Under the pieces are notes generated by a model, which was given only the letters and a program-made list of their open reading frames with translations, ran no database searches and was not told the origin of the DNA. From a virus, in the IMG/VR virus record IMGVR_UViG_3300045988_167206, positions 108,686 to 172,685 of that record: 64,000 nucleotides of DNA. One strand, written 5' to 3'. How positions within the stretch are numbered: the first letter of the stretch is position 1; each line of letters starts with the position of its first letter. Positions 1-64,000 of the stretch are shown here, piece by piece. The translations under genes were made by a program, and so were the position numbers.

Positions 1-373
1 TGGAATCAGCATCGATATCTGCTGTTTCGCCAAGCTTAACAGTAGCATTTTTTTCTGTGTTCTGAGAAGCAGTAATAATTTTTGGCATATAGAGGTTGCC
101 ATCTGCACTTGTAACAGATCCCTCACCAGCAGCTGCTGCTGCGATATTAAGATTGATCATTGCGTTATTTGCAGTAAGCTCTCCAGATTTTGCTTTCCAG
201 AAACGTTTGATTAGAGTACCCTGATTGTCAACCGCATCTGTAGAATCAGCTGTGATGTTTACAGAAACATCCTGAAGCTGTGTCAAAACATATAATGGAG
301 TTCCACTTTTCTTTTCTTCAGCGAATGCATACTGTACTCTATCAACAATAATGTCACCTAAATTAAATCCCAT
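1..373 (-). CDS. virion structural protein, N-terminal ~124 codons (tail-tube/major-tail-like by position); gene runs off the left edge
   Basis: Open minus-strand frame from ATG at 371-373 (AAGGAGG about 9 nt upstream) to the window edge. Begins MGFNLGDIIVDRVQYAF. Lies downstream of the head/connector genes. Function is positional only. Confidence 0.45.
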   Translation of the reverse strand, partial: MGFNLGDIIVDRVQYAFAEEKKSGTPLYVLTQLQDVSVNITADSTDAVDNQGTLIKRFWKAKSGELTANNAMINLNIAAAAAGEGSVTSADGNLYMPKIITASQNTEKNATVKLGETADIDADS

Positions 374-427
374 TATGATTTTCCTCCTTTAGAATTTTTA
401 GAAATGTGTTAGAAATGTATAAAAAGA

Positions 428-1243
428 CTAATTCTTATGAGATAGATCTCTCATGAAATTAAAGTCATCTTTATTAATTTTGGATGCGTCAATAAATCCG
501 CTATAGATACCTTTAAGTAAGGCAGTAGAAGATTCATAAATTTGAAGTCTTTGTACACTGTCCATAAATTCGACAATGCCAACTTCTTTTAATTCATTTT
601 TTTTATACTTAAAACCGGGATGATTTAAACACGAAGAAATGAGTGGTAGAAGAGTAGACTTGTATTTATCATTTTTATGGAGTTCATAATTTTGACGATC
701 TTCCCAGATTATAGATTTTTTTGTCGCCTTACCTTTGGCTTTCTCAGTTTTTGGGAATATATTGAACATAGTTTTAAGATATAATGCCAGGGCTTGATAA
801 GTAGATTCATCAATTAGATAATCCTGATCATTATTATATAGAAAGAAGTACGGATCACCGTCTTCAGTTTTATCTTGATATAATTTAAATAATTGGAAAT
901 CCAAATCACCGAATAGCAATTTGGTTGAGTCTTGAGTTAACGTTGGAGCTAACATGCAGAATAGATTAAAATCAGAAAGTTTATTCCAGTCAATACCCAT
1001 ATTCCATAATTGTAATCTGTACATAGTTGGATTAGCAATTAAGGTATTCAGTCCAGAATATACTTTTTTTTCACCTTCATGAATAATGTCACCTATAGTG
1101 GGCTGAAAAATAGTAATATCATTTGCAGATTCAGAAGGAATACTGAATGGTTCTCCAAAATATAATTGAAGAGCATCAACTTCAAACTCTGAAGTTGTCA
1201 TATTTATTATTCCTTCCTGCATAAATACCATTTGGACATTCAA
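428..1243 (-). CDS. hypothetical virion-module protein
   Basis: ORF track, 271 aa. A more likely start is ATG 1201 (MTTSEFEV, GGAAGGA upstream). Ends in TAG. Confidence 0.65.
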   Translation of the reverse strand: MNVQMVFMQEGIINMTTSEFEVDALQLYFGEPFSIPSESANDITIFQPTIGDIIHEGEKKVYSGLNTLIANPTMYRLQLWNMGIDWNKLSDFNLFCMLAPTLTQDSTKLLFGDLDFQLFKLYQDKTEDGDPYFFLYNNDQDYLIDESTYQALALYLKTMFNIFPKTEKAKGKATKKSIIWEDRQNYELHKNDKYKSTLLPLISSCLNHPGFKYKKNELKEVGIVEFMDSVQRLQIYESSTALLKGIYSGFIDASKINKDDFNFMRDLSHKN

Positions 1244-1790
1244 TCTTAAATTTTAAAGTCCTGCAATAATAACGAGTGTCAACAATATCTCCAAAATCAG
1301 CGATACATTTAAGCTGCTTGCCAAAAGCATTGGTCCAACATAAAAGATCTTTTACGATATAACTTAATAAATCAGTTCTCATAATTTCATATTCTGTTTC
1401 TACATCGTCTTCATGCACCAGACACATAACTTCGATGATCTGATTTTTAATAGATTCATTTACGTATGATACGCTATCATCATTGATATCAAACATGATA
1501 AAATTTAAAACTTCCTTATTAATACCGTTTAACTTTAGCATAGGGATAATTTGTTTTTTATCAACTCGTTTATTGTATTCTAAAATAAGATTTCGTTCCT
1601 CCAGCTCTTGCTCTGTAGGATGTTCTTTATCCGCAAATTTATTTAAAGGCCGTTTATCCTTTTTCCCTAGTATTTCGTTTAAATCAGGATCTGCCTCAAA
1701 GATTTCTTGGAGTTTATTTTTTTTATAAATAATATCATTATTCTTTTTATCCTCAAGATCTCTTTTTATATTAAAAATATCTCTAATCAT
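1182..1790 (-). CDS. hypothetical virion-module protein (202 aa)
   Basis: ORF track 1182..1868, trimmed to ATG 1790 (MIRDIFNIK). That start is preceded by GGAGGTGG and overlaps the TAG stop of the upstream gene (ATGATTAG). Confidence 0.65.
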   Translation of the reverse strand: MIRDIFNIKRDLEDKKNNDIIYKKNKLQEIFEADPDLNEILGKKDKRPLNKFADKEHPTEQELEERNLILEYNKRVDKKQIIPMLKLNGINKEVLNFIMFDINDDSVSYVNESIKNQIIEVMCLVHEDDVETEYEIMRTDLLSYIVKDLLCWTNAFGKQLKCIADFGDIVDTRYYCRTLKFKIECPNGIYAGRNNKYDNFRV

Positions 1791-2997
1791 CGTCAACCAC
1801 CTCCAGTACAATTGATGACATATTATCACCATTATTATCTGTAGCAGAAAGAGTAAATCGTTTTCCAATTAAGCTCTTTGCTTTCCCTGGCTTAATCGAT
1901 ATAGACACATTATCTAACACAGTCATTTTCATTAACTTATTATAATAGGAAGTTTCTCTTTCAGAATACTCATTATTTTCATCAATAATATGTAAATTCC
2001 ATTCAGATGTCATATCCGAATAAGGGAGAGTGTACTCAAAATAAGAATTCTTTCCTATATATAATACTTGTCGTGATCTATCAATTAAAGGTTCTAATTC
2101 GCCATCATCATTTAATGTCATCCACTGAATATGTGAATTTGTCTTCATCATTTGAGGATGCTGAATAGTTTCTGTTTTTTGATCTCCGGATTCTGTGTAA
2201 TAATCACAGATACGTAGCTGAATGTTATCTGTTTTATTATTTAGCTCATCCTGTTTAATGGATAGTTTAATAATTCCAGATGGGTTTAAATCGATTATTT
2301 TTGTTACCTGATATACTTTCGGATCAAAAATATTATTTGTAAGCATAAAACGTTGTTCATGCATAATAGTTCTGGTATCTCCTAATTTTAAGGTATACAT
2401 ATCATTTCCGTATGCGTAATATAGATCAGGCACCCAAGCAGCAGTCAAATTATCAAGCGAAGAACTTAATTCATCGGTCCACTTACCAGAAGTGTAGGAA
2501 TTTGCTGATCTATTCGCACCCCAACAGGAATATAATTCATTTTTATAAATCCATTGAAATTTCCAATTACATTTTAAAATATTATATCTAACATAAGCGG
2601 CAGCGTCATCTCTACCAACAATGAACCATAATTGTGTTATTCGTTCATTTGGAAGAGAGAATGGATTATCAAGTTCGTGCCCGGATATATTAATATCAAA
2701 GTCAGTATCATCAGGAACAAACACATAGCTTCCAATTGGATAATGAACTTTAGGCCGAAATTGTAAATAATAATCCACTGCGTCTTTAAGAATAGATAGT
2801 TTGGAATGACGTTGATATTTAGCATCTTCCCATTTCCATCCATCGCGAGTTAATATGTAAACTCTTTTATATTGTGCATCAGCAGTAAAAGTAGAATTTA
2901 TTATCATATCAGATTGAGTTCTTTTTATTTGTGCTAAATTACCGCCTTGTGATGCCAAGTGACTTTTATACATATCAGCAGTAATCATTAAACTCAA
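1783..2997 (-). CDS. hypothetical virion protein (404 aa)
   Basis: Long ORF in the structural module. No motif recognised. Ends in TAG. Confidence 0.75.
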   Translation of the reverse strand: MSLMITADMYKSHLASQGGNLAQIKRTQSDMIINSTFTADAQYKRVYILTRDGWKWEDAKYQRHSKLSILKDAVDYYLQFRPKVHYPIGSYVFVPDDTDFDINISGHELDNPFSLPNERITQLWFIVGRDDAAAYVRYNILKCNWKFQWIYKNELYSCWGANRSANSYTSGKWTDELSSSLDNLTAAWVPDLYYAYGNDMYTLKLGDTRTIMHEQRFMLTNNIFDPKVYQVTKIIDLNPSGIIKLSIKQDELNNKTDNIQLRICDYYTESGDQKTETIQHPQMMKTNSHIQWMTLNDDGELEPLIDRSRQVLYIGKNSYFEYTLPYSDMTSEWNLHIIDENNEYSERETSYYNKLMKMTVLDNVSISIKPGKAKSLIGKRFTLSATDNNGDNMSSIVLEVVDDD

Positions 2998-3326
2998 CTC
3001 CTTGAATTGATTTTATCTACTTCATGATGAGCGTCTAATATTAATTTTCTGTATGATTGATAGTCAAAATCCTCGTCTTGATGAGCTTCATCCCAGGCCG
3101 CTTGTAATAGGCTCATAATAGTAATGATTTCAACAGGATAATCAAGTATTTTATTAAGACCATCAATACGTAACATCAAATTAATAAAATATTTGTCAAA
3201 GTCAACATTAAATTCATCTTTTGTTTTTGGGTCTTTATATAAGAGCAACCAAAACAAATCTTTGTGCAATTTTACTTTATAGTCTTCGAATTGTTTGTCA
3301 TCAAAATGTCCATATATTGTTTTCAT
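2994..3326 (-). CDS. hypothetical protein (head-tail connector-size)
   Basis: 110-aa ORF with start/stop overlap to its neighbours, typical of head-completion genes. Call is positional only. Confidence 0.6.
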   Translation of the reverse strand: MKTIYGHFDDKQFEDYKVKLHKDLFWLLLYKDPKTKDEFNVDFDKYFINLMLRIDGLNKILDYPVEIITIMSLLQAAWDEAHQDEDFDYQSYRKLILDAHHEVDKINSRS

Positions 3327-3790
3327 TATGATTCACCATCCAAATAACTATTCCAAATATAACCTCTGTCTCTTATAAGGTTTCGCTGTTCTCTGACAAG
3401 ACTATCTCTTAAGTCTTTTAATGTGCTTAGATGAGCAGCCTGTGAAAAGAATTTTTCTTCAGATGATCCAAAAATCTGTGATATATTATTCAGATTATTA
3501 ATTTTAGGAGTGATCCATTCAATGACCAATCCAATGCCAACTACATCAGTAATTAGTTCTTTATCAAAATCATCATCTACTGAATATTTCATAGTGTAAT
3601 CAAATTGCTGAATTTCATCATGAAATTTGGTACTGGTAAATAATCTGTAAATATACGGTTTATGAATAGCCGAATGCATCCAATCGCACAAAAATACATT
3701 CAGATCGTCATCTCTTAAGTCTAAAAGATCATATGCAGAGGCTTTTAAACGAAACTTAGAATAAATTTCTTCATAATTTAATGAAGGCAT
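3326..3790 (-). CDS. hypothetical protein (head-tail connector-size)
   Basis: 154-aa ORF, abutting its neighbours, downstream of the capsid gene. Confidence 0.65.
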   Translation of the reverse strand: MPSLNYEEIYSKFRLKASAYDLLDLRDDDLNVFLCDWMHSAIHKPYIYRLFTSTKFHDEIQQFDYTMKYSVDDDFDKELITDVVGIGLVIEWITPKINNLNNISQIFGSSEEKFFSQAAHLSTLKDLRDSLVREQRNLIRDRGYIWNSYLDGES

Positions 3791-3808
3791 AAAACACCTC
3801 CAAACAAA

Positions 3809-4381
3809 TTAATTAAACAATCCAGTCATAACAGTCATGTCTGTATCAAAGATTTCATCAAGAATTTTGATTTTCTTGACACTATCAAGTCTTCCATCGC
3901 TTACCATTTTTGAGGCGAGATGACTAATAGAAGTCTGAGCACCTTCAGGAAGTGAGAGAATAGTAGCTTTCATACTTGCTGGATCAAGATCAAGAATTAC
4001 ATCTTCAAGCTCACCAACAGAATAAAGAGATTCATAAAGCTTTTTAATCTGTGGATAGTGTTCAATCATCTCAGAATCTTCAATTACAAAAAGAGGACGC
4101 ATAATATATCCATTGTGAGAACGAATAGCAGCAAGTAAATCCTGATACTCAACTTCAACAACATCACCGGCATCAACCCATTCGTAAAGAATGCTTGATT
4201 TAAGACCTGACATATAAAGTCCACCCTGTGTAATGGATTTACATGGAATTCCATCAGTAGGAGAGTAAACCTTCTCAACTTTCTTTTCTTCTTTAATGCT
4301 TTCTTTTTCTACAGTAACATTATCTGTATTAACTGGTTCTGTTTTGGTATTTACATTTTTGGTTTTCATAGCGGTAGCCAT
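3809..4381 (-). CDS. hypothetical virion-module protein
   Basis: 190-aa ORF with a GGAGAA-type SD upstream. Located between the capsid gene and the connector-size genes. Confidence 0.65.
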   Translation of the reverse strand: MATAMKTKNVNTKTEPVNTDNVTVEKESIKEEKKVEKVYSPTDGIPCKSITQGGLYMSGLKSSILYEWVDAGDVVEVEYQDLLAAIRSHNGYIMRPLFVIEDSEMIEHYPQIKKLYESLYSVGELEDVILDLDPASMKATILSLPEGAQTSISHLASKMVSDGRLDSVKKIKILDEIFDTDMTVMTGLFN

Positions 4382-4403
4382 TTTATTTTCTCCTTTTATT
4401 CAA

Positions 4404-4433
4404 ATGCGGTATACCAATAAAGATATACCGCAT
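4404..4433 (-). terminator. hairpin after capsid gene (terminator-like)
   Basis: ATGCGGTATA...TATACCGCAT stem just downstream of the 4475 stop. The T tract is weak. Confidence 0.4.
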
Positions 4434-4474
4434 ATTCTATATAAGTTAATCAAAACTAACTAAATGGCCTAAAA

Positions 4475-5611
4475 TTAGGCGATTGTCCATTCTCCGAAGT
4501 AGCGTCCAAGCTGACATCCAACACCCATAGCTCTCTGTACTTCGTATTTCATCGTATCATCCATACGTGCAGCTTTCTCTGTTACTTCAGTAATTTCTGT
4601 TTCACCAACATCAACAAATTTGATAAATTTATCTTCAACCTGTGGCATGAAGAATAATTTCTTTGGATCCAGAAGTTTCTTTGAAGTATCGTTCAGAGCG
4701 AATCTCTGAGGAAGTTCAAATAAAGTATACGGTCCATAATAACCAAGTCTTCCCATTGTAGCCATATCTCTTTTCTGATCATCTGAAATCCAATTAATAT
4801 CAATCAGATTAGAGAACTGCTGAAGACCTGTTCTGGTTCCCATAATTACAACCTGTGCTCCATCATTAGCCATAGATACATCTTCAAGAAGAGTATCAAT
4901 TTTATCTTTCATATCTTTAGTGATAGCACCTGTTCCACGGAACTGAGCCGGGAGTTTCTTTCCAGCATTCATCATTTCAGCAAAAATATCATTCTGAATT
5001 TTTCTTACGAAAGCAGCGGCGCACTGATCGGTAAGTTTTGCCCAATCATATCTTCCTGCAAGATATAAATCAATATCAGCACCAACAGCAATACCATAAA
5101 CAGATGTGGTTACTGTATAGCTTTCTCCAGAACCAAGTCTCTGGAGTGTAAAATCATGATGATCACCCGAAATTTTAGTAACTGACAGGATAACTTTATC
5201 ATCTGTCCAGAATTCCTGAGAATCACCACGAGCAAGGTTTCTCTGTTCTACGTAATTATTAAAGAATTCAGATTCTTTAAAACCTGTCTCAACCTTAATA
5301 TCAATTTCTTCTTCCATAACTTCAAACAGTTCCATACCATGTCTCTTCATAGCACGATCTCTTTGACGTTTAGTAGATTTTTCATCTAATCCCATAATAG
5401 CAAATACAAATTTACGAACTGCATTTTCAGCATCTTTCTTAGGAATTCTATTTCCTTCTTCATCAAAAATCTCATTCGGATTATGATTTAACTCATATGT
5501 AAGTCTTTTGAATCCTTCAAAATTTTCCTCTGGTGTTACACCATCTTCGCATAAATCTGTAAATACTTTCTTTGTATGTTCACTTAAATCATTAAAACAA
5601 ATTTTATTCAT
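4475..5611 (-). CDS. putative major capsid protein
   Basis: 378 aa. Gene order large terminase, portal, scaffold-like, small accessory, this gene mirrors lambda-type head modules. Followed by a hairpin. No motif-level proof. Confidence 0.6.
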   Translation of the reverse strand: MNKICFNDLSEHTKKVFTDLCEDGVTPEENFEGFKRLTYELNHNPNEIFDEEGNRIPKKDAENAVRKFVFAIMGLDEKSTKRQRDRAMKRHGMELFEVMEEEIDIKVETGFKESEFFNNYVEQRNLARGDSQEFWTDDKVILSVTKISGDHHDFTLQRLGSGESYTVTTSVYGIAVGADIDLYLAGRYDWAKLTDQCAAAFVRKIQNDIFAEMMNAGKKLPAQFRGTGAITKDMKDKIDTLLEDVSMANDGAQVVIMGTRTGLQQFSNLIDINWISDDQKRDMATMGRLGYYGPYTLFELPQRFALNDTSKKLLDPKKLFFMPQVEDKFIKFVDVGETEITEVTEKAARMDDTMKYEVQRAMGVGCQLGRYFGEWTIA

Positions 5612-5629
5612 TATTTATTCACCCCTTCC

Positions 5630-6094
5630 TTATTCGCTAATCTTTAGCTTTCTATTTTCACAAGTTACAGTTTTTTCGGCTTCAGGAGTACCGGTAAATC
5701 CTTCTGCGGATACTTCGAAAACATCACCTGTATGAAGAGCATATCCACGAACAGTATCACCTTTTGCATTATAGAAATTTGATTCTTTTTTCCATGTGTT
5801 TGTCCAATCTTCAGCAATAAATGCCTGCATATAAACAAACAGAGCATCTCCTGGCTCAACAACCTCTACGTACCAATTTCCATTTGCAGCCTGCTTCTGA
5901 ATTTTTCCTTCAAATTCAGTTACGGTTCCTTCCTCGTATAAATCAAGATCAAGGAATTTTCCTTTAGCAACTAACTGACCATTATCTGTATCATTTTTTA
6001 GCTCAATATTATAAATGTGCTCTCCACCCTGCTGTGCAACAAGCTTAGATGGAAACGCAATAGCATGTTTTTCAATTGCATATTTAATAGCCAT
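5630..6094 (-). CDS. putative head accessory/decoration protein
   Basis: 154-aa ORF directly upstream of the capsid candidate. Positional inference only. Confidence 0.45.
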   Translation of the reverse strand: MAIKYAIEKHAIAFPSKLVAQQGGEHIYNIELKNDTDNGQLVAKGKFLDLDLYEEGTVTEFEGKIQKQAANGNWYVEVVEPGDALFVYMQAFIAEDWTNTWKKESNFYNAKGDTVRGYALHTGDVFEVSAEGFTGTPEAEKTVTCENRKLKISE

Positions 6095-6123
6095 TTTTTT
6101 TAGCTCCTTTCATATTTTTAGGC

Positions 6124-6152
6124 ATAAAAATAAGATCAGAATTTCTGATCTT
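6124..6152 (-). terminator. rho-independent terminator-like hairpin between scaffold-like and accessory genes
   Basis: AAGATCAG-aattt-CTGATCTT stem followed on the minus strand by ATTTTTAT. Confidence 0.5.
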
Positions 6153-6200
6153 AAATAAAGTTAAATAAAACTAACTCAACAATATAAAAATTACTTATTT

Positions 6201-7751
6201 TTATTTGACAGAAAATAAAGAACCGAATTTATTCTTTTTCTGTGTAGATTTAACATTTGCAAGACCAACTTTTGCAGCTGGTTTCTTTGTATTAACTGGT
6301 TCTTCAATTGCAGAAAAGTTAAGTTTTCCAGCTTTTGCGTAAGACAAAAGAATACCATCTAATTTTTCTTTTAACTCATCTACTGTAAATTCCTTATGAT
6401 CGTTCATAAGAGTAGTGAATTCTTCAGTCTCTTTGATTCCTTTATAGTCATCTATTGCAAATAAAGCATCCTTATTTGCATCTTCCTCAGCCTTTTCGTA
6501 TTTCTGCAGTTTCTCAGAAATAGCAGCATAATTTGAACGCATACTCTGAAGTTCAGAATACTCAGAATCCGTTAAAAGTTCACGATGAAGATTATATCTT
6601 TCACCATCAAAAGCAACATTATCACCATCTTTTGTATAGTTCTGTCCGTAGATTTTATCTCCATCCCAATTTTCATATGTAAAATGAGAGTCATATACTG
6701 AATTAATAAAATACCATTCATTATCAGCTTCTTCATAAGAATCAAGAAGAGTATAAAGCGCATAACGAATATCACTATGAGATAACTCAAAAGATTTTAC
6801 AAAATTCTCTGGTTCCTGTTCTGGATTATTTTCTTCGAATGCTTTAGCAAAAGCAGATTCCAGTTCTTCATCTGATAGATCTTTATATTCAAATGTAACA
6901 TCTTCTACGGTTTTACCGTATTTCTGTAAAAGTTCTTCAAATTTATTCACCTGATTCTCCTCCTTTCCTTCAGCATTATTTATATTGAAATTAGAGAGAG
7001 TAGTGTTAATTTTCTCTAATGTTTCAACCAATTTAGAATTAATATCAAAATCTACATACATAGAATTTTTCTTAGAATCAAAATCAGCAAGCTGAACATT
7101 ACTTCCGGCCATACCTGGTCCAACATTTTCATTAAGAAGAGTAAGCCCACCTACATAATAATCATCAAGGTTTAATACTTTATCTTTGGCATTAAATGAC
7201 AACTCGCGAATACTTAATTCAACACTACAATCAACTTTTTCTCTTCGTTCCATAATATCGACAGCATCCTGGCAATATCCTTCCCAAAGATAACCTTGAA
7301 TCATAGCTCTGTTTACACCGGCTTCTTTATCATATTCAATACTATAATCTTTCTTAATTACACCAACTGGACGTTCCTGATAGATAAATGTTTCATTTCC
7401 GTCTTCATCTGTCTCGACAGTAAAATCATGGGATCCGAAATCTTTGTTTCCGTCAGCATTTTCAATAATGTTAGCCAAGATTGGTCTATATGGAATCGAT
7501 TGAGTATTTTCCTCAAAGACATCTTCATTAATATTAGATTTATTTAAATTTACATGATCGTGATAGGCAGCTGCGACAAATGGCTTTAAGCCTTCTGTAT
7601 GCTTATTATCATCAGATTCTCCAAATGTAGCTACGGCAGGCATCTGAACACAAATTTCTGCGTTTGATTCTTTACTGCTAAATTTTGCAAAATTATTTTG
7701 TATACAAAATTCAATTAAATCGTCAATAGTTAAATATTTCTTTTTAATCAT
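6201..7751 (-). CDS. putative scaffolding protein (possibly protease-scaffold fusion)
   Basis: 516 aa, located between the portal and capsid genes. The C-terminal half is acidic and coiled-coil-like (EELESAFAKAFEENNPEQEPE). No catalytic motif was confirmed. Confidence 0.45.
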   Translation of the reverse strand: MIKKKYLTIDDLIEFCIQNNFAKFSSKESNAEICVQMPAVATFGESDDNKHTEGLKPFVAAAYHDHVNLNKSNINEDVFEENTQSIPYRPILANIIENADGNKDFGSHDFTVETDEDGNETFIYQERPVGVIKKDYSIEYDKEAGVNRAMIQGYLWEGYCQDAVDIMERREKVDCSVELSIRELSFNAKDKVLNLDDYYVGGLTLLNENVGPGMAGSNVQLADFDSKKNSMYVDFDINSKLVETLEKINTTLSNFNINNAEGKEENQVNKFEELLQKYGKTVEDVTFEYKDLSDEELESAFAKAFEENNPEQEPENFVKSFELSHSDIRYALYTLLDSYEEADNEWYFINSVYDSHFTYENWDGDKIYGQNYTKDGDNVAFDGERYNLHRELLTDSEYSELQSMRSNYAAISEKLQKYEKAEEDANKDALFAIDDYKGIKETEEFTTLMNDHKEFTVDELKEKLDGILLSYAKAGKLNFSAIEEPVNTKKPAAKVGLANVKSTQKKNKFGSLFSVK

Positions 7752-7770
7752 AGTTCCTCCTTTCTTTGAG

Positions 7771-7800
7771 TATAAAAATACTCCTCAAATAGAAGAGGAG
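7771..7800 (-). terminator. terminator-like hairpin
   Basis: CTCCTC-aaatagaa-GAGGAG stem followed on the minus strand by TATTTTTAT. Confidence 0.4.
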
Positions 7801-7803
7801 TGA

Positions 7804-7992
7804 TTAAATACATAAAGTATTTGTATATACAAGGCCACTTAAATTATTAAATAGCATCTTGGCATCATTTAAAAAAATCCATTGATCTCCATCTTGTTTT
7901 AATAATTTAAAACCAGTTTTTAATAAGAGATCTGCGGATTCATCATTTTTAGTAATTATAAATTTTGATTCATTATTTATCATATAATTCAT
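7804..7992 (-). CDS. hypothetical small protein
   Basis: 62-aa ORF between the portal and scaffold-like genes. Confidence 0.45.
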   Translation of the reverse strand: MNYMINNESKFIITKNDESADLLLKTGFKLLKQDGDQWIFLNDAKMLFNNLSGLVYTNTLCI

Positions 7993-7997
7993 CCATC

Positions 7998-9581
7998 CTA
8001 ATTTTTCTTATCTTGTTTATCTCTACTTGCTTCGCCATCGTCAGTAATACTCGAATCATCTTTTGTAGGTGCACCTCCAGTATCTGAAGAGCCAGACTGA
8101 GTATATGATGTTTGAAGAGGAACTAAAAGTCCTGATAGTCTAAGAACTTGCTCTTCTAAGAAATTAAGTGCAAGAGTATCTTTTTCAGAAAATTGATTTA
8201 AAGTATTATAAGCCAATTTTGTCGGAAGTCCGTTTTGTGCACCAACCAATAATTCTTGTTTGAATTCACCTTTTGTGTAGGCACTCACTTCAAAAAATTT
8301 AACTTTGGCAGGAGTGGATACCCAATATGTTAAAAAGCGATTGACCCATCCCTGGGTCTCCGGCAATAACATTGAAATTGCCATTTCTGTATCAGCTTTT
8401 ACCGCAGCTGAAAATGCTGTGGTTCCAGAAATGCTTGCACTGTTTAATATTTGTGCACCACCAGAACTATTAAATAAAGTTTCTGTGGATTTTGCTATTT
8501 TATTTGTATCGGTAGCTTTGTCGTTATTAAATGAAATTTGATCAAGTTTACCAGGAATAATGGCAGCGGAAGTATATTCAGGTAAAGCCTCGCTGATCAT
8601 CCTATTAAAGTACTCAATAACAATATCTGGTGTAATTTTCCAATCATCAACGTTATCACTGCCAGTAATCGTTTCAAGCTCTAACCAAATCATTTTGTAA
8701 ATGTCTTGCTGATCTGCAATTGCCTGTAAATCATCAAGATCAATAAGATTAATAATTCCAGAAAGTAATCCAGAAAATGGAGGAACAACAGTTTCCCAAT
8801 CTTCAGCTCTGGCTTTTAAGCATACCGCATATTCATCTGGCATAGGTTGCCATTTTCCATTTGTTGTATCGTTTTCATATGCGCGATACATTGATTGGAA
8901 TGGTTCTCCCCATAATTCAAGGACAGTCTGCCTTGATCTAAAATAACTCATATCCATTGAGAAAGCATAATCTCCAGTATTATAAGCTCCGGAAATTTTA
9001 CAATAATCAGGATCAAGTGGGAGAATAAATAATCCTTGATCCTCATCATAAAATGCACATCCATAAAATACATCTTCACGGAAGCATACCATATAAGCTT
9101 TTAACATTTCATATTGAAGATGCATCTTATCAAGAATATTAAGTGTATCCTGGTAAGATGATAACATAGCATTGGCATCGCCACCATTTACTAAATCATA
9201 ATCTGGGATAACTGAACGAGCGTCCAAACAGAACATATTTGCATTATAAGCAATCAATCTGTAATAAGCATGACATCTATAATACAAATACCTAGAAAGA
9301 TTTCGAAGGTTCTTTTCATTTGAACCGATATTTTTAAGATAAGTTCTGAGACTATCCTTACTGAATGCAGTAATAGTAGTAGTGCTTGTCTTAGTAACAT
9401 CTCTAAGTCCTCGTGCACCCTCCATTGCAGCAGCATAATTTTCAATATCTCTATGATTTTTTGAGTACCAATCTTTAATTTCAGCAATTGAACTTTGCTG
9501 AGTAGGTGCCGGGTCCAACTTTTTAGCTGTTGGAACCTTGCTATTAGCACTAATTCGTCTTCTTTTCATTCTTTGTGCCAA
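7998..9581 (-). CDS. putative portal protein
   Basis: 527 aa, immediately downstream of the large terminase, with an acidic C-terminal tail. Ends in TAG. Call rests on position and size. Confidence 0.7.
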   Translation of the reverse strand: MAQRMKRRRISANSKVPTAKKLDPAPTQQSSIAEIKDWYSKNHRDIENYAAAMEGARGLRDVTKTSTTTITAFSKDSLRTYLKNIGSNEKNLRNLSRYLYYRCHAYYRLIAYNANMFCLDARSVIPDYDLVNGGDANAMLSSYQDTLNILDKMHLQYEMLKAYMVCFREDVFYGCAFYDEDQGLFILPLDPDYCKISGAYNTGDYAFSMDMSYFRSRQTVLELWGEPFQSMYRAYENDTTNGKWQPMPDEYAVCLKARAEDWETVVPPFSGLLSGIINLIDLDDLQAIADQQDIYKMIWLELETITGSDNVDDWKITPDIVIEYFNRMISEALPEYTSAAIIPGKLDQISFNNDKATDTNKIAKSTETLFNSSGGAQILNSASISGTTAFSAAVKADTEMAISMLLPETQGWVNRFLTYWVSTPAKVKFFEVSAYTKGEFKQELLVGAQNGLPTKLAYNTLNQFSEKDTLALNFLEEQVLRLSGLLVPLQTSYTQSGSSDTGGAPTKDDSSITDDGEASRDKQDKKN

Positions 9582-9601
9582 AGATTCAGCACCTCCTTCG
9601 T

Positions 9602-11656
9602 TTAATCATCAAACATAGATCCAATTCGTCCTTTACGAATAGTAAGAAGCTGCACTAGAGATTTGTCAGCAGTTGGACGTTTCTTATTCGTAATAAATTT
9701 TCTACGCTCACATTGAAGAGCATAAGAGCACATTGCTGTTACATAAGCTCTATCATCATGAAGCTTAGTACGTTTTTCCGGACATAATTCAAAAGAGTCT
9801 TTTCCAGACTCTCGTTTAATACGGATCATATTTACAAGTTCTTCTTTTGTAGCATCAATACTAGCAAGTGATTTTTGTTCTTGCCAGCTTAATTTTTCTA
9901 TTTTACTTTTTACATTTTGTAAATTATTCAAATCCTTCTGAACATTATAATCAATGTCCTCTGGACTCATTTTTTGTTTTTTATATTTAGCTTCAAGCTC
10001 TTTTTTAGCCTTATCATACTTATCTTTGTCGATATCAAAAATAGTAAGATAATCTTTTCCATCATAATCTGCCGTAAACCCAATTTTATCCTGATTCATC
10101 AACTCAATCATTGCTTCATACATTTCTGATTTATATTGAGTAGGAGACATAAGATGAATTTTATTTACTGCATTTGGGAATTTTTTAACATATTCTTCAG
10201 AATATTCTTTATCAATTAAACCACGATGTTTTTTTCCATCTTTACCTTTCCAGTCAGGCATAAGATAATCTGCAATATTTACACCTGCTCCACCAGATCC
10301 AGCATCAATATAAATTCCTAAAATATTGCTATAGGAGTCATCGCCGCCTTGATTATAATCAAGAATAACTTCTTTTAAATAATCAACTTGATCAGGAGTC
10401 TGCATAGGTGTTTTTCGCTTAGTTTCAATATCAATGAGATTAATACAATTTAATAATTTCATTTTGTATTCTGAATCACCATTTTGATCTTTATCTACGT
10501 ATATTTCTGCTACTAAAATAACAGAATTATCTCGACTACGAGCAGGGTCATAAGCTATAACAATTTTTCTCTGTCCGGTATCATTATACAAAATAGGTCT
10601 TCTTATCTCAGAATTCCTTGCAATAACACCTCTTCGAATAATAGCATTTGCTCCAGCGTCAGAAGTGAACTCACAGTAATATTCTCTACGAGCTTTTTCA
10701 GGATTTGAACGCATAGCTGCCTCGACTGTAGATTTCGTAAGAAGCGGAGCCATAACTTGGCCACGAATTGTAGGTCTGAATGCAACTTCACAATCAATAT
10801 GAGCGACAAAATAATCTGGATCGCCCATAAGCTGCCTTTTACTAAAATCTCTATATAACTTATAAAATTCTGTATCTGTAGAAGAAGCAGAAGAGATATA
10901 AAATAATTGGTTTGGAATATTCGATGGAATACATCTTAGACGGTTTATATCAATAGAATTACCATCACGGTCTTTACCAGATTTGAAACTTTTATTAACA
11001 ATTGCGAATGCGCCGTAAGTCTGAAGCATTTCATCAGAAAGCCATCCACATTCATCAAAGATTACATTACCACGCATTCCTCTTTTTTTATCAATATTAC
11101 TATTAAGTGTTTGAGTAAATGCGCCATTATATAAGCTATATGAAAATCCATTAGAAGAGTGGCTAAATCCATCTCCGGCAGCATTCTTTATTTCAATTTC
11201 TGCCTTAAATATATAACCTGTAGAACCAAGCATGGTATCAATATTATCATTCGCAATTCTTTCAAGTGTCGTAAAGGTTTGTTCAGCCTGCGATCCCGAT
11301 CCTGAAGCAATGTATGTCCAATAGTTATTAAATAGCATATCTTTGGCCATTACCATAATATCTATTAGTGTAGATTTTCCAAATCCACGGGTACAAACCA
11401 ATAATACATTTGGACAATTCCAAGATCGTTGAATAATCCATGCCTGAGAATCTAACAATTCAATATTAAAAAAATCATTTATAAAACGTACTGGATTACA
11501 TTGATAATATTTTTGGAGATTTGCAATTTTTATAAAGCCTTCCAGTTTTCTGGACGACATTGGATAAACTCCAGGTTTTACAAAAATCTTATCTCCTTGT
11601 TCGCAATAATCAAGTTTCGGAAGCCGGTTCATCCGTCTCGGATCCATCATCGGCAT
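9602..11656 (-). CDS. terL: terminase large subunit
   Basis: Walker A-like TRGFGKST, Walker B-like VIFDECGW, and a nuclease-domain-like AYDPARSRDNSVILV. 684 aa. Confidence 0.9.
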   Translation of the reverse strand: MPMMDPRRMNRLPKLDYCEQGDKIFVKPGVYPMSSRKLEGFIKIANLQKYYQCNPVRFINDFFNIELLDSQAWIIQRSWNCPNVLLVCTRGFGKSTLIDIMVMAKDMLFNNYWTYIASGSGSQAEQTFTTLERIANDNIDTMLGSTGYIFKAEIEIKNAAGDGFSHSSNGFSYSLYNGAFTQTLNSNIDKKRGMRGNVIFDECGWLSDEMLQTYGAFAIVNKSFKSGKDRDGNSIDINRLRCIPSNIPNQLFYISSASSTDTEFYKLYRDFSKRQLMGDPDYFVAHIDCEVAFRPTIRGQVMAPLLTKSTVEAAMRSNPEKARREYYCEFTSDAGANAIIRRGVIARNSEIRRPILYNDTGQRKIVIAYDPARSRDNSVILVAEIYVDKDQNGDSEYKMKLLNCINLIDIETKRKTPMQTPDQVDYLKEVILDYNQGGDDSYSNILGIYIDAGSGGAGVNIADYLMPDWKGKDGKKHRGLIDKEYSEEYVKKFPNAVNKIHLMSPTQYKSEMYEAMIELMNQDKIGFTADYDGKDYLTIFDIDKDKYDKAKKELEAKYKKQKMSPEDIDYNVQKDLNNLQNVKSKIEKLSWQEQKSLASIDATKEELVNMIRIKRESGKDSFELCPEKRTKLHDDRAYVTAMCSYALQCERRKFITNKKRPTADKSLVQLLTIRKGRIGSMFDD

Positions 11657-12911
11657 CTACCTCATCTTCTAGTGACCCAAAGCAAGAATATAAGTCATTT
11701 AGATCAACTAAATCTGTAGGTTTAATCAATCCTTCTTCTTGCATATAATCTTTGAGATCAATATTTTCACGTAATAAAATACGTGAAATTTCTTTATAAT
11801 TATCTAAATCAGTACGTAAATTTGTGATCATTTGTCGCTGTTCTGCAACCATATCAGACCATTCAGATTCATCTAGACGTAATGCCTTTAATATAGAAGC
11901 ATTACTCATATCCATTACTTGTTGCATGCCTCGACAAGTTCCAATATCAAATCCGTTAACCTCACCTTCGCGAAGATTTAAGTCTTTTATTTTTTTGATT
12001 TTTCCGGTCCATGTATTTTCGCCCTTTTTGGCATTTTTATTATTCTTTAAAGAAATACAGCTTTCAGCTGCCAAATCTTTTATAATAGTAGTTAGATCTT
12101 TTTTACTTTGCTGTAGGGATTTTATTGTAGCAGAATTATTTTTTAATTTATGAATATCAGACATATATGTAGAAATAGCATTGTCAATTTTAGACTGCTG
12201 AAGAAATGCTCGCACAATAGAAATAGCAGAAGCAGTACGCATCATATCATCATTGGCATCTTCACTTGAATCAAGAAGTCCAAGTAATTGAGAATATAAA
12301 AACGGCTGATCAGAAATAGCTTCTTTTTCGAATGGATCATAGCCAAGCAATCGAACTACATCATTTTTATTTTTCGTAAAACTACTATATGTATCCTGAT
12401 TTTCACGACCTTTTACCACATCGTCTGTAGTTTTTTCATCTTCATATACAATTTTTTCTTTGAATAAGTCAGAATCAGAAAATGTGTATCCGATATATTG
12501 TGGCATCGAAACATTTTTTATATACGAAGTCCAAGCATTTGTTTTGGATTTTCCTGTGATAGAATTTTCTGATTCTTGAATACTAGAATTGTAAAGACTT
12601 TCATAGAATGGTTTATTTAGATATCTGAGAGCTTGAATAATAGATTCTTTTGTTGGTTCATGTTCTTCACCATTAACATCAATTCGTAATGCAATTTTTC
12701 TTGCACAATCCATGCAAATTGGAGAACATCCTGATTCACATAACGGATCGGTATTTTTATAAAATTTATCTTTTTTTTTAGGTTTTCCACATAGAAAACA
12801 CCAAGCAGTGTTTTCTTTATAATTATTATTTTCGATTTCTAATTCTTTAATTCGGTTTCTCATTTGGGTCGGAGTCATCTTGACTTGCCCAGTTTCTTTT
12901 GTTGCTGCCAT
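11610..12911 (-). CDS. Cys-rich (zinc-ribbon-like) coiled-coil protein; positional candidate for small terminase/DNA-recognition subunit
   Basis: 433 aa with CFLCGKP...CESGCSPICMDC near the N-terminus. Directly upstream of terL and overlapping it. Confidence 0.6.
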   Translation of the reverse strand: MAATKETGQVKMTPTQMRNRIKELEIENNNYKENTAWCFLCGKPKKKDKFYKNTDPLCESGCSPICMDCARKIALRIDVNGEEHEPTKESIIQALRYLNKPFYESLYNSSIQESENSITGKSKTNAWTSYIKNVSMPQYIGYTFSDSDLFKEKIVYEDEKTTDDVVKGRENQDTYSSFTKNKNDVVRLLGYDPFEKEAISDQPFLYSQLLGLLDSSEDANDDMMRTASAISIVRAFLQQSKIDNAISTYMSDIHKLKNNSATIKSLQQSKKDLTTIIKDLAAESCISLKNNKNAKKGENTWTGKIKKIKDLNLREGEVNGFDIGTCRGMQQVMDMSNASILKALRLDESEWSDMVAEQRQMITNLRTDLDNYKEISRILLRENIDLKDYMQEEGLIKPTDLVDLNDLYSCFGSLEDEVDADDGSETDEPASET

Positions 12912-12935
12912 AACAACTCCTCCTTGTATTCGTAA

Positions 12936-13010
12936 TGGATATAGTAGGACTCGAACCTACAAAAGCCTGATCCTAAGTCAGGTGCGTCTGCCAAATTGCG
13001 CCATACATCC
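12936..13010 (-). tRNA. tRNA, anticodon UAG (Leu by anticodon), class I body with short variable loop
   Basis: Hand-folded cloverleaf. Acceptor GGATGTA/TATATCC, T arm GTAGG-TTCGAGT-CCTAC, anticodon arm CCTGA-CUUAGGA-TCAGG, 5-nt variable loop, A73. Confidence 0.8.
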
Positions 13011-13084
13011 AGAGAAGGACAGTAAAGACTGTCCTGTAAAGAAATGTATAATATAAGCAGCAACGCCACTCGTATTATTTAAAT

Positions 13085-14272
13085 TTAATTTAATTTATAT
13101 TTATGTTCGTCAACAATACCATCGGTTTTATCAAATACAAACATTGATGCACCGGCATTAGCTGTTTTTCCAAGAGTCTCACTATATGGATTAAGTCCAA
13201 TTATAGATCGAACACTTATTGCTTCTGAATTTACTCCACCTTCTTCTGAAAATGAAGAGTGCCAATGTCCACTAAATAAATAATCAAATGGTACTTTATA
13301 CATTTTTGATAAAGATTTTAACTTGTCATTTAACTGCTTAGTCTCAAAATGTCCACCAATACAAGTGTGGCAAGCAAGTTGCGAATAAGCTAATCCTGTT
13401 GGATTTTCAATAATAGTGATATTATCATTGCCTTTTAATCTAGCTTTAATTAAGGTAAGCATGGATTTACTCATATCCTCATCCTTAAATGCGTCTTTTG
13501 GCTGCCCAACTAAGCGTAGCTGATTATGATTTGACCTTTTTACCATCTGAAATTTGATAATTACATGTTTACTTAATTCATTGAGCCATTCTGAAATAAA
13601 ATTTGCATACAAAATAGAAGAGTCGATAACTCCATATTTTAGAGTCATAAGCTGTGAATTAGCCCTTAAAATTCCTTCTAAAGCATCACCAAGATCCCAA
13701 ATATGTAAAACCTTAATATCGTCTTTATCAATTTGCTCTACTACTTTATAATATAATTCCCACATTCGTTGCTCAAAAATTTCAGGGCTATATTTATTAA
13801 GTGTATACCCGTAAATATCTTTAATATCAAATTCAACGCCATAATGTGCGTCAGAAATAACTAATAAATAATCTTTACTGGTTACAAAAGGTTTAGTGAT
13901 TATATTTTTAGGTAATGTAACAGGTTTAATTTTTTCAATCGCTTCAACAATTTTTTCCGTAATTAATTCATCACGAGAGTATTCTCGTAACCATTTATTA
14001 AATTCTAATTTTTCACTCTGAAGTTTAATGCGTTCTTTTTTAATAGCTAATTCTTCAGGTAAAGTTGAAATAGAAGAGGATGGGACAATATCCCATCCTG
14101 CATCTACATATTCTAATAATAATTTTGATCCTTTTCGTACAGTATCACGGTGTTCTGTTTCTCCAAGTGCATCTGCTCTAAAATCAGTTATATCTTGCCA
14201 TTCAATTGAAGGATCTATTTGTTTACGCTTAATTAAATCAAGCTGTTGCTGTAAAAATTGATTGTTATCCAT
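13085..14272 (-). CDS. calcineurin-like metallophosphoesterase
   Basis: Ordered motifs SDAHYG (DxH), LGDALEG (GDxxE), SNHNQ (GNH-like), GGH and GHWH. Confidence 0.75.
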   Translation of the reverse strand: MDNNQFLQQQLDLIKRKQIDPSIEWQDITDFRADALGETEHRDTVRKGSKLLLEYVDAGWDIVPSSSISTLPEELAIKKERIKLQSEKLEFNKWLREYSRDELITEKIVEAIEKIKPVTLPKNIITKPFVTSKDYLLVISDAHYGVEFDIKDIYGYTLNKYSPEIFEQRMWELYYKVVEQIDKDDIKVLHIWDLGDALEGILRANSQLMTLKYGVIDSSILYANFISEWLNELSKHVIIKFQMVKRSNHNQLRLVGQPKDAFKDEDMSKSMLTLIKARLKGNDNITIIENPTGLAYSQLACHTCIGGHFETKQLNDKLKSLSKMYKVPFDYLFSGHWHSSFSEEGGVNSEAISVRSIIGLNPYSETLGKTANAGASMFVFDKTDGIVDEHKYKLN

Positions 14273-14280
14273 ATTTCTCC

Positions 14281-14529
14281 TTAAAGTTTCATTCCATCGG
14301 TTGCAGATCCAGAGATTTCATCCAGATCAATAGTTTCTTCTGTTTTAGTAGTAGTAGATAAGTCAAAAGGCATATCTCCATAAGCCTTTTTAAAAATTTC
14401 ATTGATGTCGATAATTTCACCTGTACTATCAACAAGCTGATCATCTACCACATGTAGTCCTTTAAGTTTTCCATCGTATTTTACAGTTTTTTTTAATTCC
14501 ATTATTTTTCTCCTTTTATTCCTTGACAT
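14281..14529 (-). CDS. hypothetical protein
   Basis: 82-aa ORF with a GGAGAA-type SD upstream. Confidence 0.5.
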   Translation of the reverse strand: MSRNKRRKIMELKKTVKYDGKLKGLHVVDDQLVDSTGEIIDINEIFKKAYGDMPFDLSTTTKTEETIDLDEISGSATDGMKL

Positions 14530-14584
14530 ATTGAAATAATCAATATAAAATGTTATTAGTGAAAGTTTACAATAAAATGTCTTA

Positions 14585-15187
14585 TTAAAGAATATCGTCT
14601 AATTCAAGATCCTGGCCAATAATTCCATCGACAATTCCACGTTCTTTAGCTTCTTCAGCAAACATATAATATTCACGATCCTTAATTTCTTCAAGAAATT
14701 CTGCAGTCATATTTGAATGTTCGATCATAAACTTATTCATACGCTCTTCAAGTGTGTCATAGAATTTCTGAATATCTTTTCCTTTATTTGAAGAGCTGAT
14801 GTATCCTGTTTGTCCATCATGATGAAGAACTACGGTTCCCGGGAAACAATATCTTTTATGTCCAGCTGCTAAAATATAACAAGCCATAGAAGCACACCTT
14901 GCAAAACCTATTGTTACAATAGGTGTTTTAGACGTACAGATAGTACCTAATACCTGATAACCACATACGACATCACCGCCGCAGGAATTAATATATATAT
15001 AAATTTTTTTTCGTTTACTAATAGGAATATCTTTATCTTCTTTATTCCATTTCATAATCATAAGACATACATTTTCAATGACATTATCATCGATATCCTC
15101 ATTCAAAATGATTTTACGTTCATTTAAATGTTCTTTTATAATAGCATCATAAATGCAATCATCATCTTTTAATGTAAATAATTCCAT
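14585..15187 (-). CDS. ClpP-family serine protease
   Basis: INSCGGDV...GFARCASMACYILAAG...VLHHDG parallels the ClpP signature INSPGG...AASMG...HQP. Start moved to ATG 15187 (GGAGAA 8 nt upstream); the track start at 15232 has no SD. Confidence 0.7.
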   Translation of the reverse strand: MELFTLKDDDCIYDAIIKEHLNERKIILNEDIDDNVIENVCLMIMKWNKEDKDIPISKRKKIYIYINSCGGDVVCGYQVLGTICTSKTPIVTIGFARCASMACYILAAGHKRYCFPGTVVLHHDGQTGYISSSNKGKDIQKFYDTLEERMNKFMIEHSNMTAEFLEEIKDREYYMFAEEAKERGIVDGIIGQDLELDDIL

Positions 15188-15218
15188 TTTATTTTCTCCA
15201 TGTTTTCCTAAATATATT

Positions 15219-16664
15219 TTATAATGCAACAACCATATCTTTAACAGAAGCGACTACTTTAAATGTTTTATCTTCTTTTGATATGGCATCTTTCAAATCT
15301 TTTTTTAAACTATTTTTTGCTACTTCAGATCCATGTACTAAAATCAATTTTTCTGTATTAATTTTAGATCCATATGTAATAAGTTCATTTCGATTTGCAT
15401 GACTTGAAAATGTTCCAAGCGATATACAATCTGCTTTATTTTCAACACCATCTCCACTGATCTTTATAATTTTGTTTTCCTTATAGTTTTTTATTCTATA
15501 AGACAAATAAGAGTTGTCGGATCCAGTGTATCCACTAAAAATAACCATACTATTTTCATCGCTGAGATATTCATGTAAATAAGATAAAATACGTCCGTTT
15601 GTACAAAATCCAGAACTACTTAATATAATTTTAGGCCGATGATCTTTTACAATTGCCAAAGAGTCTTCTTTTTCACGAATAAAATGAACTTTATTCCATC
15701 CTACAACTTTATTCCATAGTTTTAACTCTTCTTCAGATAAAAGAGTAGAGTATAAGTCACAAATATCACATGATAATATAGAATCAACTATAATATCGTA
15801 ATTAAATGAAATATCATGATAGATATTGTACAAATTAGTAAGAATTTCTTGAGTCCTACTAAAACTAAAGCATGGCATAATAACAGATCCACCACGTTCA
15901 GTTACGGTATCAATCGCAGTTTTTAAATGATCCAAATCGAATTTTCGAGTCTTTTTATTTATTCGTCCTGGTTCTCCATATGTAGATTCCATAATTGTAA
16001 TTTTGTTAAAATCTGTTGGAATTTCTGTATTATGAACATAATGATTTTTGGTATTTAAAGAACCAATATCAGAAGTGTATAAAATAGATTTTGAAACACC
16101 ATTTTGATCTCGAAGCGTAAGCTGAAGCTGTCTAGCTCCAACACAATGACTATTCTCATACCATTTAAAAGAAACAATATCGTCAAGAATATACTGTATA
16201 TGTAACTCATCATATTCAACAATATATTTCAAAGTATTCATAACATCATTTTCTTCATAGATAGGAGAGTAGTTTCGTTTATATTTAAATGATAAGGCGT
16301 TTGCTTCACTAAATAAAATAAAAGCACAGTTATAAAGTAAAGGCTTCATAAGTTGTGCAGTAGCGTGTGAAGCGATAATTTTTCCAGTAAATCCTTCTTT
16401 AACTAATCTTGGTAGCAACCCAATATGATCAACATGAGTATGGCCAACAAACACATAATCAATTTCAGAAGGCTTAAAAGGAAATTTGGCAGAGTTTATA
16501 TTATATGATTCAAGATAATTGTTATTTTGGTAAAGACCGCATTCCAATAAAATCTTTTTTCCATTAAACTTAATATAAATACAACTGCCGGTAACATCGT
16601 TGGCATTTTGTCCAATTAAATAAATGCCATCGTCTTTTTTCTTTTTGCTGATATCCAACACCAA
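15219..16664 (-). CDS. metallo-beta-lactamase fold beta-CASP nuclease (RNase J/CPSF-like)
   Basis: HxHxDH motif (VGHTHVDHIG). Beta-CASP-type FSSHANRNEL and LILVHGSE motifs near the C-terminus. Apparent TTG/GTG start. Confidence 0.8.
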   Translation of the reverse strand: MVLDISKKKKDDGIYLIGQNANDVTGSCIYIKFNGKKILLECGLYQNNNYLESYNINSAKFPFKPSEIDYVFVGHTHVDHIGLLPRLVKEGFTGKIIASHATAQLMKPLLYNCAFILFSEANALSFKYKRNYSPIYEENDVMNTLKYIVEYDELHIQYILDDIVSFKWYENSHCVGARQLQLTLRDQNGVSKSILYTSDIGSLNTKNHYVHNTEIPTDFNKITIMESTYGEPGRINKKTRKFDLDHLKTAIDTVTERGGSVIMPCFSFSRTQEILTNLYNIYHDISFNYDIIVDSILSCDICDLYSTLLSEEELKLWNKVVGWNKVHFIREKEDSLAIVKDHRPKIILSSSGFCTNGRILSYLHEYLSDENSMVIFSGYTGSDNSYLSYRIKNYKENKIIKISGDGVENKADCISLGTFSSHANRNELITYGSKINTEKLILVHGSEVAKNSLKKDLKDAISKEDKTFKVVASVKDMVVAL

Positions 16665-16686
16665 CTTTCAGTATATTTAACATATA

Positions 16687-16899
16687 TTAAAAACGAAAAT
16701 CTTGTTTGTTTTTGCTTTTATAAAGATCAGTCTGGTGTCTGGATTTTCTATAATCATTTAGAAGCTGCACACTTCTATATCGAGTAGTTAACCAGTATTT
16801 CTTTCCTCTACTTTTATGAGTTTTACTTGTAACGTGTACATCGAATCCTCGTCCTTTTGAACGTAGATATTCTGCTTCTTTTGAAGTAATAGTAATCAA
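16687..16899 (-). CDS. hypothetical basic protein
   Basis: 70-aa K/R-rich ORF with an AGTGAGGAA SD upstream. Confidence 0.5.
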   Translation of the reverse strand: MITITSKEAEYLRSKGRGFDVHVTSKTHKSRGKKYWLTTRYRSVQLLNDYRKSRHQTDLYKSKNKQDFRF

Positions 16900-16943
16900 A
16901 TTTATTTCCTCACTTTTAAATTATTTCTCCAATCAGGAGATAA

Positions 16944-17026
16944 TGGGAAGTGATGGAGTTGAACCACCCGAGTCTTTCGACAACAGATTTACAGTCTGCC
17001 CCGCTACCCCTACGGTATAACTTCCC
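16944..17026 (-). tRNA. tRNA-Tyr (GUA)
   Basis: Acceptor GGGAAGT/ACTTCCC, anticodon loop CUGUAAA, long variable arm, T loop TTCAACT. Confidence 0.85.
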
Positions 17027-17174
17027 TTGTTTTCTTTACTTTTTCATCTTGGCTGAGGATTTGTGCCCTCCAACCAAAGATATAGTCTGTGTACTTTAGA
17101 CTGCCATTTACTTTACACTCTAAATGGTCAAAACGTAACCGAGGCTGCTGGCGCGACCAGTGCATGTCAGTTAA

Positions 17175-17246
17175 CACACCCTCAAGGACTCGAACCCTGT
17201 TCTACGGTTTTGGAGACCGTCATAATACCACATATACCAAAGGTGC
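17175..17246 (-). tRNA. tRNA-Trp (CCA)
   Basis: Anticodon arm ACGGT-CUCCAAA-ACCGT, T arm CAGGG-TTCGAGT-CCTTG, acceptor GCACCTT/AGGGTGT (G1-U72 wobble). Confidence 0.8.
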
Positions 17247-17255
17247 AAAAAAATA

Positions 17256-17337
17256 ACGCCGTGCACACGATTCGAACGTGCAAGTCCTTTCAGACCAACA
17301 GTTTTCAAGACTGCTCCCTCACCACCCGGACACACGG
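17256..17337 (-). tRNA. tRNA-Ser (UGA)
   Basis: Acceptor GCCGTGT/GCACGGC, anticodon loop CUUGAAA, long variable arm, T loop TTCGAAT. Confidence 0.85.
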
Positions 17338-17347
17338 CATAATAAAG

Positions 17348-17420
17348 CTGAAATAGAGACTTGAACTCTAAACCTGCTGATTACAAATCAGCTGCTCTGC
17401 CAATTGAGCTATTCCAGCAA
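17348..17420 (-). tRNA. tRNA-Thr (UGU)
   Basis: GCTGGAA-TA-GCTC-AATTGGCA-GAGC; anticodon arm GCTGA-UUUGUAA-TCAGC; T arm TAGAG-TTCAAGT-CTCTA. Confidence 0.9.
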
Positions 17421-17484
17421 AATCCGTCTTTCCGGATTGTCAGACCGAGATACCAGTCATTTACTAATTAAATTTTAAACTTGC

Positions 17485-17513
17485 TTGACAAAAATATCCA
17501 ATAATGGTATTAT
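17485..17513 (+). promoter_or_regulatory. sigma-70-like promoter (TTGACA-17 nt-TATTAT)
   Basis: Consensus -35 TTGACA at 17485-17490, 17-nt spacer, TATTAT at 17508-17513. Faces the opposite way to the surrounding tRNA genes. Confidence 0.65.
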
Positions 17514-17675
17514 CCCATTCGTTAGAGGTCGAGAATCCCAAAAGGATTCATAGGAAGATAGTGCAAACTGGACTCCGTGGTAAACCAAGCAATATACAAC
17601 GGTTATTATACGGCCGCCTTTATGGGCAGATTTTAGCTCATGTGCCTCCAATCGGTAGGAGAGGAGGTTTTTACT

Positions 17676-17756
17676 ATGAATGATTATATTACATATATTA
17701 TTCTAGGACTTGATGCACTCGTATGGGTGCTGAAGGTTATTAAAACATTTTGTTAA
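17676..17756 (+). CDS. 26-aa hydrophobic peptide MNDYITYIILGLDALVWVLKVIKTFC (type I toxin-like)
   Basis: ATG preceded by GGAGAGGAGG. An upstream CCTCC (17645-17649) can pair with the SD. Single predicted TM helix with a basic tail. Own promoter and terminator. Confidence 0.55.
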   Translation: MNDYITYIILGLDALVWVLKVIKTFC

Positions 17757-17816
17757 TTTCTTGTTGTTGAGCTTGGCGGGATAATAATTCCATTATTGGA
17801 TTAATCATAGTAGTAG

Positions 17817-17852
17817 AAGCTGCATCCTGCAGCTTCTTTCTTTGTGTTTTTT
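17817..17852 (+). terminator. rho-independent terminator
   Basis: GAAGCTGCA-tcc-TGCAGCTTC stem followed by TTTCTTTGTGTTTTTT. Confidence 0.8.
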
Positions 17853-17947
17853 GATATGCTCCCAATCTAAAAGACCTGAGGTCTCCCAGGAAGGATTTTC
17901 ACCTTCGAGTTCCCAGCATGGTGGGCGGTAACTGTTCATATCTTTAA

Positions 17948-18032
17948 CGCAAAGCAGAGTATTCGAAACTCAATCCAATAAAGGATCGCATGACTTAGCA
18001 GGTCAGCTCCGTGCCTCACGGATTTACTTTGC
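17948..18032 (-). tRNA. tRNA-Ser (GCU)
   Basis: Acceptor GCAAAGT/GCTTTGC, anticodon loop CUGCUAA, long variable arm (ATCC-TTTATT-GGAT), T loop TTCGAAT. Confidence 0.8.
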
Positions 18033-18100
18033 AATTTTAAAGGAGAGGGAGGATAAAACCTCCCCAGAAAAAAGAAAGAGGTAGTAACTATAACAAATCA

Positions 18101-18129
18101 ACAAAAAAATATTGAGTGTAAAACACTCA
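18101..18129 (-). terminator. rho-independent terminator inside the tRNA array
   Basis: On the minus strand, TGAGTGT-TTT-ACACTCA then ATATTTTTTTG, immediately after the 3' end of tRNA-Leu(UAA). Confidence 0.65.
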
Positions 18130-18215
18130 GTGCTATCTGTGGGACTCGAACCCACACTTCGTGTTTCAGAAACAGGATTTTAAGTCCTGTGCGCCTGCCA
18201 GTTACGCCAAGATAG
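18130..18215 (-). tRNA. tRNA-Leu (UAA)
   Basis: Acceptor GCTATCT/AGATAGC, anticodon arm CAGGA-CUUAAAA-TCCTG, long variable arm, T arm GTGGG-TTCGAGT-CCCAC, A73. Confidence 0.9.
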
Positions 18216-18226
18216 CATTTATTTAT

Positions 18227-18299
18227 AAGCACTATATGAGAGTCGAACTCATATCATCTGATTGGAAGTCAGATATCATGTTCCGTTAAACCAATAGTG
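18227..18299 (-). tRNA. tRNA-Gly (UCC)
   Basis: Acceptor GCACTAT/ATAGTGC, anticodon arm TCTGA-CUUCCAA-TCAGA, T arm ATGAG-TTCGACT-CTCAT. Confidence 0.85.
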
Positions 18300-18454
18300 C
18301 ATCGGCAGGGAAGCGGAATTCTGCCTTCTAATTCTCTTATTACCTACTAAATTATAAAGAGCCATGGTTTTATAAAATTTCGGATCCTCTGTAGAAAGAG
18401 GATAACATTCTTTATAATTACTCATTCTGAGATTATACTTAGTACTTCCCCAAA

Positions 18455-18525
18455 TAGCGGAGGCTGGATTTGAACCAACGTCTCTAGAGCATGAATCTAG
18501 CAAGGAACCGCTCCTCTACTCCGCG
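18455..18525 (-). tRNA. tRNA with CAU anticodon (Met or Ile2-type), C1xU72 mismatch
   Basis: Anticodon arm CTAGA-UUCAUGC-TCTAG, T arm GTTGG-TTCAAAT-CCAGC, acceptor CGCGGAG/CTCCGCT with position 1:72 unpaired. 71 nt. Confidence 0.7.
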
Positions 18526-18704
18526 TTATTCGTATATTTATGGTAGAACTATATCTATGTCGTCTTACAACATACAGCATGTTCACTTATTGCCTACTAA
18601 AGATTTCGTACTTAAACCCGATCAGGAATATAATAAAATCACTCGGTTAACACATGCAATTATATTCCGTGTACCTATCTACACCAAACTTTCAGGCACC
18701 ATAG

Positions 18705-18778
18705 TTGGAATGACGGGATTTGAACCCACAACGTCTTGGTCCCAAACCAAGCGGACTGCCAAGTTGTCCTACATTCCA
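18705..18778 (-). tRNA. tRNA-Pro (UGG)
   Basis: Acceptor TGGAATG/CATTCCA (U1-A72), anticodon arm CTTGG-UUUGGGA-CCAAG, T loop TTCAAAT. Confidence 0.85.
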
Positions 18779-18786
18779 AAATTAAG

Positions 18787-18859
18787 CTCTCCCAGCAGGA
18801 CTCGAACCTGCGACACAACGGTTAACGGCCGTTTGCTCTACCAACTGAGCTATAAGAGA
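18787..18859 (-). tRNA. tRNA-Asn (GUU) with C at position 33
   Basis: TCTCTTA-TA-GCTC-AGTTGGTA-GAGC; anticodon arm AACGG-CCGUUAA-CCGTT; T arm GCAGG-TTCGAGT-CCTGC. Confidence 0.8.
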
Positions 18860-18898
18860 ATGTAATCAGGGTAGGAAAGTATCCTACCCTATATTTAG

Positions 18899-19174
18899 TT
18901 ACGCATTTACTGCTTCTTTGATCTGTTTTCCAAATTTACATCTTACAGCATTTTTAGCATCGACCATTACAGTTTCACCTGTTCTTGGATTACGAGCTGT
19001 ACGAGCATCCTTATGTACTGTAGAAAGTGTAACGCCATCCATCAGTTTAACCTCATCGCCTTTTACAAGTGTATCAAATGTAACTGCCTGGATAGCTTCC
19101 ATAACGGACTTAATATCCTTCTGTGTAAATCCTGTCTTTGTTGCAACTTCTTTAATCATTTCTACTTTGTTCAT
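18899..19174 (-). CDS. hup: HU/IHF-family DNA-binding protein
   Basis: 91 aa. MNKVEMIKEVATKTGFTQKD...ARTARNPRTGETVMVDAKNAVRCKFGKQIKEAVN matches the HU fold signature (R-N-P-x-T-G arm). Confidence 0.9.
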   Translation of the reverse strand: MNKVEMIKEVATKTGFTQKDIKSVMEAIQAVTFDTLVKGDEVKLMDGVTLSTVHKDARTARNPRTGETVMVDAKNAVRCKFGKQIKEAVNA

Positions 19175-19218
19175 TATAAATTTCTCCTTTTATTCATTAA
19201 AAATATAGTATTTTGTGT

Positions 19219-19247
19219 ATAATAAAAGCGGTGCATAAAACACCGCT
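19219..19247 (-). terminator. rho-independent terminator
   Basis: On the minus strand, AGCGGTG-ttttatg-CACCGCT followed by TTTTATTAT, between the 19265 stop and the HU gene. Confidence 0.6.
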
Positions 19248-19264
19248 GATATTGACGAGTTTAT

Positions 19265-19603
19265 TTAGTTGAAAATATTATTTGCGATCTCAGCTCCACG
19301 ATCACCAAGAATTTCACAAGATATAATGTAAGACACAATCTCATTTCCTTCTTTGTCTTCACGTTTTACTTCGATGCCTTTACATTTTGGATTTTTACAT
19401 GCCATAATGTTTCCGTGAATATAAGTCATTGGAAGACCACATGCTTTACATATATGCTTATTAACGAATGTTTTTTGCTGTTCTGCAAGCTTTTCGCTAT
19501 CTCGTGTCTTTTTGATGACTGGTTTCATTCCCCAACCTTCTCTAAGAGCAGCTAAAGATGTGTAATGTTCAGTAGTTCCCTTTGACATTCTATAGTTGTT
19601 CAT
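19265..19603 (-). CDS. zinc-ribbon protein, function unknown
   Basis: 112 aa with CKACG...CKNPKCKG. Confidence 0.6.
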   Translation of the reverse strand: MNNYRMSKGTTEHYTSLAALREGWGMKPVIKKTRDSEKLAEQQKTFVNKHICKACGLPMTYIHGNIMACKNPKCKGIEVKREDKEGNEIVSYIISCEILGDRGAEIANNIFN

Positions 19604-19877
19604 TGTAGATCTCCTTGTTTCTCAAATAATTATTTGTACACCCGGATGTACCAAGCCCATCCGGTAAGGCATTACCATTATCAAATTCGAATCCCATATT
19701 TCAACACGCATCGGCAATAGCGCAGAAGGTTTTACTTTTTTTCAAACAGCTGTCTGACCACATGTATCCATATTCTACGTATAAACATGGACCTGAAGGA
19801 TCAACGAAGCAAAAAGTTATTCCCCTCATATACCACACGCTATTCGAATTGCGAAAAACACTGATTTTATAAAGGTT

Positions 19878-22745
19878 TTAGAGCAACTTTTTTTTTGATA
19901 TTCTGCAGTTTTTCCGGAAATTTTGCAAAAATGCATTTTTGTCCATTCTATAAAGAAGATTTAAAAGATTGCGAGTGTATCTTGAATAATCTTTCTTTTT
20001 TCCTCTTGTACTTGTATTCAAAGCAATTTCAATTAAACGGCTCATTGTTTTCGGATTAGAAATTTTCATTTTTCGTAAATCAGTTAAAATTTCTTCAAAT
20101 CTTTCTGTATAAGCCATGATATCATCGTCAGACATATCATCTTTACTCAATTCATCTAATTCTTTGGCATAATTAATAATTTTTTCCATTTGTCTGTGAT
20201 TAGCCTTTCCAGGTACATCAACGATAAATTCTTTTATAGGAATAGCATCTTTTTGTGATGCCGGTGCAATCTCATTTAATATTCTTTCAAGAAAATTCAT
20301 AGGACATATATAATAGGAAGAAACTCTGTTATAAAGTTTGTTTTTCTGTTCCATAACAATCTCTCTATCAATTTCTTTACCATTTTTGGTATAAGCAATT
20401 TTTCGTGTAAACTTCATAAATTCCGGGAAATCTCGTTTTATTTTTTTCACATTTCCATCTTTATCAGTAATCTCTTCAACCTGGCACATACATGGCAACC
20501 CCTTTATTCGTTTAATTTCTTCTATAGCGTCAACTTCATACTCTCGTTTACATCCATCAATAATAACCTGGGCTAATACAGAAAGAATCACAAAATTATC
20601 GTATAATTCTTTGGATGGTTCGGTCCAATAGTATGTCATAGCAAGCTGTGCTAAGTTACTAGATTCTCCGATACCAATACGTGATTTTGCAAATTTGTTA
20701 TCCATACGAGCATATTCCTTCATTGTATTCTTATAGGTAAGACCACTTTCTTTAAGTTTGTTCACTATAGTAGGATATTTTTCGTATGCGGCTTTCGCAC
20801 TTTTTACCATTACTGGATTATTGGTCACAAAGAAAAAATCGGAATCAAAATCACATCCATTGGCACGATCCTGAATATCTGTTTCGATACAGTTCACAAA
20901 CATAATGTTGTTACTTATCTTAAAATAACGAGATAATTCAGGACTATAATGATTATGTAAATAGCAAATGTTATTTGGACTATTATGTGGATTTCTGATA
21001 CCACATAGATATTCGCCATCATCAAAACGAGTAGTATAACACTGAATTGTTCCAGGCTCCGGGCGAAGAGTGGGATCTGACTCCGGATCTTCACCAACTG
21101 CTTTTAATAAAAGTGCATATGGATTACCAAAAATCGTAAGATTGTCGCCGTCTATAGTAATTTTACCGTTACGAAGTCTATTTACATAGTTACGAAGAAT
21201 CTGCCTTTTCTCGTATCTAAACCAAGTACTATCACCAAATTCATAGTCCTGGTCATATAGATCTGCTAACATCTCATAATGGTTTACTATAGTAGCATTT
21301 TTTCTCAGGAACCGCTCGAAGATATCATTTTCCAGCTTCATATCTTCAACATAATCAACACTGGTTCTCGCCAATTCACGTACTTCAGACATTCCACAGC
21401 ATAATAATTCACTATCTTCTTCATAAGATGGGAGAGTATTGATCATCTGATAGCTCATCTGCTGAACGCTGCCTAATTTACTTGGATGATCAGTTTTTAC
21501 CACGCCCCAGTAGCTTCCGTCTGCATCAACACGATCACACCAATATTTATAGGCCGCTTCAGGTGTTTTTCCCATCAAATCCATGAATTTCTTCCATTTA
21601 ATGGCATTATCAGTAGTGATCATCTTAATATCTTTGAGTTTGTGTGATACTCCGAACATATCTTTAACTTCATATGTTTCGTAGTCTAAATCATGTTCCT
21701 CGCACCAGTCCTTAAAAAATAGCTGCAATTTACTTTTGATTGCACATGCCTTAAAGAAATGTTGCCTGAGCAACGCCATACCATTGATCCATTTAGGTAA
21801 AATAGAGATATCTGCAAGAGCAAGTCCATCATGTAATGTATTTTTTACCTCTGTCTCTTCATCAGAAACAACACATTTTTTCTTTGTTACCGGCACCATT
21901 TTATATCTCCGGCTGAATTTAGGAGTAACACCATCTTTTAAAAATTTCTTCTCTCGAATAGCTTTTTGTTTTGCTGCTTCAGTAGCTTCTTCATCAAGAA
22001 CCTTTTCGTATGCTATATATTCTTCAGCTTTTACTATTTTAGCCATAGTCTTAAAAAAGCTATCAGTGTCCTTTAGAATCAAAATATCTCTAACAGGGCA
22101 ATAAAACTTTCCTACTATGGTAGAAGTAGTAAGAGGAGCATAAGCAGACATCTCTACAATTTTTGCATTATCAATAGGCATTTTCTTTCCGAGTCCCATT
22201 GTAAGCCAATCATAAGACTTCTTATATAATTTGCTATTGATAAACATTACCTGGCCGATCTTAGCTTTAGAGGAGTTACGATACAGCATTTTATAATTAA
22301 TAGTCTGGCTTTTTTCACCATCTTTTTTAGTGTATTTCGATTTATATTCTATGTTAACTCCTTGATCATAGAACAACTCACGTATTTCATCCTTAGATAA
22401 TTTCCAATAATTATCTTTATTTTTTTCTACATTATCAAATATCTGCTGGATTTTTTTCTTTGATTCCGCTGTAAGAGAAGCATCATGTTTAAAACCTTTA
22501 AATTGTTTACGTAAATGATCAAGTTCTTCTTCGTAACTTCTGCTACCAAAATCAAAATCCAAACAGATAATATCTCTAGTACTCGTATCATTCCAAACAT
22601 TAAGGCCATTTTCTCTAATCCAATCATAAAACAGACTATTGCTAAACATTGCTTCAGTCGAATCATAATGATCACGAACTCCCTGATTACAACCAAATAG
22701 AGTACCGGCTTTAATATTCCGTATTTTTAAACCAAATTCAGACAA
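19878..22745 (-). CDS. putative single-subunit two-barrel RNA polymerase (YonO / cellular-RdRP-like)
   Basis: 955 aa. The segment GIRNPHNSPNNICYL...IMFVNCIETDIQDRANGCDFDSDFFFVTNNP resembles the RdRP/QDE-1/YonO catalytic barrel signature (R-x-P-x-x-H-P...D-x-D-G/S-D). Confidence 0.6.
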   Translation of the reverse strand: MSEFGLKIRNIKAGTLFGCNQGVRDHYDSTEAMFSNSLFYDWIRENGLNVWNDTSTRDIICLDFDFGSRSYEEELDHLRKQFKGFKHDASLTAESKKKIQQIFDNVEKNKDNYWKLSKDEIRELFYDQGVNIEYKSKYTKKDGEKSQTINYKMLYRNSSKAKIGQVMFINSKLYKKSYDWLTMGLGKKMPIDNAKIVEMSAYAPLTTSTIVGKFYCPVRDILILKDTDSFFKTMAKIVKAEEYIAYEKVLDEEATEAAKQKAIREKKFLKDGVTPKFSRRYKMVPVTKKKCVVSDEETEVKNTLHDGLALADISILPKWINGMALLRQHFFKACAIKSKLQLFFKDWCEEHDLDYETYEVKDMFGVSHKLKDIKMITTDNAIKWKKFMDLMGKTPEAAYKYWCDRVDADGSYWGVVKTDHPSKLGSVQQMSYQMINTLPSYEEDSELLCCGMSEVRELARTSVDYVEDMKLENDIFERFLRKNATIVNHYEMLADLYDQDYEFGDSTWFRYEKRQILRNYVNRLRNGKITIDGDNLTIFGNPYALLLKAVGEDPESDPTLRPEPGTIQCYTTRFDDGEYLCGIRNPHNSPNNICYLHNHYSPELSRYFKISNNIMFVNCIETDIQDRANGCDFDSDFFFVTNNPVMVKSAKAAYEKYPTIVNKLKESGLTYKNTMKEYARMDNKFAKSRIGIGESSNLAQLAMTYYWTEPSKELYDNFVILSVLAQVIIDGCKREYEVDAIEEIKRIKGLPCMCQVEEITDKDGNVKKIKRDFPEFMKFTRKIAYTKNGKEIDREIVMEQKNKLYNRVSSYYICPMNFLERILNEIAPASQKDAIPIKEFIVDVPGKANHRQMEKIINYAKELDELSKDDMSDDDIMAYTERFEEILTDLRKMKISNPKTMSRLIEIALNTSTRGKKKDYSRYTRNLLNLLYRMDKNAFLQNFRKNCRISKKKLL

Positions 22746-24487
22746 TAATGATCAGACCTCCTTGCTAATGTTTCATTTGATCTAGCAAGATCGTTAGAGG
22801 ATATTATTTCGTATGTAGGAAGATGGTGACTGTCTCGTGGTAATATAATAGGATTGGACACAGAATTTAAATCAAGAGTTTCCGCTCTATGACCTATTGA
22901 ATTTGCTTCACTTGGATAAGCATATGCATGACTACTTATATGGGCAGCAGAAGTAATAGTTCCATTTTCAGATGTAGGTAATGGTCTAATTGAATCAATA
23001 TCAAGGTGATGCTCTCCAAGAATGAAATTCATACTCCCAATAGATAAATTTCCACTAAGATATTCAATTTTATTATTTGATTTTTCTTTTTGTAGTGTTC
23101 TCAATTTTTTCAATTTTACATTTAACTCATTATTGGCCTTATTTAACGCCTGGTTAATAGATTTCCGACTATAATAAGTCTTTTTATGCATAAGTTGGGT
23201 TTTCAACCTAGTAATTTCAGTTTTTAAATATTTTATTTCTTTTTTTAATTGATCATCTTCATGCAACTTATTATATCTTCCAATATAATACTCATTAAGC
23301 GCGGGAGAAAATAATTTTGTCAAATCATTCCAAGAAGCAAACTCGATTTCTTCAATACTAACCGATTTTGCATAATCAATAATATTCTTAACAAATTCTA
23401 AAGTAAGAAGAAAAGTTTCATATTTTAATGTACTTTTAAACATTCTGAATTCAATGGTATCCGGATGCTGTAAATTCAGCGCAGCCTTCTTACCTTCATC
23501 TGAATATTTTCCAAATAATGTGATAGCGGTATCATCTTTTCCTCGATCACCAACAAATCTACTATAATCTGTATGCCGTCTTCCAATAACACAAATTTCA
23601 TCATTAAATTTCTCAATGATATATAGAATCTTTGAAATTACAAGCTCCTGTTGTAATTTAGTTTTACCTAGGTAAGATCTGTTTGCATGAATATGTAATC
23701 CGGCATTACTACAGTCATGTCCTTTATAACCTTGTTCATCAAGATATTTAAACATTTCTTTATAATTCATTTTGGTCTGATGGAATTTAAGACTGCATGG
23801 CATTGTATCAAGTTCGATTTGTACAGTCCCATCATGTGTACTATAAATATATTTCTCTTCATCAGAATCTGAAGTATTCATGATCTGAATACATTTTTTT
23901 ACAACATCCTGCTTAATAATTTGATCTATTTCTGGAAGATTTCCTGCAACCTCAATTTCTGCACCAAGTAGAAGAGTAGTAGATGGATCTTCATCTTCAC
24001 AGAAATATCTTAAATATTCAGGTTTATAGTCATATGAATGAATATAATATTTTATTCCTGTATTAGAAACTCTGCGTTGAGTCTCTAATCTTCTTATATT
24101 GTTATCTCGATTAGTAGAAAGTCTACCGCTATACCAATTAAATATATCGTTTGATGAATTAAACGGTATTAATCCATGTGAACCAAGATCATCTATATAT
24201 TCGTCACTATAATACATACAACAGGGATCGAAATAAAACCTGTTGCTATAATTATCTGTAAATTCAATTAATGTATCTTTCACTAATTTACAAAAATCCA
24301 CATAATTAAAATTATAAGTATACCATCTATGATTATCTCGTATATGTTCACACATTATTCTGAGTGTTGATTGGCTATTAATATTTATTTGTACATCAAT
24401 ATCAGTCACCAAATTTCCATCTATAGTAAGTGGATCCTGCAGACTTATAATATGTCCATCAAGTTCCATATCTGGTAGTAATCTCAT
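22727..24487 (-). CDS. amidoligase-like (glutamine-synthetase-fold COOH-NH2 ligase) protein with C-terminal coiled coil
   Basis: LLLGAEIEVAG, STHDGTVQIELDTMPC, NAGLHIHANR and DTIEFRMFKSTL occur in the order expected for the Amidoligase_2 family. C-terminal K/E-rich helix. Confidence 0.65.
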   Translation of the reverse strand: MRLLPDMELDGHIISLQDPLTIDGNLVTDIDVQININSQSTLRIMCEHIRDNHRWYTYNFNYVDFCKLVKDTLIEFTDNYSNRFYFDPCCMYYSDEYIDDLGSHGLIPFNSSNDIFNWYSGRLSTNRDNNIRRLETQRRVSNTGIKYYIHSYDYKPEYLRYFCEDEDPSTTLLLGAEIEVAGNLPEIDQIIKQDVVKKCIQIMNTSDSDEEKYIYSTHDGTVQIELDTMPCSLKFHQTKMNYKEMFKYLDEQGYKGHDCSNAGLHIHANRSYLGKTKLQQELVISKILYIIEKFNDEICVIGRRHTDYSRFVGDRGKDDTAITLFGKYSDEGKKAALNLQHPDTIEFRMFKSTLKYETFLLTLEFVKNIIDYAKSVSIEEIEFASWNDLTKLFSPALNEYYIGRYNKLHEDDQLKKEIKYLKTEITRLKTQLMHKKTYYSRKSINQALNKANNELNVKLKKLRTLQKEKSNNKIEYLSGNLSIGSMNFILGEHHLDIDSIRPLPTSENGTITSAAHISSHAYAYPSEANSIGHRAETLDLNSVSNPIILPRDSHHLPTYEIISSNDLARSNETLARRSDHYCLNLV

Positions 24488-24630
24488 TCTTCCTTCTCCT
24501 TCCTATCATTATCTTTATAAATAGTATCTTCATATTTCTTTTGAATAGCACATAATATCCAACATAAGAAAACCAATAATAAAATCATACAAACTACAAA
24601 AATAATGACTGCAATATTTAATAAATTCAT
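24484..24630 (-). CDS. small membrane protein (48 aa)
   Basis: Not in the ORF track (under 60 aa). ATG 24630 has AGAGGA upstream. MNLLNIAVIIFVVCMILLLVFLCWILCAIQKK... Its stop overlaps the ATG of the amidoligase gene (ATGA). Confidence 0.5.
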   Translation of the reverse strand: MNLLNIAVIIFVVCMILLLVFLCWILCAIQKKYEDTIYKDNDRKEKEE

Positions 24631-24633
24631 AAA

Positions 24634-24879
24634 TCATTCCTCTTTTTTTAATAATTTTTCTATGGTATCATTGGCTTTTTCTATAACGTCTTTATCAATA
24701 TTTACATTATTAGCGGCAAACAATAACTTCTCACCGCAATGCTTACAAACATCTAATTTTTTATATCCACTCCATATCCACTCTCCGCACATTATGTTCC
24801 AAAATCTTCCAGAGCGTTTTACCTTATAATGGTAATCTGCTTCGTTCTCATGACAAATATCACAAATACATTTTTTCAT
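24634..24879 (-). CDS. zinc-ribbon protein
   Basis: 81 aa with CICDICHEN...CKHCGEK. Confidence 0.55.
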   Translation of the reverse strand: MKKCICDICHENEADYHYKVKRSGRFWNIMCGEWIWSGYKKLDVCKHCGEKLLFAANNVNIDKDVIEKANDTIEKLLKKEE

Positions 24880-24882
24880 TAT

Positions 24883-25191
24883 TTAATTCTCCTCTATTAT
24901 GGCAATAGCTTTCTTAGTACAAGGATCAGGATATATTTGTTTTATTCCATATTCTGGTAACGCCCATTCTTCCCATGGAATGAAATCATGTTTTATAATT
25001 CCATTTTCTCCTATAGAAATGTCTTCTGTGTTTAAAACAGCACTATAAATAATAACCGTAACGTCAGAGAATATTTTATTTCCGACAGAAGAATATACAG
25101 CGACTCCTTTGTATGTTATTTTGTAAGTACCATCTGTATTTCTTTCAATAAGAACCGACTGTGGTTTTTTATCAGCAATAATACGAAACAT
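24883..25191 (-). CDS. hypothetical protein
   Basis: 102-aa ORF. Its C-terminal EEW-x2-P-x2-GIK motif is shared with the 26447..26995 product. Confidence 0.55.
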   Translation of the reverse strand: MFRIIADKKPQSVLIERNTDGTYKITYKGVAVYSSVGNKIFSDVTVIIYSAVLNTEDISIGENGIIKHDFIPWEEWALPEYGIKQIYPDPCTKKAIAIIEEN

Positions 25192-25202
25192 AATTAATCC
25201 TC

Positions 25203-26099
25203 CTAAACAAATACTAATTCGTTAATATAATCTCTGCCTTTGCCTTTAAATACCGGAATATTATTATCAATGGTCCAATAGGATCGTTGTGTTTCACATC
25301 TAATTTCTCCAATTCTTTTGTTATCATCTTTAACAGGTTTCCATCCTTCATGATTTTCATAAGTTTTAATACAACAGAATCCGCGTTGTTTGCCAATTTT
25401 AAAATCATTATCAAAATCAATATTTTTCTGCTCATGTAACATTTCTTTAATGGCAGCAGTACTTTTATTCTGTAATTCCTTTTGTGTAAAATTTGCCTGG
25501 CCAACCATCTGAATAGAATTACGAATACAATCTTGCTGCCGCCAGAAAAAATAATTTGCGATCTCATCTTTAGAGAGATTAAAACACCTTGAATCAAAAC
25601 CTCTGTATTTAAATTCAAGCGCATTCCATAAACGTTGCATATATTCAATATCGGATTTTTCTTTATCTGTTAAATCTTTATAAGTTCCACCCATATCATA
25701 ATCCGGAATGTTTCTATATCCATATCTTTCAATATTTTCCTTAAACATTTCTTCAAAAAATGTTGTAGCAAGAGCAGCAGAAGTGCTGACTATTTTCTGA
25801 ATTCTATTATCAAACCAAGGCTGAGTATCAAAATTTTTATAATCAATAAGAAGTAATGAAATTTCATCAGACTGAGTATATGCAAGAACACAATTCTGCA
25901 CATTCTGACACATATATAATGCAGTCTGTTGCATAGTATCAATTAAAATATCATCAAATGGTTTCCTGAATCCTCTTGTAAAACTATGGAAGCTGCGGCC
26001 ATCAAGTCTAATAATTACCGGTAATCTTCGGATTAACTTTTGATCCGTAATCTTTTCGTAGTCTTTCATTCTAATATCTAAATCTGTATATGCTGGCAT
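25203..26099 (-). CDS. Thg1-like protein (tRNA-His guanylyltransferase family 3'-5' nucleotidyltransferase)
   Basis: VIIRLDGRSFHSFTRGFRKPFD, LAYTQSDEISLLL, FDSRCF...YFFWRQQDCIRNSI and NIDFDNDFKIGKQRG align motif-for-motif with eukaryotic Thg1 (VVVRLDGRNFHRF..KPND, YGQSDEYSFVF, FDGRVV..YLSWRQADCHINNL). Confidence 0.9.
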   Translation of the reverse strand: MPAYTDLDIRMKDYEKITDQKLIRRLPVIIRLDGRSFHSFTRGFRKPFDDILIDTMQQTALYMCQNVQNCVLAYTQSDEISLLLIDYKNFDTQPWFDNRIQKIVSTSAALATTFFEEMFKENIERYGYRNIPDYDMGGTYKDLTDKEKSDIEYMQRLWNALEFKYRGFDSRCFNLSKDEIANYFFWRQQDCIRNSIQMVGQANFTQKELQNKSTAAIKEMLHEQKNIDFDNDFKIGKQRGFCCIKTYENHEGWKPVKDDNKRIGEIRCETQRSYWTIDNNIPVFKGKGRDYINELVFV

Positions 26100-26130
26100 T
26101 GATTAATTCTCCTTAAATATTTTGTAAATT

Positions 26131-26436
26131 TCATTTTTTCTGAAATTCTTTAACAGAAAGAGTATGTTCGTGAGTAATCTCAATCCAATTATAATTATTC
26201 AGCGTTTTTTTAGATGCTTCTAGGTATTTATCATAAATTTCTTTTACACATTCTTTGCTGCAACAATCATATGTTTTTGAATCACCCCAGTTATCATGTT
26301 TATCAACGTCTTGTATTGTTACTAACCAATAATGCTGCGGAACCTTCATTTTCTTGTTACATACATCGCAGAAATAATTATGTTCAACAACTACTTCTTG
26401 CGTTACCTGATGTTTTTCTGTTTTATTTTCAATCAT
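26131..26436 (-). CDS. Cys-rich hypothetical protein
   Basis: ORF track 26131..26454 trimmed to ATG 26436 (GAGGAG upstream). Contains CDVCNKK...CCSKEC. Confidence 0.55.
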   Translation of the reverse strand: MIENKTEKHQVTQEVVVEHNYFCDVCNKKMKVPQHYWLVTIQDVDKHDNWGDSKTYDCCSKECVKEIYDKYLEASKKTLNNYNWIEITHEHTLSVKEFQKK

Positions 26437-26446
26437 ATATACTCCT

Positions 26447-26995
26447 CTAAACAATTACTGTTAATCCATTTTTAATTCCTTCTTTTGGATCATCCCATTC
26501 TTCATATGAAACGATTTCCTGGCTTGGACTATAGTTATCTCCATCAAGAGATATTATTTTGCCGACCTCAGTTTTAAATGCTCCGGCAAATATACTGTCT
26601 GTTTCATATATAGGAGGAATAGTAATCCTATATTCAACATAGTCATAATCTTTATTTTTTATTAAATCTCCAATAGTAAGACGAGCACCTTCATTCTCAA
26701 TCATTGGAATTTCTTTAATTCCTAGGACGATTTTTCTGTATTCTTCCGATGTTATTTTTCCAAGCTTCATATTAATGAGATCGCCAATATGTTTACCTTT
26801 AATATCTACATCATATTGAATATCGTTGCATAACTTCCGGATTTCATATACGGCTTTTTTAGAGTCAAGATGCATTTTACTTTCGCGAACGCATATCTCC
26901 CCAACTTCGTTATAAAAGCTCTTAAATCGATCAATTATATAAATAAGCTGCTCTTTACTGAGGTTTTCTAAATTTTCTTTAATATCACTTCTCAT
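26447..26995 (-). CDS. hypothetical protein
   Basis: 182-aa ORF overlapping the start/stop of its neighbours. Confidence 0.65.
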   Translation of the reverse strand: MRSDIKENLENLSKEQLIYIIDRFKSFYNEVGEICVRESKMHLDSKKAVYEIRKLCNDIQYDVDIKGKHIGDLINMKLGKITSEEYRKIVLGIKEIPMIENEGARLTIGDLIKNKDYDYVEYRITIPPIYETDSIFAGAFKTEVGKIISLDGDNYSPSQEIVSYEEWDDPKEGIKNGLTVIV

Positions 26996-27282
26996 AGCTC
27001 ATCCATCCAATCCTTCAAATCGTAAATATCAAATTCCGTAATCTTTTCAAGATCCGGATGATAGAAGAAGAGAGAACTATCATTAGTCCCAGCTGCAAAT
27101 GTTTGCTCTAGGAATGATAAGACAGTTCTAACACCAAGAGAGTAAGCTTCGCTCTCAGTTCCGGTCATTTCTTCGGTTATATCTCTGTATTTTTTATCAA
27201 GTGCATCCTTAAACGTTTTTGTGTTGAAGCCCCAGAAGGAAATATCCTCCAGGGCTTTCATATCATAATTTACATGTGACAT
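26992..27282 (-). CDS. hypothetical protein
   Basis: 96-aa ORF with AAGGAG and the conserved 15-mer just upstream. Confidence 0.6.
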   Translation of the reverse strand: MSHVNYDMKALEDISFWGFNTKTFKDALDKKYRDITEEMTGTESEAYSLGVRTVLSFLEQTFAAGTNDSSLFFYHPDLEKITEFDIYDLKDWMDEL

Positions 27283-27302
27283 TTTTAATTCTCCTTAATA
27301 TA

Positions 27303-27320
27303 TCATTAAATTTTACATTA
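27303..27320 (-). promoter_or_regulatory. copy of conserved 15-mer RTAAAATTTAAAAAT (minus orientation)
   Basis: On the minus strand reads ATTAATGTAAAATTTAATGATATATTAAGGAG. About 25 nt upstream of ATG 27282. Confidence 0.6.
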
Positions 27321-27325
27321 ATTGA

Positions 27326-28339
27326 TTAAAGTCTTGCGTCATACATCTGCTGTACAAGCATTTCTACGTCTGATTTAAACAGTTTTACAGCTAATTCGTA
27401 TAATTCGTTAAGCATTCCAAGCTGCTCATCAATAAACTGAAGCCGGCTCTTACATTTAGGAGAATGTGTATCATTATATTTATTCATTCTGTATTTTGTG
27501 TTCATGTGATAAATGTCATCAAATTCTCTATACAGAATCATGTATCTGGATCCGAAATTATCTCCAGGAGCACGAAGAACTCTGTTTAAGATAGCTCTTT
27601 TCCCTGCAAGTGGAACATCCTTAACAAGGTTTGTAACAACACCTACATAGCCTTCGATCTGCTGATCTTTGAATTCTAACTGTTCATGCTGTTTGGAGAG
27701 TTCTCGTTTCTGAGCAAGAATACGATTATCTTTTTCATTCAGATCTTTCTGCTGAGATTCAAGCTGAAGTTTCTGGTCCTTGATAATCTTGTTCTACTGC
27801 GCCATAGCCTGCATATTTAATCTGAAGAAATTTTTTACATTTTCGTCAGCAAACGGCAGGTACGTTTCTACAAAGAGATCTTCCTGTCCAGGATTAATAT
27901 AACCCCCGGTCTTGCGAATAGTAGGAAGAACTTCTGCTGTAACCCAGTGCTTAAACTCTTTGGCTTTTTCGAGCTTGCTGCCGAGGATGAGAGAGTAGAG
28001 ACCGGATTCGTTGATCCAAACTGGATACTGAGTTCGTCCTAAACTATCTGTGATGGATGGGGTAACGTTTTGGACCCCCATCTTATCTTCTTCTGATACA
28101 TGATTACGAATTGCTTTACTTGTATTAAAATATCCCAACGCTTCAGCTACATCCTTGCCTACAAACCACGGTTCTCCCTCGATCGTAAGAGTACGAAGAT
28201 TACCGAACTCTGGATGAAGAGAAGAGTTAAAGATCTGGATCTGCGGTGGAGTAGTGGATTTGGTAGTGGAGGATGAGAATCCTTCTGTTACCTGCTCTGG
28301 TGTAATAGTTGCTGCGATTTTACTTGCGTTGCTTGTCAT
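27326..28339 (-). pseudogene. Bro-N/antirepressor-type gene (337 codons) interrupted by a single in-frame TAG at 27794-27796
   Basis: I translated 27793 down to 27541 codon by codon: 84 sense codons (NKIIKDQKLQLESQQKDLNEKDNRILAQKRELSKQHEQLEFKDQQIEGYVGVV...). They run in frame into the 71-aa ORF 27326..27541. Confidence 0.7.
27794..28339 (-). CDS. Bro-N domain protein (N-terminal product of the interrupted antirepressor gene)
   Basis: FGNLRTLTIEGEPWFVGKDVAEALGY...INESGLYSLILGSKLEKAKEFKHWVTAEVLPTIRKTGGY is the Bro-N/phage antirepressor signature. Confidence 0.8.
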   Translation of the reverse strand: MTSNASKIAATITPEQVTEGFSSSTTKSTTPPQIQIFNSSLHPEFGNLRTLTIEGEPWFVGKDVAEALGYFNTSKAIRNHVSEEDKMGVQNVTPSITDSLGRTQYPVWINESGLYSLILGSKLEKAKEFKHWVTAEVLPTIRKTGGYINPGQEDLFVETYLPFADENVKNFFRLNMQAMAQ

Positions 28340-28385
28340 AATTATTGTCTCCTTTAAAATTAATTTGTTTTACACTGATGATAAT

Positions 28386-28398
28386 TAAATTTTACATT
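28386..28398 (-). promoter_or_regulatory. copy of conserved 15-mer (minus orientation)
   Basis: On the minus strand reads AATGTAAAATTTAATTATC. 47 nt upstream of ATG 28339. Confidence 0.55.
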
Positions 28399-28494
28399 AT
28401 TAAATCTTAAAAATAAAAACATCAGTATTTATGAGGTTTTCAAGGTGCTGCACACGGAAGATTTGTACAAATGTAAAAACAATTGATATACTTT

Positions 28495-28528
28495 CAAATT
28501 TTACATTATAACCGGTACACGATGAGTA
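28495..28528 (+). promoter_or_regulatory. bipartite box TTACAT-N16-TGAGTATAT, overlapping an inverted 15-mer copy
   Basis: TTACAT at 28501-28506 and TGAGTA at 28523-28528. Same architecture as the boxes after hairpins U1-U4. 28495-28507 is also the reverse complement of AATGTAAAATTTG. Confidence 0.4.
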
Positions 28529-28570
28529 TATCACCAGCGAAAGGTAGTGTCAAGAGCTTTGAACGAAAAT

Positions 28571-28585
28571 AATGTAAAATTTAAA
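28571..28585 (+). promoter_or_regulatory. copy of conserved 15-mer
   Basis: AATGTAAAATTTAAAC, inside the non-coding control region. Confidence 0.5.
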
Positions 28586-28727
28586 CAGATATTTTGAGCC
28601 ATGTGAATGATGAGAGGGGAGGGAAAGGTAGGTGATGTTGCATTAAATAGGAAGAAACTCGTTATATTTGGTGCGAGATATAGAGATTTTGCGATCAGAA
28701 GTGCGATAGGAGAGTTGGAGATAGTAA

Positions 28728-28740
28728 ATGTAAAATTTGA
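28728..28740 (+). promoter_or_regulatory. copy of conserved 15-mer (3' half diverged)
   Basis: AATGTAAAATTTGA. Confidence 0.4.
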
Positions 28741-28991
28741 TGAGAGTGTATGGGGATTGTGAGGATTGAGACAAGATTTTGAGTGAATGGGGATGTGATA
28801 GGCGGGATGTTAAAATTGCAGTCAGTGTATGTGTGAACCGGCTTACCAAGAAACCATAAAAAAACATGCCTTTTTTGGTCAAAAGTACCCCCTACTTGCA
28901 CCTAAATCTTCAAAAAGACAATTGACAATAGGGATTGTTTGTCCCGGAATCCCTTTATTTATGCGGGTTTCCGGGCTTTTTGGAAAAATAA

Positions 28992-29040
28992 TAGTAAAAT
29001 TTAAAAAATGCATGGTTTCTATATGTACGGCGTGTATAAT
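28992..29040 (+). promoter_or_regulatory. 15-mer copy followed by an extended -10 (TGTATAAT)
   Basis: TAGTAAAATTTAAAAAATG at 28992-29010. TGTATAAT at 29033-29040, followed by GGGTAGTGTCAAGAG, a string also found at 28544. Confidence 0.45.
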
Positions 29041-29712
29041 GGGTAGTGTCAAGAGGATAAGCAATCCCTACTTGATAAATGTTCGTTATACTATCGGCGT
29101 GAGTGACCGCCGAACCTTGTAACCTATAAACCAATGAGTTCTACTGTATAGGAACGTTTAATAGCTATACAGGCACTTCAACAGCAGGTGAGGAGCGGTA
29201 AACTTTAATACCGATATCAAATTGAACCCTAAATAGGAAGTTCTTTTAATTTAAGCGGGTACAATACTGGACGTGGGGCGGGAAAGACCATATTAAGTAC
29301 TAGTAGTAACGACAGGTTGTACAGTAAAAATTCTCATATGAATACCGCTGAAAAAAGAGTATACTATAAATCTTTATCTTTGAAGAAATAGCTTGTTAAT
29401 AGATGTGGGCGAACAAGCTGACAGCAAGCCCGAACACTCAGGGCGGTACATTGAGAGAGTACCAAAAAACTACAGTTCTTCTGGAAATGTCAACAAGTAG
29501 TAATCTGGTGATTCTACTTTACGATAAGTACAGCGTGAAGTCTCTGATAGACTTCACAGGTGGTGCAAGTCTCTGATAGACAAGTACAGGAACAACAACA
29601 CACTTTCTGTATCTAATACCCATATGCGAAACGCGTGGCGAAAAATACAGTCTAACTATAAACAATGACGGGATAAGTCCGTCTAATTATAAGAAAGAAA
29701 GAGGTAGTTATC

Positions 29713-30477
29713 ATGTTAAAAGCTGAGAATATCATTATTAGAACCATTAACCATAAGCCAGAGCAGTTTGACAAAATCTGTGATTTTGTACGCTTCCTTG
29801 CATGGGATGCAGAGTACACTAACACAAAGAAGCAGTACTCAAAAATGACTGCTTTAATCACAGAACAGTTCCCGTTCGCTAATCTCAGTGAGATTGACGT
29901 AAAAGAATTGATTCTTGTTGACGGGTTGGAAGTCCAAAAGTTCATTGAAACACGCAAGCGTATGCGTGAACTTGATGAGATTCTGGACGAACTGGCTAAA
30001 CAGGGATTTACAAAAATCTCATATAACGCACTCAACAGCACAGACAAAGTGTTTTTGACTTTACAGGCTCATACAGCAGTAAAGGCTATTCAGATTGATG
30101 AGTCTGTACTCACAAAATCCAACGGGGAAAAACTGGACTTTGAACCACTTATCAATAAATGGATTGCAAACGGTCAGAAGTTCGCAGATATTCGAAAAGC
30201 ACTGTCAGCCGTTTTTTCCAAAATGGTCAACAGTGAGGGTGACTTGTTCTATCCTATCAAAATCAAAAAAAGTGATTTGCCGGAATCAGACGTTCGCCAT
30301 TTCCTTGGTGCATTCCTTGGAAAAACCGGACGTTCCGACAAGGGTAAAGGACGTTATCAGTATCTGACAGATATCTCTGATAAAAAAGTGCTGTCAGCAG
30401 TCACAGATCTTTATGCGGTCATTCTTGAAAGTGATTGTATTGAAGTGATTAAGTCAGAGCCACATAACGAAAAATAA
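29713..30477 (+). CDS. hypothetical protein (first gene of the plus-strand array)
   Basis: 254-aa ORF with AAGAAAGAGGTAGT SD. Followed by a strong terminator. Confidence 0.75.
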   Translation: MLKAENIIIRTINHKPEQFDKICDFVRFLAWDAEYTNTKKQYSKMTALITEQFPFANLSEIDVKELILVDGLEVQKFIETRKRMRELDEILDELAKQGFTKISYNALNSTDKVFLTLQAHTAVKAIQIDESVLTKSNGEKLDFEPLINKWIANGQKFADIRKALSAVFSKMVNSEGDLFYPIKIKKSDLPESDVRHFLGAFLGKTGRSDKGKGRYQYLTDISDKKVLSAVTDLYAVILESDCIEVIKSEPHNEK

Positions 30478-30500
30478 CCATTCTTGACAATTAAACATAA

Positions 30501-30527
30501 AAAAAGACCTTCGCGGGTCTTTTTTTA
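30501..30527 (+). terminator. rho-independent terminator
   Basis: AAGACC-ttcgcg-GGTCTT followed by TTTTTTT. Confidence 0.85.
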
Positions 30528-30552
30528 TTGTGAAAAAAATAAGGGGTAAAAT

Positions 30553-31287
30553 ATGAGCAAAAAAGGATTAAAACTGTATACAAAACAGTGTAAAGCATAC
30601 AATACAATTTTTGAAGGCTTTAAAGTTCCCGTTGGTGCATTTTATGGACGTATTTTAGTACCATATACAGACGGTATTTATCGCAGTTCGGATTATGTTT
30701 TTTGGGTATGTGATGACCCAAAAAGTATTAAAACAGGTATGCTTTCCATTCATATTATGAAACGCGAATGGGGTAATAATACTATTACTCGCGATATTCG
30801 CAAGACTACATGGCACGATATTAAAGTAGGAAAAAATCATCCAATTTATCAAACTGTATTAACAGAATGCTATAAACTTGGTGGAATTCCTGTAGTTAAA
30901 ACCTTTAAAAATCCGCAAATTTATGTTAATCGTGTATACACTGCACTAGCACATGAATATAGCTACCGTAAACATCCACAGCCACAGTCACGTTGTTATA
31001 AACAAGCACAAGTTGACGGTAAAAATTGGGATATTTCTTGGGAAGAAAACATTCAACCAATGCAGGATATTGACGGTTATAATTACAATGGTATGCCTGT
31101 ACAATATAATTCTGATAACACCAAACAAGCTCCTTTTACCTCTTTTGAAGGATTTACCGACACGTATGAAGCTCATAGACATGATGGTATGAAGGTTAAT
31201 CAGACTAAATGCAGACCTGAAAAACAACGTAATAATAATGCCATTATATCTATAAAAATCAACGGTGTTAATATTAACGTTAAATAA
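30553..31287 (+). CDS. hypothetical protein
   Basis: 244-aa ORF with AAGGGG SD. Confidence 0.7.
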   Translation: MSKKGLKLYTKQCKAYNTIFEGFKVPVGAFYGRILVPYTDGIYRSSDYVFWVCDDPKSIKTGMLSIHIMKREWGNNTITRDIRKTTWHDIKVGKNHPIYQTVLTECYKLGGIPVVKTFKNPQIYVNRVYTALAHEYSYRKHPQPQSRCYKQAQVDGKNWDISWEENIQPMQDIDGYNYNGMPVQYNSDNTKQAPFTSFEGFTDTYEAHRHDGMKVNQTKCRPEKQRNNNAIISIKINGVNINVK

Positions 31288-31349
31288 TTTGACATATATT
31301 CACTAACAGTATATTATGAGAGGAGGTGATATACTGGAGGTGAGAAAAT

Positions 31350-31643
31350 ATGATGATAGACAGTACAAAATTAATGTTTGGTGGATCTGATTGGTCTGTT
31401 AGAAGACGAGCAAGATTACTCGACCAAATGGATCAATATATTAAAGCACATATTAATTCATACGATGATTCTTCAATCAGAGAGTGGCGTATATTTGGAA
31501 TACTTGATAAATCTGATGAAGAAGTTCTTGAAATGGCAGAAGATTATACACAGTTTATTAATGCCTTATTTGTATTTCAAGGCATCGTTGCTGGTGAGAG
31601 TATAGACGAAATTCTCACTGTCAAAATTGGTCGTTTTAACTAA
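31350..31643 (+). CDS. hypothetical protein
   Basis: 97-aa ORF with GGAGGTGAG SD. Confidence 0.6.
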   Translation: MMIDSTKLMFGGSDWSVRRRARLLDQMDQYIKAHINSYDDSSIREWRIFGILDKSDEEVLEMAEDYTQFINALFVFQGIVAGESIDEILTVKIGRFN

Positions 31644-31665
31644 TAATCAACACCACACACATTAA

Positions 31666-31692
31666 GAAGCCCAACACCAGGGCTTCTTTTTG
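31666..31692 (+). terminator. rho-independent terminator
   Basis: GAAGCCC-aacacca-GGGCTTC followed by TTTTT. Confidence 0.85.
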
Positions 31693-31736
31693 TGTACAAA
31701 AAATATAGATAACACCACAAACCACCACATATCACA

Positions 31737-31806
31737 GTCCTATTGATGTGAGGAACATTCGCCGGTTCCACCCCTTACCGGTTGCAAGGTCAAACCTTGA
31801 TAGGAC
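31737..31806 (+). other. multi-stem structured element in the 5' leader of gene 31840
   Basis: Closing stem GTCCTATTGA/TTGATAGGAC encloses GGAAC/GTTCC, CCGG/CCGG and CAAGG/CCTTG hairpins. Confidence 0.45.
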
Positions 31807-31839
31807 GCTTGTAATGAACATACACAAGGAGGAGTTACT

Positions 31840-32055
31840 ATGTTTAAAAATCAAAGTCTCAGACTTATTATGCAATTAGAAAGTCAGCTGTCCGCAATTG
31901 ACATTCTAATCTCAGAAGCAGAGACTCGCTTCGATCTTGCAACTATTGAACATTATAATAAGGTTCGAAAAGTCCTTTCTCATAAACTCAATGTGATCTT
32001 GCAAGACCACAAGGAATCATTAGAACATGATTATGAATTAGTATATTCCTGCTAG
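31840..32055 (+). CDS. hypothetical protein
   Basis: 71-aa ORF with AAGGAGGAG SD. Confidence 0.55.
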   Translation: MFKNQSLRLIMQLESQLSAIDILISEAETRFDLATIEHYNKVRKVLSHKLNVILQDHKESLEHDYELVYSC

Positions 32056-32119
32056 TTCCCTTTAATTTTAATACATCATAGGTTACGTCTAATCCACAAA
32101 GGCGAGAAGGAGAATAACC

Positions 32120-32533
32120 ATGACAACAACAATCACAATAAAAGACTACAATGATGCAGTCACCCTGCTTAATGCATTTTACGGAGAGGACGGATGGCTC
32201 ATCTGCAACTATCTGGAAGATCCGGTTTTACAAGTTCGCACCCTCTGGGATAGCGACAACTGCAAGTCGAAAGCTATAAAGATTGCACTGGCAGTCATTC
32301 TTTCTACCGCTTGCGTAGAGGATGAAGAAATCCTGAACGACTGGGATGAATGGACGATGGCTGAATATCTGCATATAGATTATTGCCTGGATAATCCAGA
32401 AGATTACGAAAAATTACTCAAAAAAGCAGAAGATATAGAATCTCAGTTAGATGATTGTGATTGGAATATTATTGAGTTTTTGAATAATCAGAAAGAGTGT
32501 CGTGTGTTCGACACAACATGCTGGATAAGATAA
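32120..32533 (+). CDS. hypothetical acidic protein
   Basis: 137-aa ORF with GAAGGAG SD. Confidence 0.65.
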   Translation: MTTTITIKDYNDAVTLLNAFYGEDGWLICNYLEDPVLQVRTLWDSDNCKSKAIKIALAVILSTACVEDEEILNDWDEWTMAEYLHIDYCLDNPEDYEKLLKKAEDIESQLDDCDWNIIEFLNNQKECRVFDTTCWIR

Positions 32534-32556
32534 AAGGAAGAGAGGAGAATAACCAT

Positions 32557-32784
32557 ATGAATATGAATGCCATCCAGACAGAAGCAGCCATGCATGATTT
32601 ACTTATTCGTGTCGGTAGAAATACCGATCCGAACTACATTTCAATCAAAAATCTCTTGATTTCATACATGTATAACACATGTATTTCAAAGAGCAAAATC
32701 TACGAGATCTTCGTAGAGTTCTGTAATACTGGAGTGTTACCGGCGATGAGTACCGTACCAGGATATTACAGATATAACAAATAA
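32557..32784 (+). CDS. hypothetical protein
   Basis: ORF track 32497..32784 trimmed to ATG 32557 (GAGAGGAG upstream). Confidence 0.55.
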   Translation: MNMNAIQTEAAMHDLLIRVGRNTDPNYISIKNLLISYMYNTCISKSKIYEIFVEFCNTGVLPAMSTVPGYYRYNK

Positions 32785-32841
32785 TAAAATGGTAATTTTA
32801 AACATACATGTATAAATATATAGGAGAAAGAGGGTGTTAAT

Positions 32842-32916
32842 ATGGTTTTACTTATCGGATATACTCCTGTTGATGTAATTATTGCACCACTTATTATAGA
32901 TATATTTAGAAAATAA
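32842..32916 (+). CDS. 24-aa hydrophobic peptide MVLLIGYTPVDVIIAPLIIDIFRK
   Basis: Not in the ORF track. TAGGAGAAAGAGGG SD upstream. Confidence 0.35.
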   Translation: MVLLIGYTPVDVIIAPLIIDIFRK

Positions 32917-33105
32917 ACACAAAAATGTAATCCTGAATTATATCAATTCAAATTTCAAATTTGCTATAAAATCATATTACTTGCCGATTTGAAACTTGGG
33001 TTTTGAAATAGGATCGCATTTTTTGTACCGACCCACCCCAGTAGTGAAGCTACGAAAATAAATATACACCTGATATACAGGGAAATAAGAAGGAGAGAAA
33101 ACATC

Positions 33106-33657
33106 ATGAAAAAATCATTCAACGCAAATATTAAATCTGCAATCGAAACAATCGTCACGATTACTCTTGCTACACTTGCAGTAGCATGTCAGCCTTCACC
33201 AGTAAATGCAGCTACGGAAACATTTTTGGATTCTATTACTACTAAAACAGAATCTACATCAACTGGAACTCTGTATACATTCAGTGATGGAACCGGTTAC
33301 TATGAAGAGAAATCAGACGCAACAGAAGATTTTTCTGATGGATTAAAGAAACCAGATACAACAGCGTTCGCTCCAACGCTCAGATATTCAATGGACGGAA
33401 AGTATTATCCACTCACTGGAATTATCACATCAATAGTTCCAGACGCAGACGCAAGAGAAAATGTGATCACTTTCGAATGTGGAAACGGAAACATGTTCCA
33501 GTTTACAGATTCTACAAATGCAGACTGGGATACATATGATCTTGTATCTTGTGTCATGGATAACAATGGAACTGCAATTGTATATGACGATGAAGTTGTT
33601 ACGACAATGTACGCAGGATATACAGGACAGTTCCAGGAGATTGAAGGAAGAGATTAA
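33106..33657 (+). CDS. putative secreted lipoprotein
   Basis: N-terminal MKKSFNANIKSAIETIVTITLATLAVAC: basic n-region, hydrophobic core, lipobox-like LAVAC. Confidence 0.6.
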   Translation: MKKSFNANIKSAIETIVTITLATLAVACQPSPVNAATETFLDSITTKTESTSTGTLYTFSDGTGYYEEKSDATEDFSDGLKKPDTTAFAPTLRYSMDGKYYPLTGIITSIVPDADARENVITFECGNGNMFQFTDSTNADWDTYDLVSCVMDNNGTAIVYDDEVVTTMYAGYTGQFQEIEGRD

Positions 33658-33696
33658 ATATGTTATAATAAATAAAAAAGAAAGAGGTGAAAGGAA

Positions 33697-34065
33697 ATGT
33701 TCGCCATTTATAAAAGAATAGCTGAATTCAAATGGAAAGACAGATTTTCCATTGAAGCTGGATGCACCTGTGATGATCCGGATCCTGAGCTTCTTACATC
33801 TTTTGATAGTCTCGAAGATGCAAGAAAAGAACTAAACAAACATAAAACTTCTATAAGGGAATTTGATTCTCCTATAGGAAAAATGTTTGAAGTTGTTGAA
33901 TATATCATTCAGGACCAGGAAAGCTTTGATGTGTGGGACGAATCAGAACTCAACATTAATCTGCTTGATGAAAATGGAAACAGTGTTGCAACTTGCGTAT
34001 CTTATCAAAGTGCGGAAGAGATTTTTAATAAAGATGATCGTGAATTAAAAATAGTTCTTCCGTGA
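33697..34065 (+). CDS. hypothetical protein
   Basis: 122-aa ORF with AGAGGTGAAAGG SD. Confidence 0.65.
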   Translation: MFAIYKRIAEFKWKDRFSIEAGCTCDDPDPELLTSFDSLEDARKELNKHKTSIREFDSPIGKMFEVVEYIIQDQESFDVWDESELNINLLDENGNSVATCVSYQSAEEIFNKDDRELKIVLP

Positions 34066-34083
34066 TAATAACAAAATCAACTA

Positions 34084-34119
34084 ATAGTCTTATAGAGAAA
34101 TCTGTGAGACTATTTTTTT
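34084..34119 (+). terminator. terminator-like hairpin with T tract
   Basis: TAGTCT...AGACTA stem (16-nt loop) followed by TTTTTTT. Confidence 0.45.
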
Positions 34120-34138
34120 ATGAAAGGAAATAAAAATC

Positions 34139-34396
34139 ATGAACAACAGAAAATTGAAATCAATCCTTACAGGCGGCTTATTCTTAGCTGTCTTTTTTAT
34201 TGCAGTCGCAATCACAGGATCCGTTGACTACAACGCTTACAACGGAATCCATAAGGTTTCCGGCACTGTGATCAACGGAAAAGTCCAGGACGATAACGGA
34301 AATGTGTACTCCGCAGCTTCCTGGGAAACCGGATCAAAGGTAACTCTCACCCTTGATGGTGATGGTGCAGTGGTAAGTATTGCCACTAATAAATAA
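34139..34396 (+). CDS. membrane-anchored small protein
   Basis: 85 aa. N-terminal TM segment LTGGLFLAVFFIAVAITGSV. Confidence 0.6.
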   Translation: MNNRKLKSILTGGLFLAVFFIAVAITGSVDYNAYNGIHKVSGTVINGKVQDDNGNVYSAASWETGSKVTLTLDGDGAVVSIATNK

Positions 34397-34420
34397 TAAT
34401 CTAAGAAGGAGGGAAATGGT

Positions 34421-34759
34421 ATGGCAGTAAATTTAACCAGACCAAAAACAGCAACAGAGCATCAAATAAAACTTAAATCTCTGAATAAGGACATCAATGG
34501 AATGTTACATGTTCTTGCGAGCTACAAGAAACATCCAGAAACAGAAAGAACATTCTTCACAAAAGAAAAATGTGAGAAAGAACTCGCACTTGCATATCAT
34601 CAGAAACTTAAACTTCTGTATCCAAAGGCAGAAGCATTATATCAATCTACCATTACAGAAACCTGCAACGGAGAATTTGGACGGAAGTTACTTATTAAAT
34701 ACGATCTCATCGAGACTTGTGGCGTTGCAGATAATGATGAGAAACTTTATGCAATTTAA
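34421..34759 (+). CDS. hypothetical protein
   Basis: 112-aa ORF with AAGGAGGG SD. Confidence 0.65.
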   Translation: MAVNLTRPKTATEHQIKLKSLNKDINGMLHVLASYKKHPETERTFFTKEKCEKELALAYHQKLKLLYPKAEALYQSTITETCNGEFGRKLLIKYDLIETCGVADNDEKLYAI

Positions 34760-34780
34760 ATAGAAAGGAGAGAAAACGAA

Positions 34781-34939
34781 ATGAAACGATGGGAAATTCA
34801 TGCAAGATCTATCATGAAAGATTTTTGTTTTCCGATGGCAAAGATTAATCAGGTGATTGACTATGCAAAGGCAATACCGAACGCAAGTAATGACATTAGA
34901 TTAAACTATGCTTGTCGCAAGGCAAGGGAATTGCTGTAA
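34781..34939 (+). CDS. hypothetical small protein (52 aa)
   Basis: Not in the ORF track. AAAGGAGAG SD. MKRWEIHARSIMKDF... Confidence 0.45.
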   Translation: MKRWEIHARSIMKDFCFPMAKINQVIDYAKAIPNASNDIRLNYACRKARELL

Positions 34940-35002
34940 TAAGATTCTAGTTACCATACAATAGTAAAAATTAAAAACACATAAAAGAAAGAGGTAGTAA
35001 AA

Positions 35003-36058
35003 ATGAAAATCAAAGAAATCGTAAGCACAATCATGGGAAACAAAGTAGTAGAGGCAGCAGTAGCAGCACCAGTACAGCTCTCTGTATACAACAAAGAAAC
35101 TGCGTACAATACAGTAATGGAAGATGCAAGAAAAATTGGTTTCAAGAAATTTGCATCAATTCCACTGGAACTTCTGGAGATCGACACTGATTATCAGCGT
35201 CTGTCAATAATTTCTAGAGACAAAATCAATTCTCTTGTAAGGGAATTTAATACAAACTTATGTGATCCAATCCTGGTATCACCACACCCGGAAACACATT
35301 CGTTTGCAGTAATTGATGGCAGTCATAGAATGGTTGCGTGTGAACTCAAGGGAATTAAAAATATTACGGCAGTTATTGCTGAAGGACTTCCGGCAGACCC
35401 TCACGAAAGGAAAATTGCAGAAGCAGTAATCTTCTGTGAGCAGGCTGTCAATATTGATCATCTATTGCCAGCTCATAAGCACAGAGCCAATGTTACTCGT
35501 GGAGTTAAGAAGTTCGTCATTCTTGATGAGTGTATGAACGGAAGAAACCTTTTACTTAATATCCATGAATTGAAAAATAAGACAAAAGAAGAACAGGACA
35601 AAATGAAAGCAGACGGATGGAGAGTATTATCTGGTTATTCTGCGGCTCTTACTGTGGCTGCTCGAACAAACGGAAAGGAAGTATTAACTGACGTTTTTGA
35701 TATTATTCAGAAATGTAATTGGCATATGGCAAAAAATGGATACGCTTCAAATGTAATACTTCCGATTGCGAGTATTCTTGGAATTCATAACAATGATCCA
35801 ATTACAGTAGGTGCAATCATCAAGCTCTTATCTACTATGGAACCAGATGCACTTTTTGCAAAAGCTCACGCACAGTTTCCGGAAAGAAAAGAAAAAGAAC
35901 GTATCATGATGTACATTGAGATCGAAACAGCGAAACTGTTAAATCGAGATCCTATCTATGTTGGTGGGGATCTTAGAAAGCTGCGTTATCAGTTAAACGA
36001 CAAGGTAACGAAGATGCCAACTGGAACAGACGGAACCGCGCCAGCTTTAACAAAATAA
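35003..36058 (+). CDS. ParB N-terminal (ParB/Srx) nuclease-domain protein
   Basis: LELLEIDTDYQR...FAVIDGSHRMVACELKG contains the DGxHR ParB-N signature. 351 aa. Confidence 0.7.
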   Translation: MKIKEIVSTIMGNKVVEAAVAAPVQLSVYNKETAYNTVMEDARKIGFKKFASIPLELLEIDTDYQRLSIISRDKINSLVREFNTNLCDPILVSPHPETHSFAVIDGSHRMVACELKGIKNITAVIAEGLPADPHERKIAEAVIFCEQAVNIDHLLPAHKHRANVTRGVKKFVILDECMNGRNLLLNIHELKNKTKEEQDKMKADGWRVLSGYSAALTVAARTNGKEVLTDVFDIIQKCNWHMAKNGYASNVILPIASILGIHNNDPITVGAIIKLLSTMEPDALFAKAHAQFPERKEKERIMMYIEIETAKLLNRDPIYVGGDLRKLRYQLNDKVTKMPTGTDGTAPALTK

Positions 36059-36061
36059 ATA

Positions 36062-36080
36062 AAGTAAGATTTAAAAATTA
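36062..36080 (+). promoter_or_regulatory. variant copy of conserved 15-mer
   Basis: AAGTAAGATTTAAAAATTA (one A-to-G change). Confidence 0.4.
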
Positions 36081-36092
36081 TTAAAATAACAC

Positions 36093-36121
36093 TTGCGTTT
36101 TAGATATGTAGGTGCTATTAT
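36093..36121 (+). promoter_or_regulatory. sigma-70-like promoter candidate (TTGCGT-17-TATTAT)
   Basis: Spacing read directly from the sequence. The spacer string TTTTAGATATGT recurs at 41245 and resembles the box in hairpin unit U1. Confidence 0.35.
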
Positions 36122-36133
36122 AATAATTAAATA

Positions 36134-36150
36134 AAGTAAAATTTAATAAT
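36134..36150 (+). promoter_or_regulatory. copy of conserved 15-mer
   Basis: AAGTAAAATTTAATAAT. 30 nt upstream of ATG 36180. Confidence 0.55.
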
Positions 36151-36179
36151 ATAAGAATAAAAGAAAGGAAATAGATATT

Positions 36180-36422
36180 ATGAAGACAACAGTAATCTTT
36201 CAGCATAAAACAGAGACATACAGAACAGCATCTGGCAAATTTTTGCCACTTATCCTTAAAGTAGTGACTGAGCCTGACGCAAGAGGAATACGGATTTCAA
36301 TATCTGGATATTCAAACCCACTTCCATTTAAAGAAGCGGTTATTGAATGTGAGAGTTATCCTATCAGTTCATGGATAGAGAAATTCGGATATCAGAAGAT
36401 CGCAGAATTTTACAAAGAATAA
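36180..36422 (+). CDS. hypothetical protein
   Basis: 80-aa ORF with AAAGGAAA SD. Confidence 0.55.
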   Translation: MKTTVIFQHKTETYRTASGKFLPLILKVVTEPDARGIRISISGYSNPLPFKEAVIECESYPISSWIEKFGYQKIAEFYKE

Positions 36423-36534
36423 CGATAAATAACGCTTTACGCGATATTTATATATGCAACACAAGTAACTATTAATCAAAGCAAACAGTTTTTGACTTGC
36501 TACCAAAACTGACTCTTACGTACACCCACAAATA

Positions 36535-36616
36535 CATCCTGTATCATGATCCAATTGAACGGTTCAACCTCTAGTCGAAGGTACGTTTTTCCAGATACGG
36601 AAATTGATGCAGGATG
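36535..36616 (+). other. long imperfect hairpin B1 (82 nt)
   Basis: CATCCTG-ATCA-AATT pairs with AATT-GAT-CAGGATG and encloses smaller hairpins. Confidence 0.5.
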
Positions 36617-36622
36617 TCATAT

Positions 36623-36709
36623 CAATAAGATAATTCAGCATCTTACTCATTGGTGGGGTGAAACCTAGACCCACCCTCCTTCTTATAAAGGTATTGAATT
36701 ATCTTATTG
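36623..36709 (+). other. long hairpin B2 (87 nt)
   Basis: 13-bp perfect closing stem AATAAGATAATTC/GAATTATCTTATT encloses GGTGGG-N12-CCCACC. Confidence 0.55.
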
Positions 36710-36717
36710 AGAGATAA

Positions 36718-36735
36718 AAGTAAAATTTAAAAATT
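36718..36735 (+). promoter_or_regulatory. copy of conserved 15-mer
   Basis: AAGTAAAATTTAAAAATTAAGGAG. 16 nt upstream of ATG 36751. Confidence 0.6.
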
Positions 36736-36750
36736 AAGGAGAACAAAGAA

Positions 36751-36873
36751 ATGAAAAGCAAAATCATTCCATTTCCAAAAGAAAAAGTAAAGGAACCCAA
36801 AACGTACCCTGGAGATAACAAAATTATTTATCTTAGAAGGGAATATTTCCAGAAAGGAGAGTATCACTCATGA
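36751..36873 (+). CDS. hypothetical small protein (40 aa)
   Basis: Not in the ORF track. AAGGAG SD. Its stop overlaps the next ATG (ATGA). Confidence 0.45.
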   Translation: MKSKIIPFPKEKVKEPKTYPGDNKIIYLRREYFQKGEYHS

Positions 36874-37157
36874 ATAAATATCTTTTTAAAATAGCAGATC
36901 TTCTGTTAGCTACGGAAAGTACAACGTTCAAAAATATTCAGGGAGCTTCTGGAACCACATATAATATAGAAGTAATTCGTACTCCAACGGATGTAGAAGT
37001 TTGGTCAATCGCACCTACGGAAACTATTTATACAGAATTTGATGCGATTATGGCTGCCTATGAAGAGCAGGAATATCTTCGTAGGAAACGATTACAACAG
37101 AAAAAGAAGAATAAAGTATCAATTTTAAATATCTTGTTTGGAAGGAGAGTAGCATAA
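36870..37157 (+). CDS. hypothetical protein
   Basis: 95-aa ORF with AAAGGAGAG SD. Confidence 0.6.
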   Translation: MNKYLFKIADLLLATESTTFKNIQGASGTTYNIEVIRTPTDVEVWSIAPTETIYTEFDAIMAAYEEQEYLRRKRLQQKKKNKVSILNILFGRRVA

Positions 37158-37795
37158 TGAAATTTATTGAAAAATTTTATGCAGAAGATAAATTTAGATC
37201 AAGTCCATTAGGCAAATGGTGTCCATATCAGTTAGGATATGAGCCAGGACCAGATCCAGAAAGAAAAAATGCAGGTAAATGTCCAGAAGTAGTAAAGGAT
37301 TATTCTTGCGCTACGTGTTGGAACAGAGAAATACCAGAAGAAAAAGAAACAACAGAATCTAAAGAAAACACACCATCAAATCCATTTCCAGGCTTTGAAA
37401 TCAACGATGTTGTGCAGTTAAGAAATGGAAAGTTATGCATCGTATTGCCTAATAATGCATCTGAGAATAATAAAAGCTTATTTTATAAATATGACATAAG
37501 AGAAGCAGGATATGGATCTGGACTGAGCTGTGTAAGTCATTGCTGTGATTATACAGACAATATTTATAATAATAAGTCATATAACTATGATGTTGTTAAG
37601 TTATGGAGATCTGATTCTGAAAATGCTTTAATGACTATCGGATATTTCTTCAATAAAGAATCAAATCTTAAAACAATCAAACCAATCTGGCAGGAACAGC
37701 CAACAAAGAAAATGACACTTAAAGAAATTGAACAGAAGCTTGGATATTCAGTAGAAATTGTAGAAGAATCAGAGAAGGAAGACGAAGATGAATGA
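37157..37795 (+). CDS. hypothetical protein
   Basis: 212-aa ORF with a start/stop overlap. Confidence 0.7.
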   Translation: MKFIEKFYAEDKFRSSPLGKWCPYQLGYEPGPDPERKNAGKCPEVVKDYSCATCWNREIPEEKETTESKENTPSNPFPGFEINDVVQLRNGKLCIVLPNNASENNKSLFYKYDIREAGYGSGLSCVSHCCDYTDNIYNNKSYNYDVVKLWRSDSENALMTIGYFFNKESNLKTIKPIWQEQPTKKMTLKEIEQKLGYSVEIVEESEKEDEDE

Positions 37796-38450
37796 TATAT
37801 GTACATTCTTAGGATTTGCACCAGCACTTGCGGATCAAATACTTTCATACAAAGATAAATTTGATGCCGTCTACATTGATCATGGTCAGATGATCCTGGT
37901 GAGCAAAGATACATATTCAGCGGAAGCGGATGGAGAACTTCCGGCATTTGAGTACAAGTATATCTTAAACTGCTTTGATTTTCAGGCTTTTGGAGCTGAT
38001 CGAAGCGAAATTGTAGTTCAATGTAGATTATGCCCATTACAAAAATACATCAACAAAGAGAAACTTTCAGAACTATTAGAATCAGTTAACGGAGAAGTTT
38101 ATGATGAAGATTTCTACTTCGAAGATATGGCAAGCACAGGAATTCTCCCATGTTTAGGAACAGAATATATCAGCTATGATCCAGAAAAAGTTCCAGAAAA
38201 TAAATACGGAAATCGTTGGTATGATTATTATTATAATCTTACTGATAACAAGGACTTTGTACTGATGTTGAACGTGGCAGCCACAGTATTAAATTGCATC
38301 GATGCTATGCGCGGAGAGTTTATTGATAATGTATGGAACCAGATTGGAAACACTGGTTGGGATAACTTGAATTACCTTCTCAATGGTAGAGACTGGTTGA
38401 ATGCAGCACTTAGAAGAATCAAAAACAATGAAAGCGAGGAAGATAAATAA
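37788..38450 (+). CDS. hypothetical protein
   Basis: 220-aa ORF overlapping the upstream stop. Confidence 0.7.
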   Translation: MNDICTFLGFAPALADQILSYKDKFDAVYIDHGQMILVSKDTYSAEADGELPAFEYKYILNCFDFQAFGADRSEIVVQCRLCPLQKYINKEKLSELLESVNGEVYDEDFYFEDMASTGILPCLGTEYISYDPEKVPENKYGNRWYDYYYNLTDNKDFVLMLNVAATVLNCIDAMRGEFIDNVWNQIGNTGWDNLNYLLNGRDWLNAALRRIKNNESEEDK

Positions 38451-38451
38451 A

Positions 38452-38778
38452 ATGATGAATCCAGATCCAAAGGAATATAACTACGATGATTGCAAACTGA
38501 AATTTTACAGAGGGAAATATGAATTCGGTGGTGGAACTGCGCTGATGGCTATTTGTGATACCGGAGAACCATATGCAACTATCTCTGTAAATTTTGATGA
38601 AGTAAAAATCCCAAAGGATCACATCTTCCTCGACATGAATAACTGCAAGCATTTATGTCAGCAGATGATTGATGATGGTTTACTTGAACTGACCGGGTTG
38701 CAACGTCCATCAGGATTCTGCATTTATCCGGCGGCCAGAATGACAGACAAGCTCAAAGAGATTCTGGAAGATTTTTAA
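38452..38778 (+). CDS. hypothetical protein
   Basis: ORF track 38401..38778 trimmed to ATG 38452 (GAGGAAG upstream). Confidence 0.6.
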   Translation: MMNPDPKEYNYDDCKLKFYRGKYEFGGGTALMAICDTGEPYATISVNFDEVKIPKDHIFLDMNNCKHLCQQMIDDGLLELTGLQRPSGFCIYPAARMTDKLKEILEDF

Positions 38779-38792
38779 ATTATAATCATATA

Positions 38793-38810
38793 AAGTAAAA
38801 TTTAAAATAA
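38793..38810 (+). promoter_or_regulatory. copy of conserved 15-mer
   Basis: AAGTAAAATTTAAAATAA. 50 nt upstream of ATG 38860. Confidence 0.55.
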
Positions 38811-38859
38811 ATCAAAAAAATGAATCAAACTTTAAGGACGGAAAGGAAGTTGATACAAA

Positions 38860-39069
38860 ATGAGAAGAAGAACTGTTGTGGTTAAGAGCAGGAGAATTGC
38901 CTGGATGTTAAGGAAGGAGGGATATAGGATTATCAAGATAGCTCCAGACAGATTTAGACCTCAATTCAACATTTTTATCTTCCAAAACGAACCTGGACTT
39001 GGAAAATCTTTAAAGAAATATATCGAGGAAACTGAAGAATATAGAAGAGTCAGGGATCAGAAAAAATGA
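38860..39069 (+). CDS. small basic protein (DUF5659-like pattern)
   Basis: 69 aa. VKSRRIAWMLRKEGYRIIKIAPDRFRPQFNIFIFQNEPGL resembles a family common in Firmicutes phages, recalled from memory only. Confidence 0.45.
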   Translation: MRRRTVVVKSRRIAWMLRKEGYRIIKIAPDRFRPQFNIFIFQNEPGLGKSLKKYIEETEEYRRVRDQKK

Positions 39070-39091
39070 TGAACTGAAAGGACGTAACGAA

Positions 39092-40027
39092 ATGAGTGCA
39101 CACAATGAAGAATTTGACCGTAGCAAATGTTTTACCTTCTTTGAATCATATTACACTACAGGTAAGATGATTGAAGAAATAAAAGGTAAAGATATCGCTT
39201 ACGAATATTATAAAGCGATTATTGAGTATGCTTTATACAAAAAACCGATAGAGAATAAAGAAATACTTCTCTATGCAGGTGGAGACACCGCCCTTAGAGT
39301 AATTGATTCATCTCAAGAAAGACGAGCGAGAGGTTTTGGTGAGAACACAGAAAGAACTCAAGCAATTATAGAATTTGTCAGAGATCATCCTGGAGTATCA
39401 CAAAATGAAGTCGCTGCTCAAGTACATTGCAGTAAAGGAAAAGTAAACCAGGCTCTGAAAAATTTCAGAGAAGGAAAATATGTAGACACATTCGATTTCA
39501 ATATCATCATAAATGGTAAGGAGTACCGCTCAGATGGTCAGGTCGTGACCGATCAATCAGAGAGCGAATATGAAGTGATTGATGATGGTACCGAAGATAG
39601 TACCGCTATGGTACCCGGTACTTATATACATACTGATACTGATAATGATATTGATAATGATAGTACTGACCGGTACCGGTACCGCGATGCGGATAGCCGT
39701 ATAGCCGGATCAGTCACAGAGAGTCGCTGCGCTCCAGAGATCGCTGACGCTCCGATCGCTAACGCTCAAAAAGATCCTGAACGAGAAAAGAAGAGGGAAG
39801 AGAATCTTAATCACTTCAAATCTCTTGATTATGGTGGAATCATGTCAAATGAACTGATCCCTGAAGTTTGTGAAGCTCAGTATGCAAGAGAAGAGTATGA
39901 GGATGAAACTATAGATGAGAAAAGAGAACGCTTAATGAAATTTCTTACAGGTGGTTTTGTTCGGGCAAAAAAAGAATTTGCAGAGGAGCTTGTTGACACA
40001 GTTATTACCGGTAACGGTAGGTTATAA
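39092..40027 (+). CDS. putative DNA-binding protein (winged-helix segment; acidic repeat region)
   Basis: 311 aa. FVRDHPGVSQNEVAAQVHCSKGKVNQALKNF looks like an HTH. D/N-rich low-complexity tract DTDNDIDNDSTDRYRYRDADS. Confidence 0.55.
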   Translation: MSAHNEEFDRSKCFTFFESYYTTGKMIEEIKGKDIAYEYYKAIIEYALYKKPIENKEILLYAGGDTALRVIDSSQERRARGFGENTERTQAIIEFVRDHPGVSQNEVAAQVHCSKGKVNQALKNFREGKYVDTFDFNIIINGKEYRSDGQVVTDQSESEYEVIDDGTEDSTAMVPGTYIHTDTDNDIDNDSTDRYRYRDADSRIAGSVTESRCAPEIADAPIANAQKDPEREKKREENLNHFKSLDYGGIMSNELIPEVCEAQYAREEYEDETIDEKRERLMKFLTGGFVRAKKEFAEELVDTVITGNGRL

Positions 40028-40040
40028 AAAGGAGATAGAA

Positions 40041-40196
40041 ATAACGTTACTTAAGATAATTATAGTATTAATTGCTTTCCCACTTGGATTTTTTCTGATC
40101 GGAAGGCATTACTCGATACAAGATAAATTGCTTGCAGTATTCACTGTGTGGCTTTCATTATGTGTGGTAACAGAAAATATACGGTATTTGATATAG
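40041..40196 (+). CDS. small membrane protein, apparent ATA start
   Basis: Frame of track ORF 39951..40196. AAAAAGGAG, then 6 nt, then ATA at 40041, just after the upstream stop (40027). No ATG/GTG/TTG is available. TM-like LLKIIIVLIAFPLGFFLIG. Confidence 0.35.
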   Translation: MTLLKIIIVLIAFPLGFFLIGRHYSIQDKLLAVFTVWLSLCVVTENIRYLI

Positions 40197-40204
40197 AGGA
40201 GAAA

Positions 40205-40369
40205 ATGTTAATGAATAAGTCATTATCAGAATTAACAAGAAATGAATTATTTGCCGTTTTGTTGTGTGGAGAACGACCAAAGGAAGGATTTACTCTGAAT
40301 GATTATGCAAAAGAATGGAATCTTAGAGTTGAACAAGAGGGTGGATTTGAGATTTCCGCATCCGATTGA
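40205..40369 (+). CDS. hypothetical small protein
   Basis: Track ORF trimmed to ATG 40205 (AGAGGAGAA upstream). Confidence 0.5.
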   Translation: MLMNKSLSELTRNELFAVLLCGERPKEGFTLNDYAKEWNLRVEQEGGFEISASD

Positions 40370-40380
40370 AAGGAGTTATT

Positions 40381-40554
40381 ATGTCAAAGAAAAATAAGCC
40401 AAGATGGAAAGAGTTAAATATGTATGAGCAGCTTGCTAGACGACATAAACAGAACGGTGGATCTGAATATATGGTTAATTGGCTTCACGAGAAAGCAAGA
40501 GAAAAAGAACAGGAAGAAAAACGAAAGGTGGAAATGAATAATGAAGAAATTTAG
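40381..40554 (+). CDS. hypothetical small basic protein
   Basis: Track ORF trimmed to ATG 40381 (AAAGGAG upstream). Confidence 0.5.
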   Translation: MSKKNKPRWKELNMYEQLARRHKQNGGSEYMVNWLHEKAREKEQEEKRKVEMNNEEI

Positions 40555-40912
40555 CATTGAATATCACGAAACTTATGGAAGAACATATGAAATTGAAGCC
40601 AATTCACCAGAAGAAGCAGAAGAAATTTTAAAAGAAAGAATTAGAGAAGGAATGGAAGATCCACCAGAAGAATGTGAAAATAGCTGGTGTGATAATATCC
40701 AGAAAATGAAAGAAACTAATATTTATGTATCAATAGAAGATAAATTAGAGGAAATTATTTCCAATGAATCTGTTGACATGATAGAAGAATTTCTTGGATA
40801 TGAATTAACATTTACCGCACCAGAAGATATACATAGTCAAGTAAGAGATACTTTAGATCAGATGCCAGAAGAAGAACTTCTTTTATGGGAAGAAAAATAT
40901 AATTTACTTTAG
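40541..40912 (+). CDS. hypothetical acidic protein
   Basis: 123 aa. The C-terminal IEEFLGYE...MPEEELLLWEEKY module is paralogous to 43840..44031. Confidence 0.6.
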   Translation: MKKFSIEYHETYGRTYEIEANSPEEAEEILKERIREGMEDPPEECENSWCDNIQKMKETNIYVSIEDKLEEIISNESVDMIEEFLGYELTFTAPEDIHSQVRDTLDQMPEEELLLWEEKYNLL

Positions 40913-40944
40913 ATGAAAGAGATATTTCAAGATGAGGTGGAAAA

Positions 40945-41214
40945 ATGGATAATAAAGAAAAGATTTCTTTTAAAAATAAAAATATTTTTTGCCAAAATGA
41001 CAAAGAAATTATAGAAATATTAAATGAAGCAGAAAAACGTGGGTATAAATGGAGATCAGGAATTGAACCACTGAAATATATTCCAAAAACAATTTGTGAT
41101 GGATTAGGAGTAATTTTATTTTTCGATAGAGATGGATCAAAAGTAATTACGTTTTTAGATAGTTATTTTAAAGAAACAAATCTTGATGTAATTTTGGCAA
41201 AAAATATTATCTAA
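40945..41214 (+). CDS. hypothetical protein
   Basis: 89-aa ORF with GAGGTGGA SD. Confidence 0.55.
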   Translation: MDNKEKISFKNKNIFCQNDKEIIEILNEAEKRGYKWRSGIEPLKYIPKTICDGLGVILFFDRDGSKVITFLDSYFKETNLDVILAKNII

Positions 41215-41312
41215 ATTTGAATGGATAGTGTAAAAAGTAACTAATACGATTTTAGATATATGTGCAGAATATGTAGAAGAATGAAACAAGAGTTTCAGGA
41301 GGTGGAAGTTAT

Positions 41313-41570
41313 ATGGACAAAGAGAAATTTATGGAAGAACTAGAGAATAAAGCTGCAGCAGCTATAAAATATGCATTGAAAAATGCAAAGAAAGCTGAAG
41401 ATGAAAACGATAAAGCCGCCATTCTTAATATAGAATTTTGGATAGGACAATATCAGGCTTATAAATCTTTAATGAATGATTTAGACCATGAAAAATATGT
41501 TGAATTACATCGCAAATACAGAAATGAATTTACTGAATGTCAATGTGTAATTTATGAGTTATATCATTAA
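41313..41570 (+). CDS. hypothetical protein
   Basis: 85-aa ORF with AGGAGGTGGA SD. Confidence 0.6.
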   Translation: MDKEKFMEELENKAAAAIKYALKNAKKAEDENDKAAILNIEFWIGQYQAYKSLMNDLDHEKYVELHRKYRNEFTECQCVIYELYH

Positions 41571-41584
41571 GAGGTGAAAAATAA

Positions 41585-41803
41585 ATGAAAATATATGTAT
41601 TAGAAGAATACAACACAGGGCGCACTGCTTGCATATCAGAAGATATTAACATGATAAGAAAGAAAATGTGTGACAAAACTTATTTTGATCCACAATATAA
41701 TGATTACCCAATTTTAACAATCTGGGAAAATGGAGATAGCATTGAGAAAATAGAAGGCAGTAATGTATTGAAGAAAATTGCAGAAGAAATTAACAAATTA
41801 TAA
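41585..41803 (+). CDS. hypothetical protein
   Basis: 72-aa ORF with GAGGTGA SD. Confidence 0.55.
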   Translation: MKIYVLEEYNTGRTACISEDINMIRKKMCDKTYFDPQYNDYPILTIWENGDSIEKIEGSNVLKKIAEEINKL

Positions 41804-41828
41804 TATAAAAGAAGAATTGGAGGAAATT

Positions 41829-41981
41829 ATGAGAAGTATTTCGAGTGCGATAATTAGTTTGACTTGTTGGTATATTCTTGCGAATATGAATACTACACAA
41901 GTTGATATGAGATCATTTTTAGCCATGATGTCACTTGTAATGTTAGTAATAGCAATTATATTAATGATTTTTGGACTTTAA
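41829..41981 (+). CDS. small two-TM membrane protein (50 aa)
   Basis: Track ORF trimmed to ATG 41829 (TGGAGGAA upstream). Hydrophobic segments AIISLTCWYILA and LAMMSLVMLVIAIILMIFGL. Confidence 0.5.
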   Translation: MRSISSAIISLTCWYILANMNTTQVDMRSFLAMMSLVMLVIAIILMIFGL

Positions 41982-42014
41982 TGAAATGATGATTTCAGGA
42001 TTGGAGAAAATATT

Positions 42015-42317
42015 ATGACATTTAAAGAATGGTTAAAAGAGGCTGTAAGTAAAAGAAGTGATGATTATAAAAATCTTCTTCCAGAATTAGAATTAATAGA
42101 TGGTACAAAATTGTCAGTGCAGGCATCAGAATTTCATATGTGTATGCCAAGAAAGAAATTAAAAGACGGAAATTATGATAGTGTTGAGGTGTATACACAT
42201 GGAGTTGAAATTAAAGAGTTAAATGAAATGTTCTGGGAGATGTCTCCATATGTTTATGGATATGTATCAGTAGAATTTATGGAAACATTATGTATGCTAC
42301 ACGGTGGTATTAGATGA
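42015..42317 (+). CDS. hypothetical protein
   Basis: 100-aa ORF with TGGAGAA SD. Confidence 0.6.
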   Translation: MTFKEWLKEAVSKRSDDYKNLLPELELIDGTKLSVQASEFHMCMPRKKLKDGNYDSVEVYTHGVEIKELNEMFWEMSPYVYGYVSVEFMETLCMLHGGIR

Positions 42318-42409
42318 AATTCTTTTGTTGTAACTGTATGGCAGGAATTGATAGAGGGTATGATCAGTCACCACATGGATTAATTGATGCATGGAATAAG
42401 AGAGTATAA
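42314..42409 (+). CDS. 31-aa peptide with Lar-like C-terminus (C-x2-C ... AWNKR)
   Basis: Not in the ORF track. MKFFCCNCMAGIDRGYDQSPHGLIDAWNKRV. The ...AWN(K/R)R ending is typical of Lar-family restriction-alleviation proteins, but the first Cys pair and N-terminal half are missing. Confidence 0.3.
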   Translation: MKFFCCNCMAGIDRGYDQSPHGLIDAWNKRV

Positions 42410-42421
42410 GGAGAAATTATA

Positions 42422-42643
42422 ATGGATGGAAATATATTTGCGGTATATACAAAAGAAGATAAGAATATTGGAATGTGTGCAATAGCAGAAAAGATTCCTA
42501 AAAGTAATAATCTTGTAAGTTATTTTAAGAGTTGTGTTACATTCAATGTATTCGATACATGGAAAGAAGCAAAAGAAATAGAGAAAGAGTGGAATATCGG
42601 ATTCTTAAAGAATGGGGAACAGAAACATTATTCGGAATGGTAA
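42422..42643 (+). CDS. hypothetical protein
   Basis: 73-aa ORF with AAGGAGAA SD. Confidence 0.55.
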   Translation: MDGNIFAVYTKEDKNIGMCAIAEKIPKSNNLVSYFKSCVTFNVFDTWKEAKEIEKEWNIGFLKNGEQKHYSEW

Positions 42644-42682
42644 ATAAAATAAAATTTTATGAAGGAAGTGTAAATAAGTTGT

Positions 42683-42826
42683 ATGGATTTTTTAGAAGAG
42701 AAATGGATTAAAGATGGTTGTCATATTGATGAAACGCCAGATTATGAAATGGAAGATAAAGAAAGATTAAAAGATGCGTTACGTGCATTAGATAGAACAC
42801 TTGACAATTTCAAAAATAGAAAGTGA
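42683..42826 (+). CDS. hypothetical small protein (47 aa)
   Basis: Not in the ORF track. ORF fills a gap, but the SD is distant. Confidence 0.35.
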   Translation: MDFLEEKWIKDGCHIDETPDYEMEDKERLKDALRALDRTLDNFKNRK

Positions 42827-42836
42827 GGAATAAAAC

Positions 42837-43058
42837 ATAAAAGTAGAATTAAATCAGATATTTACAGTAAACAAAGGAAACAGAACGGTTAAATGGAAAG
42901 TTATAGAACATCCGTATTTTGATAGATTGATACTTGTCAAAGATTACTCTGGGTTATACGGAAGAATGAAAAATGGAGTTTGTAAGGAAGATTATAACCA
43001 TGTAAACGGATATACAACTTTAGAAACGGCTTATGAAGATGCTTTTATTATGAGTTAA
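42837..43058 (+). CDS. hypothetical protein (73 codons) with apparent ATA start
   Basis: Open frame bounded upstream by TAA. GAGGA, then 7 nt, then ATA at 42837. The first canonical start is far inside the frame. The frame fills an otherwise empty 220-nt gap. Confidence 0.4.
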   Translation: MKVELNQIFTVNKGNRTVKWKVIEHPYFDRLILVKDYSGLYGRMKNGVCKEDYNHVNGYTTLETAYEDAFIMS

Positions 43059-43099
43059 TGAAACGATAATTTCAGGTTGAGAAAGGTTAGGTAATTATA

Positions 43100-43285
43100 A
43101 TGACAGTCGAAGACGTAATTAAAAAAGAAACAAATGTAAAAAGAATTGGTTTCAGAAGTATTCGGAATGGTAAAATTATTGAGTATTATAAAAAACCAAG
43201 TGATATCCCGAAGAATAAGATGTGCCAAGCCACACCAGGATATATAAATATTTATGGATATTTAACAATTGATGTTCATTTTTAA
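43100..43285 (+). CDS. hypothetical protein
   Basis: 61-aa ORF with AAAGGTTAGG SD. Confidence 0.5.
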   Translation: MTVEDVIKKETNVKRIGFRSIRNGKIIEYYKKPSDIPKNKMCQATPGYINIYGYLTIDVHF

Positions 43286-43303
43286 GAAGGAGAAAATCTT
43301 GTA

Positions 43304-43822
43304 ATGACAACAGAACGAACAAAACTTAGAGGATATGAAGTAGTTTTCTACCATAAAGGTTATAGACTTCATGCCGGAAATCCAAAAATTTTTCCGGTCC
43401 GAAAACCATCCGAAATATACAAGAAACATTATGAGGAATATCCATGGTTCGACCACGAATTATGCATTGAAGAAACAGAATATGAAGGCGTTCCATTGAG
43501 TCCATACAATACTTATAACGGAAGGGATATCATTGACAGAGAACACTATTTTGGCCTTGATGCTTGTGAAATTGGTGATTATTTTTCAAGAGATATGATT
43601 AATTATTTTATGGATATGCTTCCACCAGCTTGTATGAGAAGCGATTGTTTCCAGATGGGAGAACCTGTTTCGCATAAACTTAACGATAATGGAAAATATG
43701 CAGCAACGTATCCGACATTTAAACAAATCTCAGAAGATATTTGGGAATATTGTGGAGATTGTTTTAGAGGAGAAAATTCTCAACATGGACAAAGAATAAT
43801 GGCTCCATATGTTTATATTTAA
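43304..43822 (+). CDS. hypothetical protein
   Basis: 172-aa ORF with AAGGAGAA SD. Confidence 0.7.
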   Translation: MTTERTKLRGYEVVFYHKGYRLHAGNPKIFPVRKPSEIYKKHYEEYPWFDHELCIEETEYEGVPLSPYNTYNGRDIIDREHYFGLDACEIGDYFSRDMINYFMDMLPPACMRSDCFQMGEPVSHKLNDNGKYAATYPTFKQISEDIWEYCGDCFRGENSQHGQRIMAPYVYI

Positions 43823-43839
43823 GGAAGAAGGAGATTAAC

Positions 43840-44031
43840 ATGGATAAGAGATTTGAAGAATTAAAAAGTGAATTATTTATGTGGGGACAAGATCGTATTG
43901 AAGAGTTTCTTGGATATGAAATCAATCCGGATTGGGACAAAGATACGATCGACAATGCTATGGATGAAACTTATATGCAGATGCCCGAAGATGAACTTGA
44001 AGTATTTTATCAGCAGTATCTTATTGAGTAA
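43840..44031 (+). CDS. hypothetical protein (IEEFLGYE module)
   Basis: 63 aa. Paralogous to the C-terminus of 40541..40912. Confidence 0.55.
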   Translation: MDKRFEELKSELFMWGQDRIEEFLGYEINPDWDKDTIDNAMDETYMQMPEDELEVFYQQYLIE

Positions 44032-44130
44032 GAGATTTTTAGATGGAGTTAAATATATAACAGAGCAGAATTTGATGAAATGACAGAAAGAAATCTTTAA
44101 ACTGATTGAGGGAAAGGAAGGAAATTGATT

Positions 44131-44568
44131 ATGGATATCAATAATTTAACAAAAGAGCAGGCGATTGCAGAACATAGAAAAATGTGGAATTGGATCGCTG
44201 ATAGATTAGAGAATTATAATGATCCTGGTTATGATATTCATATGTATAAAGTGAAATATATAAAAGAAAACTTTCCACATAATGATATTAGACACGATTG
44301 TTTTTGTTGTCATTACGCTGTGCAAGAAAATGATGGTAATGTTTTTACTAATTATTGTATTAACTGTCCACTGATTTGGGGTACGGAAGATAATACAGAT
44401 GAATTCTTCTGTGAGCAAGGCAATCGTGATATTCCATTCGAAGATATGTATTTGTTTGGTGAAGAAGGATATGGATTATGGAATTACGCACAGAGCTTAA
44501 CAAAGAATCATGACTACGATGAAGCTGCTAAGGTCGCAAGGCAGATAGCAAATTTGCCGGAAAGGTGA
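44131..44568 (+). CDS. Cys/His-rich hypothetical protein
   Basis: Track ORF (TTG start at 44125) trimmed to ATG 44131. Contains HDCFCCHY...CINCP...FFCEQG. Confidence 0.65.
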   Translation: MDINNLTKEQAIAEHRKMWNWIADRLENYNDPGYDIHMYKVKYIKENFPHNDIRHDCFCCHYAVQENDGNVFTNYCINCPLIWGTEDNTDEFFCEQGNRDIPFEDMYLFGEEGYGLWNYAQSLTKNHDYDEAAKVARQIANLPER

Positions 44569-44574
44569 TTGATT

Positions 44575-44745
44575 ATGTTTAATACTACAGTACCATTAAG
44601 AATTTATGAAAATGTAAAGAAATACTTTGAAAAACATAATATGTCATATGATGTGCAGGAAATTATTCCGGATTTATTACTTTTATGTATGATCGGTTTA
44701 CGGAAGTGGCTCCTATTATGTTTTATTGATTCGGAAGGGAGATAA
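44575..44745 (+). pseudogene. truncated paralogue of gene 45437..45748
   Basis: 56 codons. The first ~33 aa (VPLRIYENVKKYFEKHNMSYDVQEIIPD) parallel VPVSINNPVYDHVRKYFKENNMPYEVQEIIPN of the 103-aa protein. The rest diverges into low-complexity hydrophobic sequence. Confidence 0.4.
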
Positions 44746-44747
44746 TT

Positions 44748-45392
44748 ATGAAATTATTGTTGGAAAACATTGCAGATATTCAAGAGATATATGGAACACG
44801 TATTATCTATAACAATGTATCATGTATCAAAAATATTATTAATAAGGATATGTTTAATAAATGTTTGATTTATAGTGAATCCAAAAATCATAAAATCAAA
44901 GGCAATATTAAATGCAGACCAATGAATACAGATTGGAAGACAGAATGTAAAGAAAACATGTTCTGGTTTCAGGACACATTGGAAGACATGAAACAAATGC
45001 ACCCATTTATGGATGACCGTCTGTTTGATCTTCGTCAAAAACTTCTTGATTTTGCTGGGGAAGTTGTCTGTCTTCCTGCTTACGAAGAAGACCTTGACAA
45101 CATCTTGAATTATGGTCAGTTCTGGGTTGGTAACAACGTAAAATTAATGCGTGGTGAACCAAGTCAATGTCATGCAAATTCATGTAATCTCTGGGAACAA
45201 AACAAAAATGCTACACGCATCTGTACCGGATATGCATTATCTGACGATGGAATGTGGCGTCAGCATAGTTGGCTTGTATGGCACAAAGCCCGTTCCAACC
45301 AGATTGTTGAGACAACTGTAAAACGCATTGTTTACTATGGCTTTGTCATGCCTTATGATATGTGTCAGAAATTTGCAGATGACAATTTTTAA
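44748..45392 (+). CDS. hypothetical protein
   Basis: 214-aa ORF with GGAAGGGAG SD. Confidence 0.7.
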   Translation: MKLLLENIADIQEIYGTRIIYNNVSCIKNIINKDMFNKCLIYSESKNHKIKGNIKCRPMNTDWKTECKENMFWFQDTLEDMKQMHPFMDDRLFDLRQKLLDFAGEVVCLPAYEEDLDNILNYGQFWVGNNVKLMRGEPSQCHANSCNLWEQNKNATRICTGYALSDDGMWRQHSWLVWHKARSNQIVETTVKRIVYYGFVMPYDMCQKFADDNF

Positions 45393-45436
45393 TATAACTA
45401 TGATAGTAAATTAATTTGGGAGTGAAATAATTAATT

Positions 45437-45748
45437 ATGGTTAATATTACTATTGTTCCAGTATCAATTAATAATCCTGTGTATGATCATGTAAGGAAAT
45501 ATTTCAAGGAAAATAATATGCCTTACGAAGTACAGGAAATTATTCCAAATGGAAGCCCATTTAATCATAATCTTTATATTGTGATTGCAAAACATACTAA
45601 TTATCCAGAGATCAAAAAATCGTACGGTGGTGGTCCATGGGTTGTCTGGAGCAGCTGGAATGAAAGCACACAGTGCTTAAATCACGGCCATTACGATATA
45701 GTGGATTATGATAAGGCATACGCACTTGCGATGGAATTAAGAGCGTAA
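45437..45748 (+). CDS. hypothetical protein
   Basis: 103-aa ORF. Confidence 0.6.
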   Translation: MVNITIVPVSINNPVYDHVRKYFKENNMPYEVQEIIPNGSPFNHNLYIVIAKHTNYPEIKKSYGGGPWVVWSSWNESTQCLNHGHYDIVDYDKAYALAMELRA

Positions 45749-45763
45749 GAAAGGTGTGAGATA

Positions 45764-46219
45764 ATGTACAAGCTTGAGACTTATATAAAAGAAGACAGAA
45801 TACCGTATATGGTTAAAACAGAAATTTGTAATGAAAAAATTACTGTAAATACTCCAAAAAAAGTATTCAACATGCTTAATACATATTTTAATCTTGGATT
45901 AAGATCAGAAGAATATGTATATATGATTTCAATGGATGCTAAATGCAATATCATTGGAATATTTGAAATATCACATGGGATCATTAATCAATCAATGTTG
46001 AACCCAAGAGAAATTTTTATGAAAGCTTTGTTATCTGGAGCAGCTTCAATTATTTTAGCACATAATCATCCAAGTGGTAATTGCTCTCCGTCACAAGAAG
46101 ATCGTAATTGTTGTAATAGAATACATGAAGTTGGAGAAATGTTAGGTATTGAATTATCTGATTTTCTTGTTGTAAGTGAAAAAACATATTGTTCTTTTAA
46201 AGAAAAAGCATATTTGTGA
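45764..46219 (+). CDS. radC: RadC-like JAB/MPN domain protein
   Basis: ILAHNHPSGNCSPSQEDRNCCNRI is the JAMM motif H-x-H-P-S-G...S-x2-D of the RadC family. Confidence 0.85.
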   Translation: MYKLETYIKEDRIPYMVKTEICNEKITVNTPKKVFNMLNTYFNLGLRSEEYVYMISMDAKCNIIGIFEISHGIINQSMLNPREIFMKALLSGAASIILAHNHPSGNCSPSQEDRNCCNRIHEVGEMLGIELSDFLVVSEKTYCSFKEKAYL

Positions 46220-46230
46220 GGTAAAAAGAT

Positions 46231-46428
46231 ATGAAGGTGCTGGTAACTGTAACAGAAACTTATACACATACATATTGTGTGGAAGCTAAGTCGAAAGAAG
46301 ATGCCGAAAGATATGCAGAAGATAAAGGTTTGGATTGCAATGTCTTTAATGATGATTGTGAAACAGAATACGAAGCAAGATTACCTAAAGGCGAAGACCT
46401 TAGTATGTATGAATATGTGAAGGATTGA
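46231..46428 (+). CDS. hypothetical protein
   Basis: 65-aa ORF with GAGGTAAAAAG SD. Confidence 0.5.
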   Translation: MKVLVTVTETYTHTYCVEAKSKEDAERYAEDKGLDCNVFNDDCETEYEARLPKGEDLSMYEYVKD

Positions 46429-46441
46429 GGTGGACGAGATT

Positions 46442-46627
46442 ATGTGGAATGATAGTTATGATATTACGCCGGATGAATTAAGTCAGATCATGGATATGTG
46501 TCGAAAAAATTGGACATGTACAAGATTTGAACCAGGAGAAACTTTATATATCCTTCTTTGTAGAGTAGATGAAGATGATATTGAAAATATAGTTGATAAA
46601 AAAGAATTTGAATTTGTGAAATGTTAG
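46442..46627 (+). CDS. hypothetical protein
   Basis: Track ORF (GTG start at 46430) trimmed to ATG 46442 (GAGGTGGA 7 nt upstream). Confidence 0.5.
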   Translation: MWNDSYDITPDELSQIMDMCRKNWTCTRFEPGETLYILLCRVDEDDIENIVDKKEFEFVKC

Positions 46628-46645
46628 AAAGGAAAGAGAATAAAA

Positions 46646-47122
46646 ATGAGTAAAGCAATTATTGACGCAATCGCACAGCCAGGAGTTATTGTAGTATTTG
46701 ATGTAGATGGAGTTCTTGCACCGTATGAGTGGGGAACTAACTGTCATCACAGTATGTCGGATGATGAATGGGATAGTAGACTTGCATCAGGCGAAGATCT
46801 TTACAAGACAATTCAGCCAGTGAAAACATTACAGAATTTTATTGCACAGAAAAATCCTGATGAAGTATATGTGTGTTCAAAAGCAGCCAATGTAGAAGCG
46901 AAATCAAAAAAGGAATTCTGTATTAGAGAGTATGGTATTAAGCCGGAAAACATTCGCTTGGTAAAAAAGAAATCTGATAAGTTGACATTACTGAATTCAC
47001 TCAGGGACGAGCTTAATATTCCAGAAAATCAGATCGCTATTGTAGAAGATACAGTTGAAACATTGGACATGATTGCTGATAAAAATAATTATAAAACAAT
47101 TCATGTGTCATCATTCTTGTAA
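46646..47122 (+). CDS. HAD-superfamily phosphatase (5'(3')-deoxyribonucleotidase-like)
   Basis: HAD motif I VVFDVDGVL near the N-terminus. Size of 158 aa and a C-terminal VEDT segment fit the small nucleotidase subfamily. Confidence 0.55.
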   Translation: MSKAIIDAIAQPGVIVVFDVDGVLAPYEWGTNCHHSMSDDEWDSRLASGEDLYKTIQPVKTLQNFIAQKNPDEVYVCSKAANVEAKSKKEFCIREYGIKPENIRLVKKKSDKLTLLNSLRDELNIPENQIAIVEDTVETLDMIADKNNYKTIHVSSFL

Positions 47123-47160
47123 TAAAGAATTCACATTTTTCTTATGAAAGGAGAATTAAT

Positions 47161-47856
47161 ATGGCAGACATAAGAGAAAAAATTCAGAAACTGTTGGCAT
47201 TATCAAAATCTCCGAATGAACATGAAGCATATGCAGCACTGGTTAAAGCAAGAGAATTAATCGCAAAAAACAAGCTGGATGAAATAGATTTTGAAGATAA
47301 AGAAAAAAAGAAAGTAATTAAAACAATGGAGCTTACTGGAATTTCTTACAGTATGAGACGCAATCCCTGGATGAATGATCTTAAAGAAGTAATTGCTGAG
47401 AATTATTGTTGTAAGAGTTTTGCGAAACGCATAAAAAAGACGAGATATATAAAATTTATGGGTTTAGAAGAAGATGTTGATATGTGTACAGATGTATTTT
47501 GGTATGCATTAAATTGTATTAATGACGGAATTGAGAAAGAAAAGAAAAAATATAAAGGAGCCAAAACGAAAGATTTAACAATCATAGCAAACAGTTATGG
47601 TTTTGGGTTTATTGATGGACTCAAACAGGCATTCGAAAAACAGAATCAGGAAAATGAAAAAGGATGGGGATTGGTTTTAACTGTTCCAGAAGAGGTAATA
47701 GATAGAGTAAATGAATTATGTGGGAAACCTAAAAAATTATCATGTAAAGCAGCAAATGAAATTCATCCGGATACATACAGTGCCGGTTATGCCGAAGGAA
47801 AACAATTTACAACAAGAAAGAAATTAGGTGAAGAGAATGAAAAAATTGAATCCTAA
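47161..47856 (+). CDS. DUF2786-domain protein
   Basis: N-terminal IREKIQKLLALSKSPNEHEAYAALVKARELIAKNKL is the characteristic DUF2786 helix pair. Confidence 0.75.
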   Translation: MADIREKIQKLLALSKSPNEHEAYAALVKARELIAKNKLDEIDFEDKEKKKVIKTMELTGISYSMRRNPWMNDLKEVIAENYCCKSFAKRIKKTRYIKFMGLEEDVDMCTDVFWYALNCINDGIEKEKKKYKGAKTKDLTIIANSYGFGFIDGLKQAFEKQNQENEKGWGLVLTVPEEVIDRVNELCGKPKKLSCKAANEIHPDTYSAGYAEGKQFTTRKKLGEENEKIES

Positions 47857-48097
47857 TGAACAAGAATATCTTCATGGATTAAATAATGAAGTAATGTCTA
47901 ATATTAACAACGCAATAGATTTATTATGTAAAAGCAAATATTTATTAGAACGTTGTGAAGTATACGCATTAGAAACAAGTGCTATTAATGATAGGATTTC
48001 ACAAGCAATAACTATGGCAATTAGCGCAAGGATTAGATCTGGAGAATTTAGGGAAGAAATAAGTAGCGGAGAAATTTCAACAGAGGGATTTTATTAA
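47837..48097 (+). CDS. hypothetical protein
   Basis: Track ORF (GTG start at 47828) trimmed to ATG 47837 (AGGTGA upstream). Confidence 0.55.
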   Translation: MKKLNPNEQEYLHGLNNEVMSNINNAIDLLCKSKYLLERCEVYALETSAINDRISQAITMAISARIRSGEFREEISSGEISTEGFY

Positions 48098-48112
48098 AAA
48101 GAGAGAAATAAA

Positions 48113-48349
48113 ATGGATATATATAAATTTGCAATAATGACTATTTCATTAGATATTTTGATAAATATACATATAGCGACCACAATGATGAAAATACCAG
48201 AATTTAATTGGAAACATGAAAAATTATCAATAATCGTGCATACATTCATTATTGTTATATTTTTTGTAGCATGGTTTTATGTTTTTGTATATTCGGATTG
48301 GATTTATATTTGGCTTCATAATTTAAGTGAAAAAACTATGAAAATTTAA
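48113..48349 (+). CDS. membrane protein (2 TM)
   Basis: 78 aa with hydrophobic segments FAIMTISLDILINIHIA and IIVHTFIIVIFFVAWFYVFVY. Confidence 0.6.
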   Translation: MDIYKFAIMTISLDILINIHIATTMMKIPEFNWKHEKLSIIVHTFIIVIFFVAWFYVFVYSDWIYIWLHNLSEKTMKI

Positions 48350-48367
48350 GAAAGCATGAAATAAATA

Positions 48368-48553
48368 ATGAAAAAGGTTAGTGAGGAATATAAAAAAAGA
48401 ACAGAAGAATGGTTGGATGAACGATGGTGGTTTACACAAATGGAAGATGCTAGACCGCAAGAAATGAGCTATTATCTAGGAGCCGTAAAAGCACTTGAAT
48501 TTCTTGGATTTGATTGGGTACGAGACGAACACGGCAAGCATACGATTTATTAA
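48368..48553 (+). CDS. hypothetical protein
   Basis: 61-aa ORF. Confidence 0.5.
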   Translation: MKKVSEEYKKRTEEWLDERWWFTQMEDARPQEMSYYLGAVKALEFLGFDWVRDEHGKHTIY

Positions 48554-48576
48554 AAATTTTTAAGGAGGGTGTTCAT

Positions 48577-48792
48577 ATGAAATATTATATACCGTTTACA
48601 TATGGAAGATATGGAAAAATTTGTATAGAAGCAGATAATCCTAAAGAAGCTGTCGATAAAGCAAAAACAGAATTAAGTGTAATAAGTGAAATAGATTTAA
48701 ACAGGATATCTGCATATCTTGCAGATTCATTGGAAATTGATAAAGACGGGGTTATTCTAGATGAGTGTGGAAATATTGTTGGGGTGATTTAA
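48577..48792 (+). CDS. hypothetical protein
   Basis: Track ORF trimmed to ATG 48577 (AAGGAGGG upstream). Confidence 0.55.
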   Translation: MKYYIPFTYGRYGKICIEADNPKEAVDKAKTELSVISEIDLNRISAYLADSLEIDKDGVILDECGNIVGVI

Positions 48793-48793
48793 A

Positions 48794-49054
48794 ATGGAAA
48801 AAAAATATTATGCATTTTGGAAATATGATAGTGTCCCATATTTACTCGGTGGAGAAATAGAAGAATTTAAATCAGACGGACGAGTAAAAATTAAAGGATT
48901 TACAGGAATACTATTTCATCCAGTGAAAATTGTACCATTGGCGACAGGAATTAAACTTAAGAAACTTCTCGATATAGCAGAAGCAAATTATAGTATAAAA
49001 TATCAACAAATTGATAGAGAGTTGAAGTCTGTAATCGATAAAATTTGTGAATAA
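48794..49054 (+). CDS. hypothetical protein
   Basis: 86-aa ORF abutting the upstream stop. Confidence 0.55.
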   Translation: MEKKYYAFWKYDSVPYLLGGEIEEFKSDGRVKIKGFTGILFHPVKIVPLATGIKLKKLLDIAEANYSIKYQQIDRELKSVIDKICE

Positions 49055-49067
49055 AGGAGAATTAGCT

Positions 49068-49250
49068 ATGACACATTGCTATATTTGTGAAAAGTCAGAT
49101 ATAACTAATCCAAATGTAAAAATAACATATTGTGGAAAAAAGAAAGGAAAAAGAGTACAGAAAACAATAAGAATTTGTAATACTTGTGCAGCTATGATGA
49201 CAGATGAAGAAATAAAAGATCAGGTTAGAGATTGGGAAAGATGGGATTAA
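49068..49250 (+). CDS. zinc-ribbon small protein
   Basis: Track ORF trimmed to ATG 49068 (AAAGGAGAA upstream). Contains CYIC...CNTC. Confidence 0.55.
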   Translation: MTHCYICEKSDITNPNVKITYCGKKKGKRVQKTIRICNTCAAMMTDEEIKDQVRDWERWD

Positions 49251-49253
49251 ATT

Positions 49254-49634
49254 ATGCAGATGGTAAATCAGGGAATTATTTCTATTCCAAAAGAATGGGA
49301 AGGTGCATTGAAATTTTGTTTACGATGTGTTGGTATGGACGAAGAAGCAGTTGATATTACAGTTGAAAATGATAAGGCAATTGCTAATATTGAAGAATAC
49401 TATGGAGATATTGAAGAAAGTTTAAAAGATTTGGTAGATATGTTTGTCGCTGCGGATGTTCCGATCGATATAGACATTGAATACTATGGTGATTATAACG
49501 GAGCGTATAAAGTTGAAAATGATGAATTAATTTGTCTGGACGCTGAAGATTTGGCAGTAAAAAAATCTAATGACGATGAGCTGATTAAAGAATTGGAGCG
49601 TAGAGGATATCAAGTAGTTAAGCGTAAGAAATAA
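49254..49634 (+). CDS. hypothetical acidic protein
   Basis: 126-aa ORF. Confidence 0.65.
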   Translation: MQMVNQGIISIPKEWEGALKFCLRCVGMDEEAVDITVENDKAIANIEEYYGDIEESLKDLVDMFVAADVPIDIDIEYYGDYNGAYKVENDELICLDAEDLAVKKSNDDELIKELERRGYQVVKRKK

Positions 49635-49656
49635 ATGTAAAATTTAAAAATATATT
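49635..49656 (+). promoter_or_regulatory. copy of conserved 15-mer with extended match
   Basis: ATGTAAAATTTAAAAATATATT. 31 nt upstream of ATG 49687. Confidence 0.6.
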
Positions 49657-49686
49657 AACGAATTAAGGAAAAGGAGATTGATAATT

Positions 49687-49944
49687 ATGAAACAGATTAT
49701 AAAATTTATAGACACAGATGTTGATGGCTGTGGCACAAATATAGAAATAATGATTCAAATTAAAGGTAAACATAAAATAACAAATGAAGTCATTCGAAGA
49801 ACAGAAGATGTTATTGAAAAATATAAAAAAGAAAATAAAGAAGAATGGGATACTGATAGCATTATCAATATAGCATGTGAACATTTAAAAACAGAAGGTT
49901 ATACATGCTACTACATTGTAGAAGAAGCAACAATTGAATTTTAA
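49687..49944 (+). CDS. hypothetical protein
   Basis: Track ORF trimmed to ATG 49687 (AAAAGGAGA upstream). Confidence 0.55.
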   Translation: MKQIIKFIDTDVDGCGTNIEIMIQIKGKHKITNEVIRRTEDVIEKYKKENKEEWDTDSIINIACEHLKTEGYTCYYIVEEATIEF

Positions 49945-49976
49945 ATTAAATATTTACTATAAAGGAGATTGATATT

Positions 49977-50951
49977 ATGATGACAAATTTAAACGGAACA
50001 AGAAGAACAAATAATGTTACACATGTAGAAACAATGTTTGATGCAAGAAAAACTCCATGGGACGGTCTTGGTAGAGAAATTGCAGGAGCTGTAACATCTA
50101 AAGATGCACTTAGACTTGCACAGTTAGATTGGTATGTAAAAAGCAGATCGGTTAAAGATTCTACAACTGGAAATATTATTCCGAACTGGAAAGCAAATGT
50201 AAGAGATATTGATAATAGCGTACTTGGTATGGTGTCCGGTAGATATCAGATTGTGCAGAATGACGAAGCGTTTGCATTTACAGATGCTCTTCTGGGCGAA
50301 GGCGTTACATATGAAACAGCCGGATCCTTAAATGGCGGCAGAAAGGTATGGATGCTTGCTAGACTTGATGGAAGAGATATTGCCGGAGAGAAGATTGATC
50401 CTTATCTGGTATTTACTAATAGCCATGATGGAAAGGGATCCGTAAGAGTAGCGATCACACCGATCAGAGTATGGTGCAGTAATACTCTTAACCTGGCATT
50501 AAAAAGAGCACAGCGTCAGTGGAGTTGTACTCATACAGGAGATATCAACGGTAAGCTCGAAGATGCCAGGATGACTATTATTAATAGTGAAAAATATCTT
50601 GGTGCTCTTAAAGACGAATTTGAAACCTTAAAGCTGAAGAAGATCACGAAAGATAAAATGTTCGAATTCACAAAAGAGCTTCTTCCGCTTGATGAAGTGA
50701 GAGATACAGTATTAAAAGCAAATAATATTGAGCGTGATAGAGAAATGCTTATGCAGTGTTGGGATGCACCGGATCTCCAGCAGACAGAGAATAGTTTATT
50801 TAAGTTTGTCAATGCTGTATCAGATTTCTCTACTCATAGACCTGCAAAAAGAATTACAGAAACAGGACAGCAGAATAGATTCATGAAGGTAGTTAATGGA
50901 GACGACCTGATTGATAAAGCGTATAAGATCGCACAGAGGGAGCTGATTTAA
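49977..50951 (+). CDS. DUF932 (phage/plasmid-like protein, TIGR03299-type)
   Basis: RYQIVQNDEAFAFTDALLGEG...GGRKVWMLARL...LVFTNSHDGKGSVRVAITPIRVWCSNTL matches the DUF932 core pattern. Confidence 0.8.
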   Translation: MMTNLNGTRRTNNVTHVETMFDARKTPWDGLGREIAGAVTSKDALRLAQLDWYVKSRSVKDSTTGNIIPNWKANVRDIDNSVLGMVSGRYQIVQNDEAFAFTDALLGEGVTYETAGSLNGGRKVWMLARLDGRDIAGEKIDPYLVFTNSHDGKGSVRVAITPIRVWCSNTLNLALKRAQRQWSCTHTGDINGKLEDARMTIINSEKYLGALKDEFETLKLKKITKDKMFEFTKELLPLDEVRDTVLKANNIERDREMLMQCWDAPDLQQTENSLFKFVNAVSDFSTHRPAKRITETGQQNRFMKVVNGDDLIDKAYKIAQRELI

Positions 50952-51128
50952 ATGAAAATGGTAAAAAATGAAAACCCATTAAATACAATGGAAATTCAGC
51001 AGACTCCGGACCAGAAATGGTTCGGGTTCTGCGAGCAGACACATGAGTATACGCCGCCATTTATAAGTAAGAAAAATTTAATAAAAATGCTTGTAATGAA
51101 AGGATATGAGGTGATAGAAGATGATTGA
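50952..51128 (+). CDS. hypothetical small protein (58 aa)
   Basis: Not in the ORF track. The ATG directly follows the DUF932 stop and the 3' end overlaps the next ATG. Confidence 0.45.
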   Translation: MKMVKNENPLNTMEIQQTPDQKWFGFCEQTHEYTPPFISKKNLIKMLVMKGYEVIEDD

Positions 51129-51678
51129 TTTATTAGAAAAAGCTGTGTTTGTAAAAACACAGGATGAATATAAAAATCTTTTAAGAATGGCTAAATTACA
51201 GGGCTTTAAATTAACTGATGATTTAAAAGCAGAAATATCATTACCAAATATACTGTTTTTTAATCGAAACAAAATAATTGCTAAATTGAATTCAGACGAA
51301 ACAAGAATAATATATGAAGCATCCGAAATTCTTAGTGCAAATACCGAAAAAGAGATGACGGCCAGAGAATTTTTGGAGAAATTGATTATTAAATATATTA
51401 ATTGTAGTGGGAGAGGGTGCGAAAATTGCAAGCTTTGTATGTATAATAATAAACTCGAAAAGCAACTTTGCGACTCTAATTTATGGAAAACAGACGATAT
51501 TGATTATCTTATCGAATTAGTATCAGATGACGATCCAATTTATCACCCGCCAATGGACAATGTCAAAGCTGCTAATTTTATTGACGATGTACTCGGTGGA
51601 AAGGAATTAAGTAAAGATGAAGAAGAGGCATTGAAATATGCTGCAGAGAAATTAAGAAAAATGAAAGAAAATGAATAA
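51121..51678 (+). CDS. hypothetical protein
   Basis: 185-aa ORF with GAGGTGA SD. Confidence 0.7.
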   Translation: MIDLLEKAVFVKTQDEYKNLLRMAKLQGFKLTDDLKAEISLPNILFFNRNKIIAKLNSDETRIIYEASEILSANTEKEMTAREFLEKLIIKYINCSGRGCENCKLCMYNNKLEKQLCDSNLWKTDDIDYLIELVSDDDPIYHPPMDNVKAANFIDDVLGGKELSKDEEEALKYAAEKLRKMKENE

Positions 51679-52258
51679 AAAAATAGGAGAAAATCAAATA
51701 AATATAGACATTTTAAATATGTCTGACGAAGAAATTGTCTTGGTAAATGTTAATCGGTTGTATTATCGTTTGGCAACATTATCACGTTCCGATAAGAGTT
51801 TTGAGGCAGTACAAATAATACATAATGCATTAAACAATGTACCTGCAAGACAAATGTTTGTAGAAATGTCTATAAAACATGTTAAAACATGTTTCGGAAA
51901 CAGTTTGCCGAATATGCCATTTAATTCATTCAGAAAAAGAAGGAGTAAAATAATGAAGAAAATAATCAACGGTAAAAAATATGATACAGAGACAGCCAAA
52001 GAATTAGGATGTTGGGATAATGGATATTTATCTAATGATTTTAGTTATTGCGAAGAAACACTTTATCGTAAGAAAACAGGAGAATATTTCCTGCATGGAC
52101 TAGGCGGCGCGCTAACACAGTATTCTGAAAAGACATGGAATGGAAGTACAGGTGGTCAAGTTATTACACCTCTGACGGAATATGAGGCAAATAGATGGGC
52201 TGAAATGCATTTAACTGTTGATGAATACGAATCAATATTTGGAGAGGTAGAGGAATGA
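51671..52258 (+). CDS. hypothetical protein (possible internal start at 51953)
   Basis: 195-aa ORF. A strong AAGGAG plus ATG inside the frame at 51953 precedes the conserved-looking MKKIINGKKYDTETAKELG... C-terminal domain. Confidence 0.65.
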   Translation: MNKKIGENQINIDILNMSDEEIVLVNVNRLYYRLATLSRSDKSFEAVQIIHNALNNVPARQMFVEMSIKHVKTCFGNSLPNMPFNSFRKRRSKIMKKIINGKKYDTETAKELGCWDNGYLSNDFSYCEETLYRKKTGEYFLHGLGGALTQYSEKTWNGSTGGQVITPLTEYEANRWAEMHLTVDEYESIFGEVEE

Positions 52259-52443
52259 AATACAGATTTTGTGTAATGTTATGTGGTGGATATTGTGGTG
52301 GATATATCCACGTAAACGCTGACGATGAAGATGATGCTTATGACAAGGCAATTGAATATGTAGGACCTAGATTGTATAAAGCATTTCCGGAATTAGATAT
52401 TGAATATTCAGTAGAATTGTGTGACGAAAGTGAGAGTGAATAA
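52255..52443 (+). CDS. hypothetical protein
   Basis: 62-aa ORF with an overlapping start. Confidence 0.5.
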   Translation: MKYRFCVMLCGGYCGGYIHVNADDEDDAYDKAIEYVGPRLYKAFPELDIEYSVELCDESESE

Positions 52444-52445
52444 TT

Positions 52446-52778
52446 ATGCAAAGCATGTATATTGAAAGAGATGGCAAGCAGATTCAGCTGACTGTGGATG
52501 AAATTAAGTCAGCTTGGGCTGCCTGGGATGCAGAATTGAGAAATGATCAAAAAGAAGAAGTAAAGCACACACTGTTAAAATTAAGTAATGAAAATGATGG
52601 ACTTCAATATAAATTGGCTGCAGACAATGATGACATTATAGATGAAATTGCCAGAGATATTCGAGAATCCATTGAAAACGGATGCGATTACGATTGGTGT
52701 TTTAATACTGGTGAATATGGAGGCTTTATGGATAGTTATAATGCTGCAATGGAAGTTTTTGGAGGAGATGAAGAATGA
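52446..52778 (+). CDS. hypothetical protein (IERDG family)
   Basis: 110 aa. N-terminal YIERDGKQIQLTVDEIKSAW is paralogous to 53229..53483. Confidence 0.6.
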   Translation: MQSMYIERDGKQIQLTVDEIKSAWAAWDAELRNDQKEEVKHTLLKLSNENDGLQYKLAADNDDIIDEIARDIRESIENGCDYDWCFNTGEYGGFMDSYNAAMEVFGGDEE

Positions 52779-53248
52779 CAAATAGAGAGTTTTATAAAGA
52801 ACAGATTCTGGATGTTGTGTGTGACAAATGTAGTAAATTTGCGTTTGATGAACGTATAAACAAAGTAGTACCATGTGATGAGTGCGATTGTGATTTTTGT
52901 AAATTTAATAATAATTACGATTGTTTTTTTAAGAGGAGAGAATGGGCTAACTCTGAATACATCGAAAAACCAAAACTCACAGAAAATGAAAAGAAGTTTT
53001 TAGATATTATTGATCCTGAATTTAAATATATTGCAAGGGATTTAGATGGAGACTTATATATATTTAAAAGGGAACCTAAAAAATTAAAAGAAATTTGGGG
53101 GTATTTAGATAATTGTAGAAGAATAGAAGAAAAATTTTTTAGAGAATTATCATTTTCCTTTATTAAATGGGAAGATAGGGAACCATGGTTAATTGATGAT
53201 TTGAAGAAGTTAGAAATAAGGAAGGAAGATGGAGAAAATGATAATTGA
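52775..53248 (+). CDS. Cys-rich hypothetical protein
   Basis: 157 aa with CDKCSK...PCDECDCDFCKF. Confidence 0.65.
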   Translation: MTNREFYKEQILDVVCDKCSKFAFDERINKVVPCDECDCDFCKFNNNYDCFFKRREWANSEYIEKPKLTENEKKFLDIIDPEFKYIARDLDGDLYIFKREPKKLKEIWGYLDNCRRIEEKFFRELSFSFIKWEDREPWLIDDLKKLEIRKEDGENDN

Positions 53249-53483
53249 ACGTGATGGAAGACAATACGAATTAACGCATGAAGAATTGAGTGCAGCAAAT
53301 ACTGAATTTGTTACAGATTTTATGAAAAGAACATTGATTGACGATTTTGGATTGACGGAAGATGAAGCCGAAGAATGGGCTAAAATTGCATATGATTATT
53401 ATTGTGATGAGCATGGCACAGAATATGACTGTATAGAACTGGCATATGATGACTATTTAGAACAGGAGAATAAGGATGAATAA
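53229..53483 (+). CDS. hypothetical protein (IERDG family)
   Basis: 84 aa (or 81 aa from ATG 53238). Contains IIERDGRQYELTHEELSAAN. Confidence 0.55.
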   Translation: MEKMIIERDGRQYELTHEELSAANTEFVTDFMKRTLIDDFGLTEDEAEEWAKIAYDYYCDEHGTEYDCIELAYDDYLEQENKDE

Positions 53484-54315
53484 AAAATGGATTGATAATA
53501 AAATTAAAGAAGAGGAACAGAAAGCAGAAGAGATTTACGAAAAACTTAAAAAGCTTTTTATAGAGCAGAATTTTATTTCGAATGAGTATACATATAAAAT
53601 ACTCAACGAATTAAAGAATAGGAGAAAAGAAAATCATTATTTTACTGAATATTTAATAAAAGATCCGGATATTTTCTTTCATGTAGATGAAAATGATATT
53701 TATTCTGCCATTGAAAATTATGAAATATATCAAAAATGGTTAGAAGATAATAACATTCTTGGATTAGCTTATTCGTACTCAAATAAAGAAAACTGGGAAA
53801 GATATGCTGACTCAGAAGTATTAGAGATTGATGGAGATATTATTATCACTGATCCTTGTTACATAATGAGGGCTGAACATCATGGTACAAAACCTATTAC
53901 AGAAGATGATTGGGTGGCTTGCAATTATGGAAGTAATATGGAAGTACTTGGAATCAAACATTATCTTACTAAAAATACAATTTATGGAGATTGGGGTTGT
54001 ACTACATTTGATGCTACAAATGGAATGGGATTAAAGACTAGAAAAGCAATTGGCAATTTCTGTGCGGATGCTGGTCTTGTTTCAGTATTTTTACTTGACG
54101 AGGTATTGAAATATAATCCGGATTTTGATTATCACAAAAAAAGAGATTGGACCACAACCTGGATCAAAGATTTTAAAGGAAAAGTGCAGATTGTATGTAA
54201 AGTATCAGATAAAACAAGACCTTACGATACTGCAAGAGTAATAGTAAAGGGCAGCGGAGTTATTAAATCTACTGGTAAGAAATTTAAATTTGAAACTAGA
54301 CAAACCGGTTTGTAA
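53476..54315 (+). CDS. hypothetical protein
   Basis: 279-aa ORF. Confidence 0.7.
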   Translation: MNKKWIDNKIKEEEQKAEEIYEKLKKLFIEQNFISNEYTYKILNELKNRRKENHYFTEYLIKDPDIFFHVDENDIYSAIENYEIYQKWLEDNNILGLAYSYSNKENWERYADSEVLEIDGDIIITDPCYIMRAEHHGTKPITEDDWVACNYGSNMEVLGIKHYLTKNTIYGDWGCTTFDATNGMGLKTRKAIGNFCADAGLVSVFLLDEVLKYNPDFDYHKKRDWTTTWIKDFKGKVQIVCKVSDKTRPYDTARVIVKGSGVIKSTGKKFKFETRQTGL

Positions 54316-54328
54316 AGGAGAATAAAAA

Positions 54329-54700
54329 ATGATTGCATATATTGATGGAGTTTGTGATTCAAGAATTACCCGGCTTGATATTTTTTCAATTAAATTTCCT
54401 GAAGAATCTGGTATTACAGATGTAGAATGGGATGAACAGGATATTGTAGTTGAAAAAGGAATATTTACTGCCAGACTAAAAGGAATTTATTTTAATAGAG
54501 AATATGCAAACGGGAAAGGAAAATTGCTTCAAGGATTATCTGCAAAAGTCGAATTTAATTTTTCGGCACAAGATAAAACCTTAATTGTTGATACGGATGA
54601 TGATTTTAATGAATTCATCGATGAAATGTTGCAGTCTATTAAATGTGCTGAAATTGTGTTTGTAGATATAAAAGACAAATATGAGATAGGGATTTTGTAG
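54329..54700 (+). CDS. hypothetical protein
   Basis: 123-aa ORF with AAAGGAGAA SD. Confidence 0.65.
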   Translation: MIAYIDGVCDSRITRLDIFSIKFPEESGITDVEWDEQDIVVEKGIFTARLKGIYFNREYANGKGKLLQGLSAKVEFNFSAQDKTLIVDTDDDFNEFIDEMLQSIKCAEIVFVDIKDKYEIGIL

Positions 54701-54720
54701 AAAGTAAAGGAGAATAAACT

Positions 54721-55116
54721 ATGAAAATTATGGCAATTTGCGATGTGGACGAAGATGAAATTAAAAATGTGAGTTTACATCAAACAAACATAATTGATAA
54801 AGTAGCCAATGAATTTGGCTGGTTGGTGGAATCTGGTATTACTGCTGAGGAAATTGTTGGACTTAATAATTTCAATACAGAAACTCAGTATCAGGCATTT
54901 ATGTGGGATAAAACAACAGAAAAATATACTCCATTTGGTCGGCCTTATTTGTCGGCAAGAATTTGCAAAGCAAGATTAATGGAAAATATTGATAATGGTT
55001 GGATCCCGTCGTTTCTTGATGCAAACAAATATAAGATCTGCAGAAGAGAAGTGTATTCAATCACTACTTTATGGGATGATTTATGGGAAGGAGAAGAAAA
55101 TGAGCTGGAGGGATGA
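54721..55116 (+). CDS. hypothetical protein
   Basis: 131-aa ORF with AAAGGAGAA SD. Confidence 0.65.
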   Translation: MKIMAICDVDEDEIKNVSLHQTNIIDKVANEFGWLVESGITAEEIVGLNNFNTETQYQAFMWDKTTEKYTPFGRPYLSARICKARLMENIDNGWIPSFLDANKYKICRREVYSITTLWDDLWEGEENELEG

Positions 55117-55450
55117 AATGTATTCAGAAACTGAAAGAGCATTACAAGCAGAAGTAAATCGATTGAGAATGGTGGTCAGAAGCTTAGATGATCAGATTGA
55201 AGGATTGAAAAATCAGATTATTGATTGGATTCCAGCGAACTCTGGTATACTCCCGGAAGAAGGAGAAAACGTACAGGTAACTTATCTTGGATATTATGAT
55301 GATAAACCATATTGTGATGGCATGGCATATTTAGAAAATGGCAAATGGTATTGGAGTGATGACCATGAGGAAATAATTGTAAAAATTACTGCATGGAAAC
55401 CAACAGGAGAACCATATAGAGAAGAAACTAAAGATAAATACGAGGAATAA
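55100..55450 (+). CDS. DUF551-like protein with N-terminal coiled coil
   Basis: Track ORF trimmed to ATG 55100 (GAAGGAGAAG upstream). The C-terminal WIPANSGILPEEGENVQVTY...KWYWSDD...KITAWKP pattern resembles DUF551. Confidence 0.5.
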   Translation: MSWRDEMYSETERALQAEVNRLRMVVRSLDDQIEGLKNQIIDWIPANSGILPEEGENVQVTYLGYYDDKPYCDGMAYLENGKWYWSDDHEEIIVKITAWKPTGEPYREETKDKYEE

Positions 55451-55453
55451 ATT

Positions 55454-55738
55454 ATGACATTAAAAGAATTATTTAAACAAGGAAAACTTCAGCTTGAAGT
55501 TGGACCTATAAAAAAATATTCTGCGGTTGATATTGATTTTCTTACAAATGACGGAGTAGAAGATGAGATTCAGTTAAATGTAGAAAATAATATTCTTACA
55601 AAAGCGGGAGAAGAGGAATTAGAGGAGTTGTTTGCTTCTCTTACAAAAGAATTTAACACTCGAAGTGATTTTGTTCTTTCTTGCACGGTAGTTGCAACAG
55701 CAAATACATATAAAAAATTAGTTGAAATGGGATATTGA
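55454..55738 (+). CDS. hypothetical protein
   Basis: 94-aa ORF directly upstream of the RT gene. Confidence 0.55.
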   Translation: MTLKELFKQGKLQLEVGPIKKYSAVDIDFLTNDGVEDEIQLNVENNILTKAGEEELEELFASLTKEFNTRSDFVLSCTVVATANTYKKLVEMGY

Positions 55739-55747
55739 GGTGGTCAA

Positions 55748-57013
55748 ATGAAAGATTATTTATTAGAGAAATTCTTTGAATCAGACCGATGGGAGAATGC
55801 TATTGAAACAGGAGTTATTAAGGGAATTGATAAATCAGAATTAAGAAAGCTTTGTAGTCCAGAGTATAGATTAACATTATTGAATGCAATCGTTACTAAT
55901 AATTACGAGATAGCTCCTCCACATCAGGCATTGATTCCAAAAGATAATGGAGAATTTAGAACAGTTTATGTTAATGAAGGAATGGACAGAGTGTTCTTAT
56001 CTATTGTAAATGATATGTTATTTGAACTTGATCATGACTCTATTCATCCAGCATGTAAAAGTTATCAGAAAGGAATTGGCTGCGGAAAAGTAGTTCAGGA
56101 AGCTGTTAGAAATATAAAACATATTCAAAGACAAGATATTGGATTTAAGGCAGACTTAAGTAAATACTTTGATTCGGTTCCGATTAAGTTTATCGAAAAA
56201 GAATTTAAGCGGATCGAAGAAAGATTTGGAAGATCAAAAATAATTGATGTATTAAGGAAATATTATCATGCAGATTTATGTTTTAATCCAGACGGAAATC
56301 TTATCGAACATTATCAAAGTCTTAAGCAGGGTTGTGCCGTTGCAAGTTATCTGGCTGATTGTGTGTTGTTTCACATTGATAAAAGATTAAATATCATGTG
56401 CGATGGATATTATGTTAGATATTCTGATGATATTCTATTTATTGGTGATGATTATGCATCGGCAATGGCTGCGCTTAAAGACGAATTAGAGAAAATGCAA
56501 ATGAAATTAAATCCAAAAAAGGTAGAATTGCTTGATAAAGATCATTGGTTCAAGTTTTTAGGATTCATGATTAAAGGTGATCAGATCAGTTTATCCAAGA
56601 GTAGAGTCAAAGACTTCCAAAAAGAAATAGAAGCAAGAACAATTAAAAAGAGAGATACAACTAAAACAAAAGCTATAAATAGTGTGAATAGATATCTTTA
56701 CAAAGGTGATGGAAAGTATTCCTGGGCAACTTCAGTATTGCCGATAATTACCGTGCAGAAAGATATTGATACACTGAATGAATTTGTTATGGATTGTATT
56801 AGGGCGGCAGAAACAGGAAAGAAAAAAGTAGGTGGTTTAGGATGTGTTGTAGATAAGGATAATTATACGATTCTTAGAGGAACCGGAAAAAATGTAAAAG
56901 CAAATAAAATTAAAACAGAAAAATATATTGAAGGATATAAGAGTATACGATGTATGCAGAATGCATTGAATTACAGCAGGCCGTTGTATGAAACATTAGT
57001 GAGGGAGATGTGA
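55748..57013 (+). CDS. reverse transcriptase (stand-alone, group-II-intron-like palm/fingers plus thumb-like C-terminus)
   Basis: RT motifs in order: IPKDNGEFRTV (1), SYQKGIG (2), FKADLSKYFDSVP (3), SLKQGCAVASYLADCVL (4), YVRYSDDILFIG (5, YxDD), LNPKKVELL (6), FKFLGFMI (7). Confidence 0.9.
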   Translation: MKDYLLEKFFESDRWENAIETGVIKGIDKSELRKLCSPEYRLTLLNAIVTNNYEIAPPHQALIPKDNGEFRTVYVNEGMDRVFLSIVNDMLFELDHDSIHPACKSYQKGIGCGKVVQEAVRNIKHIQRQDIGFKADLSKYFDSVPIKFIEKEFKRIEERFGRSKIIDVLRKYYHADLCFNPDGNLIEHYQSLKQGCAVASYLADCVLFHIDKRLNIMCDGYYVRYSDDILFIGDDYASAMAALKDELEKMQMKLNPKKVELLDKDHWFKFLGFMIKGDQISLSKSRVKDFQKEIEARTIKKRDTTKTKAINSVNRYLYKGDGKYSWATSVLPIITVQKDIDTLNEFVMDCIRAAETGKKKVGGLGCVVDKDNYTILRGTGKNVKANKIKTEKYIEGYKSIRCMQNALNYSRPLYETLVREM

Positions 57014-57015
57014 TT

Positions 57016-57372
57016 ATGTATATTGTACCAAGGATAGAAGTAAGAGAAGTAGAAGATATTATTGATTTTGCTACAACAATGGATTCAGATATGAACTTAT
57101 ACTTTGAAGAGAAAAATGAATTATTGGAAGATGTTCCGAAACGTAAAAATGATTGTGGAGCTGTATTTTATCCGGCTGTTATTAATCCTCGATTATTTTA
57201 CGCCTACATTTTAAAAAGACAGTGTTTTCGGGATGGTACATATCGGTGGAATTTATGTATTTCATGTAGGGAAGATGAAGATTGTTGTATGGTATTAGAA
57301 ACTATGAAAGGTACTGAAGAAGAAGCAAAAGAACGACTTTCAATAATTCTTACTTCCGGAAGTATTAGATGA
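57016..57372 (+). CDS. hypothetical Cys-rich protein
   Basis: Track ORF (GTG start at 57010) trimmed to ATG 57016 (GAGGGAG upstream). Overlaps or abuts the RT stop. Confidence 0.6.
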   Translation: MYIVPRIEVREVEDIIDFATTMDSDMNLYFEEKNELLEDVPKRKNDCGAVFYPAVINPRLFYAYILKRQCFRDGTYRWNLCISCREDEDCCMVLETMKGTEEEAKERLSIILTSGSIR

Positions 57373-57381
57373 GGTGATCAT

Positions 57382-58014
57382 ATGAGAGAATATTTATTTT
57401 TATATAGAATTAAAAATTCTGATGATCGCGATTGCTGTGCATATATTAATGCAGCCGGTCCAAAATTTGAATGTAATCATTATTTTGGATCTATTACATT
57501 GCGTGGTAGCTGCTATTCTGGTAAAGAGTTTCCCGAATATAAAGAAATCGAAACGTTTCTTACAAAAGATGAATATGAAGAGATTCTTACATTTAATATA
57601 TTTATTAAATCGCTGGGATATGGTATTACCAAGGGAGATAGTAAATACAAAGCAGGCATTAAACTTATTGATTCCATTAAACATATCTATGACAAGTTAA
57701 AGTCTGATGAGGCGTTTGCTTTCTTTGAAGATATTCAGAATAGTGAAATGGAATATTTAAAAGAAGAATACAATTTATCAGATCGTGATATTAAAAAAAT
57801 ACTTAATGAATATACAGAAGACTTTAGAGATCGCAGTATTGTAAGTTATGTATATGATGATAGTGAAGAAGCTGGACGCGAAGAAGCTTGGCAGTTAGGA
57901 TATGATTCAATTTCTTCTAAACATTTTGGCTATAAGAAATTCGGAGAGAATTTAGTTAAAAATGATTATTTTATGAAATTATGTGATGGAAGAGTTGTGA
58001 GATTAAATTATTAA
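57382..58014 (+). CDS. hypothetical protein
   Basis: 210-aa ORF with GAGGTGA SD. Confidence 0.7.
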   Translation: MREYLFLYRIKNSDDRDCCAYINAAGPKFECNHYFGSITLRGSCYSGKEFPEYKEIETFLTKDEYEEILTFNIFIKSLGYGITKGDSKYKAGIKLIDSIKHIYDKLKSDEAFAFFEDIQNSEMEYLKEEYNLSDRDIKKILNEYTEDFRDRSIVSYVYDDSEEAGREEAWQLGYDSISSKHFGYKKFGENLVKNDYFMKLCDGRVVRLNY

Positions 58015-58033
58015 TGAGAATTGAGGTGTAATT

Positions 58034-58615
58034 ATGGGCTGGACTTCTTATCATGCAGAATTTTATAAAAACGGAACTGTTGATCGGAAAAAAGAAGTTG
58101 ATAAACTATGGACCCAGCAAGAAAGTGAAAAATATCCTGAGTTAAATGTATTGAAATCAAGAATGGTTGGTTCTACATATTATGCAGCAATTGAAGAAAA
58201 AGAAAATGGTGTTACTAAACAGGTATTCGCTGTAGTTGTATTAACATCTATAAATATGAAAGACTATTTTAATTTCTCCTATAAAGACATGTGTGAATCA
58301 GCTGGACCATATCGTTACAATTGTCCTAAAGGAATTCTTGATTTGCTGACAGCAACGGATAATGAATATGCAATAAACTGGAGAAACAAGTGTAGAGAAA
58401 ACATTCAGAAGAAAAAAGAAAAATTAACAAAAGGCACATTACCAATAGGCAGCATAATAAGATTCAAAAAATACAATGGTGAAATTGTAGTATTAGAAAA
58501 AATGCATGCAATGTATCAGTTTAGGAGATCTTGGTGGTATTGTGCAGACTCTAATACATATTTTCCACTTGGTCATATACCGGATGAATTTGAAATTATA
58601 AGAATAGGAGCGTAA
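58034..58615 (+). CDS. hypothetical protein (MGW-start conserved phage family?)
   Basis: 193-aa ORF with GAGGTG SD. The pattern MGWTSYHA...YKDMCESAGPYRYNCPKGILDLL resembles a DUF family from memory. Not verified. Confidence 0.65.
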   Translation: MGWTSYHAEFYKNGTVDRKKEVDKLWTQQESEKYPELNVLKSRMVGSTYYAAIEEKENGVTKQVFAVVVLTSINMKDYFNFSYKDMCESAGPYRYNCPKGILDLLTATDNEYAINWRNKCRENIQKKKEKLTKGTLPIGSIIRFKKYNGEIVVLEKMHAMYQFRRSWWYCADSNTYFPLGHIPDEFEIIRIGA

Positions 58616-58617
58616 TT

Positions 58618-59229
58618 ATGGAATTAAATAAAAAAATTGTAGATGTTATTGAGAATAGTGGATTTAATTATGATGGTGTTGATGAAAACGATGGTTATAG
58701 TGTTAGACTTTATCAAAGTACACCCGCAGGAGAAGATTGGGGTTTAATAATATGGTTTGATGGAAGCGATAATGGTTTTATTTATGCATTTAGAAAATAT
58801 TCTGAATCATTTGATGTAGATAAAGAAGTAGAATTTTGGGTTGAATTAAGAGGAAAAAATGGTATTCCAAGTAGTATCAGAAAAATAACAGAAATATTAA
58901 ATGATGCTGAATGGAAAAAAGAAAAGCTTGGATTGTTACTTAATGATTTAGAAGATATTGATTTTAGAGAAGATAATGTATTAACGGTATTTATATTAGA
59001 TCATGTAGATGATGAAGCAAAACCAATATTATATATGATACCATTAAATAAACAGCTTGAAGTAGAAAAATTAGCAAGATCATTAAAGGTAAATGAGTAC
59101 TATAGTGAATTCGAAGATTTATTAACTGATAATCATATTAAATATGAATGGATGGGAAGCATTTATAGTGCTAAAAATAGACAAGAGAATTGGATTGATG
59201 ACAATATTGCAAGAGTAATAGTTGGATAG
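58618..59229 (+). CDS. hypothetical protein
   Basis: 203-aa ORF abutting the upstream stop. Confidence 0.7.
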   Translation: MELNKKIVDVIENSGFNYDGVDENDGYSVRLYQSTPAGEDWGLIIWFDGSDNGFIYAFRKYSESFDVDKEVEFWVELRGKNGIPSSIRKITEILNDAEWKKEKLGLLLNDLEDIDFREDNVLTVFILDHVDDEAKPILYMIPLNKQLEVEKLARSLKVNEYYSEFEDLLTDNHIKYEWMGSIYSAKNRQENWIDDNIARVIVG

Positions 59230-59263
59230 TGAATAGTTAAATAAAACGCACAGGAGAATAAAT

Positions 59264-59923
59264 ATGGGATTAGATATGTATTTATATAAAGCAGAGAAAC
59301 TTGATGAAAATGTTACATTAGAAGATATTCTTCTACTCAATGATTATTTTGATTGGAAGGAATACGGCCAGAAATATACTTTTGAAAAATGGTGTGGAAA
59401 AGATATTAAAAAGGTTAAGAGAAAACTAATTCCATTATATAAAAATGAATATAAAGAAATGTATTGGGATTGGGACACAGAGCATAAATATTGTCATAGA
59501 TCTTTACTTGAACAGTTAGTATCTTGGAGAAAAGCAAATCAGATTCATAATTGGTTTGTTGAGAATGTGCAGGATGGAAAAGATGATTGCGGTTGTTATG
59601 AAGTAACTAAAGGACAACTTGAAGAACTACTTGATACATGTATAAAAGTGAAAGCAGCTTCGAAATTAGTAAAAGGTAAAGTAAATAATGGTTATACATT
59701 TAAAGATGGAGTTGAAATACCAAATGTAGAAGATGGTAAATATATTGAGGATCCAACAACTGCAATGGAATTACTTCCAGCCCAATCAGGATTTTTCTTT
59801 GGAAGTACAGATTATGATCAGTGGTATATGAGTGATATTGATTATACAATTGAGAAAATTCTTAAGGTATTAAAAACAACAGACTTTGATAAGGAAATTG
59901 TATTCTATAGAAGCTCTTGGTAA
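59264..59923 (+). CDS. hypothetical protein
   Basis: 219-aa ORF with AGGAGAA SD. Confidence 0.7.
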   Translation: MGLDMYLYKAEKLDENVTLEDILLLNDYFDWKEYGQKYTFEKWCGKDIKKVKRKLIPLYKNEYKEMYWDWDTEHKYCHRSLLEQLVSWRKANQIHNWFVENVQDGKDDCGCYEVTKGQLEELLDTCIKVKAASKLVKGKVNNGYTFKDGVEIPNVEDGKYIEDPTTAMELLPAQSGFFFGSTDYDQWYMSDIDYTIEKILKVLKTTDFDKEIVFYRSSW

Positions 59924-59949
59924 AGGATAGTTAAATAAGGAGAAAAGAC

Positions 59950-60063
59950 ATGGGAACAAATTTGGTGATAAAGGATATTGAATTTAATGGAGCTATGTTA
60001 AAGGCAGCTCAAGATATAGAAGGAAAAATTGGGGTTGGAGTATCTTATATTTGTTACATATAG
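59950..60063 (+). CDS. 37-aa ORF, possibly a gene fragment
   Basis: Not in the ORF track. AAGGAGAAAAG SD. MGTNLVIKDIEFNGAMLKAAQDIEGKIGVGVSYICYI ends at TAG. It resembles the start of phage antirepressor N-terminal domains but stops early. Confidence 0.3.
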   Translation: MGTNLVIKDIEFNGAMLKAAQDIEGKIGVGVSYICYI

Positions 60064-60079
60064 AAAAGTCTATATTAAG

Positions 60080-60253
60080 ATGAAACATATAGATCCTAAT
60101 ATCAATTGGAAAAATCTTGAAAATAGATATATGCAAAAATATGGCAAATCACAGAAAGGAAAAGTGAGCAAAAGGATGATCATTAATAAAAGTGATAAGT
60201 TATTAGAAAAATTTAAAAGAGCTGTAGATGTTATGATTGTAGAAATGAGGTGA
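60080..60253 (+). CDS. hypothetical small basic protein
   Basis: Track ORF 60029..60253 (TTG start) trimmed to ATG 60080. Weak SD. Confidence 0.4.
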   Translation: MKHIDPNINWKNLENRYMQKYGKSQKGKVSKRMIINKSDKLLEKFKRAVDVMIVEMR

Positions 60254-60255
60254 TA

Positions 60256-60342
60256 ATGATATTTAGAATAGCAATTGCAGTTTTTGTATTAATGTATGTA
60301 ACAGCAATTATTATGTGGATCAAAGAACGGAGGAACTTCTAA
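60256..60342 (+). CDS. 28-aa hydrophobic peptide MIFRIAIAVFVLMYVTAIIMWIKERRNF
   Basis: Not in the ORF track. GAGGTGA SD. Single TM helix with a basic tail. Confidence 0.4.
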   Translation: MIFRIAIAVFVLMYVTAIIMWIKERRNF

Positions 60343-60420
60343 TGTATAAGCAGGAGTTTTGTGGAATTACAATTTTTACTTATGAACTTTTTGATGAAGG
60401 AGAACTCGGAGGGATAAATT

Positions 60421-60684
60421 ATGAAATATAATATTAGATTACTTTTCGCTTGGGATGATGTGGACGAAATGGAAAGTTATACAATAACCGTACCAGATCA
60501 AGTTACTCTTAGCGATGTGGAAAACAAACTATGTGAAAATCATGAATTCCTATGTAAAAATGATGAAAAAGATACATATGGCATAGAAGGAAGAAATCCT
60601 GATACATTAATTAGATATACATGCGAAAAAGAAGGGTGGACATATGAGGAACCTTCTTATGATCTGGATTTAAATTTTGAATAA
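60421..60684 (+). CDS. hypothetical protein
   Basis: 87-aa ORF with GGAGGG SD. Confidence 0.55.
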   Translation: MKYNIRLLFAWDDVDEMESYTITVPDQVTLSDVENKLCENHEFLCKNDEKDTYGIEGRNPDTLIRYTCEKEGWTYEEPSYDLDLNFE

Positions 60685-60702
60685 TATTGGAGGGTTAATT
60701 TA

Positions 60703-60924
60703 GTGAATAATATTTGGTTATATGGATTTGATGGGTTTAATGGAATTAAAGTAGTTGGTTTTGTCGTAGCAAATAACGAAGATGAAGCATACAGCAAAAT
60801 TATTGAAATGTATAACGATTTTGGAACTGATGAATATAATTTAGAAGATCTGGTTGTTTGGCTTCCTAAAAATGATGACAATTATAGAGAGGATTATCCA
60901 GATGTGATGGAAATTATTTATTAA
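60703..60924 (+). CDS. hypothetical protein (GTG start)
   Basis: 73-aa ORF with TGGAGGG SD 9 nt upstream of GTG. Confidence 0.5.
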   Translation: MNNIWLYGFDGFNGIKVVGFVVANNEDEAYSKIIEMYNDFGTDEYNLEDLVVWLPKNDDNYREDYPDVMEIIY

Positions 60925-60985
60925 ACAAATAATGTAAATATTAAAAGAGCACACTTAAAATATACAATGTCAACATAATTTAATA

Positions 60986-61107
60986 ATGCTGCTGAACTCC
61001 TGGTATAACCGGCCTTCATCTGGATATCTCCAGCTGCTTTCCGGTCCAACCAGGATTCTGCAGCATCTATATGATACTGTTACAGATATGTGCAAGGTTG
61101 ATGAGTA
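60986..61107 (+). repeat. structured unit U1: 81-nt imperfect hairpin plus conserved 3' box
   Basis: Hairpin at 60986-61066 (ATGCTGC/GCAGCAT, GAA/TTC, TCCTGGT/ACCAGGA, ACCGG/CCGGT, CTGGA-tatc-TCCAG). Followed by CTATATGATACTG-TTACAG-N16-TGAGTA. Confidence 0.6.
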
Positions 61108-61152
61108 TATTTAATGTAATGCCGTAGTGTAACGGAAGGTAAATGAGATATA

Positions 61153-61273
61153 TTCAATTCAATTATGATCCATAATGAGAGAGGAGCTGCTTCAGATATC
61201 TCTGAAGCTGCGCCTCCACATATGGATCATTCTATATGATTCTGTTAAAGAAATGTACCGGAATATATGAGTT
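61153..61273 (+). repeat. structured unit U2: TTCAATT box, 66-nt hairpin, conserved 3' box
   Basis: TTCAATTCAATT. Hairpin at 61165-61230 (ATGATCCATA/TATGGATCAT, GGAGC/GCCTCC, GCTTCAGA-tatc-TCTGAAGC). Followed by TCTATATGATTCTG-TTAAAG-N17-TGAGTT. Confidence 0.6.
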
Positions 61274-61317
61274 TATCTAAAAATAAAGCATAGAATAATG
61301 TATATCAACAAGGTAAT

Positions 61318-61455
61318 TTCAATTCAATAAAGTGAGGCATAAAGCCGCAGGCTATTCATCGCTCCTGAATTATCATTCCGGCGACGATGACTATCTCGGC
61401 GGCCATGCCTCCATTATATGAAACGGTTAAAGAAATATTCCATAATTATTGAGTT
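61318..61455 (+). repeat. structured unit U3: TTCAATT box, 78-nt hairpin, conserved 3' box
   Basis: TTCAATTCAAT. Hairpin at 61334-61411 (GAGGCAT/ATGCCTC, GCCGC/GCGGC, TCATCG/CGATGA, apex ttatc). Followed by ATTATATGAAACGG-TTAAAG-N17-TGAGTT. Confidence 0.6.
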
Positions 61456-61486
61456 GATATAAAAATAACAGAAAGGAAACAATAAT

Positions 61487-61963
61487 ATGTTGACATATTA
61501 CGATAATTTGGTTGATTGGGTAAAATGTGGTCATGCCTATTGTATTAATTTAAGAACTAAAACAATGCAGTTAACATCAAATGAAAAATGTATTGACAAT
61601 GGAAGTTGGTATCCTGATGCTGATTTAATTCATATTGATAGAATTGAGACATGCGAATACAAGAATCTACGTTGCTTGAATATCATCGAAGATCTTTATC
61701 GTGATTACAAATATTCAGTTCCATCTGAAAATAGTGAAAGAACGAAAAGGAGAGATTATTTCAAAGCATTATCTCCGGATGAAATGACAGATAAAGAGTT
61801 GGCAACGGGGATGGATAGAAATATTGCGAAAGCGAAACTTGAGGGATTTATCCTGTGTGCTTCATTGGCAGGATATCTTACTTGGGATGAAAAACTTATG
61901 GGAAAATGGTTTTACCAGGGAAAAGATAAAGATTTGGTGATTTTGAGAGAATGGATGGAATAA
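61487..61963 (+). CDS. hypothetical protein
   Basis: 158-aa ORF, the first gene after hairpin units U1-U3. Confidence 0.65.
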   Translation: MLTYYDNLVDWVKCGHAYCINLRTKTMQLTSNEKCIDNGSWYPDADLIHIDRIETCEYKNLRCLNIIEDLYRDYKYSVPSENSERTKRRDYFKALSPDEMTDKELATGMDRNIAKAKLEGFILCASLAGYLTWDEKLMGKWFYQGKDKDLVILREWME

Positions 61964-61980
61964 TTTTTGGGATTAATAAT

Positions 61981-62000
61981 ATAAAATTTAAAAATATATT
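61981..62000 (+). promoter_or_regulatory. copy of conserved 15-mer with extended match
   Basis: ATAAAATTTAAAAATATATTAAGGAG. 19 nt upstream of ATG 62019. Confidence 0.6.
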
Positions 62001-62018
62001 AAGGAGAATAGTAATACT

Positions 62019-63224
62019 ATGGCAACGTGGAATATGAATTATCTAGCTAATAGAAATTTTCCAGAATTGTATAAGTATGTAGAAGTTATTCTGAGTGATG
62101 GAACGATTAGAAAAAATATGCTAGTTAAAAGAAAATATGGAATTTATGAATGGCGCGATTATACTTCTTGTTACGTAGTAGGATGGAGATACATTGAAGA
62201 AGATAATAAAGAAAAATCAAATGTAAAGGAGAATAAAACTATGAAGAATAACAACAGAGAGAGCAGAATGGAAACTTTAAATAATGCAGGTATTAACACA
62301 GGTAAATATTTTAGCTTAAGTCTTCCGGAAGGACTTAAGCCTGGAGCAACGATCAACATTACAATTTCAGAAGATGGTATTCCGGTTATTAATACGCCTG
62401 AGAAACCGCAAGAAATTGATGTTGCACTTGAGAATTATAATGATATCTGCAGGAATATTACAAGTAGATATGTTAAAAATACAAAATTACATAGAAGATG
62501 GGTAATGGCACAGATGTTCAGAATGTTGAATTATGAAAGCAGAAATGGAGAACGCTGTGGGTACGATGCATATTTAAATGATATGTATGAATATGATTAT
62601 CAGTTTAAGATGATGCTTGATGAAATCAGAGTTTTAAGTATTCTTCAGGAAAAAGATTACACTGCATTTAATGAAAGATCAATTTTCTTTGATTTTAATA
62701 CAGTCATTGCTACTTGTGAGGATTATTTAAGAAAACTGAAAAAATATGTAGAAAATCTTCCAAAAAAGAAATGTAAAGGTGTTCCATATGTAAGAATTAG
62801 TGGAAATGATGTGTTCGTAAATGATTTATATAAGAAAGTTTATTTTCCGATTGAAGACCGGATCCGTAAAATGAGAATCGCAAAACAGTGTGATGAATTA
62901 TATTGTAATTTAAAATGGTTCATTGTAGATTTTGTAAAGAAATATCGCCTTCCAGATAATACTCCAAAATGTAAAGAGTGGAAAAATGCATTCAAGGGAG
63001 CAGGATCTTATTACACATTAATGAATTTGGTTAAATTCCATGGATGTAATATTTATACCGATCATGGTATTTTAAGTGGTTTAAGAGCTGTAGAATATGT
63101 AAATGATAAAAGTAAAGAATATCATGGAGAATATTATAGATTATTTGCTCTTATGAAAAAGGTTATTGCTGATAATAGATTTGATTTTGGTTTGGCAATG
63201 AAAGAAATTTACGGAAATAAATAA
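62019..63224 (+). CDS. hypothetical protein
   Basis: 401-aa ORF with AAGGAGAA SD. Confidence 0.75.
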   Translation: MATWNMNYLANRNFPELYKYVEVILSDGTIRKNMLVKRKYGIYEWRDYTSCYVVGWRYIEEDNKEKSNVKENKTMKNNNRESRMETLNNAGINTGKYFSLSLPEGLKPGATINITISEDGIPVINTPEKPQEIDVALENYNDICRNITSRYVKNTKLHRRWVMAQMFRMLNYESRNGERCGYDAYLNDMYEYDYQFKMMLDEIRVLSILQEKDYTAFNERSIFFDFNTVIATCEDYLRKLKKYVENLPKKKCKGVPYVRISGNDVFVNDLYKKVYFPIEDRIRKMRIAKQCDELYCNLKWFIVDFVKKYRLPDNTPKCKEWKNAFKGAGSYYTLMNLVKFHGCNIYTDHGILSGLRAVEYVNDKSKEYHGEYYRLFALMKKVIADNRFDFGLAMKEIYGNK

Positions 63225-63238
63225 TTGTAATAATATAC

Positions 63239-63408
63239 TGTGATATATACGCAAATTACACAAGGTGTATATCTTCAATTGTAAGGCACGAATATCATAG
63301 ATGTCAGCCAAATCTTCGGATTAACATCCTACGAAATTGGCCGACATCTATGATTCGATGCCTTCGATATATGAAACATTTACAGTGATATATACGAACG
63401 CATGAGTG
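63239..63408 (+). repeat. structured unit U4: TTCAATT box, 82-nt hairpin, conserved 3' box, flanked by direct repeat GTGATATATACG
   Basis: Hairpin at 63283-63364 (AAGGCA/TGCCTT, CGAAT/ATTCG, TCATAGATGTC/GACATCTATGA, GCCAA/TTGGC). Followed by CGATATATGAAACAT-TTACAG-N17-TGAGTG. GTGATATATACG occurs at 63240 and 63385. Confidence 0.6.
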
Positions 63409-63513
63409 TAATTATCTTCTTTAATTTCCATAATATACCAGCACTTCCAATTAACCAATGGGTGTATAATATATAATATAAAAGGATAGCGAAAATTTGT
63501 TCGATTTTTTATA

Positions 63514-63542
63514 TTGCCAAAATACTTGAACTATGGTATAAC
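63514..63542 (+). promoter_or_regulatory. sigma-70-like promoter (TTGCCA-17-TATAAC with TG extension)
   Basis: TTGCCA at 63514-63519, 17-nt spacer ending in TGG, TATAAC at 63537-63542. 50 nt upstream of ATG 63592. Confidence 0.5.
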
Positions 63543-63591
63543 ATTAATATAAAAACGAACAGATGTTTGCTGATTGGGAGGCTAGAATATA

Positions 63592-63867
63592 ATGGGAAAA
63601 GAAACTGAAAAAGAAGTATGTGTGATTATTACAAAAAGTAATCAGGTAAAAGAAATAGTCTTTGTTGATGAAGACCAGGCAACAGGCTATATTGAGGATC
63701 GTTACAGAGAATTTATTAAAACTGTTCCGAATTATAATTTTCGTGAATCATATCTGTCTCCTGATCGTACATATGGAAAGATTGCAGCAGGAATTTTTAG
63801 TGTGAAAATTATGTTATACCGGGGAAATGTCAAACGATATCAATCGAAATGGAAAGATAATAGGTAA
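63592..63867 (+). CDS. hypothetical protein
   Basis: 91-aa ORF with GGGAGG SD. Followed by a strong terminator. Confidence 0.6.
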   Translation: MGKETEKEVCVIITKSNQVKEIVFVDEDQATGYIEDRYREFIKTVPNYNFRESYLSPDRTYGKIAAGIFSVKIMLYRGNVKRYQSKWKDNR

Positions 63868-63882
63868 TTAAGTAATAAGAAA

Positions 63883-63912
63883 AGATCGACAATGCGTCGG
63901 TCTTTTTTTTTT
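63883..63912 (+). terminator. rho-independent terminator
   Basis: AGATCGAC-aatgc-GTCGGTCT followed by a 10-nt T run. Confidence 0.85.
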
Positions 63913-63933
63913 GCAGAAAATGAGGTCGATAAA

Positions 63934-64000
63934 ATGAAAAAGGTAAAAAATAATATTTTAACTATTGAAGAAGCAGAAAAAGTTTCTGGAGTACATTATA
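63934..64000 (+). CDS. hypothetical protein, N-terminal fragment (runs off the right edge)
   Basis: ATG 63934 with GAGGT SD. MKKVKNNILTIEEAEKVSGVHY... Confidence 0.45.
   Translation, partial: MKKVKNNILTIEEAEKVSGVHY

Follow-up and report, generated by a model that had tools for sequence, protein, structure and literature searches.

A probable single-chain two-barrel RNA polymerase of a YonO sister lineage, encoded ahead of the late module of a large phage

Results and Discussion

Gene organization of the locus

The window analyzed here, a 64,000-nucleotide stretch of DNA from an uncultivated gut phage (IMG/VR record IMGVR_UViG_3300045988_167206, positions 108,686 to 172,685), carries one uninterrupted gene on its minus strand that encodes a single chain of 955 aa and about 110 kDa (Table 1). 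The gene begins with a TTG codon at 22745, which is preceded by AAGGAGG 11 nt upstream, and its start overlaps the 3' end of an upstream 586-aa ORF by 19 nt. This start codon is supported by the family alignment, in which the first residue lines up and does not vary among 63 homologs. Two motifs that an earlier note on this DNA had read as the catalytic signature of YonO/RdRP-type polymerases, GIRNPHNSPNNICYL and IMFVNCIETDIQDRANGCDFDSDFFFVTNNP, are both present in the intact ORF with a spacing of 18 residues. The pair is far beyond chance; R584, P586, D632, D634, and D636 are invariant in 63/63 family members.

The gene occupies the place that yonO has in SPbeta. Collinear homologs of YonN, YonJ, YonG, YonF, and YonD follow it on the same strand, which puts it at the head of the late structural module, in a phage of the SPbeta type. 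The Pfam families YonJ_CC and YonG_N were also found in the neighbors of the relatives' polymerase genes. On the upstream side, the best sigma-70-type candidate promoter would read into the minus-strand operon of which the polymerase gene is the last.

Table 1. Features of the polymerase locus, with positions counted from the first nucleotide of the window.
Feature	Position	Strand	Basis or remark
Candidate sigma-70-type promoter (TTGACA-17-TATACT with TG), best match	28525..28553	minus	consensus match; divergent region
RBS AAGGAGG and TTG start codon	22745..22765	minus	sequence; position 1 alignment
Polymerase gene	19878..22745	minus	one uninterrupted 955-aa ORF (ORF listing, direct translation)
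Beta-type barrel active-site segment, D306-G307 ... R327 ... K332	21750..21830	minus	63/63 invariant; YonO-profile alignment
GIRNPHNSPNNICYL, residues 582-596	20958-21002	minus	direct translation
IMFVNCIETDIQDRANGCDFDSDFFFVTNNP, residues 614-644	20814-20906	minus	direct translation
DFDSD, residues 632-636	20838-20852	minus	direct translation
Conserved structured non-coding RNA	19636..19836	minus	position, conservation, covariation; directly downstream of polymerase gene
Small Cys-rich protein, 112 aa	19265..19603	minus	next gene downstream of polymerase; conserved in close relatives
Terminator-like hairpin	19227-19247		after 112-aa gene
HU-like DNA-binding protein, YonN homolog	18899..19174	minus	NCBIfam HU/IHF; tblastn yonN 34% identity, E 1e-11
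YonJ homolog, exonuclease-like	13085..14272	minus	30% identity over 387 aa, E 7.5e-46; phrog_284
YonG homolog	11610..12911	minus	E 1e-8; YonG_N in relatives
Terminase large subunit, YonF homolog	9602..11656	minus	phrog_2; YonF E 3.5e-8
Portal protein, at SPbeta YonE position	7998..9581	minus	phrog_2739, E 8e-85; yonE annotated portal
YonD homolog	6201..7751	minus	E 3e-9

Homology to YonO and extent of the family

Pairwise BLASTP detected no similarity between the window protein and YonO. Comparison of profiles, one of the checks proposed in the earlier note, revealed homology across both barrels: with hhalign, the profile of 63 family members (28-90% identical to the window protein) matched YonO alone at 98.8% probability (E = 6.7e-17) and, over 526 columns, a 20-member YonO-family profile (99.6% probability, E = 1e-23). 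The two barrels line up, with every key residue in register, and in the profile alignment the window protein and YonO are about 16-18% identical.

The match to PF05183 (RdRP) that the earlier note had also looked to was not obtained, as the window protein stayed below the gathering threshold and gave no match even at E up to 10; none of eight other family members matched either, and YonO itself was without a match in the same Pfam copy. Some YonO-family members carry a precomputed PF05183 match. Since YonO itself gets no match there, the negative results with Pfam and NCBIfam are uninformative, and the failure of PF05183 reflects the reach of the model. The Pfam search of the window protein returned a chance match to Replitron_C alone (E = 0.084), NCBIfam and PADLOC gave nothing useful, and sequence searches of the PDB found no match with either the protein itself or the profile as query, while phrog_8308, of "unknown function", was the sole match in PHROGs.

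The family is large: clustering yields 1177 groups at 50% identity and over 3000 at 90%. A 13-member alignment served as the query in the search for related loci, and the hosts of the relatives are Lachnospiraceae. One relative, 76% identical in the polymerase, is carried by the lysogen Ruminococcus sp. AM36-2AA. In databases, family members are labelled "hypothetical" or "RNA-dependent RNA polymerase", and Pfam and NCBIfam match none of them. Many homologs of 50-57% identity reside in Lachnospiraceae chromosomes with no recognizable phage neighbors within 10 kb; thus, the role of the polymerase may differ across the family.

Predicted structure and active site

The AlphaFold2 model of the window protein reached a pLDDT of 91.1 and a pTM of 0.86. 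When it was compared with the PDB by Foldseek, all 25 matches at E ≤ 0.001 (1.7e-12 to 1.4e-5) were RDR2, QDE-1, or the Thermus-phage proteins P74 gp62 and P32 gp64. This comparison had been proposed in the earlier note: the significant PDB matches are two-barrel polymerases only, the Asp triad lies in the loop that precedes strand 637-641, and the predicted fold is accordingly that of a two-barrel enzyme. In BFVD, the top match (E = 3.5e-50, TM 0.70) was to a phage protein that bears the name "RNA dependent RNA polymerase", and further matches included A7KVB1 of phage 0305phi8-36 and A7XX94 of P23-45.

Eight residues are universal in two-barrel polymerases (PMC2919709): the beta-type barrel contributes an Asp, an Arg/Lys, and a Lys, and the beta-prime-type barrel contributes R-x-P and D-x-D-x-D. 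The window protein possesses all eight (D306, R327, K332, R584, P586, D632, D634, and D636), each invariant in the family alignment (63/63). D306, R327, and K332, around which AlphaFold2 predicts strands 308-312, 323-328, and 331-338, align to invariant YonO-family columns as the counterparts of YonO D249, R266, and K271; those of QDE-1 are D709, R738, and K743 (PMC2919709). In the beta-prime-type barrel, GIRNPHNSPNNICYL holds R584-x-P586-H587 between predicted strands 579-583 and 594-598, and the profile alignment pairs these residues with YonO R492, P494, and H495. DFDSD provides the predicted metal-binding triad D632/D634/D636, which aligns to YonO D535/D537/D539, and an Asp-to-Asn mutant of the YonO triad is inactive (PMC5467207). 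The spacings from R to K (5) and from R to P (2) are those of QDE-1, and the distance from P586 to D632 is 46 residues, compared with 43 from P to D in QDE-1 (PMC2919709).

The metal loop departs from D-x-D-G-D, as the window protein keeps the three Asp and has Ser at residue 635. Ser occupies this position in 54/63 members and Gly in 2/63, whereas other lineages have Gly, and Gly538 is invariant in the YonO-family alignment. Judged from these alignments, Ser for Gly is a loop variant shared across the clade and not a defect.

Group I introns were observed in some relatives, inserted exactly at catalytic-loop codons of the polymerase gene. Such a pattern of insertion typifies conserved catalytic sites in phage genes, and we count these introns as a sign of selection on the active site.

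Comparison with known polymerases

The window protein and YonO are both single chains (840-955 aa across the two) with a homologous core of about 530 residues that spans both barrels, the same eight catalytic residues, and the same genomic position, and both belong to large phages of Firmicutes. They differ in the metal loop (DNDGD in YonO versus DxDSD in the window clade), in the N-terminal region, which is distinct and longer in the window protein (about 290 aa) and variable within its family, and in their hosts, which are Bacillus for YonO and Lachnospiraceae for the window clade. A conserved structured RNA follows the window-clade gene, while none was detected in SPbeta. In addition, C799, C802, C816, and C819 in the C-terminal part are invariant in the YonO family and have no counterpart cluster in the window protein, whose only Cys residues after residue 754 are Cys814 and Cys947. 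The adjacent 112-aa Cys-rich protein was considered as a detached version of this cluster and rejected (profile comparison probability 0.4%). The earlier description of the protein as a divergent lineage holds, given the clade-wide Ser635 and the absence of pairwise BLAST similarity to YonO.

QDE-1 and RDR2 (PDB 2J7N, 7W82, and 7ROZ) are the best solved matches, extending over the whole length with E values of 1.7e-12 to 2.2e-7 and TM of about 0.45. They share the order of the barrels and a similar spacing from R-x-P to the Asp triad (46 here, 43 in QDE-1), but they are RNA-dependent cellular enzymes with DYDGD and only 8-11% identity, and no sequence-level match to them was found. The Thermus phage P23-45 gp64 type (8F5M, P74 gp62; 8F72, P32 gp64) is likewise a phage single-chain two-barrel polymerase (E = 1.5e-6 to 1.4e-5), but with about 590 aa, from another phage group, and with a query-normalized TM of 0.24-0.27. 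The crAss-like phi14:2 gp66 type is also a phage two-barrel polymerase related to RNA-silencing enzymes; among the fold matches, a crAss-like "putative RNA polymerase" is marginal (E = 0.014), and enzymes of this type occur as domains within very large injected proteins. Multi-subunit RNA polymerases have the same eight active-site residues and the same two-barrel principle (PMC2919709), but their fold matches are not significant (E ≥ 0.14), and the single chain of the window protein has about one quarter the size of the multi-subunit core.

A conserved structured RNA next to the polymerase gene

The structured RNA element downstream of the polymerase gene is about 130-200 nt long. Three of its helices covary, and both a loop, UAUUNCCRAU, and a tract, AUAAAUAYGG, are conserved. 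The element comprises helices P0, P1, and H2; the H2 loop is UAUUGCCGAU, followed by AAAUAUGG and by a 3' hairpin with the loop GGCUUGGUA. All viral contigs found in a DNA-pattern search for the element (28/28) carry the polymerase just upstream. No Rfam family matches it. Folding of the window copy as a single sequence was not significant (z = -0.97), and RNAalifold returned no structure from a MAFFT alignment of distant copies, which were misaligned. The covariance models R1 and R2 gave no convincing match in SPbeta, where the best hit (14.7 bits) overlapped the yonN RBS.

Two other explanations of the conserved block were rejected. A small ORF (a 45-codon Cys-rich frame in the window) is contradicted by 1- and 2-nt indels in relatives, and also by compensatory stem changes and the lack of a conserved ATG there; for a sigma-70 promoter, the spacing is unfit and helix P0 overlaps the would-be -10 box.

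By eye, look-alikes were noticed in SPbeta, which we report as a lead only: ATAAGGGAGACAGAAAG after yonO, and TATGAGGG ... ATAAATGG inside the P_YonO primer-extension window, at about 60386-60441 of the SPbeta record. The published start site is position 2225998 of B. subtilis 168.

The RNA element might be a dedicated partner of the polymerase lineage, acting as a late-transcript leader or as a polymerase-binding regulator, and we put this forward tentatively, as a possibility with the odds somewhat against it. As a leader, it might mark or license the late transcript, for example through polymerase loading or processive antitermination. The put RNA mediates processive antitermination that acts on the host polymerase.

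Proposed function of the polymerase

The fold, the homology, the complete set of catalytic residues, and the phage context are established by the analyses above. Four independent lines, namely profile homology, fold matches, eight invariant residues, and synteny with SPbeta, support the reading of the protein as a YonO/RdRP-type polymerase, and they uphold the earlier proposal that this phage encodes its own non-canonical RNA polymerase. With a probability of roughly 0.8, the gene product is a single-chain RNA polymerase of the two-barrel (double-psi beta-barrel) superfamily and of a YonO sister lineage; it would be DNA-dependent and, by analogy with YonO, a transcriber of late genes.

According to previous work, YonO is strictly DNA-dependent, with a strong preference for DNA templates, is processive, and transcribes the SPbeta late operon from a single late promoter; processive DNA-dependent synthesis and a requirement for the expression of late genes are known for YonO alone (PMC5467207). 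By this analogy, the window polymerase is most likely used for transcribing phage late genes and would be a DNA-dependent enzyme. It may be made from an early or middle operon, with host polymerase transcribing from the divergent region near 28.5 kb, and would then go on to transcribe the collinear genes of the late module that lie downstream of it: HU, the tRNA cluster, the YonJ/YonG homologs, terminase, portal, and structural genes. Late expression would thereby be independent of the host polymerase. The segments 18860-19260 and 16660-16950 are candidates for late starts.

The repeated 15-mer, (A/T)GTAAAATTTAA(A/T), which the earlier note had connected with this enzyme, leads to a different proposal, in which the polymerase is packaged in the virion and injected to transcribe early genes from this motif, like crAss-like phi14:2 gp66 or N4. 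The motif is enriched (34 matches versus 17.4 expected) and co-oriented with genes, lying 15-45 nt upstream of start codons without a conserved -35 box, and it also precedes the polymerase operon, where an enzyme made beforehand could act; the fold matches, moreover, include a weak one to a crAss-like polymerase (E = 0.014). However, the motif is confined to the early region at 27-62 kb, and below 16.6 kb the structural genes are preceded by no copy with ≤1 mismatch. At this tolerance, the region below 23 kb holds only 1256(-) and 1498(+), which fall within ORFs, and 17478(-), which falls within the tRNA cluster. Relatives with a 72-79% identical polymerase lack the exact motif, and one relative has a different repeat, TAATGTTTTAATCAA. 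The core of the motif, TAAAAT, also makes a good -10 element for the host. Multi-domain injected polymerases are far larger than the 955 aa found here. YonO, for its part, is not virion-borne and uses one late promoter (PMC5467207). An injected enzyme is therefore improbable, and the supposed link of the 15-mer to the polymerase, as its promoter or as a motif that the enzyme would explain, is not supported.

Slightly less probable still is an RNA-dependent RNA polymerase that acts on phage or host RNA and does not transcribe DNA. The closest solved folds are indeed the eukaryotic RNA-dependent polymerases RDR2 and QDE-1, relatives are so named in GenBank and UniProt records, among them that of PMBT24, and in BFVD entries, and a structured RNA is always encoded beside the polymerase gene. 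However, these database names stem from similarity to PF05183, not from experiment, and the gene belongs to a dsDNA phage, at the yonO position and the head of the late module. YonO, the sole characterized phage member, strongly prefers DNA templates (PMC5467207). The Ser in the metal loop and the DNA polymerases within the superfamily (PMC7824862) might suggest that the two-barrel fold serves some other activity, such as priming or the kind of DNA synthesis performed by the two-barrel archaeal PolD, or that the protein is a structural relic without catalysis. Both are highly unlikely, since none of the eight catalytic residues varies among 63 diverse members, no PolD or primase is among the PDB fold matches, and the homology is specifically to YonO over 526 columns.

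Implications for YonO-type polymerases

To our knowledge, YonO is the only characterized single-chain two-barrel polymerase of a bacterial virus that is related to the cellular multi-subunit enzyme. The window protein belongs to this known kind, as part of a large clade in Lachnospiraceae phages that annotation libraries leave unnamed. This sister clade, found in human-gut Lachnospiraceae phages and prophages, is much larger than that of YonO, and the label "RNA-dependent RNA polymerase" on its members is misleading. Structure-function studies could also draw on natural variation in the clade, for instance Ser or Gly at the metal loop and the missing Cys cluster. The linked structured RNA is a concrete candidate for the specificity or regulatory element that has so far been missing and, if it is indeed a partner of the polymerase, would give the first handle on target choice by YonO-type polymerases. 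For annotation, by analogy with YonO, the polymerase explains how late transcription in these 165-170-kb phages may be independent of the host.

Identification of a YonO-like two-barrel RNA polymerase

The polymerase gene starts at a TTG codon (22745), and inspection of the sequence found AAGGAGG 11 nt upstream of it. This start is sound, because residue 1 of the window protein is aligned and invariant across 63 homologs. ORF listing and direct translation confirmed the 955-aa ORF together with both motifs quoted in the earlier note. The eight residues common to all two-barrel polymerases, as defined by Ruprich-Robert and Thuriaux (PMC2919709), are all present in the window protein and invariant in 63 of 63 family members, which are 28-90% identical to it. 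A complete two-barrel active site is encoded by a phage gene heading the structural module. At the Ser position of DFDSD, 54 of the 63 members have Ser, four have Thr, and two have Gly, whereas the same position is an invariant Gly in the YonO-family alignment. Ser is the family norm and a clade trait, with the three metal ligands intact; since Ser is normal here and Gly invariant in the YonO family, the previous suggestion that DFDSD marks a divergent lineage was borne out.

The window protein matched nothing in Pfam (E up to 10), in NCBIfam, or in PDB sequence searches with the single protein and the profile, and its sole match in PHROGs was PHROG 8308, described as "unknown function". These library negatives are uninformative, since YonO itself, taken as a control, was also unmatched in the Pfam and NCBIfam copies searched; against PF05183 (RdRP), the window protein fell below the membership score, and YonO equally so in that Pfam copy. 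The yonO sequence was taken from the SPbeta record for comparison. Pairwise BLASTP between the window protein and YonO returned nothing; profile alignment of the 63-member family with YonO gave a probability of 98.8% (E 6.7e-17), and comparison with a 20-member YonO-family profile gave 99.6% (E 1e-23) over 526 columns. In this register, catalytic residues fall on invariant YonO-family columns: the beta-type residues D306-G307, R327, and K332 correspond to D249-G250, R266, and K271; R584-x-P586-H587 corresponds to R492-x-P494-H495; and D632/D634/D636 correspond to D535/D537/D539, the Asp triad demonstrated by experiment to be catalytic in YonO (PMC5467207). The family comprises 3066 proteins in a 90%-clustered collection (1177 clusters at 50% identity), with a conserved core at residues 290-950 and a variable N-terminal region.

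AlphaFold2, given the alignment of 63 sequences, produced a confident model (mean pLDDT 91.1, pTM 0.86). All 25 Foldseek matches in the PDB with E of 0.001 or better were plant RDR2, fungal QDE-1, or the RNA polymerases of Thermus phages P74 (gp62) and P32 (gp64), while cellular multi-subunit polymerases appeared only with non-significant E values. In the model, the Asp triad occupies the loop that leads directly into strand 637-641, while R-x-P is flanked by strands 579-583 and 594-598, the predicted arrangement being as expected for a beta-prime-type barrel. Among predicted viral structures (BFVD), the top match (E 3.5e-50, TM 0.70) was a protein from a metagenomic phage that bears the name "RNA dependent RNA polymerase"; next came proteins of Bacillus phage 0305phi8-36, a published YonO-like case (PMC2919709, PMC7824862), and of Thermus phage P23-45. 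The name "RNA-dependent RNA polymerase" carried by relatives is probably wrong for function, since it rests on fold similarity alone.

Features of the window and of related loci
Feature	Position	Strand	Evidence or remark
Polymerase ORF, 955 aa, intact	19878-22745	-	ORF listing
GIRNPHNSPNNICYL	20958-21002	-	direct translation
IMFVNCIETDIQDRANGCDFDSDFFFVTNNP	20814-20906	-	direct translation
DFDSD	20838-20852	-	direct translation
Conserved structured non-coding RNA	19636-19836	-	core model matches 19691-19772 and 19686-19729
Terminator-like hairpin after 112-aa gene	19247-19227	-	
Best sigma-70-type match of the region	28553-28525	-	consensus match, candidate promoter
586-aa protein	22727-24487	-	weak amidoligase-like Pfam match (E 1e-4)
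Thg1-like tRNA-His guanylyltransferase gene, upstream of polymerase	25203-26099	-	
Nine-tRNA cluster, between HU-like gene and structural genes	16944-18859	-	
Additional tRNA-Leu	12935-13011	-	
Beta-CASP/metallo-beta-lactamase nuclease (RNase J-like)	15219-16664	-	
ClpP-like protease	14585-15232	-	
421-aa reverse transcriptase	55748-57013	+	RT_UG27, full-length PADLOC match, E 5e-209
(A/T)GTAAAATTTAA(A/T) copies	27305-27317, 28384-28396, 28493-28505	-	
(A/T)GTAAAATTTAA(A/T) copies	28573-28585, 28729-28741, 28993-29005, 36135-36147, 36719-36731, 38794-38806, 49636-49648, 61980-61992	+	
Polymerase-gene interruption, L087	5193-5491	-	
Polymerase-gene interruption, L106	4038-4336	+	
Interrupted polymerase genes, L091, L094, L101, L102, L108, L110, L113			

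Genomic context and proposed role

The window is AT-rich (~32% GC), and its coding strand switches near 28 kb. The minus-strand half encodes a terminase, a portal, an exonuclease-like protein, a ClpP-like protease, a beta-CASP nuclease, a Thg1-like enzyme, and ten tRNA genes; the plus-strand half carries small ORFs, mostly unknown. A nucleotide-level search against deposited phage genomes found no match except tRNA genes, and polymerase homologs were located on metagenomic and IMG/VR contigs of 165-170 kb, as well as within Lachnospiraceae chromosomes, one a complete 7.3-Mb genome. Given this gene content, the lack of a deposited match, and these relatives, the source is a large, uncultivated phage or prophage of Firmicutes in the gut. 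Many homologs of 50-57% identity (L004-L019 and others) come from bacterial chromosomes in which no phage structural genes could be recognised within 10 kb; one of these loci, L007 in the complete genome of Lachnospiraceae bacterium CE91-St56, has a GmrSD-like protein, kinases, an acetyltransferase, and an unknown protein of 1517 aa among its neighbours. Loci L029, L032, L050, and L057 come from contigs assigned to bins of Bacteroidales, Thermoplasmata, Absconditabacterales, or Parabacteroides; as the Lachnospiraceae signal is otherwise uniform, these appear to be phage contigs wrongly placed in metagenome-assembled genomes. By its full-length RT_UG27 match, the phage also carries a DRT-type reverse transcriptase, RT_UG27 being a defence-associated class.

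In SPbeta, yonO is followed by yonN (HU-like), yonK, yonJ, yonI, yonH, yonG, yonF (terminase), yonE (portal), and yonD, all on one strand except yonI. In the window, the polymerase ORF is followed by a 112-aa protein, an HU-like gene, the tRNA cluster, the beta-CASP and ClpP-like genes, and then homologs of YonJ, YonG, and YonF, the portal, and a YonD homolog. Searching with tblastn identified true homologs of YonN (E 1e-11), YonJ (E 7.5e-46), YonG (E 1e-8), YonF (E 3.5e-8), and YonD (E 3e-9), and Pfam YonJ_CC and YonG_N occur among the polymerase-gene neighbours of close relatives. The downstream gene order mirrors that of SPbeta, a positional equivalence independent of the protein comparison. 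The tRNA cluster occupies the position of an untranslated 1.7-kb stretch in SPbeta; the nuclease and protease genes, between this cluster and the YonJ homolog, are kept in relatives but missing from the SPbeta module. The 586-aa ORF, which shares 19 nt with the start of the polymerase gene, is conserved at this upstream position in close relatives.

The proposal that the phage encodes a YonO/RdRP-type RNA polymerase was correct in substance, as seen in profile homology, fold matches, the eight residues, and the SPbeta-like gene order. The window protein is a member of the YonO-like branch of two-barrel polymerases and represents a sister clade of YonO that is large and has gone unannotated. 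Compared with YonO, it has Ser in the metal loop, lacks the C-terminal four-Cys cluster, and differs in its N-terminal region and in host range. Previous work showed YonO to be a processive, strictly DNA-dependent enzyme needed for the 37 late genes, which it transcribes from one promoter (PMC5467207). The window enzyme most likely works like YonO, and by this analogy would be a DNA-dependent polymerase taking over late transcription, a role extended to it mainly on the basis of positional equivalence with yonO. The host polymerase would transcribe the phage polymerase gene, and the phage polymerase the late module. Such a cascade fits the position of the sigma-70-type match, directed into a minus-strand operon whose last gene is the polymerase, and the hairpin after the 112-aa gene.

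The earlier note had also linked the enzyme to a 15-mer upstream of many genes. The repeated core, (A/T)GTAAAATTTAA(A/T), is real and enriched in the window, lying in gene orientation 15-45 nt before start codons without a conserved -35 box. The evidence leans against its being the promoter of this enzyme: good copies are confined to the early region (27-62 kb), where they flank the divergent point on either side, three of them upstream of the polymerase-encoding operon; none precedes structural genes in the window; and the exact motif was not found in relatives with polymerases 72-79% identical, one of which (L083) has its own, different repeat, TAATGTTTTAATCAA. By the SPbeta analogy, a late enzyme needs one promoter only. 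Closely related T7-group polymerases, such as those of T7 and T3, differ in promoter specificity, so the 15-mer may yet be linked to the enzyme, although this is the less likely reading.

Introns in related polymerase genes

The window gene is uninterrupted. Nine viral contigs have a polymerase reading frame that is broken precisely at the catalytic loop (window residues 620-632) by interruptions of 280-890 nt, and the frame changes there; Rfam identified a group I intron at the split in two of the nine. At three loci, another interruption, of ~250 nt, lies near residues 714-723.

A structured RNA downstream of the polymerase gene

The 270 nt from the polymerase stop codon to the next gene are more conserved among relatives than the flanking coding DNA. 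They hold three helices (P0, P1, and H2) and a conserved UAUUNCCRAU loop, followed by AUAAAUAYGG and by a 3' hairpin whose loop reads GGCUUURUA; in the window clade, the copy carries an insertion of ~95 nt. Single-sequence folds of diverse copies gave the same three-helix core, and no family in Rfam 15 matches the element. Covariance model R1, which covers one hairpin and the tract after it, matched nowhere but 100-310 nt past the polymerase gene and on its strand, at loci with polymerases down to 36% identity. In the reverse search of IMG/VR by DNA pattern alone, 28 of 28 contigs have the polymerase gene directly upstream. The three-helix model R2 found 24 copies adjoining the polymerase gene; at locus L074, the copy lies 4.5 kb downstream of the gene. 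In the R2 alignment, which was fitted to the model, 95.2% of 311 cells pair (68% when shuffled), compensatory changes occur at 13 of 14 pairs, and covariation is strong, scoring 0.581 compared with 0.189 when shuffled; 0 of 500 shuffles reached the observed score, and register-shift controls gave <=0.10. As the following gene differs between lineages, the element is tied to the polymerase gene.

In SPbeta (L002), a covariance-model search found no convincing homolog, the best match (14.7 bits) lying elsewhere than several short look-alikes of parts of the element (21218-21234, 20665-20749, and 20386-20441, all on the minus strand). Of these look-alikes, ATAAGGGAGACAGAAAG lies just after yonO, and TATGAGGG ... 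hairpin ... ATAAATGG lies between the published primer-extension primers for P_YonO; their homology to the element is without covariance-model support. The tightly linked structured RNA may bear on how YonO-type polymerases are targeted, which somewhat raises the interest of the finding.

Follow-up and report, generated by a model that had tools for sequence, protein, structure and literature searches.

Why would a bacteriophage encode an enzyme that builds on the 5' ends of tRNAs, and which tRNA would be its client? The question is raised by a gene for a 298-amino-acid protein in 64,000 nucleotides of viral DNA (IMG/VR record IMGVR_UViG_3300045988_167206, positions 108,686 to 172,685; this whole stretch is hereafter the window), which a sequence-only reading took for a Thg1-like 3'-5' nucleotidyltransferase next to a tRNA array. 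The in vitro chemistry of bacterial and archaeal Thg1-like proteins (TLPs) is well described, yet no biological substrate is settled for them in bacteria. A mark of the TLP clade is 3'-5' addition that strictly follows Watson-Crick pairing, with a preference for 5'-truncated tRNA. All bacterial and archaeal TLPs tested in vitro add G-1 opposite C73 to tRNA-His lacking G-1, and repair 5'-truncated tRNAs (PMC6471195). Bacterial G-1 is otherwise genome-encoded and kept by RNase P, and G-1 addition by bacterial TLPs looks redundant (PMC6471195); according to references cited in the same paper, it is the G-1:C73 pair that directs the unusual -1 cleavage by RNase P in bacteria.

Viral homologues of Thg1 figured in a phylogeny published in 2011 (PMC3245924), gp143 of phage Bc431v3 was flagged in 2013 as a possible modifier of phage or host tRNAs (PMC3601020), and a 2021 survey of jumbo phages placed Thg1 under RNA repair (PMC7824862). 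Our literature search found no paper in which a role for a phage TLP is established by experiment, nor one linking phage TLPs with phage tRNA-His genes that lack G-1. The statement in the sequence-only reading that phage-borne TLPs have no described role is thus correct as regards experiment, but it passes over the routine annotation of homologues and the published predictions that they modify tRNAs or take part in RNA repair.

Identity and surroundings of the phage protein

The open reading frame matches the Pfam Thg1 family (PF04446) with E=4.3e-30 and 104.7 bits (curated cutoff 29.2), and PHROG 4717, 'tRNA-His guanylyltransferase', with E=1.1e-76; no model matched it in an NCBIfam scan. The Thg1 C-terminal domain stays under its Pfam cutoff (16.9 vs 26.3), and the C-terminal part of the protein aligns with residues 127-236 of the TLP of Bacillus thuringiensis (BtTLP) at 5.9e-18. 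BtTLP (4kgk) is also the strongest match among PDB sequences (E=4.3e-52, both domains covered), followed at a distance by human THG1 (5e-12), Methanosarcina TLP (6.7e-12), Candida Thg1 (9e-10) and yeast Thg1 (1e-5). In the N-terminal region the alignment to BtTLP has no gaps and an offset of 3, so that residues with a function assigned in that enzyme (PMC3701042) can be mapped directly onto the phage protein: D30, D75 and E76 correspond to D33, D78 and E79, E12 to E15, R28 to R31, S74 to S77 and R131 to R171, and K46 likewise matches a functional residue. The three carboxylates for two-metal catalysis (D33, D78, E79) are therefore all present. Across an alignment with 15 relatives there is no variation at D33 or D78, and E15, R31, E79 and R171 are conserved at 90% or above.

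Eukaryotic Thg1 carries a eukaryote-specific motif, HINNLYN, whose histidine (H154) stacks on the anticodon (PMC6471195). In our alignment the corresponding position of the phage protein (CIRNSI...QMV, against CHINNLYNT in human THG1) is occupied by CIRNSI, so that the histidine which stacks on G36 in the eukaryotic type is absent. This replacement identifies the protein as a TLP as opposed to a tRNA-His-specific Thg1. The motif-based identification made earlier is thus upheld by the profile search, one of the checks proposed for it, and by the closer match to BtTLP than to eukaryotic Thg1: the frame is intact, and all of the listed motifs are found (Table 1, with KPFD at residues 46-49). Sequence comparison confirms the 298-residue protein as a Thg1-family member of the bacterial TLP type with an intact active site.

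The predicted structure points the same way. An AF2 model (pLDDT 77, pTM 0.78) finds its best Foldseek matches in the PDB in the two BtTLP entries, 4kgm and 4kgk (E about 1e-16, TM about 0.8), all of the top 32 PDB matches are Thg1 or TLP structures, and the modelled protein has the polymerase-palm-like Thg1 fold. Two regions stand out against BtTLP. A helical insertion (modelled helices at residues 95-130 and 145-163) is present yet variable in close relatives, and a beta-hairpin (modelled strands at 241-258 and 261-278) is elongated, with a length that is highly variable across the 15-relative alignment. In MaTLP the equivalent hairpin touches the T-arm of the tRNA (PMC6471195).

Table 1. 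Features of the window bearing on the role of the TLP (positions count from the first letter of the window)
Feature	Position	Strand	Basis
beta-CASP metallo-beta-lactamase RNase (TTHA0252/CPSF73-like), directly downstream of tRNA array	15219..16664	(-)	
tRNA array: Asn, Pro, Met, Gly, Leu(UAA), Thr, Ser, Trp, Tyr	16944..18859	(-)	ARAGORN, Rfam
Ser-Trp spacer, exact site of tRNA-His(GUG) without G-1 in sister strains L005 and L006	17247..17256	(-)	BLAST against L005
tRNA-Met(CAU), C1xU72, initiator-type unpaired 1:72	18455..18525	(-)	
Amidoligase-like protein, 586 aa, synteny anchor	22727..24487	(-)	Pfam Amidoligase_2, marginal
TLP gene, 298 aa, ATG start	25203..26099	(-)	Pfam, PHROG, PDB alignments, AF2/Foldseek
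Elongated beta-hairpin (residues 241-278)	25266..25379	(-)	modelled strands
FDSR (168-171; R171 = BtTLP R131) to WRQQDCIRN (186-194)	25518..25598	(-)	alignments to 4kgk and human THG1
Clade-specific helical insertion relative to BtTLP (residues about 123-166)	25602..25733	(-)	gap in 4kgk alignment
QSDE (76-79): S77, D78, E79 (= BtTLP S74, D75, E76)	25863..25874	(-)	4kgk alignment; roles from PMC3701042
RLDGRSFHSF (31-40): R31 and metal-binding D33 (= BtTLP R28, D30)	25980..26009	(-)	4kgk alignment; roles from PMC3701042
Best sigma-70-like promoter match, TTGACA-17-TATACT with TG, at head of TLP-containing leftward block	28525..28553	(-)	consensus match alone

The window encodes a large terminase, a portal protein and a ClpP-like prohead protease, and is thus of phage origin. 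Contigs with the same proteins carry SPbeta-type structural families (YonB, YonD, YonG, YonJ, YomU, YomW) and a tape-measure protein, and on matching contigs, genes for tyrosine recombinases and for an NAD-dependent DNA ligase follow just past the position where the window ends. A protein identical to the TLP (100%) occurs in many gut-metagenome contigs of roughly 120-310 kb, and a human gut sample is the source of a contig that shares a different protein with the window; the phage is SPbeta-like and belongs to the human gut. The phages in GenBank include no close relative, a nucleotide search of them with the region having given no match, and exact peptide patterns retrieved no close relatives from GTDB genomes. 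An alignment query of GTDB placed relatives of the TLP clade mainly in Lachnospiraceae and other Clostridia, and one related prophage (L455) is integrated in Ruminococcus sp. AM36-2AA.

The TLP gene belongs to a leftward block that begins at a divergent region near 28.5 kb, where GC skew changes sign. From the TLP the block runs through three small ORFs, the amidoligase-like protein, a 955-aa protein, a 112-aa ORF and HU to the tRNA array and the beta-CASP RNase, the last of these kept at 75-100% identity in 44 relatives; the 955-aa protein and the neighbouring small ORFs gave no informative domain or structure matches. That the TLP lies 'next to' the array holds in the sense that the two share a strand and that the gene order between them is syntenic in more than 40 relatives, but the TLP is 6.3 kb upstream of the array, with seven ORFs in between.

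Acceptor stems of the phage tRNAs

The candidate substrates first suggested for the enzyme were the phage's own tRNAs, several of which were said to have unusual 1:72 positions. Both ARAGORN and Rfam detect 10 tRNAs in the window, and on inspection their acceptor stems prove less unusual than this. There is one 1:72 mismatch, the C1xU72 of tRNA-Met(CAU), which is real, and one G1.U72 wobble, in tRNA-Trp, whereas tRNA-Pro and tRNA-Asn have ordinary U1-A72 pairs; a mismatch anywhere in positions 1-3 is seen in a single tRNA out of the ten. Nor does a broader comparison, in which 191 distinct tRNAs of TLP-linked loci are set against 1005 phage-baseline tRNAs, reveal an excess of mismatches: the respective rates are 4.2% and 4.3% at 1:72, 0% and 1.0% at 2:71, and 1.0% and 0.9% at 3:70. 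The mismatches at 1:72 are moreover concentrated in tRNA-Met(CAU), which contributes seven of the eight in TLP-linked loci and 18 of the 43 in the baseline.

In relatives of the phage the 1:72 mismatch of tRNA-Met is retained with varied bases (UxU, AxA, CxU), and this persistence through different bases suggests that the unpaired state is itself selected. An unpaired 1:72 position is an established hallmark of the bacterial initiator tRNA, and this initiator-type feature is usual among phage tRNA-Met genes. Repair by the TLP would abolish this feature, so the C1xU72 mismatch is not evidence for a TLP substrate. It is consequently highly improbable that the TLP edits phage tRNAs with encoded 5' mismatches in the manner of mitochondrial 5' editing, although the mismatch exists and although DdiTLP3 does carry out the repair step of such editing (PMC6471195). 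An editing system would be expected to come with multiple mismatched tRNAs, and with one in ten in the window, and TLP-linked rates equal to baseline, we reject it here; the tRNAs with odd 1:72 positions are not supported as candidate substrates.

A tRNA-His without encoded G-1 in the phage family

Neither ARAGORN nor Rfam finds a tRNA-His in the window. This had been noted before and is true, but it turns out to be misleading, as strains with the identical TLP do carry such a gene. We compared array order in six contigs whose TLP protein is exactly identical. Four of them have the order of the window (Thr-Ser-Trp), while two, L005 and L006, have Ser-His-Trp. In L005 the tRNA-His(GUG) occupies 73 nt (L005:19225-19297), starting 2 bases past the discriminator of tRNA-Ser, and reads T|GTGACTA...TAGTCAC|C, that is, U-1, a G1-C72 pair and C73, with CCA not encoded. 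ARAGORN and the Rfam tRNA model are concordant on this register. The alternative of taking the first G as G-1 was rejected, as neither U8 nor the 2-nt connector nor the T stem is preserved by it, and Rfam places this G at position 1. When the window array is aligned to L005 by BLAST, the flanks align and L005:19225-19297 has no counterpart, the surrounding module being a diverged allele. Extending the window phage by about 16 kb of flank from matching contigs disclosed no tRNA-His in the approximately 80 kb thus inspected, with some 40 kb of the genome outside this scope.

How general the association is was examined across the family, using 49 relatives fetched via the amidoligase-like neighbour together with the assembly contigs, L010/L011 and L455. 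A syntenic TLP together with a U-1/C73 tRNA-His is present at 37 loci, which comprise 29 distinct TLP sequences that are 45%, 70% or 100% identical to that of the window. A TLP and a visible array with no tRNA-His characterise nine loci (the window, L001-L004, L010, L011, L334 and L455). At four loci with a U-1/C73 tRNA-His the sequence ends before the TLP site, and these carry no information on the TLP. At three (L327, L329, L333) the TLP site is visible and empty, and a TLP profile search of these loci found none. Among loci with both sites visible, every G-1-less tRNA-His (37/37) is accompanied by a TLP, and none was seen at the three visible-but-empty TLP sites. The TLP-less L327 and L329 have no tRNA-His; L333, the sole TLP-less relative that has one, carries a different gene with an encoded G-1 (attatg|GTGTCAT...ATGATAC|C). 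The T at -1 is common to the 37 loci, where it occurs in three distinct upstream contexts, and there are compensatory changes in the anticodon stem.

The chance that the three TLP-less loci would all fall among the 12 without a G-1-less gene is C(12,3)/C(49,3)=0.012, a value uncorrected for phylogeny, and the association is not phylogenetically independent because the 37 loci fall into no more than two or three deep clades. A G-1-less tRNA-His gene with C73 in the same genome as the TLP, as TLP-dependent maturation of tRNA-His would require, is found in L005, L006 and 37 related loci, and is missing from the window. The co-occurrence of a TLP with a G-1-less tRNA-His in a family of SPbeta-like gut phages is a new and directly testable observation.

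What, then, of the relatives that have a TLP and no tRNA-His? In the His-less lineage formed by L010, L011 and L455, dN/dS of the TLP is 0.14-0.19 at dS of 0.4-0.6, which equals the value in His-bearing relatives (0.15), so that either the gene is kept in the absence of a tRNA-His client or such a client is encoded in another part of those genomes. The missing client might also be taken to mean that the TLP acts on RNA other than tRNA, in 5' completion or capping of another phage or host RNA, or that the window copy is a non-functional remnant; non-tRNA substrates have been proposed for DdiTLP4 (PMC6471195). We find both versions improbable, given that the frame is intact and 100% identical in many gut metagenomes, with all catalytic residues conserved, and that a hairpin of the kind contacting the T-arm is retained, as is synteny with the tRNA array across the family.

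The association does not extend to phages at large. In five further sets of TLP-linked loci plus Bc431v3, examined as a test of a general rule, the tRNA-His near the TLP has a canonical G-1:C73 in 6 of 12 lineages, against 54 of 89 in the phage baseline (p=0.54), and a rule equating a phage TLP with a tRNA-His lacking encoded G-1 is thus unsupported. Canonical genes occur in the L213 group, L481, L396/L110, L546, L559 and L564; the non-canonical ones are U-1/A73 (L056), G-1/A73 (Fnu1 and L529), U-1/U73 (L248) and C-1/A73 (Bc431v3). The 89 phage tRNA-His genes of the baseline were sampled from IMG/VR by pattern, on loci of at most 15 kb within which no TLP is seen, and only three baseline contigs overlap TLP-linked loci. 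In this sample 35 of the 89 genes are without a canonical encoded G-1:C73, 14 of them being U-1/C73, which raises the question of how such tRNAs get charged.

A tRNA gene is seldom found close to TLPs of the Bacillus-phage type. In Mycobacterium phage Porcelain a polynucleotide kinase lies three genes away from the TLP and an RNA ligase at a distance of 12 kb, and in Fusobacterium phage Fnu1 the TLP is 14 kb from an 'RNA ligase/metallophosphoesterase'. Such RNA-repair neighbourhoods, like the placing of Thg1 in the jumbo-phage survey, favour the view that the TLP serves general repair of tRNA 5' ends, as counter-defence or quality control, on host or phage tRNAs shortened by nucleases, with the link to tRNA-His being secondary. 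On that account the tRNA-His could have lost its encoded G-1 because the TLP was already there. The purifying selection on the TLP of His-less relatives, the conserved beta-CASP RNase that adjoins the array, and the in vitro preference of TLPs for 5'-truncated tRNAs over full-length tRNA-His (PMC6471195) are in agreement with it. Nevertheless, the window ORFs that were scanned (Pfam, PHROGs, NCBIfam) include no recognisable polynucleotide kinase, RNA ligase or CCA-adding enzyme, so the pairing of kinase and ligase that makes up a phage RNA-repair cassette is not seen among them, and repair by itself leaves unexplained why every G-1-less tRNA-His in the family accompanies a TLP. We therefore consider repair as the primary role somewhat unlikely. 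That it is host tRNAs hit by a defence nuclease that are repaired, as the sequence-only reading also suggested, is possible, with no support for it inside the window, and a defence nuclease that acts by shortening tRNAs at the 5' end is not known to us.

A proposed role and its relation to known systems

The reading we prefer starts from homology, which lets us predict with high confidence that the TLP activates a tRNA 5'-monophosphate, probably using ATP or GTP, and then extends the tRNA in the 3'-5' direction by a nucleotide complementary to the base that faces it on the 3' acceptor strand. The natural client in this phage family would most likely be the phage's own tRNA-His. U-1 and C73 do not form a pair, and cleavage by RNase P is accordingly expected at +1, yielding a tRNA-His that lacks G-1. 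Addition of a G opposite C73 by the TLP would supply G-1, the identity element required by bacterial HisRS, and host HisRS could then charge the phage tRNA. The window strain carries the alternative module (Thr-Ser-Trp in place of Ser-His-Trp), by which the client has apparently been swapped out in the roughly 80 kb inspected. Its enzyme may be a recently orphaned copy, or, more likely in view of the purifying selection in other His-less relatives, may also complete or repair 5'-shortened tRNAs in general. Taken as a whole, this reading (an active, templated TLP that adds G-1 to the tRNA-His of the family and in the window is either orphaned or engaged in general 5' completion) is in our judgement probable, if only just. 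A stronger version may be put forward tentatively, as plausible though short of probable: the TLP and the G-1-less tRNA-His would form a two-part, phage-autonomous pathway for tRNA-His maturation, in which the tRNA becomes chargeable only after the phage enzyme has added G-1, and selection on the TLP in strains where the tRNA has been swapped would then reveal a second, general role in 5' repair.

Taken alone, the window is an ordinary finding, a member of an already annotated gene family for which editing of the phage's own tRNAs is unsupported. It is the G-1-less tRNA-His of the sister strains that gives the enzyme a concrete and testable job. A phage lineage in which such a tRNA-His is seen only alongside a TLP offers a natural and genetically simple test system in vivo, consisting of one enzyme and one tRNA, with a cultivable relative in Ruminococcus sp. 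AM36-2AA (L455). If the stronger version holds, the family would provide the first natural context for a non-redundant TLP of the bacterial type.

How does the phage protein compare with systems already described? The annotated phage Thg1 homologues (PHROG 4717, Bc431v3 gp143, and those of Fnu1 and of jumbo phages) belong to the same family as the window TLP; 161 GenBank phage records contain a homologue, the best at 43% identity (Fnu1/FNU3). The kind of gene is thus already known in phages, and the window copy is a further member. The tRNA-His genes of two of these phages differ from the U-1/C73 type considered here, however, with C-1, C1-G72 and A73 in Bc431v3 and G-1, A73 and an encoded CCA in Fnu1. 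Eukaryotic Thg1 shares its fold and two-metal active site with the phage TLP, but adds G-1 opposite A73 without a template and reads the GUG anticodon via HINNLYN/H154, a motif that the phage protein does not have. Mitochondrial 5' editing of the DdiTLP3 type likewise employs a TLP that fills in 5' nucleotides with the 3' strand as template, but needs many tRNAs mismatched in the first three pairs, a situation not seen in the window.

The closest structural counterpart is BtTLP (4KGK/4KGM), in which HINNLYN is absent too and which has the same carboxylates and the same NTP-binding network (E12/R28/R131, equivalent to E15/R31/R171). Identity between the two is about 40% over the aligned parts, and the present protein is phage-encoded and 53 aa longer, owing to the helical insertion of about 44 aa after residue 122 and a beta-hairpin about 20 aa longer. 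As regards function, the job proposed for the family resembles that of DdiTLP2 of Dictyostelium and of archaeal TLPs, namely templated formation of G-1:C73 after ordinary cleavage by RNase P (PMC6471195). Those enzymes act in mitochondria or archaea, whereas here both TLP and tRNA-His, of which the window strain has only the enzyme, would come from a phage and would work in a bacterial host that presumably encodes G-1 in its own tRNA-His gene.

Encoded 5' ends and acceptor stems of phage tRNA-His genes

The tRNA-His genes of phages are frequently exceptions to the bacterial rule, under which the gene encodes the extra 5' G (G-1) together with C73. Of 89 such phage genes in a pattern-based sample (IMG/VR loci L090-L209), just 54 carry this canonical combination; U-1 with C73 is found in 14, and A73 or U73 in about 20. 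A further feature lies within the acceptor stem itself, where tandem U4xU69 and U5xU68 mismatches are present in 6 of the 15 distinct tRNA-His genes linked to a Thg1-like protein (TLP) gene. The six carriers, all near TLP genes in other phages or prophages (loci L213, L214, L269, L433, L248 and L546), bear the mismatches on three different stem sequences. The baseline frequency among phage tRNA-His genes is 2/86, and the other TLP-linked tRNAs, about 390 in number, all lack the tandem pair. For the enrichment in TLP-linked tRNA-His, p = 9e-5, or 0.012 once lineages are collapsed. The tandem mismatches are absent from the window family.

The tRNA array and its surroundings

Features of the window in and around the tRNA array, and the reverse transcriptase
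Feature	Position in window	Strand	Size	Remarks
tRNA Leu-UAG	12935-13011	-		U at -1 able to pair with N73
beta-CASP metallo-beta-lactamase RNase	15219-16664	-	481 aa	directly downstream of tRNA array
tRNA-Trp	17174-17247	-		U at -1 able to pair with N73
tRNA-Ser	17256-17339	-		U at -1 able to pair with N73
tRNA-like element	17947-18033	-		conserved; inside 700-nt array gap
Reverse transcriptase	55748-57013	+	421 aa	Pfam RVT_1, 2e-21; PHROG polymerase/RT

The potential U-1:N73 pair explains why ARAGORN draws 8-bp acceptor stems for the Leu-UAG, Trp and Ser tRNAs; Rfam sets the ends of all three at the standard 7-bp register. The element in the array gap has an acceptor-like stem of 7-9 bp, the anticodon GCU, a long variable arm and a T-arm whose loop reads UUCGAAU; its D-arm, a 6-bp stem closed by a loop of 3 nt, is aberrant. 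ARAGORN detects the element in permissive mode only, as tRNA-Ser(GCU). Its folding z-score is -2.6, and in distant relatives it is 84% identical, as against about 75% in its flanks.

Strains with identical TLPs (the window and the phage loci L003, L005 and L006) differ in their arrays, with Thr-Ser-Trp versus Ser-His-Trp modules, and in some of them an insertion of about 830 bp separates tRNA-Asn from tRNA-Pro. Eleven relatives, L292 and L302 among them, carry an odd tRNA between tRNA-Ser and tRNA-His. Its anticodon loop has 6 or 8 nt around UUAU. ARAGORN calls this tRNA '?(Stop|Ile)', and it may be a suppressor or a tRNA with a four-base anticodon.

The top PDB match of the beta-CASP protein is the T. 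thermophilus RNase TTHA0252 (5e-37), followed by Cas14 and CPSF73/IntS11. It is kept at 75-100% identity in 44 relatives, a conservation far above that of the TLP, and may be a phage nuclease that processes tRNA precursors or mRNA. The reverse transcriptase is sited within the rightward gene block of the window.

A TLP subclade with altered NTP-site residues

In phages that share 76-84% identity in the genes beside it, the TLP itself is only 45% identical, a disparity that suggests allele replacement at the TLP locus. In one subclade (loci L010, L011, L455, L293, L330 and P0060 of relatives), with TLP genes at the same syntenic position, the changes E15K, R31Q and R171C co-occur (numbering of the window TLP). 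Despite these changes the subclade is under purifying selection, with dN/dS of about 0.15. In the Bacillus thuringiensis TLP the corresponding residues, E12, R28 and R131, form a salt-bridge network for the incoming NTP (PMC3701042).

Follow-up and report, generated by a model that had tools for sequence, protein, structure and literature searches.

The closest described system is that of the Bacillus subtilis prophage SPbeta, in which a 15-bp element, SPBRE (Lazarevic et al. 1999, as cited in Kohm et al. 2023, PMC10516654), is read by MrpR (YopR), the master repressor of the prophage (Kohm et al. 2023, PMC10516654). ChAP-seq, EMSA and lacZ fusions showed that MrpR, a monomer with a recombinase fold, binds SPBRE in ten SPbeta promoter regions and represses them (PMC10516654). 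SPbeta also encodes the polymerase YonO. Its transcription of the late genes begins at one site only, located upstream of yonK (PMC5467207); no consensus for a YonO promoter has been defined in the literature. We read the SPBRE copies directly from the SPbeta genome (AF020713). All 11 copies are co-oriented with the downstream gene and end 15–36 nt before its start codon, and one of them precedes yonP-yonO. The element is immediately followed by the ribosome-binding site at yopM and yopV, the yopV copy being located just past a TTGACA-17-TATAGT promoter, and yonX has a sigma-A promoter with a direct copy on either side.

The window, the whole 64-kb stretch of viral DNA that was analysed, also contains a repeated word, as proposed in the initial annotation, and its true core is the 11-mer GTAAAATTTAA. 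The core occurs in eight exact copies in the window as compared to 0.26 expected, and none of 100 shuffles reached eight. The exact 15-mer RTAAAATTTAAAAAT has only three matches (36720, 49637 and 61981; 0.04 expected), and 18 when up to two mismatches are allowed, against 6.6 ± 2.7 expected. The consensus of the 12 strong copies is aaTAAw-GTAAAATTTAAaaAT, in its extended form aAtAAw-GTAAAATTTAAaaAta, and no conserved -35 element is found in the extended consensus. Furthermore, when 9-mers were counted without bias in the 45 nt that precede ribosome-binding sites, GTAAAATTT ranked first. A PWM scan of the window with a cut-off of 12 bits gave 17 hits, the 12 training sites included, as compared to 1.5 ± 1.1 in simulated sequence; a weak copy at 34964 did not reach the cut-off. 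Each of the 17 hits is on the same strand as the genes around it, the minus strand left of 28.4 kb and the plus strand right of it, which agrees with the earlier observation that the copies point the same way as the downstream gene. The 12 copies that had been listed are all present, 0–5 nt from where they had been placed (Table 1), and the distance from the motif end to the ATG (16–50 nt for gene-proximal copies) and the cluster of five copies in the divergent control region (28.38–29.01 kb) were also confirmed. A longer match described for three of the copies is present at 27316 and 61981, which read ...ATATATTAAGGAG, but not at 49637, which reads ATATATTAACG.

Table 1. Motif copies, sigma-A-like promoters and YonO-related genes, with positions counted from the first base of the window.
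Feature	Coordinates	Strand	Core G	Remarks
HU-like gene, counterpart of SPbeta yonN	18899..19174	-		34% identity to YonN, E 1e-13
YonO-family single-chain RNA polymerase gene	19878..22745	-		phrog_8308, E 1.3e-83; downstream in motif-headed leftward run
Copy GTAAAATTTAATGAT	27302..27316	-	27316	25.2 bits; ATG of 96-aa gene 26992-27282 19 nt further
Copy GTAAAATTTAATTAT	28381..28395	-	28395	upstream of Bro-N/anti-repressor-like gene 27794-28339
Copy GTAAAATTTGAAAGT	28490..28504	-	28504	start 20 nt downstream of P_L -10
Early promoter P_L, sigma-A-like	28525..28553	-		TTGACA-17-TATACT, 11/12 matches, TG before -10
Copy GTAAAATTTAAACAG	28574..28588	+	28574	20 nt upstream of P_L -35, opposite strand, rightward
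Copy GTAAAATTTGATGAG	28730..28744	+	28730	20.1 bits; within 1.3-kb stretch without convincing ORF
Copy GTAAAATTTAAAAAA	28994..29008	+	28994	past terminator-like hairpin, before conserved non-coding stretch 29.0-29.7 kb
Variant copy GTAAGATTTAAAAAT	36064..36078	+	36064	upstream partner in pair around sigma-A-like promoter
Sigma-A-like promoter	36093..36121	+		TTGCGT-17-TATTAT between two copies; weak match 8/12, position conserved
Copy GTAAAATTTAATAAT	36136..36150	+	36136	14 nt past -10; 72 bp from 36064 copy
Exact copy	36720..36734	+	36720	then directly taaggag; ATG 16 nt downstream
Copy GTAAAATTTAAAATA	38795..38809	+	38795	preceding gene's stop codon 16 nt before
Weak copy ATAAAATTTTATGAA	42649..42663	+		14.3 bits; gene start 42683 34 nt further
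Exact copy	49637..49651	+	49637	abuts preceding gene's stop codon; ATG at 49687 35 nt further
Degenerate copy GTAAATATTAAAAGA	60934..60948	+	60934	13.1 bits; before 560-nt non-coding repeat region
Exact copy ATAAAATTTAAAAAT	61981..61995	+	61981	23 nt before ATG of 401-aa gene

The window word is asymmetric, intergenic and far more frequent than expected by chance, and like SPBRE it is non-palindromic, about 15 bp long and found near non-structural genes only. In both phages the word is co-oriented with the gene and has the ribosome-binding site directly after it, some copies follow or bracket sigma-A promoters, and one copy lies ahead of the run or operon that holds the YonO polymerase gene. 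The likeness extends to gene content, with a YonO polymerase, an HU-like gene, a yopP/Q/R-like module and a MrpR-family protein in both; the 955-aa polymerase of the window matches the same PHROG as SPbeta YonO, which scores 1220 bits. The words themselves differ, GTAAAATTTAA as compared to AATATGTATA preceded by ACAAATACAAA, with only a loose TAAT..GTA resemblance. The host also differs, a gut Ruminococcus-type Firmicute here and Bacillus for SPbeta, and the copies are more densely spaced, at least 12 of them in 64 kb versus about 11 in the 134 kb of SPbeta. Different words are to be expected between heteroimmune relatives, and the word of the L121 type of phages, described below, differs again. 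By analogy with SPBRE, the word is probably an operator, and its reader a master repressor that the phage itself encodes and that belongs to the MrpR (YopR) family. We infer that the word is bound by an MrpR-like protein, with repression as the outcome, and the asymmetry of the site fits MrpR since that protein is a monomer with a recombinase fold. Most likely the word represents another case of a control system already described rather than a novel kind of promoter. The initial annotation had left the choice between an operator for a phage regulator and a promoter at a spacer/-35 position, read by the YonO-like polymerase or an appropriator; the evidence favours the former.

The gene of the putative repressor is located outside the window, about 9 kb past its right end in near-identical genomes. 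One of these, locus L170, shares the last 9.7 kb of the window at 99.5% identity, and encodes an MrpR-like protein (19022-19918) with the genes for an integrase and a YopQ homologue (E 3e-17) adjoining it. The motif copy at 61981 is conserved in loci L170-L175. The MrpR-like protein matches Pfam MrpR_N_CB (63.6 bits, E 2.8e-17), this N-terminal domain being the only Pfam domain that scored, and over its full length phrog_5830 (E 2e-41), which is the PHROG of SPbeta MrpR. The full-length likeness is based on this profile and on a low-identity alignment, the protein being about 26–29% identical to SPbeta MrpR. In this alignment, which is approximate at such low identity, the Arg/His/Arg of the recombinases are missing at the aligned positions and the Tyr is kept. 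In L170, the MrpR-like gene is the last of a run that has a variant motif copy (15603) at its head, and it is possible that this gene is autoregulated, by analogy with SPBRE at yopM. The phage is SPbeta-like, uncultured and from the gut, with late and early arms that run in opposite directions from a single control region. Its relatives occur as Ruminococcus prophages; one of them, with 76% polymerase identity, is integrated in a 499-kb scaffold of Ruminococcus sp. AM36-2AA. This relative and the integrase genes would be compatible with a temperate lifestyle of the phage itself.

Where a sigma-A promoter is visible, the copies lie outside it, before the -35 or past the -10, and do not replace the -35. 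P_L is flanked on each side by a copy (28504- and 28574+); its hexamers are kept in the L121/L168 type, and in the L127 type TTGACA is kept and the -10 is TATTAT. The layout around the 36093 promoter is also present in L168 (TTGATT-17-TATATT), L178 (TTGACA-17-TATAGT) and SPbeta yonX (TTGATT-17-TATAAT), and the paired copies are spaced by 72 bp in the window, 73 and 69 bp in the relatives, and 64 bp at yonX. The Shine-Dalgarno sequence begins 2–10 nt past the motif core. These positions argue against the earlier suggestion that the motif is a spacer/-35 element, and with the Shine-Dalgarno so close, a -10 and a start site downstream of the motif would leave the mRNA without a ribosome-binding site. 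A MotA-type middle promoter does not fit, as there is no room for a -10 about 12 bp downstream plus a transcribed ribosome-binding site. The window word resembles the middle (MotA box plus sigma-70 -10) and late (TATAAATA) promoters of T4 in being phage-specific, present at many genes and locked in orientation. Unlike these promoters, however, the window word changes between close relatives, no -10 can be accommodated 12–13 bp past it, and no MotA, AsiA or gp55-like protein was found among the window ORFs. Pfam scans of the window revealed no sigma, MotA or AsiA domains among its ORFs, and the lack of them among the plus-strand ORFs speaks against the sigma appropriator of the initial annotation.

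A promoter for the YonO-like polymerase is not supported either. In the structural arm (1-26 kb), the PWM scan found no intergenic copy, and the motif instead heads the leftward gene run that encodes the polymerase itself. The first gene in this run is the 96-aa gene at 26992-27282. A more general possibility is that each copy is a phage-specific promoter of about 20 bp, with the start in its A/T-rich 3' part, and that it is used by a phage polymerase or sigma-like factor, or by the host polymerase through TAAAAT or AATAAT as a -10. The strict co-orientation with the genes would be consistent with this, as would the many short motif-bearing gaps where no other promoter is visible, and the L168 copy that immediately precedes a conserved non-coding stretch. 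TAAAAT is also found inside every window copy, and AATAAT or TATAAT just before about half of them, but the L121-type copies have no equivalent hexamer at the TAAAAT offset, and no -10-like hexamer (A at 2, T at 6) is found at a constant offset in both phage types. Besides the absence from the late arm and the position ahead of the polymerase run, neither a sigma factor nor a second polymerase was found in the window, the paired copies bracket independent sigma-A promoters, and SPBRE, which has the same anatomy, has been proven to be a repressor site. We consider it unlikely that the copies themselves are promoters of this kind.

Syntenic phages of the L121/L168/L178 type have a different word, aaTAAT-GTTTTAATCAA, or in general form aaTAAT-G(T/A)TTTAATCAA, at the orthologous places. 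L168 carries GTTTTAATCAG at 5900-, the ortholog of the 27302..27316 copy, and GTTTTAATCAA at 7098-, the ortholog of the 28381..28395 copy; its copy at 13908+ is the positional counterpart of the one at 36720, and GAATTAATCAA is found where the window has the 38795 copy. The MrpR homologue of these phages is only 36–39% identical to that of the window type, as compared to 64% for the neighbouring ligase. The concerted change of the word, together with the diverged MrpR homologue, points to a reader that is phage-encoded and co-evolving, rather than host sigma-A. A similar situation is known from the lambdoid phages (lambda, 434, P22), where heteroimmunity is seen as syntenic relatives with different operator words in the same positions and diverged repressors. 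The lambdoid operators are palindromic and gathered in one control region, whereas the window sites are asymmetric and scattered across tens of kilobases. The word change also resembles the co-evolution of promoters and polymerase in T7-like phages, and this is a point in favour of the copies being promoters.

The covariation does not single out MrpR, since other early proteins are equally diverged between the phage types, for example the winged-helix protein (39092-40027) with 38% identity. The word could be the operator of this protein or of the Bro-N/anti-repressor-like protein (27794-28339), which is also strongly diverged with 46% identity, as both have DNA-binding-type domains and both genes are located directly downstream of motif copies. 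However, winged-helix regulators usually bind palindromes as dimers, which would not suit an asymmetric motif, Bro-N proteins are annotated as anti-repressors, and neither family reads the analogous SPbeta element. It is therefore quite doubtful that either protein is the reader.

Like the targets of RegA and RegB in T4, the motif could function in the transcript, as a translational operator or as a processing site located just ahead of the ribosome-binding site, and be recognised by a phage RNA-binding protein or nuclease. The motif adjoins the ribosome-binding site and is strand-locked, and the phage encodes a beta-CASP nuclease. Still, we find a function in the mRNA highly improbable, because copies are located upstream of a sigma-A -35 and ahead of non-coding stretches, and the analogous SPBRE works on double-stranded DNA. 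In addition, both P_L-flanking copies are inverted in a relative, and one lies upstream of P_L, whose transcripts would not include it.

With an MrpR-family repressor as the reader, a catalytically dead protein with a tyrosine-recombinase fold would, in the lysogen, bind each asymmetric site of 15–20 bp, the sites being located either on both sides of a sigma-A promoter or, at non-structural genes, in the gap from the promoter to the ribosome-binding site. Copies that stand alone may in addition have a weak -10 of their own (AATAAT or TAAAAT). The bound sites would silence the early and replication genes, and also the run with the YonO-family polymerase gene, so that the late genes would be silenced through the polymerase. 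A simple repressor leaves the strict co-orientation with the genes unexplained, although SPBRE shows the same, and the inversion of both P_L-flanking copies in a relative also speaks against it. It is conceivable, if rather unlikely, that the word is a two-part cassette, with a constant 5' part, wwTAAT-G, perhaps a minimal -10, and a type-variable 10-mer whose reader is an MrpR-type protein that evolves fast. Every copy would in that case be a self-contained switch that depends on orientation and combines a promoter with an immunity-specific operator, and the pairs of MrpR and word would be a specificity code of recombinase-fold repressors. More radically, the MrpR-like protein or another phage factor could activate transcription at the sites during lytic growth.

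If the word is the operator of an MrpR-type repressor, it marks the genes under lysogenic control, the run with the YonO-type polymerase included. It does not reveal the YonO promoter. The two types of phages would provide two natural repressor/operator pairs, GTAAAATTTAA and GTTTTAATCAA, for studies of DNA reading and of the evolution of heteroimmunity. It would also imply that the lysogeny circuit of SPbeta, a recombinase-fold master repressor together with a scattered asymmetric operator word, reaches beyond Bacillus and into large uncultured prophages of human-gut Firmicutes.

The repeated word ahead of the genes in the window is real, but the system is of a known kind: the word is likely to be a set of operators resembling SPBRE, the repeated element of Bacillus phage SPbeta, for an MrpR-family repressor whose gene lies outside the window. 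The exact 15-mer occurs three times in the window against 0.04 expected and its 11-base core, GTAAAATTTAA, eight times against 0.26, while looser motif searches gave 18 and 22 sites where 6.6 and 8.5 were expected. The twelve copies listed in the initial annotation were accurate in position within 0–5 nt, and their alignment gave the consensus aAtAAw-GTAAAATTTAAaaAta (as a 21-mer, AATAATGTAAAATTTAAAAAT) and no conserved -35 element. A PWM built from them found 17 sites scoring 12 bits or more in the window, the 12 training sites included, compared to about 1.5 in simulated sequence, and all 17 are on the strand of the local genes. An unbiased count over the 45 nt upstream of ribosome-binding sites returned GTAAAATTT as the top 9-mer. 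Copies occur only in the control region, along the rightward arm and at the first genes of the leftward one; in the intergenic gaps of the structural arm the PWM scan found none. In viral contigs the exact 15-mer gave 120 single chance matches, in AT-rich contigs, and was uninformative.

The motif had been placed at the position of a spacer or -35 region, comparable to a MotA box. In the gene-proximal copies the core is followed after 2–10 nt by the ribosome-binding site, and the 15-mer after 16–50 nt by the ATG, in agreement with the distances given earlier. This spacing leaves no room for a -10 element and makes a -10 and start site downstream of the motif impossible. Both recognisable sigma-A promoters, the early promoter P_L of the divergent control region and one on the rightward arm, have motif copies about 14–20 nt upstream of the -35 and 14–20 nt downstream of the -10, outside both elements. 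An RNA element was also rejected, since copies are found upstream of the -35 of these promoters. A weaker sigma-A-like promoter faces P_L, so that the predicted start sites of the two nearly coincide, near 28520; its spacer contains the 28504 motif copy, and a similar facing promoter (TTGTCA-17-TATAAG) is seen in L168, a locus of the syntenic relative type. A sigma-70 consensus scan of 27.2–39.2 kb gave no overall enrichment (42 against 46 expected), only P_L and promoters near 31.3 kb standing out. No strong sigma-A promoter was found upstream of each stand-alone copy; these copies may include a weak -10 element.

The other suggestion, a promoter read by the YonO-like polymerase, was not supported, as the motif precedes the leftward run holding the polymerase gene and is absent from the structural-arm gaps. 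YonO, the SPbeta RNA polymerase, reads the late genes from a single start site upstream of yonK, with no defined promoter (PMC5467207). Two copies of AGTTAGTTTTNWTTAACTT (4443-4461 and 6158-6176, minus strand) were observed upstream of the structural-arm genes 3809-4381 and 5630-6094. They could be a late-gene signal for a YonO-family polymerase; they barely exceed chance (1/100 shuffles), and SPbeta showed no counterpart.

The master repressor of SPbeta, MrpR (YopR), has the 15-bp SPBRE as its binding site in ten promoter regions, as shown by ChAP-seq, EMSA and reporter fusions (PMC10516654). We located the SPBRE copies by reading the SPbeta genome (AF020713). Each of the 11, the minus-strand one ahead of yonP-yonO included, points in the direction of the gene that follows; this strict orientation lock is common to the window motif and SPBRE. 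The SPBRE copies end 15–36 nt upstream of the start codon, those of yopM and yopV are directly followed by the ribosome-binding site, the yopV copy is positioned downstream of TTGACA-17-TATAGT, and yonX has two direct copies, 64 bp apart, around TTGATT-17-TATAAT. The anatomy is alike in the two phages, but the word itself is different.

Polymerases 46–78% identical to that of the window are encoded by 47 IMG/VR loci, none of which carries the window's core. In the closest type (L121, L122 and L153, with L168 and L178 extending it) synteny with the window is kept; its late proteins are 77–91% identical and its early proteins about 32–88%, and at matching places it has a different word, aaTAAT-G(T/A)TTTAATCAA (AATAATGTTTTAATCAA; see table). 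The whole set of words has been replaced with the positions kept, which points to a reader that would be phage-encoded and co-evolving; host sigma-A would not give such replacement. De novo k-mer counts on whole loci were swamped by coding repeats. Two other relative types, L127 and L183, have other repeats around P_L in the part of their early regions that was covered, which was too small for them to enter the comparison. In the L127 type (L127 5605-5681, also L124, L136 and L154) the -35 hexamer of P_L is kept with a -10 of TATTAT, a 19-nt inverted repeat with a AAGCTAAATTAACT core flanks the promoter instead of the window's word, and tandem ATGCATAAAATTAGC copies lie nearby; these repeats may be a third operator type. 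L183 has repeats of its own in the control region, direct copies of GTTGAAACTATCAAwAATAAATT at a spacing of 93 bp.

Human-gut metagenome contigs of about 173 kb are 99.5% identical to the last 9.7 kb of the window and carry further motif copies past it, one of them ahead of the gene for an NAD-dependent ligase. Three consecutive genes of these contigs, some 9 kb beyond the end of the window, encode a tyrosine integrase, a homologue of YopQ (28% identity, E 3e-17) and a 298-aa MrpR-like protein. The latter matches phrog_5830, the family of SPbeta MrpR, over its full length (E 2e-41) and Pfam MrpR_N_CB with 63.6 bits, and more weakly the PDB core-binding-domain protein 9rd5 (E 9.5e-6). In an approximate alignment it lacks the Arg/His/Arg catalytic set and keeps the Tyr. 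Its homologue in the L121 type (L178 8703-9635) is 36–39% identical, compared to 64% for the adjacent ligase. Compared to this protein, another diverged DNA-binding protein, the winged-helix protein encoded at 39092-40027 or the Bro-N protein, would be a less probable reader. The SPBRE-like anatomy and the MrpR-like gene in near-identical genomes thus favour the second option of the initial annotation, an operator for a phage regulator, and we infer that the MrpR-like protein is the putative binder of the motif.

The window is AT-rich (GC about 32%), and megablast of its 27–39 kb against GenBank phages gave no match. The leftward arm (1–28.3 kb) holds the portal, terminase, ten tRNA genes, an HU-like gene, Thg1, a Bro-N/anti-repressor-like gene and a 955-aa protein sharing its PHROG with YonO; the rightward arm has about 78 genes, small for the most part. 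No relatives of the ParB-like protein were found in viral contigs. RNA-handling genes surround the polymerase gene. The tRNA genes are set apart by structured non-coding DNA several hundred bases long (e.g. 17420-18130), in which no Rfam family reached its gathering score; at the equivalent place, between yonN and yonK, SPbeta has 1.7 kb of non-coding sequence. GC-richer non-coding stretches with no convincing ORFs were seen at 36423-36719, 28600-29700, 31644-31839 and 32785-33105. The non-coding stretches after motif copies had no Rfam match, even at E ≤1; that at 36.4–36.7 kb is conserved at the nucleotide level in L168 (13600-13890), with a motif copy directly upstream there.

Features of the window and of related loci (window coordinates unless a locus or accession is named)
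Feature	Position	Strand	Remarks
P_L, sigma-A promoter	28553-28525	-	TTGACA-17-TATACT
Sigma-A promoter	36093-36121	+	TTGCGT-17-TATTAT
Weaker sigma-A-like promoter	28483-28512	+	TTGATA-18-TATAAC
RNA-handling genes near polymerase	15219-16664, 22727-24487, 25203-26099	-	beta-CASP/metallo-beta-lactamase nuclease, amidoligase-like, Thg1-like tRNA-His guanylyltransferase
tRNA genes	12935-13011, 16944-18859	-	Leu x2, Tyr, Trp, Ser, Thr, Gly, Met, Pro, Asn
Reverse transcriptase, 421 aa	55748-57013	+	amid small early genes; Pfam RVT_1, E 2e-21
Non-coding repeats, ~35-55 nt	61058-61468, 63201-63396		TATATGAwACnGTTAAAGAAAT...; 3-4 copies, ~180-nt spacing, flanking 401-aa gene
L121-type word			before ortholog of window gene 26992-27282
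L121-type word			before Bro-N gene
L121-type word			both P_L flanks; both copies inverted
L121-type word			pair 73 bp apart around TTGATT-17-TATATT, after ParB-like gene
L121-type word			position matching window's 36720 copy
L121-type word			after 38452-38778 ortholog
L121-type word			further on, pair 69 bp apart around TTGACA-17-TATAGT
MrpR-like protein gene	L170 19022-19918		L170, locus 99.5% identical to window's last 9.7 kb
L183, prophage in Ruminococcus sp. AM36-2AA	QTYB01000001.1 378700-401555		cultured isolate; polymerase 76% identical

One relative, L183, is integrated in a scaffold of Ruminococcus sp. AM36-2AA, which supports a temperate lifestyle of the group. This prophage sits in the genome of a cultured isolate and could give experimental access to these phages.
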